A stretch of DNA of 64,000 nucleotides from Octopus vulgaris (GCA_951406725.2 OX597822.1:117242001-117306000), one strand, 5' to 3'. Shown: positions 1 to 64,000, counted from the first letter of the stretch. Notes: generated by a model not told the origin, from the letters alone. Translations and numbers: made by a program.

Positions 1-38
1 AATGCCACTAAGCAATTTGCTTAGTGTGATAACGATTC

Positions 39-467
39 TTATTTCTTTATTGCCCACAAGGAGCTAAACACAGAGGGGACAAACAAGGACAGACAAACGG
101 ATTAAGTCAATCAGATCGACCCCAGTGTGTAACTGGTACTTAATTTATCGACCCTGAAAGGATGAAAGGCAAAGTCGACCTCGGCGGAATTTGAACTCGG
201 AACGTAACTGGTCCCATATATATATATATATATAATTTCTTTACTACCCACAAGGAGCTAAACACAGAGGGGACAAACAAGGACAGACAAAGGGATTAAG
301 TCAATTAGATTGACCCCAGTGCGTAACTGGTACTTAATTTATCGACCCTGAAAGGATGAAAGGCAAAGTCGATCTCGGCGGAATTTGAACTCGGAACGTA
401 GCGACAGACAAAATGCCCCTAAGCATTTTGCCAGTGTGATAATGATTGTGCCAACTCACCACCTTAG
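39..467 (-). mobile_element. Short tRNA-derived SINE, third family, here as a tandem ~192-bp dimer; many dispersed copies (e.g. ~3145-3355, ~7965-8160, ~17560-17770, ~55285-55735, ~58570-58790)
   Basis: Recurrent aaggatgaaaggcaaagtcgacctcggcggaatttgaactc (B box GAGTTCAAATTCC on the minus strand). Confidence 0.75.
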
Positions 468-499
468 TTCTCAATTTATATTAATATTAATTAACTTAC

Positions 500-742
500 T
501 AGATCCAAGAAGGGTAGCATTAACTGAACCAATTAGTGTGCCGCAAGACGTATCGGTGTACTGGTTGTTTTCCACTGGGCAGTCTTCTAATTTGGCCGAC
601 TCTTGAGCAGTGGGGTTTTTAACGTTGATGTCTTCCGGAGTTAAGTCTTTGCATTTGTCGTTGTTTCTGTTGGTGAGGATCTCTCTTACACTCCCAGATA
701 TTTCGTTGAATTCCGTATATGTACAAACAACACAACTTCTAC
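500..742 (-). CDS. Duplicated exon 2 cassette; its exon 3 would lie left of the window
   Basis: Same translation and splice sites as the other copies. Confidence 0.72.
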
Positions 743-1069
743 CTGCAACGACTACAATAATAGAAATAGGGATCAGCACAACAACAACAACAAGAATTGA
801 AATTTCTAATTTTGGCACAGAACCAGCAATTTCCTGGAGAGTGGTTAGCTGACTGCATTGACCCCTGGGGTTCAACTTACTTTATTACACCTGAAAATTT
901 AAAAAGGTGAAGTCTACTTTTGTGGAATTTGTAAAGAGGCGGAAGTAATATCGTTAAGCATCTTGTCAGCTTATCACACTACTACTACTACTACCACCAC
1001 CACCACCACCACCACCACCAACACCACTACTACTACTACTACCACCACCACCACCACCACCACCACCAA

Positions 1070-1102
<33 letters not shown>

Positions 1103-1252
1103 CACTACCACAAATGGTTTAAAATTTTGCCGCAAGGGCAGCATGACTTAGTATCATCAGCATAAGATAGAATACTAGAATGCAGTGTGGAACTAAGCGA
1201 GGAAGGGAGAAACAAAAACTTATCTGCACATAACTGGATGGATGTGAGTGAA

Positions 1253-1838
1253 ATCATCATCATCATCATCATCATTTAGCGTCCGCTTTCCATGCTAGCA
1301 TGGGTTGGACGGTTCAACTGGGGTCTGTGAAGCTGGAAGGCTTCGTCAGGCCCAGTCAGATCTGGCAGTGTTTCTACGGCTGGATGCCCTTCCTAATGCC
1401 AATGTAAGATGGCTAAATCCATAATGAAGCACATGTTGGCCAGGTATCATCATCATCATCATCATCATCATTTAGCGTCCGCTTTCCATGCTAGCATGGG
1501 TTGGACGGGTCAACTGGGGTCTGTGAAGCTGGAAGGCTTCGTCAGGCCCAGTCAGATCTGGCAGTGTTTCTACGGCTGGATGCCCTTCCTAATGCCAATG
1601 TAAGATGGCTAAATCCATAATGAAGCACATGTTGGCCAGGTATCATCATCATCATCATCATCATCATTTAGCGTCCGCTTTCCATGCTAGCATGGGTTGG
1701 ACGGTTCAACTGGGGTCTGGGAAGCTGGAAGGCTTCGTCAGGCCCAGTCAGATCTGGCAGTGTTTCTACGGCTGGATGCCCTACCTAACGCCAATGTAAG
1801 ATGGCTAAATCCATAATGAAGCACATGTTGGCCAGGTA
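1253..1838. repeat. 196-bp tandem repeat of an RTE-tail fragment plus flank (3 units here and at 9383-9968; 4 units at 23238-24019)
   Basis: Unit: (CAT)n-ttagcgtccgctttccatgctagc...aagcacatgttggccaggta. Confidence 0.9.
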
Positions 1839-2271
1839 TGTTTATTTATATGGGTAGCCAAAAGGAAGTAAGATGGCTGATGGAAATGAAGACCGAGGTA
1901 GGATTTTGGAACAAAACATGATGCCTGGAGCTACTAGCAAAATTTGAAAGCCGATACGAACAAAATTGAAAAGTTGTTTTCAAAACAAGACCACAACAGG
2001 GTAGCTGAAAGGAACCCCCATCATTGCTTGAGTTTCGTCCCACTAAATCCACCCACAAGGCATAGCTTGAGGCTGTAGTAGAAGACAACTTAGCCAAGGT
2101 GCTATGCAGGGTGGCTGAACCTGGAGCCATGCAGGCACCAATAAAAAAACAATAAAAAGATGAAATAGGACTACACAGGATCACTGAAGTCTAGAAATTT
2201 TAGGAGCTTTGTAATAGGGAAGCGGAAGATAAAAAAAAACAAAAAAAACCCAGTTATTTCTATGCATTTTC

Positions 2272-2277
2272 TTTATT
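2272..2277 (-). terminator. Candidate polyadenylation signal AATAAA for exon 3 (equivalent sites near 10402 and 24453)
   Basis: AATAAA on the minus strand ~310 nt after the stop, followed by a U-rich tract. Confidence 0.45.
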
Positions 2278-2588
2278 AAACTTCCAATCTAGACAGATAT
2301 TATGAAGAAATGATTTTGATATAAATGTTCTTGTATTTGTTGAATTCACATTTTTATACAACGGTGAGAAATACAACAAAATATATTTCTTTGGTTGGAC
2401 TTGGTAATGAATAGTTTGATTGGTTGAATATACGGACAGACTGATAGATATACAGGTTATTAAAAATTTACAAGAATTTATATTTTATTTAAACAAGTAT
2501 AAAATGCTTATCAAAGTAAAGTACGCAATTGCGTTAACAAAATATAATCAAAAACAAGCATTTACAATTTCTTTTGTTCTCTGCTTAA

Positions 2589-2881
2589 TTAATAATCCTT
2601 GATCAGGGCCTGAGACAACATAGAAATGGTAAAACCTAAAAGTAGGAGACTATTTGAAGCATACATACTTCTGGCGGCAATAGATTCCTCGTTGCAAACA
2701 TGGTCATCACAGACACACCTGCGTCCTGAAAATGACAGAATTTTGTACTTGCTAATGCTAGAAAATATAACGGCCAGGTTTGATTTCATGTCTATTTCTG
2801 TATTGGTCCTTTCAGCACATATTCTTGGGCTATCTTTCTCAATTTCCAAACATCCACGGTGAAATACAGTCACTCTCGATT
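2589..2881 (-). CDS. Duplicated exon 3 cassette
   Basis: Same translation, acceptor and stop as 24770-25062. Confidence 0.75.
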
Positions 2882-4229
2882 CTACAAAGTAAAAATCATT
2901 TGCATTAGTTTTTTTAGTAGAATATTGTATCAACATCACATACTTAATGGATGTGTGTGATTAAAAACTACAAAGCTCCAGTATTTTGTCTAAGGGAAGT
3001 CTCTTTAAAAAAACAAAGTATAACTTCAAAGCTGTAGGCTGTGTTTTTCAACACTATACATCGAGAGGGAGACTTCTCTGAGATGAAATACTGCAGTTTT
3101 GTAGCATTTAACAAGACACATACATTAAGTATGTGAAATTGGTTTCAAATTTTGGCACAAGGCCAGCAACTTTGGGGAAGGGATAAGTTGATTACATTGA
3201 TCCCAGTACTCAAAGGGTACTTATTTCATTGACTCTGAAAGGATGAAAGGTAAAGTCGACCTTGGCAGAATTTGAACTCAGAATGTAAAAGATGGATGGA
3301 CTGCCACCAATCATTTCGTCTGGTGTGCTTATGATTCTGCCAGCTCACCATCTTACACTGAGTATGCGATATTGATAACATTTACATTATTGAGTCGCTT
3401 CTAAAACAAAAATCACATTTAAATTTAAGAATGTTCTCAAAATGGTTTTATACTAAGACATGCAAAGTACAAGCAGAAATACACGGTGACCTCTTGATTG
3501 AAGAAATGTAAGTTCCCAGATGTGTATTACGGTTGTGAAAACTTATCATGCTCACTTTATAGCAAATTTTATTTATTTATTTATTTTACATAATATTTTG
3601 TAAAAAATTAGAATTATTGATCACAGATTTTACAATAGGACAGTGATGGGTTCATTGATTATACGATGACAAAAGTGACAAAAGATTGCTTGTATTATAC
3701 AGGTAGAACAAATACCATAATGTGCCTCATTCAAAAGCACCTGTTTATCAGTTTCCTCATCCGTGTTTACATCTTTTACCAATATACATCACCAAAAGGT
3801 GTACATAAACACACATCCTCCAATACACAAACATATTTTATGAGAGATGATAAACAGATATTACACAACTTGACTTGTGGTCTTCCTCACTTGTTCAGGT
3901 GACGGTACAAATTGGTAGGTTCCAAACTAATATGATGGCAGTGTAACCTGTATAGGTCAGTGGTTGTTGTCTGCCAGGCAACAGAATGGCTGTGTCTTCT
4001 TTGAAATTGTCAAGGAGGAATTTAGGCATGTGTAAGTGGACTGAAACCATTTCTTTATTACCAGTTAAGATGTAAGATAGGATTGTAGCTGAGGTGAAGC
4101 TTCTGTATAAGAAGGCAAAGACTGCAGGACTTTGGTCAATTCATAGATGCCTTAATCTTATCTAATTCTGTTTATGAGATACAAGTGGTCTTTTCTTTTG
4201 TGATTTTCAAACACATGGATGCACGCGCG

Positions 4230-4279
<50 letters not shown>

Positions 4280-4795
4280 TACAGTGGAGCTAATATTTTA
4301 GTTGAGACACTTAGAACCAGATTTTTGTTTTGGATTGCAGAATGACTGTATATTTGCATTTCTAAATTGGAAACACCCTACCCACCCCCTGCCCAAGTTT
4401 ACACCTGTTTTCTTGTTTAGATTCACATGATATGTAACAGTTTCACTTTGGAAATGTTTTGCTTTCCATCAAAACAAATTCAGTTGTTACACTTTTTGCT
4501 TCAGATTTTTAATCACATCAAACAGCTGTATATTTCATATTGGTTTGCCATGTAAAGAAAGGCTGCTTGTCATCGTTGTTTTAAGAACCACATTTTCATG
4601 CTTGTGTGCATTGGACGGAGATTATTGAGGTTGATTTTCTAAATCTGGATGCCCTTCATATCACCAGCCCTCACCTGTTTTCAAGTAAGGTAATATTTCT
4701 CCATGACCAGATTTGTCTCAGAACATTGGAAATGAAGACCACTTGAGTGATGGTGACATTTGTTTTGAACTATTATGCAATGTCACAGGCAAAGT

Positions 4796-4840
<45 letters not shown>

Positions 4841-5024
4841 AAACACACGTGTGTGTAAAAGCACCCAGTACACATTGTAAAGCAGTTGGTGTTAGGAGGG
4901 GCATAGAGCCATAGAAACTATGTCAAAACAGACATGGACCTTGGGCAGCTCTTCAGTAGGTAAACTTCTGCCAAAGTATTTAACCCATGCCAGCATGGAA
5001 AACAGATGTTAAATGATGATGATG

Positions 5025-5069
<45 letters not shown>

Positions 5070-5074
<5 letters not shown>

Positions 5075-5440
5075 GGTGCAGACGGTATTTCAGAACAGAT
5101 ACATAGTTTTTAAAAAACGCTTATATAAAAGCAGGAGAAAAACATATTTTTATATCAAACATAAAACTAAATTGTCACCTTAATAATTTCATTCAATAAA
5201 ACCACCACAGGCATCATTAACTGCCTCTACGTGGCCAAATGTTGAGGGTGATGGGATCATGCAAACTGTCAGCCATTCATTCTGGTTCATATGAGCCTTG
5301 TGTGATGGGGCAGAATCTTGTTGAAAGACATAACGTCTTCCATTGCATACACTGTTGATCAAAAGTTTAACAACTTTATTCAGAACCTCAATATATGTAG
5401 CAGCATTCACCTTAAGGCCTTATGGAATGACAGGACCACA
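5070..5440 (-). mobile_element. Tc1/mariner-superfamily transposase fragment (copies ~13190-13560, ~27253-27625)
   Basis: NAATYIEVL..VVK.....CNGRRYVFQQDSAPSHKA (DDD/E-domain motif). The element end abuts (TA)n. Confidence 0.75.
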
Positions 5441-5756
5441 TATGATATCTCAAGGTGTATCTTTTTCTCTGATGAAATTGTGCTCATGTCACATAAATGC
5501 AAATTTAATGCACAAATTTGTAATTAAATTATTGAGTATTATTTGAAATGGCTGTAAGAAGCAAAGATGACCGATTTCTTAATAATAAAGAATTATTAAC
5601 TTCCTATTTTCCATTTTATTTTCTTCATTTAATTGGATAGAAACTATATGCTTAATATATATTTATCATTTTAAGGGAATGTCATTCCCCAATGATACTA
5701 GGTATTGAACCAGCATTTCCTTGGATGTAACCATCTCTTTACAAGGTAAACATACC

Positions 5757-6356
5757 CTCTATGGAGACCCAGGAAGACATGGGAGTGAGGTGGTGAAGCA
5801 TGACCTTCGAATATTGGGCCTCACAGAGGCAATGACAAAAGATCGAGACCTCTGGAGATATGCTGTGGTTGAGAAGACCTGGGAAATAAAGTGAGTCCAC
5901 AGCTGTAACCTACCCAAGTGTTGCATAACCAGCCCACTCAAAAAGTACCTTGGATCGTAGGGCAACATGCCCTGCTTGAGGAGACTGATTGAGTCAAGTA
6001 CATCAAAACCAAAATCAAATGGAAATTGTAGTTGTGGTCCCTGTGCCGGTGGCATGTAAAAAGCACCATCTGAATGTGGATGATGCCAATGCCGCCATGA
6101 CTGGCTTCCGTGCTGGTGGCACATAAAAAGCACCAACCAATCGTGGTCATTGCCAGCCCCCCTGGCCCCTGTGCCGGTGGCACATAAAAAGTACCCACTA
6201 CACTGTTGGAGTGGTTGGCATTAGGAGGGTCATCTAGCTGTAGAAACACTGCCAGATCAGACTGGAGCCTAGTGCAGCCTCCTGGCTTTCCAGACCCCAG
6301 TCAAACCCTCCAAGTCATGCCAACATGAAAAATGGATGTTAAACGATGACGATGAT
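5757..6356 (+). mobile_element. RTE LINE 3' fragment (copies ~13877-14476, ~27941-28540)
   Basis: Similar to 54445-55160, with the same 3' tail. Confidence 0.75.
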
Positions 6357-6617
6357 ATATATGTAGACACAGTTTGACTGTAATAGTTAAAAAGTTTTTA
6401 CTCCACAACTACAGTATTCTCGGTTCAATCCTGCTGTGTAGAATATGAGGCAAAAGTTATTTTCTATAGCCTTGGATCCACCCATAACTTGTGAGTAAAA
6501 TTGAGTGGACAGAAATTTTATAGAAGTACCTTGGGTAGATTGTAATTATAATTCAAAAGCTACATCTTTGTCACATAGTCTCACATTGATTCTGCATGAG
6601 AATTACATTAAAAGTAC

Positions 6618-6960
6618 ACAGGTTAGTGAAATATTTCGTTTCTGGATTTGGTTTGCAAGATTCTTTATGTGAGTTCGTGTGTTGAAGCATATTCTGTTGT
6701 GTCTGGGGAGAGTCATTTTCTTTTTGTGCCTTATAATGTAACACACTCACCAATGAAATTTCCACTTTTTTCTTATTGTTATTGTCCTAAAATTTTCGTT
6801 GCATCTTGCAACCTTTTCAATAGTTTTGACTCTCAAAACGTTGCAAGATGCAACGAAAATTTTAGGAAAATAAAAATAAGTGGAAATTTTACCTGTGAGT
6901 GTGTTACATTATAAGGCACAAAAGAAATGACTCTCCCCAGACACAACAGGTTAGTGAAAT
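6618..6960. mobile_element. Fold-back insertion with ~120-bp inverted arms and 15-bp TSD (copies 14737-15081, 28801-29145)
   Basis: Arms 6694-~6812 and ~6840-6949 are reverse complements. ACAGGTTAGTGAAAT is duplicated at 6618-6632 and 6946-6960. Confidence 0.75.
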
Positions 6961-7716
6961 GCTTGACCACTAACAGGTTAATTCAGATTCAGATAATCCA
7001 GTTGATTGAATATCAGGCATTTGTGTATGTATGTATATGTGTGTACATATATGTGTGTGTGAGTACATGTGTGTATGTGTCTGTGTATATTATATTTATA
7101 ACAGTTATATAGGCACAGTTGCTTCCCAGCCACATGGTTTTGAGTTCAGTCCCACTGTGTGGCACCTTAGCCAGGTGTCTTTTACAATAGGCTCTGGTTA
7201 ACAAAAGCGTTGTGAGAGCATTTGATAGCAAGAAACTGGGTGAAGCCAGTCGCATGTATGCATGTATGTATGCATGTATGTATGCTTGTGAGAGTGTGTG
7301 TATGTTTGTGTCTTTTTGTCTTAAAATTATGTGATTATTGTAAATGAATGTTGTTCATTTTGAATATTTTGCAAAAATGTTTGGCCAATGGAGAAATATT
7401 ACCTTGCTTGGAAAAAATTCAGTGTCAATGACTGGAAAGAGATTTGGTCATAGAAAGATCTGGCTCAAATAAACTTCCATGCAAGAATGGACATTAAAAC
7501 AATCTTTGATCTCTCTTTCACTTGTTTCAGTCGTTAGTCTGTGGCCCTGCTGGGGCACCACCTTGAAGGATTTTAGCTGAACAAATTTATCCTAAAACTT
7601 ATTTTTTAAGCCTGGTACTTATTCTATCATTCTCTTTTGCTGAACCACTATGTTATGGAGATGTAAACACACCAACACTGGTTGTCAAGCGGTGGTGGGG
7701 GGACAAATACAGGTAG

Positions 7717-7748
<32 letters not shown>

Positions 7749-8629
7749 GCGCACATGCGACACACATCTTTCATTTTCTGTCTACCAAATCCACTGACAA
7801 GACTTTATTGGCCTTTGACCTGAGGCTACAGCTGAAGGTACTTTCCCAAGGTGCCATGTAGTGGGACTGAACCCATAACCATGTGGTTGGGAAGCAAGCT
7901 TCTTACCACAAAGCCACATGATGATAAATGATGAATGATGACGATGTAATCAGTTAATATTAATTTCAAAATTGTGGCACAAGGCCAGCAATTTTGAGGG
8001 TAGGAGATAAGTTGATTACATCAAGCCCAACATTCAAGTCGTACTTATTTTATCGACCATGAAAGGATAAAAGGCAAAGTCAACCTTGGTTGAATTTGAA
8101 CTTGAATTTGAAAGTTCAAATGTGGGACAAAATGCCACTAAGCAATTTGCTTAGTGTGATAACGATTCTTATTTCTTTATTGCCCACAAGGAGCTAAACA
8201 CAGAGGGGACAAACAAGGACAGACAAACGGATTAAGTCAATCAGATCGACCCCAGTGTGTAACTGGTACTTAATTTATCGACCCTGAAAGGATGAAAGGC
8301 AAAGTCGACCTCGGCGGAATTTGAACTCGGAACGTAACTGGTCCCATATATATATATATATATAATTTCTTTACTACCCACAAGGAGCTAAACACAGAGG
8401 GGACAAACAAGGACAGACAAAGGGATTAAGTCAATTAGATTGACCCCAGTGCGTAACTGGTACTTAATTTATCGACCCTGAAAGGATGAAAGGCAAAGTC
8501 GATCTCGGCGGAATTTGAACTCGGAACGTAGCGACAGACAAAATGCCCCTAAGCATTTTGCCAGTGTGATAATGATTGTGCCAACTCACCACCTTAGTTC
8601 TCAATTTATATTAATATTAATTAACTTAC

Positions 8630-8872
8630 TAGATCCAAGAAGGGTAGCATTAACTGAACCAATTAGTGTGCCGCAAGACGTATCGGTGTACTGGTTGTTT
8701 TCCACTGGGCAGTCTTCTAATTTGGCCGACTCTTGAGCAGTGGGGTTTTTAACGTTGATGTCTTCCGGAGTTAAGTCTTTGCATTTGTCGTTGTTTCTGT
8801 TGGTGAGGATCTCTCTTACACTCCCAGATATTTCGTTGAATTCCGTATATGTACAAACAACACAACTTCTAC
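8630..8872 (-). CDS. Duplicated exon 2 cassette (no own exon 1)
   Basis: Same translation and splice sites as 30809-31051. Confidence 0.75.
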
Positions 8873-9199
8873 CTGCAACGACTACAATAATAGAAATAGG
8901 GATCAGCACAACAACAACAACAAGAATTGAAATTTCTAATTTTGGCACAGAACCAGCAATTTCCTGGAGAGTGGTTAGCTGACTGCATTGACCCCTGGGG
9001 TTCAACTTACTTTATTACACCTGAAAATTTAAAAAGGTGAAGTCTACTTTTGTGGAATTTGTAAAGAGGCGGAAGTAATATCGTTAAGCATCTTGTCAGC
9101 TTATCACACTACTACTACTACTACCACCACCACCACCACCACCACCACCAACACCACTACTACTACTACTACCACCACCACCACCACCACCACCACCAA

Positions 9200-9232
<33 letters not shown>

Positions 9233-10718
9233 CACTACCACAAATGGTTTAAAATTTTGCCGCAAGGGCAGCATGACTTAGTATCATCAGCATAAGATAG
9301 AATACTAGAATGCAGTGTGGAACTAAGCGAGGAAGGGAGAAACAAAAACTTATCTGCACATAACTGGATGGATGTGAGTGAAATCATCATCATCATCATC
9401 ATCATTTAGCGTCCGCTTTCCATGCTAGCATGGGTTGGACGGTTCAACTGGGGTCTGTGAAGCTGGAAGGCTTCGTCAGGCCCAGTCAGATCTGGCAGTG
9501 TTTCTACGGCTGGATGCCCTTCCTAATGCCAATGTAAGATGGCTAAATCCATAATGAAGCACATGTTGGCCAGGTATCATCATCATCATCATCATCATCA
9601 TTTAGCGTCCGCTTTCCATGCTAGCATGGGTTGGACGGGTCAACTGGGGTCTGTGAAGCTGGAAGGCTTCGTCAGGCCCAGTCAGATCTGGCAGTGTTTC
9701 TACGGCTGGATGCCCTTCCTAATGCCAATGTAAGATGGCTAAATCCATAATGAAGCACATGTTGGCCAGGTATCATCATCATCATCATCATCATCATTTA
9801 GCGTCCGCTTTCCATGCTAGCATGGGTTGGACGGTTCAACTGGGGTCTGGGAAGCTGGAAGGCTTCGTCAGGCCCAGTCAGATCTGGCAGTGTTTCTACG
9901 GCTGGATGCCCTACCTAACGCCAATGTAAGATGGCTAAATCCATAATGAAGCACATGTTGGCCAGGTATGTTTATTTATATGGGTAGCCAAAAGGAAGTA
10001 AGATGGCTGATGGAAATGAAGACCGAGGTAGGATTTTGGAACAAAACATGATGCCTGGAGCTACTAGCAAAATTTGAAAGCCGATACGAACAAAATTGAA
10101 AAGTTGTTTTCAAAACAAGACCACAACAGGGTAGCTGAAAGGAACCCCCATCATTGCTTGAGTTTCGTCCCACTAAATCCACCCACAAGGCATAGCTTGA
10201 GGCTGTAGTAGAAGACAACTTAGCCAAGGTGCTATGCAGGGTGGCTGAACCTGGAGCCATGCAGGCACCAATAAAAAAACAATAAAAAGATGAAATAGGA
10301 CTACACAGGATCACTGAAGTCTAGAAATTTTAGGAGCTTTGTAATAGGGAAGCGGAAGATAAAAAAAAACAAAAAAAACCCAGTTATTTCTATGCATTTT
10401 CTTTATTAAACTTCCAATCTAGACAGATATTATGAAGAAATGATTTTGATATAAATGTTCTTGTATTTGTTGAATTCACATTTTTATACAACGGTGAGAA
10501 ATACAACAAAATATATTTCTTTGGTTGGACTTGGTAATGAATAGTTTGATTGGTTGAATATACGGACAGACTGATAGATATACAGGTTATTAAAAATTTA
10601 CAAGAATTTATATTTTATTTAAACAAGTATAAAATGCTTATCAAAGTAAAGTACGCAATTGCGTTAACAAAATATAATCAAAAACAAGCATTTACAATTT
10701 CTTTTGTTCTCTGCTTAA

Positions 10719-11011
10719 TTAATAATCCTTGATCAGGGCCTGAGACAACATAGAAATGGTAAAACCTAAAAGTAGGAGACTATTTGAAGCATACATACTT
10801 CTGGCGGCAATAGATTCCTCGTTGCAAACATGGTCATCACAGACACACCTGCGTCCTGAAAATGACAGAATTTTGTACTTGCTAATGCTAGAAAATATAA
10901 CGGCCAGGTTTGATTTCATGTCTATTTCTGTATTGGTCCTTTCAGCACATATTCTTGGGCTATCTTTCTCAATTTCCAAACATCCACGGTGAAATACAGT
11001 CACTCTCGATT
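10719..11011 (-). CDS. Duplicated exon 3 cassette
   Basis: Same translation, acceptor and stop as 24770-25062. Confidence 0.75.
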
Positions 11012-12358
11012 CTACAAAGTAAAAATCATTTGCATTAGTTTTTTTAGTAGAATATTGTATCAACATCACATACTTAATGGATGTGTGTGATTAAAAACTA
11101 CAAAGCTCCAGTATTTTGTCTAAGGGAAGTCTCTTTAAAAAAACAAAGTATAACTTCAAAGCTGTAGGCTGTGTTTTTCAACACTATACATCGAGAGGAG
11201 ACTTCTCTGAGATGAAATACTGCAGTTTTGTAGCATTTAACAAGACACATACATTAAGTATGTGAAATTGGTTTCAAATTTTGGCACAAGGCCAGCAACT
11301 TTGGGGAAGGGATAAGTTGATTACATTGATCCCAGTACTCAAAGGGTACTTATTTCATTGACTCTGAAAGGATGAAAGGTAAAGTCGACCTTGGCAGAAT
11401 TTGAACTCAGAATGTAAAAGATGGATGGACTGCCACCAATCATTTCGTCTGGTGTGCTTATGATTCTGCCAGCTCACCATCTTACACTGAGTATGCGATA
11501 TTGATAACATTTACATTATTGAGTCGCTTCTAAAACAAAAATCACATTTAAATTTAAGAATGTTCTCAAAATGGTTTTATACTAAGACATGCAAAGTACA
11601 AGCAGAAATACACGGTGACCTCTTGATTGAAGAAATGTAAGTTCCCAGATGTGTATTACGGTTGTGAAAACTTATCATGCTCACTTTATAGCAAATTTTA
11701 TTTATTTATTTATTTTACATAATATTTTGTAAAAAATTAGAATTATTGATCACAGATTTTACAATAGGACAGTGATGGGTTCATTGATTATACGATGACA
11801 AAAGTGACAAAAGATTGCTTGTATTATACAGGTAGAACAAATACCATAATGTGCCTCATTCAAAAGCACCTGTTTATCAGTTTCCTCATCCGTGTTTACA
11901 TCTTTTACCAATATACATCACCAAAAGGTGTACATAAACACACATCCTCCAATACACAAACATATTTTATGAGAGATGATAAACAGATATTACACAACTT
12001 GACTTGTGGTCTTCCTCACTTGTTCAGGTGACGGTACAAATTGGTAGGTTCCAAACTAATATGATGGCAGTGTAACCTGTATAGGTCAGTGGTTGTTGTC
12101 TGCCAGGCAACAGAATGGCTGTGTCTTCTTTGAAATTGTCAAGGAGGAATTTAGGCATGTGTAAGTGGACTGAAACCATTTCTTTATTACCAGTTAAGAT
12201 GTAAGATAGGATTGTAGCTGAGGTGAAGCTTCTGTATAAGAAGGCAAAGACTGCAGGACTTTGGTCAATTCATAGATGCCTTAATCTTATCTAATTCTGT
12301 TTATGAGATACAAGTGGTCTTTTCTTTTGTGATTTTCAAACACATGGATGCACGCGCG

Positions 12359-12408
<50 letters not shown>

Positions 12409-12924
12409 TACAGTGGAGCTAATATTTTAGTTGAGACACTTAGAACCAGATTTTTGTTTTGGATTGCAGAATGACTGTATATTTGCATTTCTAAATTGGA
12501 AACACCCTACCCACCCCCTGCCCAAGTTTACACCTGTTTTCTTGTTTAGATTCACATGATATGTAACAGTTTCACTTTGGAAATGTTTTGCTTTCCATCA
12601 AAACAAATTCAGTTGTTACACTTTTTGCTTCAGATTTTTAATCACATCAAACAGCTGTATATTTCATATTGGTTTGCCATGTAAAGAAAGGCTGCTTGTC
12701 ATCGTTGTTTTAAGAACCACATTTTCATGCTTGTGTGCATTGGACGGAGATTATTGAGGTTGATTTTCTAAATCTGGATGCCCTTCATATCACCAGCCCT
12801 CACCTGTTTTCAAGTAAGGTAATATTTCTCCATGACCAGATTTGTCTCAGAACATTGGAAATGAAGACCACTTGAGTGATGGTGACATTTGTTTTGAACT
12901 ATTATGCAATGTCACAGGCAAAGT

Positions 12925-12967
<43 letters not shown>

Positions 12968-13149
12968 AAACACACGTGTGTGTAAAAGCACCCAGTACAC
13001 ATTGTAAAGCAGTTGGTGTTAGGAGGGGCATAGAGCCATAGAAACTATGTCAAAACAGACATGGACCTTGGGCAGCTCTTCAGTAGGTAAACTTCTGCCA
13101 AAGTATTTAACCCATGCCAGCATGGAAAACAGATGTTAAATGATGATGA

Positions 13150-13193
<44 letters not shown>

Positions 13194-15837
13194 GGTGCAG
13201 ACGGTATTTCAGAACAGATACATAGTTTTTAAAAAAACGCTTATATAAAAGCAGGAGAAAAACATATTTTTATATCAAACATAAAACTAAATTGTCACCT
13301 TAATAATTTCATTCAATAAAACCACCACAGGCATCATTAACTGCCTCTACGTGGCCAAATGTTGAGGGTGATGGGATCATGCAAACTGTCAGCCATTCAT
13401 TCTGGTTCATATGAGCCTTGTGTGATGGGGCAGAATCTTGTTGAAAGACATAACGTCTTCCATTGCATACACTGTTGATCAAAAGTTTAACAACTTTATT
13501 CAGAACCTCAATATATGTAGCAGCATTCACCTTAAGGCCTTATGGAATGACAGGACCACATATGATATCTCAAGGTGTATCTTTTTCTCTGATGAAATTG
13601 TGCTCATGTCACATAAATGCAAATTTAATGCACAAATTTGTAATTAAATTATTGAGTATTATTTGAAATGGCTGTAAGAAGCAAAGATGACCGATTTCTT
13701 AATAATAAAGAATTATTAACTTCCTATTTTCCATTTTATTTTCTTCATTTAATTGGATAGAAACTATATGCTTAATATATATTTATCATTTTAAGGGAAT
13801 GTCATTCCCCAATGATACTAGGTATTGAACCAGCATTTCCTTGGATGTAACCATCTCTTTACAAGGTAAACATACCCTCTATGGAGACCCAGGAAGACAT
13901 GGGAGTGAGGTGGTGAAGCATGACCTTCGAATATTGGGCCTCACAGAGGCAATGACAAAAGATCGAGACCTCTGGAGATATGCTGTGGTTGAGAAGACCT
14001 GGGAAATAAAGTGAGTCCACAGCTGTAACCTACCCAAGTGTTGCATAACCAGCCCACTCAAAAAGTACCTTGGATCGTAGGGCAACATGCCCTGCTTGAG
14101 GAGACTGATTGAGTCAAGTACATCAAAACCAAAATCAAATGGAAATTGTAGTTGTGGTCCCTGTGCCGGTGGCATGTAAAAAGCACCATCTGAATGTGGA
14201 TGATGCCAATGCCGCCATGACTGGCTTCCGTGCTGGTGGCACATAAAAAGCACCAACCAATCGTGGTCATTGCCAGCCCCCCTGGCCCCTGTGCCGGTGG
14301 CACATAAAAAGTACCCACTACACTGTTGGAGTGGTTGGCATTAGGAGGGTCATCTAGCTGTAGAAACACTGCCAGATCAGACTGGAGCCTAGTGCAGCCT
14401 CCTGGCTTTCCAGACCCCAGTCAAACCCTCCAAGTCATGCCAACATGAAAAATGGATGTTAAACGATGACGATGATATATATGTAGACACAGTTTGACTG
14501 TAATAGTTAAAAGTTTTTACTCCACAACTACAGTATTCTCGGTTCAATCCTGCTGTGTAGAATATGAGGCAAAAGTTATTTTCTATAGCCTTGGATCCAC
14601 CCATAACTTGTGAGTAAAATTGAGTGGACAGAAATTTTATAGAAGTACCTTGGGTAGATTGTAATTATAATTCAAAAGCTACATCTTTGTCACATAGTCT
14701 CACATTGATTCTGCATGAGAATTACATTAAAAGTACACAGGTTAGTGAAATATTTCGTTTCTGGATTTGGTTTGCAAGATTCTTTATGTGAGTTCGTGTG
14801 TTGAAGCATATTCTGTTGTGTCTGGGGAGAGTCATTTTCTTTTTGTGCCTTATAATGTAACACACTCACCAATGAAATTTCCACTTTTTTCTTATTGTTA
14901 TTGTCCTAAAATTTTCGTTGCATCTTGCAACCTTTTCAATAGTTTTGACTCTCAAAACGTTGCAAGATGCAACGAAAATTTTAGGAAAATAAAAATAAGT
15001 GGAAATTTTACCTGTGAGTGTGTTACATTATAAGGCACAAAAAGAAAATGACTCTCCCCAGACACAACAGGTTAGTGAAATGCTTGACCACTAACAGGTT
15101 AATTCAGATTCAGATAATCCAGTTGATTGAATATCAGGCATTTGTGTATGTATGTATATGTGTGTACATATATGTGTGTGTGAGTACATGTGTGTATGTG
15201 TCTGTGTATATTATATTTATAACAGTTATATAGGCACAGTTGCTTCCCAGCCACATGGTTTTGAGTTCAGTCCCACTGTGTGGCACCTTAGCCAGGTGTC
15301 TTTTACAATAGGCTCTGGTTAACAAAAGCGTTGTGAGAGCATTTGATAGCAAGAAACTGGGTGAAGCCAGTCGCATGTATGCATGTATGTATGCATGTAT
15401 GTATGCTTGTGAGAGTGTGTGTATGTTTGTGTCTTTTTGTCTTAAAATTATGTGATTATTGTAAATGAATGTTGTTCATTTTGAATATTTTGCAAAAATG
15501 TTTGGCCAATGGAGAAATATTACCTTGCTTGGAAAAATTCAGTGTCAATGACTGGAAAGAGATTTGGTCATAGAAAGATCTGGCTCAAATAAACTTCCAT
15601 GCAAGAATGGACATTAAAACAATCTTTGATCTCTCTTTCACTTGTTTCAGTCGTTAGTCTGTGGCCCTGCTGGGGCACCACCTTGAAGGATTTTAGCTGA
15701 ACAAATTTATCCTAAAACTTATTTTTTTAAGCCTGGTACTTATTCTATCATTCTCTTTTGCTGAACCACTATGTTATGGAGATGTAAACACACCAACACT
15801 GGTTGTCAAGCGGTGGTGGGGGGACAAATACAGGTAG

Positions 15838-15871
<34 letters not shown>

Positions 15872-16942
15872 GCGCACATGCGACACACATCTTTCATTTT
15901 CTGTCTACCAAATCCACTGACAAGACTTTATTGGCCTTTGACCTGAGGCTACAGCTGAAGGTACTTTCCCAAGGTGCCATGTAGTGGGACTGAACCCATA
16001 ACCATGTGGTTGGGAAGCAAGCTTCTTACCACAAAGCCACATGATGATAAATGATGAATGATGACGATGTAATCAGTTAATATTAATTTCAAAATTGTGG
16101 CACAAGGCCAGCAATTTTGAGGGTAGGAGATAAGTTGATTACATCAAGCCCAACATTCAAGTCGTACTTATTTTATCGACCATGAAAGGATAAAAGGCAA
16201 AGTCAACCTTGGTTGAATTTGAACTTGAATTTGAAAGTTCAAATGTGGGACAAAATGCCACTAAGCAATTTGCTTAGTGTGATAACGATTCTTATTTCTT
16301 TATTGCCCACAAGGAGCTAAACACAGAGGGGACAAACAAGGACAGACAAACGGATTAAGTCAATCAGATCGACCCCAGTGTGTAACTGGTACTTAATTTA
16401 TCGACCCTGAAAGGATGAAAGGCAAAGTCGACCTCGGCGGAATTTGAACTCGGAACGTAACTGGTCCCATATATATATATATATAATTTCTTTACTACCC
16501 ACAAGGAGCTAAACACAGAGGGGACAAACAAGGACAGACAAACGGATTAAGTCAATCAGATCGACCCCAGTGTGTAACTGGTACTTAATTTATCGACCCT
16601 GAAAGGGTGAAAGGCAAAGTCGACCTCGGCGGAATTTGAACTCGGAACGTAACTGGTCCCATATATATATATATATAATTTCTTTACTACCCACAAGGAG
16701 CTAAACACAGAGGGGACAAACAAGGACAGACAAAGGGATTAAGTCAATTAGATTGACCCCAGTGCGTAACTGGTACTTAATTTATCGACCCTGAAAGGAT
16801 GAAAGGCAAAGTCGATCTCGGCGGAATTTGAACTCGGAACGTAGCGACAGACAAAATGCCCCTAAGCATTTTGCCAGTGTGATAATGATTGTGCCAACTC
16901 ACCACCTTAGTTCTCAATTTATATTAATATTAATTAACTTAC

Positions 16943-17185
16943 TAGATCCAAGAAGGGTAGCATTAACTGAACCAATTAGTGTGCCGCAAGACGTATCGGT
17001 GTACTGGTTGTTTTCCACTGGGCAGTCTTCTAATTTGGCCGACTCTTGAGCAGTGGGGTTTTTAACGTTGATGTCTTCCGGAGTTAAGTCTTTGCATTTG
17101 TCGTTGTTTCTGTTGGTGAGGATCTCTCTTACACTCCCAGATATTTCGTTGAATTCCGTATATGTACAAACAACACAACTTCTAC
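16943..17185 (-). CDS. Duplicated exon 2 cassette (no own exon 1)
   Basis: Same translation and splice sites as 30809-31051. Confidence 0.75.
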
Positions 17186-17506
17186 CTGCAACGACTACAA
17201 TAATAGAAATAGGGATCAGCACAACAACAACAACAAGAATTGAAATTTCTAATTTTGGCACAGAACCAGCAATTTCCTGGAGAGTGGTTAGCTGACTGCA
17301 TTGACCCCTGGGGTTCAACTTACTTTATTACACCTGAAAATTTAAAAAGGTGAAGTCTACTTTTGTGGAATTTGTAAAGAGGCGGAAGTAATATCGTTAA
17401 GCATCTTGTCAGCTTATCACACTACTACTACTACTACCACCACCACCACCACCACCACCACCAACACCACTACTACTACTACTACCACCACCACCACCAC
17501 CACCAA

Positions 17507-17539
<33 letters not shown>

Positions 17540-18042
17540 CACTACCACAAATGGTTTAAAATTTTGCCGCAAGGGCAGCAGTTGTTGGGGGTGGGGGACT
17601 AGTTGATTACACTGACCCCAATGTTTCACTGGTACTTAATTTATCGACCCTGAAAGGATGGAAGGCAAAGTCGACCTCAGTGGAATTAGAACTCAGAAAG
17701 TAGCGACAGACAAAATGCCCTTAAGCATTTCGCCTGATGTGCTGACAGTTCTGCCAGCTGGCCACCTTAAATAATCATAATAATAATAATAATGATCTTT
17801 TCTGATACGGCTGCAAGACCTAGAATTTGGAGGGAAGAGTCTAATCAAAGACATCGAACCCAGGGTTCCTCTGGTACATATTTTCCTGACCCCGAGAAGA
17901 TGAAATGCAAAGTTAACCTTGGCAGGATTTCAACTTAGAATGTAAAGACAGAAGAAATGCCACTCAGCATTTGGTCAATCTTACCCCCACCACTGCCACC
18001 GACGACACCACCACCACCACAACAACAACAATAACAACAGCA

Positions 18043-18090
<48 letters not shown>

Positions 18091-18092
<2 letters not shown>

Positions 18093-18430
18093 GTGTCTCT
18101 AAAAGAAATGGAGAAACTCTCAAAATACAAAGACCTGGAAATAGAGGTTACTAGAATGTGGAATCTGAAAACAGAAACAATTCCTATCATAGTAGGTGCA
18201 TTAGGCATGATAAAAAAATATTCAGACAAATACATAACAAAAACACCAGGACTTACAAACACATATAACATACAGAAAATTGCACTACTAGGCACTGCAC
18301 ACATCCTACGCAGAACACTTTCCATACAATAACCATCAGAGCATCACAACAAATCACAGCACATACCCAAGGCACACAGAGCTGCGCTCGGTAGTGAAGT
18401 GAAAGCACGCTATAAAAATAAAACTACAGA
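18091..18430 (+). mobile_element. Dong/R4-clade non-LTR retrotransposon 3' end inserted in (TAA)n (copy ~31966-32305)
   Basis: EKLSKYKDL..E..RMW......PIIVGALG...IQKIALLGTAHILRR is the restriction-like endonuclease C-terminus. It is flanked by TAA repeats, the known Dong target. Confidence 0.8.
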
Positions 18431-18479
18431 ATAATGATAATAATAATAACAACAACAATAAGCAACATTTAATTTATTG

Positions 18480-20040
18480 ATAAGTGAACTAGAATCAATA
18501 CCAAACTGGATGCTGGAAGGACAAACCACCCAAGTTTCCAGGAACAAAGACACCATACAGCCAAAAAATTACAGGCCTTATAAAATAATGTGCTTATCAA
18601 CAATGTAGAAAATCCTTCCATCGGTCATCCATAACTGGCTTCTAATACACCTGGAAAACAACAATGTTTTACCAGAAGAGCAAAAGCAGTGCCAGAAAGG
18701 GATTTTTGGTTGTAAGGAGCAGCTTCTGGTAAAATGAGACATTACAGGGGGCCGTAAGAGAAAGACAATTCTCAGAAGGACTTGGATTGATTAACAGAAA
18801 GCATTCAACAGAGTTCCACACTCACTGATAGAGTGGCTAACTGGCTTCCGTGCCAGTGGCACATAAAAGGGCACCATTTGAGTGTGATCATTACCAGTGT
18901 CACCTTACTGGCACCTGTGCTGGTGGCATGTGTAAAAAGATTTGAGTGAGGTTATTGCCAGTACCGCCTGACTGGCCCCCGTGCCATAGGGTGCCAAGAG
19001 CACCATCCGAGCGTGATCGTTGCCAGAGCGACCAACTGGCTTCCATGCCAGTGGCACATAAAAGGGCATCATTCAAGCGTGATCGTTACCAATGTCACCT
19101 TACTGGCACCTGTGCCGGTGGCATGTGTAAAAAGATTCGAGTGAGGTCATTGCCAGTACTGCCTGACTGGCCCCCACTACACTCTCGGTGTGGTTGGCAT
19201 TAGGAAGGGCATTCGGCTGTAGAACTCTGCCAGATCAAGACTGGAGCCTGGAGCAGCCATCTGGTTTGCCAGTCTTCAGTCAAATCATCCAACCCATGCT
19301 AGCATGGAAAGCGGACGTTAAACAATGATGATGATGATGATGATTGATACTAGAATCTCTCCACACAAATAAAGTAACTCCAACATTACTAAAATATATT
19401 AAACATACAATAGGAAACTGGAAAACCAGTATAATGCTGTAAAATGAATCACAAGTCATTAAAACCTGCCCTATACACATATGAAGATGGTTTTCTCAAG
19501 GTGACTGTCACCCCTGCTGTTCTAGCTTGCTCTGGCTCCACTAACAAACTTTTCAAATGAAACTATCATGGGTCATAGATGCTATCGATGAACAATAAAC
19601 CATCTACTAAAAAGGATGATTTTAAAATTTTTACTAAAAACACCACGGAACAGAGAAACCTTCTCAAAATTGTCCATAGCTTCATGAAGGACATTGGAAT
19701 GAGGATGGGGCTGGACAAATATGCCTTAGTGACACTGAGAAGAGGCAAATTAATCAGCACTGGAAACACGGCACTTGAAATAGACACAGAAATCAGAGAA
19801 TGAGACTGCAATTGCCCACACAAATGTCTTGGAGTAGACAAAACAGCTAAAATACAACACACAGAAATGAAAGAGAACATTAGGTGAGAATATAATAGAA
19901 GAGTTAGATTAATATCAAACACTGAACTCAAGATAATAAGGGTAAGTACACATGCTAGCCACTCACTCATAAATTACATCTTCAACACATAAACTGGAAG
20001 AGCAGGGAATTGAGAAACTTAGAAAAACTGAAAAACTATT
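18480..20040 (+). pseudogene. Decayed Dong/R4-like reverse transcriptase, interrupted by an RTE 3' fragment at ~18835-19343 (copy ~32355-33915)
   Basis: Remnant motifs PKNYRP, EEQK..KG..GCKEQLL, WID..KAF..VPH, QGD, DDFKIF and DIGMRMGLDK, with many stops and frameshifts. Confidence 0.7.
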
Positions 20041-20074
20041 AACAGCTGACACACATCAACACGGCCGCCTGCCA

Positions 20075-21310
20075 CCCACCCACCCATCATGTTCAAAAAC
20101 CTGCTGAAAGATGTCAGCAAGAGGATCACGAACCTATCCAAGAGATTTTTGAGATGCAACACGCAACTATAATGAGGCATTAGCTGCTAGCAGGTTTAGG
20201 GATCGCATCTCCTACATGCCAGGCCCTAACACCCACAGAAGGAAGCACCATAGAAATATCACTTGGTTTCTCCCTCAACTTCTTCCACAACATAAAAATG
20301 TGTGTAGGTAAGGTATTCGTTAGACCAGTAGGTAAACACTTCACACAATCACAGAGCTATGAATGCACTTTCAACAGGCAAAACCTAATGGTCCCTTTTA
20401 GCTGTGCCCCCAATATAAAGAGAATTCTAGTTAACACACCTAAGCCATGAGTGAAGGTGTGATGTTCATGCAGGGTCTACAACAGATGCCCAGTGGGGGG
20501 GGGGGGGGCATTGCTAAACAAAGGAAGTTGTCTATGAAGTTGAGGTGGTAGCAGACCCTAGTAGCAACAGTAGCAGCTTCTCCAATGACAACGGCAGGAA
20601 TAAGAGCAGCAGCACAAATGATGATGACTATAATACCATCAACAACACCACCACCACCACCACCGATTCTCCCCTTTGCCAGCATTCACAGCACCAGCAC
20701 CAATACCAACATCACCAGCACCAGCAACATTGCTGTCCAAGAATTTAGACCTGGAGCTCTCCATTTCCAGCGACGACTTCGAGGGCCACTTCCCAGTGGT
20801 GTGGGGCGTCAACGAAGAGCCCTCAACTACAACAAGACGACCAAAGTTTTTTTTCTTTTCCAAGGTCTGGGGTCTCCCGCCCCTAAGCCCTAGACCATCA
20901 CCTTATCACCCTTACCCATCTTGTTGCTTAACAACAACAACAACAGCAGCAACAGTGGTCGCATTAGCATCAACATCACCAACACTCACACATGAAGATA
21001 CATCAGATGTTCCAAGAACATGTTCAAGCAGCGCCCCTCCAACCACAGATCCTCTTTCAGGATTGCAGAGAGGAGATACACTATGTCCCTAGCCAGCCAT
21101 GTATGGCAGCTGAAAGATGAAGGGACTCCACATGGAAGATCTTAGAAAATTCAGGCCCCTATATCAATGGGACCAAGCACTGTAAATTGTGCATAACCAA
21201 ACAGTCAAGGATATTAAAGACACCTTCAATGTGGGGAAAATTCTAAACACCAGGATGGAATTCTTCAAACCCTGCATATACTTCTGGAAATTCCTGTTGG
21301 CGTCCTGGAT
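20075..21310 (+). pseudogene. Decayed Penelope-like element (RT C-terminus/GIY-YIG region) with low-complexity insert (copy ~33950-35475)
   Basis: Remnants HPPIMFKNL...KRITNLS, RNITWF, WKILENSGPY.NG.K.CKLC and LNTRMEF..PC...KFLL match the PLE endonuclease C-terminal pattern. Confidence 0.65.
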
Positions 21311-21477
21311 CCAACAGTCATACGGAGACAGTACCTTGATGTTGACCTATAGTTACAAAGTCTTTTCCCCCCTCCATTTTTCTAGAGAGGCCACAGGCCA
21401 ACGGGTTTAGGGTTTGAGGAAATGTTGTCAAGCTTTATGGATGTGAAAACTAGGGTAACCCCATAAAACCAGCCATA

Positions 21478-22147
21478 TCTATCTATGAAGAATTTAGGGT
21501 GGGAGTAATTTTAAAATGCCGATTTTCGCCAATTTTTTTGCAGATTCGTGTTCTCCGTAGCCGAAAACAGGGGGTTTATGTTTGAAAAAAAAATAATAAA
21601 TAGGCATAGGAGTAGCTTGCTTATGAACCACATGGTTCCAGGTACTGCGTGTTTTTGTGTGGGTGTGTGTGTGGGAAGTCTTGCCCCCAACCTCCACCCA
21701 TTACCTCCGAATGTTTTACTTTTAGCCTTTATGAAAGCGGGTAAGTTTTTCCAAGAACACTGTCGTTTAGCTGTTGTTTCTAGCATGTCGGGAAATTTAA
21801 ATTTTGAAACCCTAATTTTTGGCCCAAATCGCATTCTACTATATCGAAAACAGATCCGAAAAAAATTTTTTGGAGGGGAAAAAACCCCCACTGAAAACAG
21901 GTGGTGTACACATTCTTTACTTCCGCCGGTTTATTTATAGTGATCAAATGTGTGTGCGTACCTAAAGCGCCTTCGCTCCATCAAATCAACGTTCCCTGAT
22001 CAAATTGCACGCTGGTGATCTTGTGTTACTAGTCACACGACTGTCACCTGTAAACCACGTGTGTTTATTTACATTTGGGAAGAAGATCGTCGGTTTCCGT
22101 AAAAAATGGGGTTGTGGGGAAAAGGGATCTTTTGAAATCAGCGTGAA

Positions 22148-22201
<54 letters not shown>

Positions 22202-22516
22202 ATTGTATGAGGTAGGTTCTTTTGGAGTTTGCGGGAAGAGGAAGAATTGATATGTGTGCATGCGTGTGTGTGTATATTTATACATACATAGAAGCATAAA
22301 TGTATATTTATACATACATACACACACATATATAGGTACTACTAGTAGCGTAGACTGGACCCAGTTTGCGCGTGTGCGCGAACCGGGTCCAGTCTACGCT
22401 ACTAGTACCACTTTGTATTGTGTATTTTATGTGTACATGTAATATGTACACATATATATACACATATATACATGCACTAGCATTATGACCCGGCAACGAC
22501 GGGTCTTTAATGCTAG
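21478..22516 (+). mobile_element. Non-autonomous Helitron (~1 kb); duplicate copy at 35634-36648
   Basis: A|TCTATCTATG 5' end, 3' hairpin GACCCG-GCAACGA-CGGGTC, then CTAG|T. Internal (GA)n tract. Confidence 0.65.
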
Positions 22517-22539
22517 TATATATATATATATATATATAA

Positions 22540-23190
22540 TCATCATCGTCGTTTAACGTCCGCTTTCCATGCTCCAATCTGATCTGGCAAAATTTCTACA
22601 GGTGGATGCCCTTCCTAATGCCAACCACTCCTAGAGTGTAAGGGGTGCTTTTTTAACATGCCACTGGCATGGGTGCCAGTCAGGTGGTACTAGCATCAAC
22701 CACGCTCGAATGTTGTTTTTCACGTGTCATTAAGGCGACGCTGGCAACGATCGCGCTTGAATGGTGCTTTTTACGTGCCACCGGTTCGGGAGCCAGTCAG
22801 CGGCCCTGGCAACGATCACGCTTGGATGGTTATTTTAGCGTTCCACTGGCACGAGAGCCAGTCAGCGGCCCTGGCAACGATCACGCTTGGATGGTGATTT
22901 TAACGTTCGAGTGGCCCGGGTGCCAATCAGGCGGTACTGTCATCGGCCACGCCAGTGATTTTGATTTCACTCACCTCAACAGGTTTTCGCAAGCAAAGTC
23001 TATGGTCTCACTTGGCTTGCCGGGTCTTCTCAAGCACAGTATATCTCCAAAGGTCTTGGTCACTAGTCACTGCCTTGGTGAAGCCCAATGTTCAAAGGTC
23101 GAGTTTCACGACCTCATCCCAGGTCTTCCAGGGTCTACCTCTTCCACGGGTTCCCTCAACTGCTAGGGTATGACACTTTTTCACATAGCT
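22540..23190 (-). mobile_element. RTE LINE 3' fragment cut by the duplication junction (longer copy ~36665-37370)
   Basis: Reverse complement of the RTE 3' region with (CAT)n tail. Confidence 0.75.
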
Positions 23191-24769
23191 TATCTTCACA
23201 TAGCTTATCTGCACATAACTGGATGGATGTGAGTGAAATCATCATCATCATCATCATCATTTAGCGTCCGCTTTCCATGCTAGCATGGGTTGGACGGTTC
23301 AACTGGGGTCTGTGAAGCTGGAAGGCTTCGTCAGGCCCAGTCAGATCTGGCAGTGTTTCTACGGCTGGATGCCCTTCCTAATGCCAATGTAAGATGGCTA
23401 AATCCATAATGAAGCACATGTTGGCCAGGTATCATCATCATCATCATCATCATCATTTAGCGTCCGCTTTCCATGCTAGCATGGGTTGGACGGGTCAACT
23501 GGGGTCTGTGAAGCTGGAAGGCTTCGTCAGGCCCAGTCAGATCTGGCAGTGTTTCTACGGCTGGATGCCCTTCCTAATGCCAATGTAAGATGGCTAAATC
23601 CATAATGAAGCACATGTTGGCCAGGTATCATCATCATCATCATCATCATCATTTAGCGTCCGCTTTCCATGCTAGCATGGGTTGGACGGTTCAACTGGGG
23701 TCTGGGAAGTTGGAAGGCTTCGTCAGGCCCAGTCAGATCTGGCAGTGTTTCTACGGCTGGATGCCCTTCCTAATGCCAATGTAAGATGGCTAAATCCATA
23801 ATGAAGCACATGTTGGCCAGGTATCATCATCATCATCATCATCATCATTTAGCGTCCGCTTTCCATGCTAGCATGGGTTGGACGGTTCAACTGGGGTCTG
23901 GGAAGCTGGAAGGCTTCGTCAGGCCCAGTCAGATCTGGCAGTGTTTCTACGGCTGGATGCCCTACCTAACGCCAATGTAAGATGGCTAAATCCATAATGA
24001 AGCACATGTTGGCCAGGTATGTTTATTTATATGGGTAGCCAAAAGGAAGTAAGATGGCTGATGGAAATGAAGACCGAGGTAGGATTTTGGAACAAAACAT
24101 GATGCCTGGAGCTACTAGCAAAATTTGAAAGCCGATACGAACAAAATTGAAAAGTTGTTTTCAAAACAAGACCACAACAGGGTAGCTGAAAGGAACCCCC
24201 ATCATTGCTTGAGTTTCGTCCCACTAAATCCACCCACAAGGCATAGCTTGAGGCTGTAGTAGAAGACAACTTAGCCAAGGTGCTATGCAGGGTGGCTGAA
24301 CCTGGAGCCATGCAGGCACCAATAAAAAAACAATAAAAAGATGAAATAGGACTACACAGGATCACTGAAGTCTAGAAATTTTAGGAGCTTTGTAATAGGT
24401 AAGCGGAAGATAAAAAAAAACAAAAAAAACCCAGTTATTTCTATGCATTTTCTTTATTAAACTTCCAATCTAGACAGATATTATGAAGAAATGATTTTGA
24501 TATAAATGTTCTTGTATTTGTTGAATTCACATTTTTATACAACGGTGAGAAATACAACAAAATATATTTCTTTGGTTGGACTTGGTAATGAATAGTTTGA
24601 TTGGTTGAATATACGGACAGACTGATAGATATACAGGTTATTAAAAATTTACAAGAATTTATATTTTATTTAAACAAGTATAAAATGCTTATCAAAGTAA
24701 AGTACGCAATTGCGTTAACAAAATATAATCAAAAACAAGCATTTACAATTTCTTTTGTTCTCTGCTTAA

Positions 24770-25062
24770 TTAATAATCCTTGATCAGGGCCTGAGACAAC
24801 ATAGAAATGGTAAAACCTAAAAGTAGGAGACTATTTGAAGCATACATACTTCTGGCGGCAATAGATTCCTCGTTGCAAACATGGTCATCACAGACACACC
24901 TGCGTCCTGAAAATGACAGAATTTTGTACTTGCTAATGCTAGAAAATATAACGGCCAGGTTTGATTTCATGTCTATTTCTGTATTGGTCCTTTCAGCACA
25001 TATTCTTGGGCTATCTTTCTCAATTTCCAAACATCCACGGTGAAATACAGTCACTCTCGATT
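24770..25062 (-). CDS. Exon 3 (terminal) of Ly6/uPAR-like gene (proximal copy)
   Basis: Acceptor tttactttgtag|AA (phase 1). Encodes ...HRGC...RIC...RRCVCDDHVCN, then a small-residue spacer, a hydrophobic tail LLLLGFTISMLSQAL and a stop. This is the C-terminal CN motif of LU domains plus a GPI-signal-like tail. Confidence 0.9.
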
Positions 25063-26410
25063 CTACAAAGTAAAAATCATTTGCATTAGTTTTTTTAGTA
25101 GAATATTGTATCAACGTCACATACTTAATGGATGTGTGTGATTAAAAACTACAAAGCTCCAGTATTTTGTCTAAGGGAAGTCTCTTTAAAAAAACAAAGT
25201 ATAACTTCAAAGCTGTAGGCTGTGTTTTTCAACACTATACATCGAGAGGGAGACTTCTCTGAGATGAAATACTGCAGTTTTGTAGCATTTAACAAGACAC
25301 ATACATTAAGTATGTGAAATTGGTTTCAAATTTTGGCACAAGGCCAGCAACTTTGGGGAAGGGATAAGTTGATTACATTGATCCCAGTACTCAAAGGGTA
25401 CTTATTTCATTGACTCTGAAAGGATGAAAGGTAAAGTCGACCTTGGCAGAATTTGAACTCAGAATGTAAAAGATGGATGGACTGCCACCAATCATTTCGT
25501 CTGGTGTGCTTATGATTCTGCCAGCTCACCATCTTACACTGAGTATGCGATATTGATAACATTTACATTATTGAGTCGCTTCTAAAACAAAAATCACATT
25601 TAAATTTAAGAATGTTCTCAAAATGGTTTTATACTAAGACATGCAAAGTACAAGCAGAAATACACGGTGACCTCTTGATTGAAGAAATGTAAGTTCCCAG
25701 ATGTGTATTACGGTTGTGAAAACTTATCATGCTCACTTTATAGCAAATTTTATTTATTTATTTATTTTACATAATATTTTGTAAAAAATTAGAATTATTG
25801 ATCACAGATTTTACAATAGGACAGTGATGGGTTCATTGATTATACGATGACAAAAGTGACAAAAGATTGCTTGTATTATACAGGTAGAACAAATACCATA
25901 ATGTGCCTCATTCAAAAGCACCTGTTTATCAGTTTCCTCATCCGTGTTTACATCTTTTACCAATATACATCACCAAAAGGTGTACATAAACACACATCCT
26001 CCAATACACAAACATATTTTATGAGAGATGATAAACAGATATTACACAACTTGACTTGTGGTCTTCCTCACTTGTTCAGGTAACGGTACAAATTGGTAGG
26101 TTCCAAACTAATATGATGGCAGTGTAACCTGTATAGGTCAGTGGTTGTTGTCTGCCAGGCAACAGAATGGCTGTGTCTTCTTTGAAATTGTCAAGGAGGA
26201 ATTTAGGCATGTGTAAGTGGACTGAAACCATTTCTTTATTACCAGTTAAGATGTAAGATAGGATTGTAGCTGAGGTGAAGCTTCTGTATAAGAAGGCAAA
26301 GACTGCAGGACTTTGGTCAATTCATAGATGCCTTAATCTTATCTAATTCTGTTTATGAGATACAAGTGGTCTTTTCTTTTGTGATTTTCAAACACATGGA
26401 TGCACGCGCG

Positions 26411-26462
<52 letters not shown>

Positions 26463-26978
26463 TACAGTGGAGCTAATATTTTAGTTGAGACACTTAGAAC
26501 CAGATTTTTGTTTTGGATTGCAGAATGACTGTATATTTGCATTTCTAAATTGGAAACACCCTACCCACCCCCTGCCCAAGTTTACACCTGTTTTCTTGTT
26601 TAGATTCACATGATATGTAACAGTTTCACTTTGGAAATGTTTTGCTTTCCATCAAAACAAATTCAGTTGTTACACTTTTTGCTTCAGATTTTTAATCACA
26701 TCAAACAGCTGTATATTTCATATTGGTTTGCCATGTAAAGAAAGGCTGCTTGTCATCGTTGTTTTAAGAACCACATTTTCATGCTTGTGTGCATTGGACG
26801 GAGATTATTGAGGTTGATTTTCTAAATCTGGATGCCCTTCATATCACCAGCCCTCACCTGTTTTCAAGTAAGGTAATATTTCTCCATGACCAGATTTGTC
26901 TCAGAACATTGGAAATGAAGACCACTTGAGTGATGGTGACATTTGTTTTGAACTATTATGCAATATCACAGGCAAAGT

Positions 26979-27021
<43 letters not shown>

Positions 27022-27207
27022 AAACACACACGTGTGTGTAAAAGCACCCAGTACACATTGTAAAGCAGTTGGTGTTAGGAGGGGCATAGAGCCATAGAAA
27101 CTATGTCAAAACAGACATGGACCTTGGGCAGCTCTTCAGTAGGTAAACTTCTGCCAAAGTATTTAACCCATGCCAGCATGGAAAACAGATGTTAAATGAT
27201 GATGATG

Positions 27208-27257
<50 letters not shown>

Positions 27258-30200
27258 GGTGCAGACGGTATTTCAGAACAGATACATAGTTTTTAAAAAA
27301 ACGCTTATATAAAAGCAGGAGAAAAACATATTTTTATATCAAACATAAAACTAAATTGTCACCTTAATAATTTCATTCAATAAAACCACCACAGGCATCA
27401 TTAACTGCCTCTACGTGGCCAAATGTTGAGGGTGATGGGATCATGCAAACTGTCAGCCATTCATTCTGGTTCATATGAGCCTTGTGTGATGGGGCAGAAT
27501 CTTGTTGAAAGACATAACGTCTTCCATTGCATACACTGTTGATCAAAAGTTTAACAACTTTATTCAGAACCTCAATATATGTAGCAGCATTCACCTTAAG
27601 GCCTTATGGAATGACAGGACCACATATGATATCTCAAGGTGTATCTTTTTCTCTGATGAAATTGTGCTCATGTCACATAAATGCAAATTTAATGCACAAA
27701 TTTGTAATTAAATTATTGAGTATTATTTGAAATGGCTGTAAGAAGCAAAGATGACCGATTTCTTAATAATAAAGAATTATTAACTTCCTATTTTCCATTT
27801 TATTTTCTTCATTTAATTGGATAGAAACTATATGCTTAATATATACTTATCATTTTAAGGGAATGTCATTCCCCAATGATACTAGGTATTGAACCAGCAT
27901 TTCCTTGGATGTAACCATCTCTTTACAAGGTAAACATACCCTCTATGGAGACCCAGGAAGACATGGGAGTGAGGTGGTGAAGCATGACCTTCGAATATTG
28001 GGCCTCACAGAGGCAATGACAAAAGATCGAGACCTCTGGAGATATGCTGTGGTTGAGAAGACCTGGGAAATAAAGTGAGTCCACAGCTGTAACCTACCCA
28101 AGTGTTGCATAACCAGCCCACTCAAAAAGTACCTTGGATCGTAGGGCAACATGCCCTGCTTGAGGAGACTGATTGAGTCAAGTACATCAAAACCAAAATC
28201 AAATGGAAATTGTAGTTGTGGTCCCTGTGCCGGTGGCATGTAAAAAGCACCATCTGAATGTGGATGATGCCAATGCCGCCATGACTGGCTTCCGTGCTGG
28301 TGGCACATAAAAAGCACCAACCAATCGTGGTCATTGCCAGCCCCCTGGCCCCTGTGCCGGTGGCACATAAAAAGTACCCACTACACTGTTGGAGTGGTTG
28401 GCATTAGGAGGGTCATCTAGCTGTAGAAACACTGCCAGATCAGACTGGAGCCTAGTGCAGCCTCCTGGCTTTCCAGACCCCAGTCAAACCCTCCAAGTCA
28501 TGCCAACATGAAAAATGGATGTTAAACGATGACGATGATATATATGTAGACACAGTTTGACTGTAATAGTTAAAAAGTTTTTACTCCACAACTACAGTAT
28601 TCTCGGTTCAATCCTGCTGTGTAGAATATGAGGCAAAAGTTATTTTCTATAGCCTTGGATCCACCCATAACTTGTGAGTAAAATTGAGTGGACAGAAATT
28701 TTATAGAAGTACCTTGGGTAGATTGTAATTATAATTCAAAAGCTACATCTTTGTCACATAGTCTCACATTGATTCTGCATGAGAATTACATTAAAAGTAC
28801 ACAGGTTAGTGAAATATTTCGTTTCTGGATTTGGTTTGCAAGATTCTTTATGTGAGTTCGTGTGTTGAAGCATATTCTGTTGTGTCTGGGGAGAGTCATT
28901 TTCTTTTTGTGCCTTATAATGTAACACACTCACCAATGAAATTTCCACTTTTTTCTTATTGTTATTGTCCTAAAATTTTCGTTGCATCTTGCAACCTTTT
29001 CAATAGTTTTGACTCTCAAAACGTTGCAAGATGCAACGAAAATTTTAGGAAAATAAAAATAAGTGGAAATTTTACCTGTGAGTGTGTTACATTATAAGGC
29101 ACAAAAAGAAAATGACTCTCCCCAGACACAACAGGTTAGTGAAATGCTTGACCACTAACAGGTTAATTCAGATTCAGATAATCCAGTTGATTGAATATCA
29201 GGCATTTGTGTATGTATGTATATGTGTGTACATATATGTGTGTGTGAGTACATGTGTGTATGTGTCTGTGTATATTATATTTATAACAGTTATATAGGCA
29301 CAGTTGCTTCCCAGCCACATGGTTTTGAGTTCAGTCCCACTGTGTGGCACCTTAGCCAGGTGTCTTTTACAATAGGCTCTGGTTAACAAAAGCGTTGTGA
29401 GAGCATTTGATAGCAAGAAACTGGGTGAAGCCAGTCGCATGTATGCATGTATGTATGCATGTATGTATGCTTGTGAGAGTGTGTGTATGTTTGTGTCTTT
29501 TTGTCTTAAAATTATGTGATTATTGTAAATGAATGTTGTTCATTTTGAATATTTTGCAAAAATGTTTGGCCAATGGAGAAATATTACCTTGCTTGGAAAA
29601 AATTCAGTGTCAATGACTGGAAAGAGATTTGGTCATAGAAAGATCTGGCTCAAATAAACTTCCATGCAAGAATGGACATTAAAACAATCTTTGATCTCTC
29701 TTTCACTTGTTTCAGTCGTTAGTCTGTGGCCCTGCTGGGGCACCACCTTGAAGGATTTTAGCTGAACAAATTTATCCTAAAACTTATTTTTTTAAGCCTG
29801 GTACTTATTCTATCATTCTCTTTTGCTGAACCACTATGTTATGAAGATGTAAACACACCAACACTGGTTGTCAAGCGGTGGTGGGGGACAAATACAGGTA
29901 GGCACACACACACACACACACACACACAAGCGCACATGCGACACACATCTTTCATTTTCTGTCTACCAAATCCACTGACAAGACTTTATTGGCCTTTGAC
30001 CTGAGGCTACAGCTGAAGGTACTTTCCCAAGGTGCCATGTAGTGGGACTGAACCCATAACCATGTGGTTGGGAAGCAAGCTTCTTACCACAAAGCCACAT
30101 GATGATAAATGATGAATGATGACGATGTAATCAGTTAATATTAATTTCAAAATTGTGGCACAAGGCCAGCAATTTTGAGGGTAGGAGATAAGTTGATTAC

Positions 30201-30808
30201 ATCAAGCCCAACATTCAAGTCGTACTTATTTTATCGACCATGAAAGGATAAAAGGCAAAGTCAACCTTGGTTGAATTTGAACTTGAATTTGAAAGTTCAA
30301 ATGTGGGACAAAATGCCACTAAGCAATTTGCTTAGTGTGATAACGATTCTTATTTCTTTATTGCCCACAAGGAGCTAAACACAGAGGGGACAAACAAGGA
30401 CAGACAAACGGATTAAGTCAATCAGATCGACCCCAGTGTGTAACTGGTACTTAATTTATCGACCCTGAAAGGATGAAAGGCAAAGTCGACCTCGGCGGAA
30501 TTTGAACTCGGAACGTAACTGGTCCCATATATATATATATATAATTTCTTTACTACCCACAAGGAGCTAAACACAGAGGGGACAAACAAGGACAGACAAA
30601 GGGATTAAGTCAATTAGATTGACCCCAGTGCGTAACTGGTACTTAATTTATCGACCCTGAAAGGATGAAAGGCAAAGTCGATCTCGGCGGAATTTGAACT
30701 CGGAACGTAGCGACAGACAAAATGCCCCTAAGCATTTTGCCAGTGTGATAATGATTGTGCCAACTCACCACCTTAGTTCTCAATTTATATTAATATTAAT
30801 TAACTTAC

Positions 30809-31051
30809 TAGATCCAAGAAGGGTAGCATTAACTGAACCAATTAGTGTGCCGCAAGACGTATCGGTGTACTGGTTGTTTTCCACTGGGCAGTCTTCTAAT
30901 TTGGCCGACTCTTGAGCAGTGGGGTTTTTAACGTTGATGTCTTCCGGAGTTAAGTCTTTGCATTTGTCGTTGTTTCTGTTGGTGAGGATCTCTCTTACAC
31001 TCCCAGATATTTCGTTGAATTCCGTATATGTACAAACAACACAACTTCTAC
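30809..31051 (-). CDS. Exon 2 of Ly6/uPAR-like gene (proximal copy)
   Basis: Acceptor gtcgttgcag|GT and donor A|gtaagt. 243 nt, phase 1-1. Encodes RSCVVCTY...DKC...EDC...TSCGTL...NATLLGS (5 Cys, N-glycosylation sequon NAT). Confidence 0.88.
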
Positions 31052-31373
31052 CTGCAACGACTACAATAATAGAAATAGGGATCAGCACAACAACAACAAC
31101 AAGAATTGAAATTTCTAATTTTGGCACAGAACCAGCAATTTCCTGGAGAGTGGTTAGCTGACTGCATTGACCCCTGGGGTTCAACTTACTTTATTACACC
31201 TGAAAATTTAAAAAGGTGAAGTCTACTTTTGTGGAATTTGTAAAGAGGCGGAAGTAATATCGTTAAGCATCTTGTCAGCTTATCACACTACTACTACTAC
31301 TACCACCACCACCACCACCACCACCACCACCAACACCACTACTACTACTACTACCACCACCACCACCACCACC

Positions 31374-31411
<38 letters not shown>

Positions 31412-31914
31412 CACTACCACAAATGGTTTAAAATTTTGCCGCAAGGGCAGCAGTTGTTGGGGGTGGGGGACTAGTTGATTACACTGACCCCAATGTTTCA
31501 CTGGTACTTAATTTATCGACCCTGAAAGGATGGAAGGCAAAGTCGACCTCAGTGGAATTAGAACTCAGAAAGTAGCGACAGACAAAATGCCCTTAAGCAT
31601 TTCGCCTGATGTGCTGACAGTTCTGCCAGCTGGCCACCTTAAATAATCATAATAATAATAATAATGATCTTTTCTGATACGGCTGCAAGACCTAGAATTT
31701 GGAGGGAAGAGTCTAATCAAAGACATCGAACCCAGGGTTCCTCTGGTACATATTTTCCTGACCCCGAGAAGATGAAATGCAAAGTTAACCTTGGCAGGAT
31801 TTCAACTTAGAATGTAAAGACAGAAGAAATGCCACTCAGCATTTGGTCAATCTTACCCCCACCACTGCCACCGACGACACCACCACCACCACAACAACAA
31901 CAATAACAACAGCA

Positions 31915-31967
<53 letters not shown>

Positions 31968-34900
31968 GTGTCTCTAAAAGAAATGGAGAAACTCTCAAAA
32001 TACAAAGACCTGGAAATAGAGGTTACTAGAATGTGGAATCTGAAAACAGAAACAATTCCTATCATAGTAGGTGCATTAGGCATGATAAAAAAATATTCAG
32101 ACAAATACATAACAAAAACACCAGGACTTACAAACACATATAACATACAGAAAATTGCACTACTAGGCACTGCACACATCCTACGCAGAACACTTTCCAT
32201 ACAATAACCATCAGAGCATCACAACAAATCACAGCACATACCCAAGGCACACAGAGCTGCGCTCGGTAGTGAAGTGAAAGCACGCTATAAAAATAAAACT
32301 ACAGAATAATGATAATAATAATAACAACAACAATAAGCAACATTTAATTTATTGATAAGTGAACTAGAATCAATACCAAACTGGATGCTGGAAGGACAAA
32401 CCACCCAAGTTTCCAGGAACAAAGACACCATACAGCCAAAAAATTACAGGCCTTATAAAATAATGTGCTTATCAACAATGTAGAAAATCCTTCCATCGGT
32501 CATCCATAACTGGCTTCTAATACACCTGGAAAACAACAATGTTTTACCAGAAGAGCAAAAGCAGTGCCAGAAAGGGATTTTTGGTTGTAAGGAGCAGCTT
32601 CTGGTAAAATGAGACATTACAGGGGGCCGTAAGAGAAAGACAATTCTCAGAAGGACTTGGATTGATTAACAGAAAGCATTCAACAGAGTTCCACACTCAC
32701 TGATAGAGTGGCTAACTGGCTTCCGTGCCAGTGGCACATAAAAGGGCACCATTTGAGTGTGATCATTACCAGTGTCACCTTACTGGCACCTGTGCTGGTG
32801 GCATGTGTAAAAAGATTTGAGTGAGGTTATTGCCAGTACCGCCTGACTGGCCCCCGTGCCATAGGGTGCCAAGAGCACCATCCGAGCGTGATCGTTGCCA
32901 GAGCGACCAACTGGCTTCCATGCCAGTGGCACATAAAAGGGCATCATTCAAGCGTGATCGTTACCAATGTCACCTTACTGGCACCTGTGCCGGTGGCATG
33001 TGTAAAAAGATTCGAGTGAGGTCATTGCCAGTACTGCCTGACTGGCCCCCACTACACTCTCGGTGTGGTTGGCATTAGGAAGGGCATTCGGCTGTAGAAC
33101 TCTGCCAGATCAAGACTGGAGCCTGGAGCAGCCATCTGGTTTGCCAGTCTTCAGTCAAATCATCCAACCCATGCTAGCATGGAAAGCGGACGTTAAACAA
33201 TGATGATGATGATGATGATTGATACTAGAATCTCTCCACACAAATAAAGTAACTCCAACATTACTAAAATATATTAAACATACAATAGGAAACTGGAAAA
33301 CCAGTATAATGCTGTAAAATGAATCACAAGTCATTAAAACCTGCCCTATACACATATGAAGATGGTTTTCTCAAGGTGACTGTCACCCCTGCTGTTCTAG
33401 CTTGCTCTGGCTCCACTAACAAACTTTTCAAATGAAACTATCATGGGTCATAGATGCTATCGATGAACAATAAACCATCTACTAAAAAGGATGATTTTAA
33501 AATTTTTACTAAAAACACCACGGAACAGAGAAACCTTCTCAAAATTGTCCATAGCTTCATGAAGGACATTGGAATGAGGATGGGGCTGGACAAATATGCC
33601 TTAGTGACACTGAGAAGAGGCAAATTAATCAGCACTGGAAACACGGCACTTGAAATAGACACAGAAATCAGAGAATGAGACTGCAATTGCCCACACAAAT
33701 GTCTTGGAGTAGACAAAACAGCTAAAATACAACACACAGAAATGAAAGAGAACATTAGGTGAGAATATAATAGAAGAGTTAGATTAATATCAAACACTGA
33801 ACTCAAGATAATAAGGGTAAGTACACATGCTAGCCACTCACTCATAAATTACATCTTCAACACATAAACTGGAAGAGCAGGGAATTGAGAAACTTAGAAA
33901 AACTGAAAAACTATTAACAGCTGACACACATCAACACGGCCGCCTGCCACCCACCCCACCCATCATGTTCAAAAACCTGCTGAAAGATGTCAGCAAGAGG
34001 ATCACGAACCTATCCAAGAGATTTTTGAGATGCAACACGCAACTATAATGAGGCATTAGCTGCTAGCAGGTTTAGGGATCGCATCTCCTACATGCCAGGC
34101 CCTAACACCCACAGAAGGAAGCACCATAGAAATATCACTTGGTTTCTCCCTCAACTTCTTCCACAACATAAAAATGTGTGTAGGTAAGGTATTCGTTAGA
34201 CCAGAAGGTAAACACTTCACACAATCACAGAGCTATGAATGCACTTTCAACAGGCAAAACCTAATGGTCCCTTTTAGCTGTGCCCCCAATATAAAGAGAA
34301 TTCTAGTTAACACACCTAAGCCATGAGTGAAGGTGTGATGTTCATGCAGGGTCTACAACAGATGCCCAGTGGGGGGGGGGGGGGGGGGGCATTGCTAAAC
34401 AAAGGAAGTTGTCTATGAAGTTGAGGTGGTAGCAGACCCTAGTAGCAACAGTAGCAGCTTCTCCAATGACAACGGCAGGAATAAGAGCAGCAGCACAAAT
34501 GATGATAACAATTACAGCAGCAACAACACCAGCCACCAGCAACAGTGCCAATAACAGCTCCAGCAATACTAATGATGATGACTATAATACCATCAACACC
34601 ACCACCACCACCACCACCGATTCTCCCCTTTGCCAGCATTCACAGCACCAGCACCAATACCAACATCACCAGCCACCACCACCACCACCACCGATTCTCC
34701 CCTTTGCCAGCATTCACAGCACCAGCACCAATACCAACATCACCAGCCACCACCACCACCACCACCGATGCCAGCATTCACAGCACCAGCACCAATACCA
34801 ACATCACCAGCCACCACCACCACCACCACCGATTCTCCCCTTTGCCAGCATTCACAGCACCAGCACCAATACCAACATCACCAGCACCAGCAACATTGCT

Positions 34901-37900
34901 GTCCAAGAATTTAGACCTGGAGCTCTCCATTTCCAGCGACGACTTCGAGGGCCACTTCCCAGTGGTGTGGGGCGTCAACGAAGAGCCTCAACTACAACAA
35001 GATGACCAAAGTTTTTTTTCTTTTCCAAGGTCTGGGGTCTCCCGCCCCTAAGCCCTAGACCATCACCTTATCACCCTTACCCATCTTGTTGCTTAACAAC
35101 AACAACAACAGCAGCAACAGTGGTCGCATTAGCATCAACATCACCAACACTCACACATGAAGATACATCAGATGTTCCAAGAACATGTTCAAGCAGCGCC
35201 CCTCCAACCACAGATCCTCTTTCAGGATTGCAGAGAGGAGATACACTATGTCCCTAGCCAGCCATGTATGGCAGCTGAAAGATGAAGGGACTCCACATGG
35301 AAGATCTTAGAAAATTCAGGCCCCTATATCAATGGGACCAAGCACTGTAAATTGTGCATAACCAAACAGTCAAGGATATTAAAGACACCTTCAATGTGGG
35401 GAAAATTCTTAACACCAGGATGGAATTCTTCAAACCCTGCATATACTTCTGGAAATTCCTGTTGGCGTCCTGGATCCAACAGTCATACGGAGACAGTACC
35501 TTGATGTTGACCTATAGTTACAAAGTCTTTTCCCCCCTCCATTTTTCTAGAGAGGCCACAGGCCAACGGGTTTAGGGTTTGAGGAAATGTTGTCAAGCTT
35601 TAAAACTAGGGTAACCTCATAAAACCAGCCATATCTATCTATGAAGAATTTAGGGTGGGAGTAATTTTAAAATGCCGATTTTCGCCAATTTTTTTGCAGA
35701 TTCGTGTTCTCCGTAGCCGAAAACAGGGGGTTTATGTTTGAAAAAAAAAAATAAATAGGCATAGGAGTAGCTTGCTTATGAACCACATGGTTCCAGGTAC
35801 TGCGTGTTTTTGTGTGGGTGTGTGTGGGGGAAGTCTTGCCCCCCAACCTCCACCCATTACCTCCTAATGTTTTACTTTTAGCCTTTATGAAAGCGGGTAA
35901 GTTTTTCCAAGAACACTGTCGTTTAGCTGTTGTTTCTAGCATGTCGGGAAATTTAAATTTTGAAACCCTAATTTTTGGCCCAAATCGCATTCTACTATAT
36001 CGAAAACAGATCCGAAAAAATTTTTTTGGAGGGGAAAAAAACCCCACTGAAAACAGGTGGTGTACACATTCTTTACTTCCGCCGGTTTATTTATAGTGAT
36101 CAAATGTGTGTGCGTACCTAAAGCGCCTTCGCTCCATCAAATCAACGTTCCCTGATCAAATTGCACGCTGGTGATCTTGTGTTACTAGTCACACGACTGT
36201 CACCTGTAAACCACGTGTGTTTATTTACATTTGGGAAGAAGATCGTCGGTTTCCTTAAAAAATGGGGTTGTGGGGAAAAGGGATCTTTTGAAATCAGCGT
36301 GAAAACGAGAGAGAGAGAGAGAGAGAGCGATTGTATGAGGTAGGTTCTTTTGGAGTTTGCGGGAAGAGGAAGAATTGATATGTGTGCATGCGTGTGTGTG
36401 TATATTTATACATACATAGAAGCATAAATGTATATTTATACATACATACACACACATATATATATAGGTACTACTAGTAGCGTAGACTGGACCCAGTTTG
36501 CGCGTGTGCGCGAACCGGGTCCAGTCTACGCTACTAGTACCACTTTGTATTGTGTATTTTATGTGTACATGTAATATGTACACATATATATACACATATA
36601 TACATGCACTAGCATTATGACCCGGCAACGACGGGTCTTTAATGCTAGTATATATATATATATATCATCGTCGTTTAACGTCCGCTTTCCATGCTCCAAT
36701 CTGATCTGGCAAAATTTCTACAGGTGGATGCCCTTCCTAATGCCAACCACTCCTAGAGTGTAAGGGGTGCTTTTTTAACATGCCACTGGCATGGGTGCCA
36801 GTCAGGTGGTACTAGCATCAACCACGCTCGAATGTTGTTTTTCACGTGTCATTAAGGCGACGCTGGCAACGATCGCGCTTGAATGGTGCTTTTTACGTGC
36901 CACCGGTTCGGGAGCCAGTCAGCGGCCCTGGCAACGATCACGCTTGGATGGTTATTTTAGCGTTCCACTGGCACGAGAGCCAGTCAGCGGCCCTGGCAAC
37001 GATCACGCTTGGATGGTGATTTTAACGTTCGAGTGGCCCGGGTGCCAATCAGGCGGTACTGTCATCGGCCACGCCAGTGATTTTGATTTCACTCACCTCA
37101 ACAGGTTTTCGCAAGCAAAGTCTATGGTCTCACTTGGCTTGCCGGGTCTTCTCAAGCACAGTATATCTCCAAAGGTCTTGGTCACTAGTCACTGCCTTGG
37201 TGAAGCCCAATGTTCAAAGGTCGAGCTTCACGACCTCATCCCAGGTCTTCCAGGGTCTACCTCTTCCACGGGTTCCCTCAACTGCTAGGGTATGACACTT
37301 TTTCACATAGCTGTCCTCATCCATACGCAACGCACGACCATACCAGCGCCGTCGTCTCTCTTGCACACCAGCAACATTACTCTCCCTGTCTCTTCACACA
37401 CATGAGAGAGATAGAGAGATACTCGTAACACGAGAAAATAAACACAAACTCGTAAAACAATGAAAAAGTTAGATTTCATACATACAACCATAAACATGTA
37501 TCGTGATTACAGGTTTTTAAATTGTTATATATACTTTGATCATAGGTAAAATGCAAAGAAGTGGGCTTTTGGCTAAGAGGAAAGTGTAGTTTTTAAATTA
37601 CTAAAACATAAGCACGAAATTTCAGACCGTATCTCGAAATTTGTGACCATACTTTACAATCTCTATATACGCGAAATCCTGTAATTCGAGTTAGCTGTGA
37701 ATCATTTATGCATGTATGTAAATATATGCACATTTATACATGTTGCGATATGGCCTGACATTTACAGCAAAAGAGAAAAGCCCCTCTGGTTTAATTCCGT
37801 TTTATAATTATGACTGAAGCTAGGCTTAATATTAATTGTAGTATATGGAAATCCAAAACACCAGCCAAAGTCTCACATGACAGTATCGATAATAAGAATA

Positions 37901-38129
37901 AATCGAATAATATGAATAAAGAAATAATAATAATAGTAAAAAGGTTTATAAAACAAAAATGCAAGCTGGAATTCGGTTACATTATTCTAAACGCTTGAAA
38001 GCAGGTCAGTTAGGTGGGTCCCTGTCAAATAGTTGAAATATTAAAAGCTTCTTATTCAGTATGCATTATCAATTAAACATTATCTAATAAAATTGAGAGA
38101 GGAATAAGGAAATACTCATAGTTTCTCAC

Positions 38130-38196
38130 CATTAACGATTACAGGTAAAATGGCACAGAATTCAAAGAGCGCGAAGTATATCGGTTTTCCCATCAT
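38130..38196 (-). CDS. Exon 1 (signal peptide) of Ly6/uPAR three-finger, Quiver/Sleepless-like gene
   Basis: Minus strand reads ATGATGGGAAAA..., giving MMGKPIYFALFEFCAILPVIVN+G, followed by donor G|gtgaga (phase 1). The phase matches the exon 2 acceptor, giving ...VIVNG-RSCVVC. It is too short for the ORF track and is the only copy in the window. Confidence 0.8.
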
Positions 38197-38482
38197 GGGG
38201 TTTTAAGAATATACATATATATATATCTTCCTCGTCAGTAACTGTTATCTATCTATTGACACACATCGATAAAACTAGGGCAGTGACTTCACCAGGTGGG
38301 TGAAATTGCGCATGTATTTACGTTTTATTGCTATACCTGTCCACTATGCGTGTGTATTAGTTAAATGCGGATGTATCTATATTTGCAGCTATTTACTTCT
38401 TTATACAAGTTTCGAATAAATAATGTAAATAGGTGTAGCAAAATAAAAACTCAAGCTTGAATTCAGTTACATTGTTCAAGAT

Positions 38483-38805
38483 CAAGGGTTCTCAACCATT
38501 TTTTAAAAATCTATGAAACCCTTTCATTACTATTTTATTCTGGTGGACTCCCACAGCTATTCGGGGGTTAAAAACTGGTTTTATAGAGACTTCTTTCAAA
38601 ATTCCTGTTTTGTTTTTCACTCACTAGTTTGTGTAGGTTGAACTATGTACAATGTTAGAAAAAGAAACTTAACTGTTTCTTTCAATACATACCAATGCAT
38701 ACATTTAAAGCAAAATTATTTCAGGGGCCCTTGAAATACTATTGTGGGTCCCCGATTTACTATTTTGTTGCGTAGGCCCCTAAAAATCTTATATGGACCC
38801 TCACG
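38483..38805 (+). mobile_element. hAT-like non-autonomous element fragment
   Basis: Starts CAAGGGTTCTCAACC (Charlie-like terminus) and has repeated GGACCC/GGGTCC subterminal motifs. No second terminus was seen. Confidence 0.45.
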
Positions 38806-38874
38806 ATGCTCAGGAAGCCCTAATCCCAATTCCATTGTCAGGCATTTGGATAAATATATATATACATATATAGA

Positions 38875-39239
38875 CTAGCAGTATAGCCCAGCGTTGCTCG
38901 GGCTTGTTTCGACCCTTTAGAATTGGAATTTTTGAAAAGTAAAAATTTTGCATTATGTAGCTCTTTAAGTGAACATTTTTCTGGTTGAAATACACCGAAA
39001 AATGGCAACACAGCAGTCAAAAAATCGTAAATAATAGGGATTTTCATAGAAAAAAAAAGCACCTTTTTGATGTAAATAATTTTTGGTGTTAACATTGTCC
39101 GACTTGATTTTTTTCTTCTACGGAAGGAAGAGCAAGCCTTCTTCTATCATACTCTCAATTTTGGTCAACTTGCGCCGCAGGGTCTCAGGCTACCAAAACC
39201 TGCCATACACAGACAACTTCAGCTTTATATATATATAGA
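38875..39239 (-). mobile_element. Non-autonomous Helitron
   Basis: Minus strand: A|TCTATATA... 5' end, 3' hairpin GCCCGAGCAACGCTGGGC, then CTAG|T. No TSD. Confidence 0.8.
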
Positions 39240-39972
39240 TTTTTTAATCGTAGCTTCAGTATGTGAATGACATATAGTAGGCAAAGACGACGCGGAAACA
39301 CGTCGGATTTATTACACCTGACATTTAAAGCGAGTTTATTACACCTGTTGTTTAAAGCAAGTTTCGGCAAAGTGTTTTGGAAATGTTTTTATGCCTTGAG
39401 CGGCAGAGTAAATAAAAAACGAAACCATGGTTGTATATACGGTTATAGAAAATAGCCAGATTAAAGAATTGTTTTTAAATGTCACTTGAATTTAATGAAA
39501 GAATTGTCACATTTAATGACGCAAGGTCGGATTATGCCATGACACGATAGGTTGACTACGAGAGAAAGTAGTTTCGGCAGAAATATAAAAGTAACGAGTT
39601 TGTTTACTTCCTTTAACGAAAATAAATAAACTTTTCTTTTGTCATTCCTTCTTTCCTGAAATTCAATGAGTCATGGAATCTATAATGAAGCAGCAGCAGC
39701 GTGTCAGAAACTGTTGACCTCTGTTAAGTTATATTATCATCTGGGAAGGTGATTTCGAATTTTGGCACAAGGCCAGCAAGTTAGGGAACGGGTTAAGTCG
39801 ATTGCATCGATTCCAGGGCTCAACAGGTGCCTATTTTATTGACTTTGAAAGGTTGAAAGGCAAAGGTCGACCTCGGTGGAATTTGAAATGCCTGCAAGCA
39901 TTTCCCCCATTGCGTTATGTTAGCTCGCTGCCTTACCGTTTTAAAATATTATGGAGGTGTACAAGCCAGGCG

Positions 39973-40205
39973 GTACTACTTGACAACAGTGGTCCCGGTG
40001 CGCGCACTCGCGTACTCGCGCATCCGCGCTAGCTAGCCATGACTAGTCGATCCTTACTGTGTGTTTTTGTGTTTTATTTACTTTGTGGGAAAAAAATTAT
40101 TTATTTTGTGTTTTATTTACTTTGCTAGGAAGTCGTTGTAGGATCGACTAGTCACGACTAGCTAGCGCGAGTGCGCGCACCGGGACCACTGTTCTCAAGT
40201 AGTAC
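39973..40205. mobile_element. MITE-like element with long GC-rich terminal inverted repeats
   Basis: GTACTACTTGACAACAGTGGTCCCGGTGCGCGCACTCGCG... matches the reverse complement at 40165-40205. The IR extends to ~65 bp (CTAGCTAG..GACTAGTCGATCC) around an AT-rich core. Confidence 0.8.
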
Positions 40206-40980
40206 TCATTTTCCCATAACTGAAATGTGCTTTTGGGGAGAAAAATATTAAACAAAGAAGGTATCAGATGGTCGTAAGATGTGCTGAAAACAACAGCTAA
40301 ATCACCCTTAACTTTTTCCATAGTGAAATCATATTCAACACCGTATTTATGAATTTATTTCTCTAACCATGATACATGGAATAAAAAAATACATGGTGTA
40401 GTGGATGCGTGGATGTATTAATAAATACATAAGTGCTTTGTAATAAATTAAAGATTTATTATCACTACATCAATTTGTAAGCAATGTTACACATCGCTTG
40501 TACAAAATGCATATTAAATAGTGGTTGCAAATAATACATATTAAAGGAATGCATAATACAGGATACACATTAAAGCAGAATATGTTTGATGGTGTGTGTG
40601 TGTGCGTGTGTGTAAATCATGCATGACAGAGTCACCTTTCTGAATATTCTTTCGTCGTTCTCATAAATGCGTGGCGTTCTCTTAAACGTTGATTCGGGTT
40701 CTCTCTAGATACCTATTTCTCCGTTCTATTTATAACATCTCAAATAGCCAGAAAAATAGATATACCGCAAGAGAGTTATCATTAAAGTAGGTCGCTGGTC
40801 GTCCTGTTAAACTTCGCCTGACCTGCTCGGGTCAGAGGTCGAAGGGAGACGATCCATCATTTTTTGTCAGAACAAAGAGATTCTGATTTCGCGCCTTTTT
40901 GTGCATTGGTATTTTACGACCAATGATTCTTGGGTCTGATTTCGAATCCAAGCTTTGAGAAGGAAGTGCTAATTCTTACA

Positions 40981-40993
40981 CTACCCCCCTTCT
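40981..40993 (-). promoter_or_regulatory. Polypurine tract
   Basis: AGAAGGGGGGTAG immediately before the 3' LTR. Confidence 0.85.
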
Positions 40994-41539
40994 AGTGAGA
41001 AAGCCACAGAGATCGAACGATATTGGAAATGTATTATTATTATTATTTTATTATTATTTTTTTTTTTTTTGATTGTGTGCATGTAGAAAAAAAAAAATTT
41101 TTTACACATTGAACGATAAAAATATGCATGAAAGGTTTACAATTTGTGTGTGCTATATGGTGGGCAATATGTATATGTGCCCAGGCAGAATTATGTTGGC
41201 GCGTTGAAAGAGATGTGCGTCTATTGATTACTCGACCTACTAGAGGTCTAATAGAGGCAAGGTGTCTTTCAGTGGCGAAAAAATATCGAGTGATAGCACG
41301 CATGAGAACAAGATTTGTAAATGTGTGTGGATATACAGTTAGCAAAAAAATATATTTATGAGAAAGCAAACATTTTGAAGGTACATGCAAAAATGAAAGA
41401 AATGTTCATCGGCAAAGTTCGATTTTGAAATGTTCCGTAAAAGTTCATACAGACAGTTTTTGTTTTCATTTTTTTTTTTTTCTTTACGTACACAAATGTT
41501 CTTTGATTTCTCTGGGTGGGTGATGCAGTTATGTGTTCA

Positions 41540-44500
41540 TTAGGAAGATGGATACGTTAGGAGTTCAGAACTTACCCGAAAAACTTGCACAAACCTTGCT
41601 GGCCATCGAACTGTTCTTCCTGATTTGGTGTGTCGGGGTTGTGCAGAATCTGTGGTGTTCGCTGGAGTTGCCGAGTCTGTTTGAGGAAAAGAGGGGACTG
41701 AATGTAAGTCCTCCTCGATGAAAGCTTTTTTTAAACGATCAATCGAGACCGTATTTCGTTTACCTCCAATATCGAGGACGAAATACTTGGGTTCTCTTTT
41801 GATGACCTTGTAGGGCCCGGAATATGGTGGTCGAAGTTGAGAGGGTATCCCATCATTCCTCACGAAGACATGAGTCCATGTGTTGATATCTTTTGGGACA
41901 CGTGAAACGACGTTCTGTTGTCTAGGGCCTGAGGGTGATACTTGCGACATGGATGTTCGTAATCGGTGCACATATTGTTGTGGGTCAGGGAAGTTTTGTG
42001 AAACAGGTTCGATCATCTGCCCAGGTAAGGTGAGTGTTGTGCCATAAACGAGTTCGGCCGGAGTATATCCCAGTTCTTCCTTAATCGTGGATCGAATTCC
42101 AAGGAGGATGAGAGGGAGATGTTCCAACCAGTGAGAACTGTCTGGAGCTGCTTTTATAGATGCCTTGAGTTGGCGGTGAAAGCGCTCCACCATGCCATTT
42201 GCTGCAGGGTGGTAAGCTGTAGTGCGGGTGTGTTTACACCCGAGGAGACGAGTCAGCTCGGTGAAAAGGTGGGAATCGAACTGACGTCCTCTGTCGGTGG
42301 TAATTGTTGCGGGTGTGCCAAAACGCGAAACCCATTGTGATATCAGTGTTTTAGCGACCGTTTCTGCTGATATATCAGATAGAGGCCAGGCTTCGGGCCA
42401 TCGCGAGAACCTATCTACGCAAGTTAGCAAATATGAATAGTTCTGCGAAGGTGGTAGGGGTCCAACGATATCAATGTGAACGTGCTGAAATCGTGCATCG
42501 GGCTGCGAAAATGAACCGATTGGTGATTTTATGTGCCGGTGGATTTTCGCTTTTTGGCACGCAACACAGCACTTGGTCCATTCTCTGATATCCTTGTTGA
42601 TACTGGTCCACACAAAACGGGTCGATATTAGCTTTTGAGTGGAGCGAATACCAGGATGTGACAGAGAATGTAGAGCGGAGAAAACTTCTCGACGATATTT
42701 CTGTGGTACATAAGGGCGTTGGTAACCAGTGGAAATATCACACCAAATATGGGCTGTGGATGATGGTAGTGGAACATGCTGAAATTTCAGAGATGACGAA
42801 TTCCGGAGCTTTAGAAGTTCTTCGTCATTCTCCTGGTCAGCTGCTATACGTGCCAGATCAATTGTAGACGTGGTGTGGATAGCATTGATCTGCGCACGTG
42901 AAAGTGCATCGGCTGCCACGTTGGTCGTCCCTTTGATGTGGCGTATATCCGTCGTGTACTGCGATATGAAGTCGAGGTGACGAATTTCTCTCGGCGAATG
43001 GCGATCCGGTTTGGTGTTAAATGCGTATCCTAATGGCTTGTGGTCGGTGTATATGGCAAAATTGGTACCTTCTAGCATATGACGGAAATGCTTAACGGCC
43101 AGGTATGCCGCCAATAATTCCCGACTGAATGTGCTGTATTTGGTTTCCGCGGGTTTTAACCGCTTAGAAAAGAAAGACAACGGTTGCCATATACCGTCAA
43201 CAAGCTGTTGTAGCACAGCTCCGATTCCGGAATCGGATGCATCAACGAGTAAACATCGTGGGGCGTCTGGTTTTGGATAAACCAACATGGTAGCGCTAGA
43301 TAACGCTTTTTTCAGGGCAGCGAAAGAAACGAGTTGTTCTTCGGTCAGAGCTATATCTGCCTTTTTGCAGGTTCGCTGACGTAGCAAATCCGTGAGCGGT
43401 TGCGCTATTTCAGCGAGGTGGGGCACGAACCGTCGATAGAAATTCGCTAGACCGAGATATTCCCTTAATTTGCGGAGAGATGTGGGTGGTGGAAAATCCA
43501 CGATGGCCTTGACTTTCTCGGGAAGGGGACGAATTCCATTTTTATCGACTATATGGCCGAGAAAATGAAGGGAAGCAACTCCGAACAAACATTTAGTAGG
43601 GTTGATAACAATTCCGAATGTACGTAAACGTTCGAATAGCAGGTGAAGGTGTTGATTATGCTCTTCGTCCGAGTTACTGGCCACGAGTATGTCGTCTATG
43701 TAGGCATAGACGAAAGGCAAACCTCTAGTCACCATGTCGATAAACCTTTGGAATGTCTGTGCCGCGTTTCGTAAACCGAAAGGCATACGCAGGAATTCAA
43801 ACATTCCGAAAGGTGTAGTCACTGCTGTCTTTGAGATGTCTGCAGGTTCGACTGGGATTTGGTTGTATGCTCGCACCAGGTCGATTTTTGAAAAGATGCG
43901 AGCTCCATGCAGCGAGCTCGAAAAATCCTGAAGAAAAGGCACCGGATAGGCATCACTGATAGTGCTTTTATTCAGTGATCGATAATCGCCGCAAACCCGC
44001 CAATCGGTCGATGATTTTTTTGGGACGCAGTGTATCGGCGAGGACCAGTTGCTGCTGGAAACGCGGATGATTCCGAGGTCGAGCATGTGCTGGAATTCCC
44101 GCTTGACGGCCTGGAGACGATCAGGTGGTAACCTTCTGGGCCTTGCAGCAACAGGTGGACCGCTGGTTTTGATGTGGTGGGTAACGTCGTGCTTTATCGG
44201 CTGGTTATGAAAAACTGGCCGGGCGACATCTGGATAATCATTCAGGATGGAACTGTGACGAGTCGTTGTCGTAAGCATTACAGTTGGGCTGACTGTGTCC
44301 ATTCGAGCGGCTATACCGCGCACAGTAAGCTTGGTGGTGGTGTCGACAAGTCGTCTGTTCTTTATGTCTACCAGGAGACCGAAATGATGCAGGAAATCGG
44401 CTCCTAAGATAGGGGTCGGCAGTTTAGCGACGACGAATACCCACTGAAATGTGCGGCGTAGTCCTATGTTTAATGTTAGGGACTGTTCACCGTAGGTTGG

Positions 44501-44707
44501 AATGGGTGAATGGTTGACTGCCTGAAGACAGACTGATGTCTCTTTTCTTTTTCCAGAAGTGTTGGAGACTGGTATGATGCTGACTTCCGCACCTGTGTCA
44601 ACCAGGAAACGCGTGCCTGTTACACGATCGCAAACGAAAAACAGGCGACTGTGTGGGTGCGAACCAGGAACTTCCGTCGCGTTCAATTCCTGGCTGTGCC
44701 GTTTCCC
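41540..44707 (-). CDS. pol: Gypsy Pol (PR-RT-RNaseH-IN), expressed by -1 frameshift from gag
   Basis: LVDTGA protease, YIDD RT, DAS RNase H, HHCC and D-D-E integrase motifs, and GPY motif, in Ty3/Gypsy order. No stops. Overlaps the gag end in the -1 frame. Confidence 0.96.
44645..44707 (-). promoter_or_regulatory. -1 programmed ribosomal frameshift signal (G GGA AAC plus predicted pseudoknot)
   Basis: X XXY YYZ heptamer in the gag frame, a 5-nt spacer, stem AGCCAGGAAU/GUUCCUGGUU, and loop GCGAC complementary to downstream GUCGC. Confidence 0.8.
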
Positions 44708-45558
44708 GAACTGGGTGAGGAAAACGAGCACGGTACCGTACATTTTTGTGCCCGTGTTCCGAATGTTCGGTGGTACCAACACGTGTCATGTGAGCTCCGG
44801 GTAGCACTAGGGCTTCGGGACCGTCTGCCATCTCGTCGAGATCGGCTGGTGCTTCGACGCTGGGGACTAAACTTTAGGGCTTGTATTTGGGCTGTGAGAA
44901 TTTGTATTTGCGCAGCTTGCTGCATCATTAATGCACGCAAATCCGAAATCTCTGAAGAACTGGTTTGTGCACGGAAAGGATTGGTACTGGGAGCGGCTGG
45001 CGTCACCGTCGATACCGTTGGATATCTGTGCGGTACTTCGGCTATTTTGTCAGCTAGCTCCGCCAGTTCTTCAAGGGATGTGTTTTCTCTGGTGGACGCG
45101 AGAACAACCTGGGTATTGGAGGGCAGACGCTGGAGAAAAAGTTGCTTGAAGATTTTTTCTGGGAGCGTCTCATCTCCGAGAAGCTGTTTCATTCTCCGAA
45201 GAAGCTGGGACGGCGTTTTGTCACCCAATTCTTCCGATATCAGAAGCTGGTGAAGTCTTTTTTGTTGGGATTCTGAGGTTCTGTTTATTAACGTGGTTTT
45301 AAAAACTTCATATGAAACAGAACCGGGTGGTGCCATGATAAGGTCGCGTATCACGTTCGTTATTTCTGGTGACAGAGAACTGATAACGTGAGAAAGTCGA
45401 GCCGCATCGCTCGATATTCTGTGAGAGGCAAACTGTGCCTCTATATGGTGAAACCACAATGTCGGGTCGTGGGTCCAGAATGGTGGAATTTTTAACGAGA
45501 TCGCCGCTTGGAATGCCATGTCGATATTGGCCGCTGGGTTTTGTTCCGGGAGATTCAT
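44683..45558 (-). CDS. gag: Gypsy Gag
   Basis: 291-aa ORF just after the PBS, with N-terminal PPFWxxDPxLWFxxIEAQF motif and C-terminal CWYHxxFGxxAxxC knuckle-like motif. Confidence 0.92.
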
Positions 45559-45663
45559 TGTTTTCGTCGGAATTTTCTGTTGCTTCGTTGCTGGTGATGT
45601 GCAAACTGTAATTCTTCGACGCGGTTGATGAAGCTGGTTCCGGGGAAGGCGCGATTCGTTTTA

Positions 45664-45674
45664 CGGGGTCACCA
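45664..45674 (-). promoter_or_regulatory. Primer-binding site, tRNA-Trp type
   Basis: TGGTGACCCCG lies 2 nt inside the 5' LTR and is complementary to the ...CGGGGUCACCA 3' end of eukaryotic tRNA-Trp. Confidence 0.85.
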
Positions 45675-46454
45675 AATGTAGTGGATGCGTGGATGTATTA
45701 ATAAATACATAAGTGCTTTGTAATAAATTAAAGATTTATTATCACTACATCAATTTGTAAGCAATGTTACACATCGCTTGTACAAAATGCATATTAAATA
45801 GTGGTTGCAAATAATACATATTAAAGGAATGCATAATACAGGATACACATTAAAGCAGAATATGTTTGATGGTGTGTGTGTGTGCGTGTGTGTAAATCAT
45901 GCATGACAGAGTCACCTTTCTGAATATTCTTTCGTCGTTCTCATAAATGCGTGGCGTTCTCTTAAACGTTGATTCGGGTTCTCTCTAGATACCTATTTCT
46001 CCGTTCTATTTATAACATCTCAAATAGCCAGAAAAATAGATATACCGCAAGAGAGTTATCATTAAAGTAGGTCGCTGGTCGTCCTGTTAAACTTCGCCTG
46101 ACCTGCTCGGGTCAGAGGTCGAAGGGAGACGATCCATCATTTTTTGTCAGAACAAAGAGATTCTGATTTCGCGCCTTTTTGTGCATTGGTATTTTACGAC
46201 CAATGATTCTTGGGTCTGATTTCGAATCCAAGCTTTGAGAAGGAAGTGCTAATTCTTACAATGGGATCATGTAAAAATGAAAAAAAAAATTACCATTTTT
46301 CGAAATTTGAGAAACACTGCTTACACATTGCACATAACCACCCCATATTTACAATACACTACTTCTTTGCATCCATACCATCACACACGGAACTTACTAC
46401 ATAATACATGCACTAACATAACCAGAGTGAGCTGCGTGGTTTTGTGTGTGCGTG

Positions 46455-47519
46455 TGTAGGGAAAACGACCGTACATAAGGAGTTGGATACAGAAATGCCT
46501 CCTTTTAAATGTCGCACGGTCGCCCTACAAAGAATAAGCCAAAATATATGGTATAAAAGAATAAGTGCCAAAAGGAATAAGGAGGACGACAACCGTTCTG
46601 CTGTTTGAGAGAGAAGAATCTATTTACAGATGTGTACAATAAGATAAAGTATGGGTGCTAGCAAAGTGGAGTGTCTATGTGCACATGACAAGTGTTTGTG
46701 TCTATGTATTCATGTGTGCAACAGAAGTACAAACAAGGTGTATGCAGGCAAAACAAAATACAATACAGAGCATAAAATGAGTCTCTCAGGATATGTTAGA
46801 CAAGATGGAGATAAATACCAGTTCGTAAGATACACAATCGTAATAGTTGCGTAACAAGGAGCTTGGTGGTCACAAGTGCAGATGCCGGTTGAACACAAGT
46901 CGTGTAGCGGTTGTTGGATTCAATGCTGTGCCAGGTCTCTTGATACAGGAATTCTTGCAGGTAGTGCTGTGCTGTTAGCCTTGGTGAAAATCACAACAGC
47001 ATGAAAGCTAAACCTGAGTGAGTGCTGTGTACGTATTGGTGTTGCTGGAGATGAAGGTGACCAAGACGGAGACGTAGTGAAGTCGAAGGACGACGATGGT
47101 GATGGCGTCGTCGTGATGAAGGCGTCGGTGGTGGAAACGTCCTGCGTTGCTGGTGTATGTTAGCACCTTCGTTGGCTAGAGCAGGAATATGGCTGGCTGG
47201 TCTGGTCTGGTCATCTGTCGCTGGAACTGGCTGAGTCGCTGGAACATGGTTGAGTTGCTCTGTGGTCAGAGGTTAGTCCTGAACAGGACTAGAACCTAAG
47301 ATGAGAAATAGTGATTTGCTGGCGACTTTTATAACCTGCTAAAGGCTCCAGTGAGAACCCAAAAAGACTGTGTCATGGGACATTATCCGAAGTCAAGAGA
47401 CAAACTGCGCCAATGTCAACCAATCAGAGCAGTGGACACAACAGGGTCAAAATAGCCGAAGATGGTTGCTATCTAACACGAGATCATTTCTAATACATCT
47501 CTCAAACAGCTATGCTACA
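46455..47519 (-). mobile_element. Solo LTR (1065 bp) of a different LTR retrotransposon family
   Basis: TGTAG...CTACA termini with 4-bp TSD CGTG (46451-46454, 47520-47523). TATAAAA on the minus strand near 47330 suggests the orientation. Confidence 0.8.
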
Positions 47520-47945
47520 CGTGCATATGCATATTTTTTATATGTGTGTATGTATATACTATTATTTATATACATTTGTATCCGTAGCTAGATCCATTAT
47601 ATTAGAAGAATGGTTGTTGGGTGCCTACATAGTAAGAGCATTATATTTTTCTTTGACACTTTAAATGTTCCCAATAAACTTGTAAAGGGTATTGTCCAAA
47701 AAAGGATCTAGATCGATTCTGATAGGAAATTTTCAAAGTTCAATCTGCCTTCCTCAGATCTGATGCTTCAACTGGCAACAAATAATTATAGATAGTCGCA
47801 GTAAAGAAGGCAAGGTTTTCTTGCGATTTACCAAAGTAATTGAATCTGGTGCAGCCGGGTACGTGAGAATCCCCCTTCAAAGGAACAGAGTAGTTTATAA
47901 ACGGCTCAACGTTATTCTCCAAACAACAAACCATATGGATGATGG

Positions 47946-48327
47946 AAGCACTCCGTCGGTTACGACGATGAGGGTTCCGGTTGATCCGAATCAACGGAAC
48001 AGCCTGCTTGTGAAATTAACGTGTAAGTGGCTGAGCACTCCACAGACACGTGTACCCTTAACGTAGTTCTCGGGGATATTCAGCGTGACACAGAGAGTGA
48101 CAAGGCCGGCCCCTTGAAATACAGGTACAACAGAAACAGGAAGTAAGAGTGAGAGAAAGTTGTGGTGAAAGAGTACAGCAGGGATCACCACCATCCCCTG
48201 CCGGAGCCTCGTGGAGCTTTTAGGTGTTTTCGCTCAATAAACACTCACAACGCCCGGTCTGGGAATTGAAACCGTGATCCTATGACCACGAGTCCGCTGC
48301 CCTAACCACTGGGCCATTGCGCCTCCA
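47946..48327 (-). mobile_element. tRNA-derived SINE, second family
   Basis: Minus-strand head GGAGGCGCAATGGCCCAGTGGTTAGGGCAGCGGACTC...GGTTTCAATTCC, followed by a non-tRNA body. Confidence 0.7.
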
Positions 48328-50205
48328 AACCATATGACGACTCAAAGGAAGAACTAAAAGGCAGGTAGGCACAGAGTTTTATGGACAGAGATTCTCTAAT
48401 GAAGGGTTACGGTGTAGAGTATCCCATGCTGAAATCACCAAAGCCCAATTCATACCTCAGCACTTCTATTCAGAGACATCTGCAAGTCAATTACAGGAAT
48501 CAAACTGATCCAGTGTCTTCTACTATAGCACTGTGAGAGGATTTGGTAGATGGGAACTGAGAGAAGCCCGTAGTAAATAAGCCAAAAAATCCTTCTCAGA
48601 CACATTTGAATTTGACGAAAATGGCAGAAGAGACTGAGAAGACTTACAAGAAAACATTCTGAAGAAGGATTTTAGTACTTTTCTTTCTTAGGATTATGGT
48701 TTGTAATGAATTACCAAACAGAGGTGTTCTGGTTGAGTTACAAAATTGCTGTTTATAATGAAACATTACATATCTGTAGGTGTCATAAGATAGCATTTCT
48801 GATATTTTTCAATACTTACAATGTTAAGTTTTTAATACCGTAAATCCTTGAGTATAATCCACATTTTTCCCCAAAATTTAAAGGTCAAAATCCCTAGTGC
48901 ATACTATATATGAGGTTAAAAATGAAAAGTATTTTCTAAGCAATGTCTGAGTCTATATATTTGCTGTCTGGCAATATTTATTCAGACGCATTTTGTGATG
49001 TCGGGCGCGAAAATAACTTAAGCTAAGCCTGGAAGCAATGAAGTCATAAAAGAATCATCCATAACTTGCAGTAAGCAACATTTATTAAACGTTATTACTG
49101 TTATTTCTTTATTTTCTGCAAACAAAATGCACAAAAAAGCTACACGTTTGCATTATGTTATATATACAATAATAATAATAAAGGACGTTACCGTATACAT
49201 TTTTACATTCAACTGGCTACATACATACCTTGTCTCTGCTCAACCAGGGCTAATGTGGATCAACCCATAATCATCAATTTAATGTCTACGTCCCATCTTT
49301 GCATTGGTCAGATAGGAGAGTGTCAGGGCAGAGTTTTCTATGACTGGATGCTCTTCCAGTCACTAGCCTGTATTTGTTTCTGAAAGGAGGAAATATTCTC
49401 CCAGTCTGTGGAGCAACAAACAGGCTGGACATATTTAAATAGAGAACTAGAAACAAAAGATTCTGTATGAATGAACCTCTTTTTACAAGCCTCAAGTGGA
49501 ACACACGTGAAGATGAGGGAAACAATTTTGCTCCATTAAGCTTTAATCCTCAACAGTGTCTTAATGACCACTCTTCCATGCTAGCATGGGTAACACTGGA
49601 TCCATTGAGGTGGATTCTCTACAGCTGGATGCCCTTCTAATTGCCAATCATCACCTGATTCCAATGAAAGGTGATATATTTTCCCATGGTTGAACATTTT
49701 CATGGACGACTGGAGCTGAAGGACACCCATGACAGGGATGCTCATTTACGACTATTATGCAATGTAGGAGATACAAACACACACATGCATAGAATTGGCT
49801 TCTTTCAGTTTCCAATCAACCAAATCCATTCATGAGCTTCTTCCAATTTCTGTTGACCAAATGCATTTGCAAGACTTTGGTTGGCCTGGAGTTATATTTG
49901 CCCAAGGTCTGGCAGAGTGGGACTGAACTCAAAACCAAATGGTTGGGAAAATAACTTAACCACATGACCATGCCAGCACCTCTCTAGCTCATCAAAATTG
50001 GATGAAATCAGCATTAAAAAAACAAACAAACAAACAAACAAGCGCAGGAGTGGCTGTGTGGTAAGTAGCTTGTCTACCAACCACATGGTTCCAGGTTCAG
50101 TCCCACTGCGTGGCATCTTGGGCAAGTGTCTTCTGCTATAGCCCCGGGCCAACCAATGCCTTGTGAGTGGATTTGGTAGATGGAAACTGAAAGAAGCCTG
50201 TCGTA

Positions 50206-50243
<38 letters not shown>

Positions 50244-50614
50244 TAAACAGTAAAAATAATTACAGACATGGACAAGAACATGAAACACCACAGAGACGAC
50301 ACAAGAACCACAGGACGGACATTGAAGCCCTCAGTCATCAGTCAAGAACCAGATCATCTTAGCAATTTCGGCTGATTAATCTTGAGATTGCTCCTCAATG
50401 TCGAAGTACACGAACAAAAATACAGAATATGACACCAATAAGAATGCAAAAACGTAAAAACAATAACGGTAAAAATAAAAAATAATAAAAAATAAACAAC
50501 AAAACAAAACCAGGAACAGATCGAGGGGGCTGGAGGTGAGAGAGATAGAGAAACGTAGAAGGGGGGGGAAAGACGGATGGAGAGGGAAAGAAAGGAAGGG
50601 GAATAAGGGAGGAG

Positions 50615-50648
<34 letters not shown>

Positions 50649-53252
50649 ATGTGTTTGTGTGTCTGTGTTTGTCCCCCTAGCATTGCTTGACAACCGATGC
50701 TGGTGTGTTTACGTTCCCGTCACTTAGTGGTTCGACAAAAGAGACCGATAGAATAAGTACTGGGCTTACAAAGAATAAGTCCTGGGGTCGATTTGCTCGA
50801 CTAAAAGGTGGTGCTCCAGCATGGCCGCAGTCAAATGGCTGAAACAAGTAAAAGAGTAAAAGAGTAAAGAGTAAAGAGTAAGTAAATAGTCAGGATTAGT
50901 TTGAATAACATTTTTATTTACAGCTTTTTTCCTCCAGCAATATCTGAAAGGATGTATATATATATATAAAATAGTGTATTGCACAGTAAGTTTATACACC
51001 TCGTCTCACAGCTATTTGAAGATAAGTAGTGTTCAATTAAACAAATATGATAATATATTTTTTTTAATAATAATAGTGATAATAATAATGAACAGCAGCA
51101 ATTAAACAACTTTCTTTTTAATAAAAGCAATTAAAGCAGAACTATTTTAACATCAAATTAAAATCTGTTATAAATACATGATTATTTATCGATATGCTTT
51201 TTAATTATGTTTATTTATTGTTATGGAAAAGAAAATTTTTTTTAAACATCAGTACCATTTTGGGATGAATTTAGTTTTACCTTATAAATCCTTAATAAAG
51301 CTATGGCTAGAATTAGCTGCATTCCTCTTAAAAGCTCATACCTATAGGGCTTGTGAAATAGATATAATTACACCTGAGCTAATTAGGATTTCTTCTGATA
51401 ATGTTGAGAGGAAAGACCCTATATTTTGGAAGTGGTAATTGTTATAATATCCACACTTTTTCTCAAGTGCATTGGCAATGGAAGTGAATTAAAAGGACTT
51501 GAACTGTAAACTGAAATTTAGCTGCAGTTCTAGCTTACCAGAAACTTCTGTTGAACATACGAGAGTGCGGCGGAAAAAGAGCTCCCACATTTTACATGGC
51601 CCTTTCTATGGCACTAGTGAAGTTAAAGCTGTTTTACCATTTCTTTTTCTTTTTTTACTATCATGTTTTAGATTGGTGCACACCATGTTGATGCTTTTCA
51701 AAAAGAGGTGAATTTGAGGGTGTTTTTGCCACACCCTGTACAACAACAATAATAATACTAGATTTCTATTCTGAAAGTCAGTTTTGCCCAAATAATTTCA
51801 AAATACACACACACACACACACACACACAGACGCACGCATACACACATCCTCTTTCCCTAGACGTTCTAAAATGCTTTGACTAAAAAAAAATAAAAAAGC
51901 TGGATCGACAATAGCTACTGATTTGTATTAATTTTATTTTAGATATCTGAACTGGCCTCACTATATTAGTGGTACTGTTGTGGCAGGATTAAGGATTTGA
52001 ACCCAGAACTGCTGTAGGTAGAACTAAATATTTTATGGCATTTAGTCTAGTGCTTAGTCAACTCGACCATCTACTCTCCCCTTGAGGATCAAGAAATATA
52101 ATTAATTAAAAGAATATTCAAAGAAAGGCTTTGTTTGTATTTTTTGTTTTATCTTCCAAAGAAACTCCACTATTTACAAAGATTGAGGAATGAGAAACAA
52201 TGTCCCGTAAGGATCATAATGATGTAAGGTCTACTGTGAATCACCTTACTGTCTTGAGAGAAAGAAAGCTGTGCATAATAAGTCTGCTCAGTGAATCAAT
52301 GACAGCAAACTCAAATTGGAAATCCAGTGGATCATTAAAATGAGGAGATCAATTTAGAGATTGCTTTGATTGGAATTAATCCAATTAAGTAGACAAATCC
52401 ACAAAATATTAGCTGATCTATTATTGAGAAAATTATTAAAGCTTACACTTCAGCCAATGCAAAGAATTGCTTGCTAACAATTTAAACAAGTTAGTACATA
52501 AACTATGTTCATGTACTAACATAAAATGTGACCAATGGTTGAAATACCATTTAAATCGGGGTTAAATTAAGACAGAGATCAAACCACAATTGTTCTGAAT
52601 TTTCTGCTTTTCAAAATACAGAAAAATTACAATCTGTAACATCCTATTGTTATCATCATCATCATCACCAATCTCAAACTGGTCAGCATTATTATTATTA
52701 TTATTATTATTATTATAGTGTGAGGCAAGATTTTAGTGAATCAAGTTTACAATTGTTTTTCCTTTTTCTTAAACTTGAGGTTGTAACCTCTGTACCTTAC
52801 TAAACCCTTGGGAAAAGAATGAAGACATCAACTTTTCATTTCAACAAATTATCAAGGGTCCATATATTTTTTAAAAATTTTACTTTAAAAAAATGTAAAA
52901 ATATTATAATTATTATTATTATAAATCTGAAACCCAGGAAATGACAATCAATTGCTTTCAGAAAACACAGAAGAATACAAAATATTTATGATTTACAACA
53001 ACTCAGCTGAAGAATGAAAGTACCAACTGTAATTTATGATATACAGCTGAGTCAGACCGTTTCATAATAATAATAATAATAATGATAATAACATATTCCA
53101 TGAATTCATGTAAATGATATCAATACTCCAGCATGGCCACAAGCAACAGGGTGAAACCAGAAAGAAGAACAGATCTTTACATAATCTTAACCACCATGGA
53201 AGAATTATGTGACCCATGCTAGCATGGAAAAAAATGAATATAAAAACAAATG

Positions 53253-53293
<41 letters not shown>

Positions 53294-53866
53294 TCACCAT
53301 CATATATAAGAATGTATAGGGAAATAACGTCCAGGAGAATATCAAATCAGCACTCCATATGATATACTAACAGAATATATAAAGAAATCAGAAACTATAT
53401 ATATATATATCTTTATATTATATACACACACGCACACATTCTTTTGAGATTTATTTAAGTTTTCCTTTGTAGAACTGAAGCTGGTCCCTAACAAAATAAT
53501 CTATGGATTTGTAAATGAGTGACTTAATGTTTGTGTTGATATATCTGAAAATGCATCTCTTTTGTACAGGTGGGACAGAAAAACCTCCCATATTTTACAT
53601 AGCCATTGATGAGGTGCTAACCAAGCTAGGCAGGTAGTAATGGTGTCTTTATATAGCTAATAATTTACCGTTTTTTCATGTATTTTTTTCAGTTACCATT
53701 GTCAATCAGATCAGTATACACTGTGCGTTTGCTATTGAAATATTGATCAAGAACGGTGAATCTGAGAAGTTTCTTTTAATAAACCCTGTATATGAGTGTG
53801 ATTAATCTTTATAAATGTGTATGCATAAGCCATATGTACACATGTAATTGTGCGTGTGTGTGTGTC

Positions 53867-53899
<33 letters not shown>

Positions 53900-53901
<2 letters not shown>

Positions 53902-55160
53902 GAAGGCTAACTGGGAAGATAGTTTGTGTGTGTGGCAAATGCTCAGGAGCAATAAACACTGAAAATGTGCAGAAAACAGCTTCCGTCATATGCCAGAGGG
54001 AGAAATCTACAAGTAGTTGATAGCTTCTGTTACCTAGGTGACCAAGTTAGTAGTGGGGGTGGATGTTCTGAGAGTGTAGCTGCTAGAATAAGAATAGCCT
54101 GGGCAAAGTTCAGAGAGCTCCTACCTCTGCTGGTGACAAAAGGCCTCTCACTCAGAATAAAAGGTAGACTGTATGATGCATGTGTACGAATAGCCATGCT
54201 ACATGGCAGTAAAACATGGGCTGTGACTGCTGAGGACATGCGTAAGCTTGCAAGGAATGAAGCTAGTATGCTCCACTGGATGTGTAATGTCAGTGTGCAT
54301 ACTCGACAGAGTGTAAGCATCTTGAGAGAAATGTTAGACTCAAGAAGCATCAGATGTGGTGTGAAAGAGAGATGTATTGCAAATGAATGAGGACAGCTGC
54401 GTGAAAAAGTGCCACACCCTAGCAGTAGAGGGAACCTGTGGAAGAGTTAGACCCAGGAAAGCCTGGTATGAGGTGGTGAAGCACAACCTTCAGACATTGG
54501 GCCTAACCGAGGCAATGACAAGTGACCGAGACCTTTGGAGATATGCTGTGCTTGAGAAGATCCGGCAAGCCAAGTGAGACCATAACCGTGACCTATGGCA
54601 GTGCAGCATTACCAGCCCATTTAAGAGTACCCTTCAATCATTGGGTAATAAACTGTGCTTGTGAAGACCTGTTGAGGCAAGTGAAGTCATTGTTGTGGCC
54701 GATGACAGTACCGCCTGATTGGCATCCATGCCAATGGCATGTTAAAAGCACCATTCGAGCGTGATTATTGCCAGTGTCGCCTGACTGGCTCCTGTGCTAG
54801 TGGCACGTAAAAAGCCCTGTCCAAGCATGATCATTGCCAGCATCACCTGACTGGCCCTTGTGCTGGTGGCACATAAAAAGCACCAGTCGAGCGTGGTTTT
54901 TGCTAGTGTCGCCTGACTGGTTCCTGTGCCGGTGGTATGTAAAAAGCACCATTTGAGCATGGTTGATGCCAGTACTACCTGACTGGCCCTCGTGCTGGTG
55001 GCACATAAAAAGCATCCACTACACTCTGCGAGAGGTTGGCATTAGGAAGAGCATCCACATCAGATTGGAGCCTGGTGCAGCCTTCTGGTACATTAGCTCT
55101 CAGTCAAACTGTCCAACCCATGCCAGCATGGAAAGTGGACGTTAAATGACGATGATGATG
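53900..55160 (+). mobile_element. 5'-truncated RTE-clade LINE (RT C-terminus, ~60-bp tandem 3'UTR repeats, (GAT)n tail)
   Basis: VDSFCYLG...ARIRIAWAKFREL...RLYDACVR..MLHGS.TW and GRPRK-like motifs, frameshifted. Ends ccatgccagcatggaaagtggacgttaaatgacgatgatgat. Confidence 0.88.
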
Positions 55161-55763
55161 ATATAACAGCAAATTGATGGAATTTAGAGAATGTAAATCA
55201 GATCTGTTTGTCTTTCTCTTTTAAAAGAAATCTGATTGCATCATAGCCCAGTGCATCAATAATAATAATAATAATAATCCTTTCTATAGGCACAAGGCCT
55301 GAAATTTGAGGTGGGGGGACTAGCCGATTACATTGATCCAAGTGTTTCACTGGTGCTTAATTTATAGATCCTGAAAGGCAAAGTTGACCTCGGCAGAATT
55401 TGAACTCAGAACGTAAAGACAGCTAAAATGTCACTAAGCATTTTGCCTGGCATGCTAATGATTCAGCCAGCTCACTGCCTTAATAATAATAATAATAACA
55501 ATAATAATAATGGTCTGTTCTACTATAGGCACAAAACCTGAAATTTTGGGAGAAGGGGCCAGTTGATTACATTGATCCCTTTGTCCAACTGGTACTTATT
55601 TTATCAAATCTGAAAGGATGAAAGGCAAAGTCAACCTTGGCAGAATTTGAGCTCAGAATGTAGTAAAGACAAATGAAAAACCACTGAGCATTTCGTCTAG
55701 CATGCTAAACACTTCTGCCAGCTCACCACTTTAGGTACAAATGCAAACATATTCAAGTGAACA

Positions 55764-55925
55764 GGCGCAGGAGTGGCTGTGTGGTAAGTAGCTTGTCTAC
55801 CAACCACATGGTTCCGGGTTCAGTCCCACTGCGTAGCACCTTGGGCAAGTGTCTTCTACTATAGCCTCGGGCCGACCGAAACTTTGTGAGTGGATTTGGT
55901 AGACGGAAACTGAAAGAAGCCCGTC

Positions 55926-55966
<41 letters not shown>

Positions 55967-56178
55967 TGTGTGCGTTTGTGTGTCTGTGTTTATCCCCCTA
56001 GCATTGCTTGACAACCGATGCTGGTGTGTTTATGTCCCTGTTACTTAGCAGTTCGGCAAAAGAGACCGATAGAATAGGTACTGGGCTTACAAAAGAATAA
56101 GTCCCGGGGTCGAGTTGCTCGATTAAAGGCAGTGCTCCAGCATGGCCGCAGTCAAATGACTGAAACAAGTAAAAGAGT
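55764..56178 (+). mobile_element. tRNA-derived SINE with internal (TA)n/(TG)n; related copies at ~50041-50880, ~7513-7918(-), ~59075-59440
   Basis: Pol III A/B-box-like head (GTGGCTGTGTGGT...GGTTCAGTCCC), CORE-like CTTGGGCAAGTG, and tail GAAACAAGTAAAAGAGTA. Confidence 0.8.
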
Positions 56179-56510
56179 ATATAGGCAGGATGCAACAAAA
56201 GCTGTAAGTTTTGTCAAGTTAGTCACAAATGTATTCCCCCCCTCCCAACCTTTAGACAAGACATTCATCCCCACTGGACAGCTGACCCCTTCAAAAGTGC
56301 ATGACATTTTTTTCTCCTGACCCCTAGAAGAATGATGTATCTATTATGTTTGGAATTGATTTTTATTTTTAGAGGTGTAGCTATATTCTGGTTCTAGAGT
56401 CTCCCTCTGCATGAATACCAAAGGCAATTCTTCCCAAGGCTGGTATTATCAATAGCTTGAGCAATGAAGTGATGTCTATGTATGAATTTGTGTATGAGCA
56501 TATATATATA

Positions 56511-56560
<50 letters not shown>

Positions 56561-57950
56561 GGGTGGGTCTGTTAATATGTGCTTATGTACTTAGCTGCAT
56601 GGTTAAGAAGTTCTATTGATTATATGACTTTTTGGTTGAGTACCACTAATAGCACCTTGAGCAAGTGTCTTTTACAATTGCCAGACCAATTAATACCCTA
56701 CAAGAGAATATGATAGATGGAAACTGTGTGCCAGCCTACTGTGTGTGTGTGTGTGTGTGTGTGTTCATCTTGATAATTGGTGTTGGTTTGTTTCTGTCCC
56801 TGTCACCTAGGGTTCAGCAAAAGGAACTAATAAAATAAGTGCCAAACTTAAACAGAATAAGTGGGGTCAAATTGATTGACTAAACCCTTCAATGCGAAGC
56901 CCCACCGTGGTGGTAGCCTGAAACAAGTGAAAGAATAAAAAGAATGTGCGTGTGTTTGTGTGTGTATACATACCTATCTTCATGTATATGTATACCTACA
57001 TATATACACGTATATGTGTAAATGTACATGTGTAAGCATTCATACGTATGCATCCCAGCATACATGTCTGTGTGTGTGTGTGTGTATATATATACATACA
57101 CACACATCTACACACATAACCAAATATACATATACGTGCATATGTATATATGTATTGTTTACAAATAATGGTATATTTTAGTTCCATATTTCTTTGATAT
57201 TCAGTCACACCAGAGAAAATGTGATGAAACAAATTTACAAGAAAAAAGAAAATCATATTTTAAACAATATTACATTTTTCAAAAATCTTTGAATTATTCC
57301 CAAGTAATAGAGTAGCAAAATGGAATTTTATTTAAATGCATGAAATATTTGGAAACCCCCCCCCCCAGAAAACAATGTATTAAAGGTACTGTTTATATAT
57401 ATATGTGGGGGGGAGTCCACTTATTTGATGTGCAGTACATTATCTCATCTGTACAACATACTGCACATAATTGCGTATATATATATAAGTATGTGTATTC
57501 AACTGCAGTGATTGAACAATCATATTGATTTATAGACAATTTCTAGTTATTTGTGTAAAACAACATATTTACAAGGTTTTGGCTCAGGTTCCTTATTATA
57601 TTCTGCCATCAATAAGTGGAGAATGTTTGTTCATTATATTGTGCTTCTGCTTACAGTAATTAAATACTCCTATTTAATTACAGCTGGGCCGGCAAGTGCA
57701 ATGAGAGTAAGATATGACGACCATGGATACCGCAGAAAGCTATTATTGACAGGATTTGAATCAGAAATCCATTCAGCTGGTAGAATAACGCCCATCTATT
57801 ACCTCTGATTATCTGTGCAAATGCTTTTGTTGTTGTTATGGAGATTCAATGCTACAAATTAAGTTGAATTCACAGAATGGCTTCAACTCAAATTGACAAA
57901 AGATTTGAAACTTCTGAGAAAAACTTGAACATGAAGACTGTGCCGCAAAC

Positions 57951-58072
57951 ATGTTTGGTAGAATAGTCTGCATTCTGTTCAGTATATGGCTCCATACCGA
58001 AAAAGCTGCTCCACTGGAACCAGCTGTACAGGTCAATAACACCAATGCTAAGCTATACCATGTAATACAGGG
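57951..58072 (+). CDS. Candidate first coding exon of an unknown secreted protein
   Basis: caaacATG context with in-frame upstream stops. Encodes MFGRIVCILFSIWLHTEKAAPLEPAVQ...VIQG (signal-peptide-like). Donor GG|gtattt, phase 2. Confidence 0.4.
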
Positions 58073-58213
58073 GTATTTTATGATATACACATCAGAGATT
58101 AAGACTAGAGACACTAGAGGATGGGGGAGGGGGGTAATAAGGTTTTTAAATAAAACATAATACAACAAACAATGCAGCCAGTTGCATTCAGGTGGAATAA
58201 GATTACATTTCAG

Positions 58214-58262
58214 ACATTACGAGCCAGGTCCTGGCCAGGCTACGCAAAACATCGTTAATCAG
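58214..58262 (+). CDS. Candidate second coding exon of the same gene
   Basis: Acceptor tacatttcag| and donor CAG|gtaggg. Phase 2 to 0 keeps the frame open (G-HYEPGPGQATQNIVNQ). Confidence 0.4.
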
Positions 58263-60056
58263 GTAGGGTTTATTAAATACATGACAAGGAATTGTAATTG
58301 TTTTACTTTTAAAAATATTATTTTGTCAACACCTCATAAGTCAAGAGTAAACTGATAAAACTTAAAATGAAAAGTGAGAAGGAGGAGAGAGAGGAGAGGA
58401 GAGAGAGAGAGAGAGGAGAGGAGAGAGGATAAGATGTAATAATTGTGAGTTATAAGTTTAGTTGGAATAAAGTGTGAAGATGTTAGGAAATTGGACCAAA
58501 ATTCTGAAACTAGAAAGGAATGTTGAACAAGAAGTAGCACTGAAGATTTCAGAAAAACAATTGCTTCTAATTTAGGTACAAGGCCAGCAGTTTATGGAAT
58601 GGGGGAGGGAATGTTAATCAATATCATCAAGCCTAGTACATGACTAGTATTTTATTTTATCCACCCCTGAAAGAATGAAAAGCAAAGTTGACTTCAGCAG
58701 GATTTGAACTCTGAATGTGAAGAACCAGTTTAAATACCGTAAAGTATCTTGTTTCAACAAGTGAATGACTCTGCCAACTCACCATCTTTATTTCAGATAA
58801 ATAATGATTCCTGACCAAACACAGCAACACTCACACAATGACAAATACCCCAAATACAACAGACACAATTTTTGTAGTAAAGAAGGAATTATTAAGGTCA
58901 ATGCTGCCCTAAGGTAACCAATCATACCTAAACAGGTAGAAGCAGAAACATAGTATGTTAATCGGTCACCCTATACAATTGGTACTTTTCAAACATGTTT
59001 TTCACTCACATTTGGTGCACTTTGCACATTAACTTAATAATAAAGGCATTTAGAAAATTATATATTTAGGTGCAGGCATGGTTGCTTCCCAACCACATGG
59101 TTCTGGGTTCAATCCCACTGTGTAGCATCTTGGGTAAGTGCCTTCCACTATAACCTTGGGCTGTCCAAAGCCTTGAGAGATTTGGTGGACAGAAACTGAA
59201 AAGAAGACCACCGTGTGTGTATGTGTGTGTGTGTGAGTGTGCATCTGTCTGTGTTTCTGTGCTTGTTTCCCATCACCACCTGACAACCTATGTTGGTGTG
59301 TTGACATCCCTGTAACTTGGCAGTTCTGCAAAGGAGGCTGATAAAATAAGTACAGGAGTTGATTTGTTTAACTAAACTACTTCAAGGCAGTGCCCCAGTA
59401 TGGTCAGAGTGTAATGACTGAAACCAGTAAGAGATAAAAGACATTTCTTTGTTTTAACCTATAAATAATGGATAATAATGAGCAACTATTCAATCCAGCT
59501 TCGATATCACAATTTCATTTTTGGAATTTCAGTCAGCATTTCTCATATATTGTAAACAGACCTGAAAGCGTTCATCTTTTTAAAATCTTTATAATTTGTT
59601 ACCTAAGACCAGCAAATTGGCAAAGTCAGTGGAGCATCAGACAGAATACTCTGTGGTGTTTATTCTGATGCTCTGTACTCAGAATTCAAATCCATTTAAG
59701 GTCAAATTACCTCCACTCCAGAATTCCCGACCCACTTGACTCTTTCTCTCATATCCACTCCACCAGGCCTTGCACACATTTCTGTACTCAATTCTTCTTT
59801 ATCAGTGTAAATCCCCTCCCCCACTCACCTAGATTCTCCTCTCTCCTCAAGTCTCCCCCCCCCCACATACACACACTAACTACAAATGATCGAAAAGACA
59901 ACCAGGCAAGATTCAGTAAGGGACATGGGAAACTCAGAGTAGCAACAGAGAGTATCTCAGCACTATACAGATACATACCTACATATATTTCCTTATATAT
60001 ATACACACACACACATACACGTATGTATATAATGTATAAGCATGTATGTATGTATA

Positions 60057-60274
60057 CAAGGGGATGCCGAAAAGTTCCTGGCTTTAAGGGTCTCGTGAAA
60101 GGCCAGGTTGGAGGCCCAACCTTCTGAGTTCTTTTAGAAGGCTTAAGAAAAACTGAAGGACCACAGCAATAAGTATGTGAATGTGAGAGGGGAATATGTT
60201 GGATAAAATCATAATTAACTGATCCTCCCGTATTTTCTTTTAGCCAAAACCAGGAACTTTGCAGTACCCCCTCA
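60057..60274. mobile_element. Mariner-type MITE
   Basis: TA-flanked imperfect TIRs: CAAGGGGATGCCGAAAAGTTCCTGG and CCAGGAACTTTGCAGTACCCCCTCA. Confidence 0.65.
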
Positions 60275-60288
60275 TATATATGTATGTG

Positions 60289-60343
<55 letters not shown>

Positions 60344-60475
60344 GTATACATACATACACACATATGTATACATATATACATACACACACATGTATACATA
60401 CATACACACACATATGTATACATACATACATATACACACACACACATATGTATACATACACACACACACACATAC

Positions 60476-60714
60476 ATATATATTTTCATTTAGAGATTGT
60501 AGGCCCCTTCATCCGACCATATAAAAGAATTTAAATTTAAATACTTACTACTTATCTCGGCTACACGTTCCAGCAAAACACGGCGTGGTTAAGGAACCGG
60601 AAAATGAACCTCAAGAAAGACGTGTAGCCAAGACATAAGGAGTAAGTATTTAAATTTAAATTTTTTTATATGGTGGGATGGAGGGGACTACTATCTCTAA
60701 ATGAAAATATATAT
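60476..60714. repeat. Long inverted repeat (~90-bp arms)
   Basis: atattttcatttagaga...ggctacacgt pairs with acgtgtagcc...tctctaaatgaaaatat. Confidence 0.85.
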
Positions 60715-62232
60715 TTCTTCATTGAGAATAATTTGAACCCTTGTTATGCCGGAATTTTTATTCCCTAACAAATAAAATTTAATAAATATATACATGCATA
60801 TAAACATACACATATGCAGATATACACACATCATCATTCAACATCCATCCTTCATGTGCCAATATCTACCTTGGCATGGCTTCTACGGCTGGATACATTT
60901 CCTAATGCCAGACACTTTAGAATGTCTCAGGTGGTTTTTATACCGAAACAGCGCCAGTGAGGTTGCCATGCAAGTCACAAGAAGACTAAAGATCTCCATC
61001 ATCTGAGTGAAAGCATAAGAGAGAGAGATGCAGCTTCGTGCTGCATATCAAGAGGTTGAAATATGAAAGAAGAGTCAGCAACAAGTTCTTTGGAGATACA
61101 GGGAAACCCCACAATAAATAATAAAAGTCAGTAGGAATAAATGGGAGGAAGCTGCTGAGAGGAGCCATGAGAAATGGTTCTGTATTATGAGAGGCAAGAA
61201 TTTTGAAATAAATAAGACATTAGGTGGCAAGCAGGCAAAATCTTACAAAAGGTTTAGCGCCAATCTTCTGACTCCTTACGTTTAAAGATCAAATCCCTAA
61301 GCAGTTATATATCAAAATAAGTGATGAGGTGTCAGAGCATACCCTCAAAGTGCAAGGAGGTAAATAGAAGAGAGAGAAACAATGGAAATAATGATGATGA
61401 TATTCTGAGCTGCGAAGAATTTCTTTTACTTATCGGACTTTTGTGTTAAGCATTGCTCATGCTTTACAACAGACAAGCTGAGAATACTGATACACAAGTC
61501 CAAGGGTCGACTTGTTTGACTGAAATTCTTCAAGATGGTGCCCCAGTATGGCCATAGTCTAATGACCGAGACCAGTAAGAGATAAAAGACATTTATTTGT
61601 TTTAGCCTATAAATAATGGATAATTATGAACCACCGTGTTCTTTATTCAATAAAACATTGATACGACGACTTCACATTTAAAATTTTAGTTGGCATTTCT
61701 AATATCTTTTAAAATACACCTGAAAGTGTTCGTTTGTTTAAAATCGTTTTAGGCACAAGGCCAGCAATTTGAGGGAGGGGATAAGTTGATTACATTGACC
61801 CCCAACAGGTACTTATTTTACAGACTCAAAAAGGGCGAAAGGGTTGACCACTGTGGAATTTGATCTCAGAACTTAAAGACAGATGAAAAGTGCTGCAAAC
61901 AATTCTGCCTGGTTGTCACCTTTTTACACATGAAATACTCGTGGTTGCTTAGTTGTTATGAAAAAGAAAATTATACATAAAATTTATAATGAAAAATTAT
62001 GGGAAAAAAATATTGAGGAAATAGAGAAAGGAAGTGGGTGTATACATGTGTGTGTATATGTTCCAGTCCAAATATCCATATCTGAAGCTAAATATGTAAA
62101 GTTAATGCATGTTAGCGCCTACATGTTAATGTCTGTTGCATTAGTGTGGTGATGATTTCAGATTTAAGTTTATGTGTTTATGGAGGGAGATTATATTTGT
62201 TGTACAAGTTTGTAGAAGTGTGCATGCATGTC

Positions 62233-62267
<35 letters not shown>

Positions 62268-62798
62268 TTATGTATGCATGTATATACGTATATTAGGGCC
62301 CCACATTGCATTATCAATGACTAATTTCAATGAGTCTTTCTAGCAATGGGTTTGCTTGTATATGAGAAAGCAGCCACTATGTATGTATGTATGGTTTCTC
62401 TTTTGGGGCAAATGCATATATATTGCTCAGAGAGTGGATTCAGCTTTTCTTCACTTTAAAAAGCTTTGAGTTTAGACATTGCTTGATTTTTAACATCTCT
62501 ATTATGTGTTGTATACTATGCTTGGTCACAGACAAGAAAGGCAACAAAATGCTCAATGAAAAATTTCATGGAATGAAGACATGTGGTTAAAAATGGGTGG
62601 TAACTCTCTAAACACTGGCTGCAAGAGGCAACCATCACAGCCAAGTCTGTGCAAGAAATGTGTAGGTTGCTAGCAAGACTGAAAAACCCCATCTGTTGCA
62701 CTCATGTTTAAGAGAACAATCAAGCAAAGGGACTGCTTGAAATTGAGTTGCAACCATCATGCATGCATGTATATGTATGTATGTATGTACGTATGTAC

Positions 62799-62836
<38 letters not shown>

Positions 62837-62859
62837 ATGTGGATGTGTGTGTAAAAAAT

Positions 62860-63040
62860 TACAAAATGGGACAAGAACGCAAAACATCCAGATAGACGAT
62901 ACAAAAAACACAGATGGGTCATTTGAAGCCTTTAATCCTCAGTCAAGAAACGGATCATCCTAGATTAAAGGCTTCGAATGACCCATCCATGTTTTCTGTA
63001 TCGTCTATCTGGATGTTTTGCGTTCTTGTCCTATTTTGTA
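62860..63040. repeat. Long inverted repeat (~78-bp arms), related to the non-folded fragment at ~50265-50400
   Basis: tacaaaatgggacaagaacgcaaaacatccagatagacgatac...gaagcctttaatc pairs with its reverse complement at 62963-63040. Confidence 0.85.
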
Positions 63041-63047
63041 TTTCTTA

Positions 63048-63084
63048 ATATATATATATATATAGCGGCATACGTACACTTAGT

Positions 63085-63124
<40 letters not shown>

Positions 63125-63143
63125 CGGCATACGTACACTTAGT

Positions 63144-63187
<44 letters not shown>

Positions 63188-63206
63188 CGGCATACATACA
63201 CTTAGT

Positions 63207-63254
<48 letters not shown>

Positions 63255-63290
63255 GTACACTTAGTTCTCTCATATATATATATATATATA
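63048..63290. repeat. Minisatellite: (GCGGCAT)ACGTACACTTAGTTCTCTCA units separated by (TA)n, 4 copies
   Basis: Read directly from the sequence. Confidence 0.85.
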
Positions 63291-63378
63291 GTTATTTCGA
63301 TAGTTATTTCGATCTTGGAAGGATGGACTTGGTGATAACTTAACTGTATCTATTTTTATTATTTTTTATTATTATTAC

Positions 63379-63412
<34 letters not shown>

Positions 63413-63720
63413 CACGGACAGGAATTTTATGAAATAATTATTAATTTTTCATCTCCAATGTTCTTTTTTATTAACAAAAATACAGATTATTTTGGGACAA
63501 TTGTTTCGGTATTAATGAATTAATATGTAATATTTACTTACTGTTATATATTTTGTTTTATTTTGTTCTGGTTACCTTCCTTTTTGTACAAATGTGTATT
63601 ATATTATACAAGTGTAGCATTATGATGTATAAGTTTTTATATTTTACTTTTTTATATTTTTATATTTATATGTATATGATTATACAATATTTTTCACTAT
63701 TATAACAAATTTAATTTAAT

Positions 63721-63830
63721 TCTCTGAAGAGGCCGTGGGGCATCTTTGTTAATGCCTCATTTATACCTGCCTTTATGGCTTATAGGTTAAATGAGGTATG
63801 ACTGTCCTCACTGCCGAAACAGCTGTCAGT
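63721..63830 (+). ncRNA. Type I hammerhead ribozyme motif (Penelope-like, minimal stem III)
   Basis: CTGAAGA (63724-63730), stem II GGCCGTGGGGCA/TGTCCTCACTGCC, GAAA, then C-AGCT-G and TC, with cleavage predicted after 63827. Stem I is weak. Confidence 0.65.
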
Positions 63831-64000
63831 TTTGATTTATTTGCATATTGTATTTGTAATTTTTTACTTATATCTCTTTATCTTTTTACTTTTACTATTA
63901 CTGTATATCTCATTTCATTTTATATATTGCCTTTACTCCTATGTAATGGTGTATTAAAGTATGGATTGAGTATCATCGGATAGTTGATGTTTTATTGATT

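Follow-up and report, generated by a model that had tools for sequence, protein, structure and literature searches.

One leader exon and four identical exon 2-exon 3 pairs in a quiver-like Ly6 gene of Octopus vulgaris, probably the outcome of recent partial tandem duplications

When a gene has a single leader exon and several identical sets of downstream exons, does it use more than one of them? The question is raised by a stretch of 64,000 nucleotides of the Octopus vulgaris genome (OX597822.1:117242001-117306000 in GCA_951406725.2, hereafter the window, in whose coordinates all positions are given). An earlier note, made from this sequence alone, described a Ly6/three-finger gene in which one signal-peptide exon is followed on the minus strand by repeated exon 2-exon 3 cassettes. 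It proposed a constant-leader/variable-cassette architecture caught before divergence, and named silent, promoterless duplicates as the alternative. The alternative appears to be the better reading. With a probability of roughly 0.68, the locus is a single quiver-like Ly6 gene accompanied by three copies of exon 2 and exon 3 that lack exon 1, produced by two recent tandem duplications, polymorphic and, as we infer, silent.

In order to define the extent of the array, the exons were counted in the whole assembly surrounding the window (2.8 Gb, 227 contigs). Exon 1 (38130-38196, minus strand, as are all exons below; 67 nt, phase-1 donor) encodes the signal peptide and is single-copy, its occurrence in the window being the only one in the assembly, in line with the single leader of the earlier note. 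Exon 2 occurs four times in the assembly, at 30809-31060 (copy A), 16943-17194 (B), 8630-8881 (C) and 500-751 (D), and all four copies are identical. Exon 3 also occurs four times, three of them in the window (starts 25062, 11011 and 2881, with coding parts at 24770-25062, 10719-11011 and 2589-2881 in A, B and C), so that the exon counts first given for the window hold. The array had been said to continue past the window edge; it does, since the fourth exon 3, that of copy D, lies 5.2 kb to the left of the edge together with the native 3' flank, but the array is not open-ended. It stops about 7.7 kb left of the window, where unique sequence begins, and in the assembly holds exactly four cassettes. 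The four copies of exon 3 show 0 differences over the exon, 40 nt of intron and the UTR up to the 24430-equivalent. Judged from the sequence, a copy-to-copy identity of 99.4-99.7% over 7-15 kb is not a matter of chance.

All splice sites are intact and in phase 1, and the identical, splice-compatible cassettes of the earlier description are confirmed. Its exon 2, a symmetric exon of 243 nt, needs one correction. Two AG acceptors lie 9 nt apart and give an exon of 252 or 243 nt (second acceptor at 31051); the phase is 1-1 either way, and the upstream acceptor, giving 252 nt, is the one that matches the Octopus sinensis orthologue LOC115216548 (203 aa). Compared with this protein, exon 2 differs at two residues and exon 3 at none. 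Exon 2 of copy A encodes cysteines 1-5 of an LU domain, and exon 3 encodes cysteines 6-10, a CN motif, a hydrophobic GPI-type tail and the stop. The 3' UTR and flank of copy A (24022-24670, minus strand) include three AATAAA signals (24670, 24458 and 24027) that are repeated in each copy. Next to them lies a SINE-like minisatellite with a 196-bp unit (23238-24020, without assigned strand), of which A, B, C and D hold 4, 3, 3 and 7 units; the copies also differ in a 192-bp unit (1.9, 2.9, 1.9 and 1.9). An Rfam search over 23000-40400 gave 0 matches.

The assignment of the gene to the Ly6/three-finger family, quiver-like, is supported by its exon plan and its cysteines. LU proteins are described as having three exons, one for the signal peptide and two in phase 1, with the GPI signal in exon 3 (PMC6600238), and the octopus gene follows this plan. 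In the numbering of LOC115216548 the ten cysteines are C29, 32, 56, 80, 92, 117, 128, 162, 164 and 169, the last followed by N170; five are encoded in exon 2 and five in exon 3. Both termini are hydrophobic, with the hydropathy peak at residues 5-32. The disulfides of LU proteins are given as 1-5, 2-3, 4-6, 7-8 and 9-10, the 4-6 bond spanning the exon 2/3 border (PMC6600238). Exon 2 alone, with five of the cysteines and only one end of the canonical 4-6 bond, therefore amounts to half a domain. In a structure model (pLDDT 71.8) the border, at residue 107, falls at the tip of loop 2, in a hairpin formed by residues 88-103 and 106-121. A fold search against 48,161 solved chains returned five matches with Z of at least 5, all of them LU proteins, at Z 5.2-6.0, where Z below 8 is weak; the best, TEX101, is equally in the weak range (Z 6.0, rmsd 5.2, 82 aligned residues). 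Foldseek with the same model gave no match at E ≤ 0.001.

The closest proteins are LOC115216548 and the "Protein quiver" of Octopus bimaculoides. Orthologues from O. sinensis, O. bimaculoides and Argonauta are single-domain proteins of 189-203 aa, one per species in the collection searched, and the wider relatives (Argonauta, a bivalve, a chiton) are likewise all single-domain (183-209 aa). Nine of eleven proteins were aligned, giving 9 invariant columns, of which 8 are cysteines. The two left out were multi-stretch matches that resembled multi-LU relatives and were rejected as unrelated repeat frames. Pfam QVR (PF17064) was the only recurring match, found in 6 of the 9 aligned relatives with E values down to 2.9e-6; the octopus proteins stay below its cut-off of 27.3 bits (18.3 for O. 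sinensis, 15.4 for O. bimaculoides). Individual exons searched against Pfam produced no informative match. When the assembly was scanned with the QVR profile, one match appeared elsewhere and the present gene was missed, so that paralogues cannot be counted in this way. First matches in the Atlas (0.83-0.85) are leads only. Quiver/sleepless (QVR/SSS) is described as a regulator of Shaker channels and nicotinic receptors (PMC4735452). The octopus protein resembles it as a GPI-type Ly6 protein with ten cysteines and departs from the Pfam model in its score below the cut-off and its domain of about 140 aa; we file it as a Ly6 protein, quiver-like by sequence, with a putative quiver function. Literature searches on octopus Ly6 and quiver and on the locus and protein identifiers of the orthologues gave no paper on the gene among the matches listed.

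The copies arose at two distinct breakpoints. Junction J1 (23189-23204, minus strand) starts copy B, a unit of 14.1 kb; here the 3' flank of copy A meets intron 1 at a site 0.8 kb within it (37312-equivalent). Of the 15-nt insert, 9 nt derive from the right flank and 6 nt from the left one; there are 2 nt of microhomology, and the words on the two sides of the junction are alike at 10 of 12 positions. Junction J2 (9274-9276, minus strand) starts copy C and occurs a second time with the same letters (1144-1146), starting copy D; the unit is 8.13 kb. Here the flank is left 74 bp further on than at J1, and the sequence resumes in intron 1, 0.4 kb ahead of exon 2 (31452-equivalent), after an insert of 3 nt. 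Both units begin inside intron 1, as the earlier note had seen, and the extra copies are thereby left without exon 1 and promoterless.

Over some 7,410 aligned bases, 14 substitutions separate copy A from B, 16 separate it from C and 14 from D (about 0.2%); a further 5,561 bp aligned with B add 11 more. The three extra copies are nearly identical to each other, with 0-1 substitutions and short (1-2 nt) homopolymer or microsatellite indels between them. J2 therefore acted on DNA of the B type. Heterozygosity in O. vulgaris is given as above 1.1% (PMC6472339), and the divergence of the copies is well under it; if the figure applies here, all of the events are younger than an average pair of alleles. 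Flank-templated inserts at tandem duplication junctions of Caenorhabditis elegans have been attributed to polymerase-theta end joining (PMC8654963). J1 may have formed by template switching or by end joining of the polymerase-theta type, as its insert from both flanks and its look-alike words (10/12) suggest. J2 would have followed by end joining on B-type sequence, after which unequal crossing-over would have repeated its unit, unless the assembler counted it too often.

Further evidence comes from public sequencing runs. Twenty runs contain exon 3; none is recorded as RNA, although several were guessed to be, which bears neither way on expression. Four of them were examined as short-read contigs over 9230-9560, three DNA-like (X1, X3 and X5) and one RNA-like (X12). 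Run X1 holds a 63-nt contig of depth 14.6 that equals 9244-9306 with 0 differences and spans J2; it extends 30 letters beyond the insert in either direction, whereas bridging by rule requires 31. A length of 63 nt is also the size of a junction-only contig made with 31-letter words. In X1 and X5, which come from different samples and studies, 129-nt flank contigs both stop at 9277, the fork between the native flank and J2; the J2 contig itself is not among the contigs listed for X5 (80% of the run covered). One of the contig tables gives 32 of about 37,000 pieces. In X3 (76% of the run covered) J2 was not seen, and a 232-nt contig passes 9277 unbroken by 98 letters. This contig has 3 differences in 99 nt, and its sample, S2, may be from another population. 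By sample, J2 is present in S1, probable in S4 and not seen in S2. Head-to-tail copies with a novel junction are thus found in raw data for J2. The simplest reading of its presence in some runs and absence from another is that J2 is probably a real, segregating duplication. The array is accordingly not simply an assembly artefact, the possibility for which the earlier note had asked for a check; J1 and the count of four are as given by the assembly. The X1 and X5 flank contigs continue without a break through 9349, where J1 would fork, though such contigs drop minor branches. The J2 contig of X1 has about half the depth of the other branch (14.6 vs 31.8), in keeping with a single J2 and not with two, although contig depth is not a copy number. 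Depth ratios as copy number (3.29 in X5 and 2.24 in X1, with 3.27 and 2.14 expected for two and one array-bearing chromosomes) were rejected, because they depend on a piece outside the listing and are at odds with the J2 depth of X1. X12, guessed to be RNA, has no contig over 9278-9409 (flank/J2), which counts neither way on expression.

What would such an array produce? Every cassette ends with a stop, a GPI-type tail and three AATAAA signals, and exon 3 is terminal. Transcription from the sole promoter would end at the poly(A) signals of copy A, and the gene would make one GPI-anchored Ly6 protein. The frame of exon 2 has no methionine, the first one lying 30 residues into exon 3. Splicing of exon 1 to a distal cassette would yield the same protein, the coding exons being identical. 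A constant leader with variable cassettes finds no support, given the absence of coding differences (exon 2 identical in 4/4 copies, exon 3 in 4/4), the three AATAAA in each terminal exon and another animal that appears to lack the duplication (run X3). Identical exons cannot be told apart in RNA reads. The nucleotide difference 2219 vs 24400, offered earlier as a copy-specific marker, is real and separates A from B, C and D; it does not separate the latter three from one another. Position 24400 is some 55 nt past the second AATAAA, so that most mature mRNA would be without it.

We therefore regard the extra cassettes as probable orphan exons, raw material that might later be lost, be converted or gain a leader. 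Ly6/3FTX clusters are described as commonly holding orphan and duplicated exons, and for the orphan exons and duplicated exon 3 of snake three-finger clusters the account in PMC10421932 reports no evidence of protein. Several points weigh against the silent-duplicate reading. The unbroken J1 fork in X1 and X5 counts mildly against J1 in those runs, the J2 contig falls one letter short of bridging, X1 and X5 are both marked as possible assembly sources, the J2 depth of X1 fits one J2, and human LY6K, in which exon 3 is triplicated, is reported to use all three forms (PMC10421932). If correct, this reading matters little: the locus is one more young partial duplication with orphan exons, debris already known in the family.

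A real duplication in which read-through brings the distal cassettes into measurable use, whether to give the same protein, a half-domain extension or a Ly6 protein of two to four domains like uPAR or CD177, is unlikely. It draws on the intact, phase-1 splice sites, on the retention of the two-exon unit for each domain in multi-LU proteins (PMC6600238) and on the precedents of LY6K and the LYPD2-SLURP1 exon 1-2-2-3 chimera (PMC10421932). Read-through would, however, have to pass three AATAAA. Splicing of exon 2 to the next exon 2 is in frame, yet it adds only half a domain, and the product carries a free cysteine because disulfide 4-6 links cysteines of exons 2 and 3 (PMC6600238). A tandem LU-LU product, and with it a new protein, could arise in frame only through a donor-like 9-mer of exon 3 (24844-24852, minus strand), in phase 1 at 24849, after the tenth cysteine and before the GPI-type tail. 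This site matches the donor consensus at 6/9 positions, a score that 62 of the 388 GT sites of intron 2 also attain, whereas the true donors reach 7/9 and a stronger site 50 nt upstream (24899, 8/9) is out of frame. Neither among relatives of 111-356 aa nor among those of 169-2000 aa was a fused protein found. That in carriers read-through and the 24849 donor join exon 3 to the next exon 2, to give a GPI-anchored Ly6 protein of two to four domains, as a nascent multi-LU protein of the uPAR/CD177 type or an LY6K-like shared-leader array, we consider improbable. It would nevertheless be the only reading to surprise a specialist. The birth of a multi-LU protein or of a shared leader could then be followed within one octopus population by comparison of carriers with non-carriers, and any read-through products would make the locus a natural experiment on the origin of multi-domain Ly6 proteins and shared-leader arrays.

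The array could also be partly a product of assembly, either by counting a real J2 once too often, with copy C as the extra loop, or by placing two haplotypes, A and B-D, head to tail, or both. We hold this to be distinctly unlikely. The divergence of 0.2% is within the allelic range, B, C and D differ almost only in homopolymer and microsatellite indels of 1-2 nt, and in the runs the J2 depth of X1 fits one copy while the J1 fork is absent from X1 and X5. Yet the 15-nt flank-templated insert of J1 is a repair signature (PMC8654963), needless for a join of haplotypes, and there is no second copy of any exon elsewhere in the assembly. The flank-to-native ratio in X5 (3.29 vs 3.27 expected for an array on both chromosomes) would also speak against it, if the piece of depth 67.8 is the native branch as it seems to be, and with depth not taken as copy number. 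Hardly credible is the idea that the cassettes are leader-independent mini-genes, each transcribed from the upstream SINE array and translated from a GTG start into a secreted or anchored protein. It was suggested by the end of intron 1, which in all four copies encodes a signal-peptide-like hydrophobic run of 21 residues, in frame with exon 2 and ending at the natural start of the mature domain; an equally high score was found at only 1 of 429 other acceptor-like sites. There is no in-frame ATG, only GTG, CTG and TTG. The run consists of a SINE-tail word and a GTT microsatellite and is hydrophobic in every frame, and the SINE-tail word has 12 matches, at five distinct places plus the array copies, in 124 kb. 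It also predates the duplication, the promoter is putative, and the test was chosen after the feature had been seen.

Both the ordinary and the bold readings have named precedents. The vertebrate LY6/3FTX clusters, with LY6K and LYPD2-SLURP1, belong to the same superfamily and share the three-exon, phase-1 plan and the extra downstream exons behind one leader. In human LY6K exon 3 has been duplicated twice, with three apparently functional forms, and LYPD2-SLURP1 is a read-through chimera (PMC10421932). Unlike in these two cases, the octopus unit comprises exon 2 and exon 3 together, in identical and probably segregating copies, in a mollusc, and cassette use is hypothetical. LYNX1/SLURP2 was considered as a shared-leader precedent and dropped, that relation being called a mistaken idea in PMC4839075. 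In uPAR, C4.4A and CD177 the same two-exon unit is repeated (PMC6600238); GPI tail and stop are gone from the inner units of these proteins, whereas each octopus cassette retains both. Segregating partial tandem duplications are described as common in Drosophila yakuba and D. simulans (PMC4069613). They are likewise young and polymorphic, with a breakpoint inside a gene, and promoterless pieces without new frames are to be expected among them (PMC4069613); what sets the octopus locus apart is that one gene carries two nested breakpoints and that the cassettes number four.

True loci with a common 5' part and variable 3' parts, such as mod(mdg4) and lola of Drosophila, have diverged cassettes. 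In IgM/IgD, alternative use of poly(A) sites provides one common 5' part with several 3' ends. The octopus locus shares with all three the common 5' part that faces several 3' ends. Their variable parts are diverged and conserved, and they are served by dedicated promoters, trans-splicing or regulated poly(A) use, none of which is seen at the octopus locus. With four identical exon sets and one leader, annotation and read mapping here call for caution.

Both breakpoints of the tandem duplication that multiplied the exon 2-exon 3 cassettes of the quiver-like Ly6 gene, J1 (14.1-kb unit) and J2 (8.13-kb unit), lie at most about 110 bp from the end of a 196-bp SINE-like minisatellite, which may for this reason mark a fragile site. 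The minisatellite comprises four units in copy A, the cassette nearest exon 1 (23238-24020), three units each in copies B (9383-9969) and C (1253-1839), and seven in copy D, at about 2360-3730 of L005, the sequence left of the window edge. Copies A and B differ in intron 1, where a 74-bp GC-rich tandem repeat comprises about four units in copy A (34591-34889) and copy B is shorter by about 285 bp (about 20630-20720).

At the end of intron 1 (31061-31127, minus strand, copy A), a signal-peptide-like hydrophobic run shares its frame with exon 2. It lacks an ATG, combines a SINE-tail word with a GTT repeat, and is present at the equivalent place in copies B to D.

Upstream of exon 1 by 2.2 kb, and on the same (minus) strand as the gene, is a full-length LTR retrotransposon (40397-46260), which we take to be of the Ty3/gypsy type from its domain order. 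Its two 584-bp LTRs are 100% identical, its target duplication is 4 bp and its open frames encode 325 and 1081 amino acids. This element is a very recent insertion adjoining the promoter of the Ly6 gene. Two short MITE-like elements with long inverted ends (39980-40190 and 28877-29134) were recognized by eye and self-comparison.

On another contig of the assembly, a separate QVR-family exon scores above the Pfam cut-off (G000:C5:50083824-50083940) and is possibly the true quiver orthologue.
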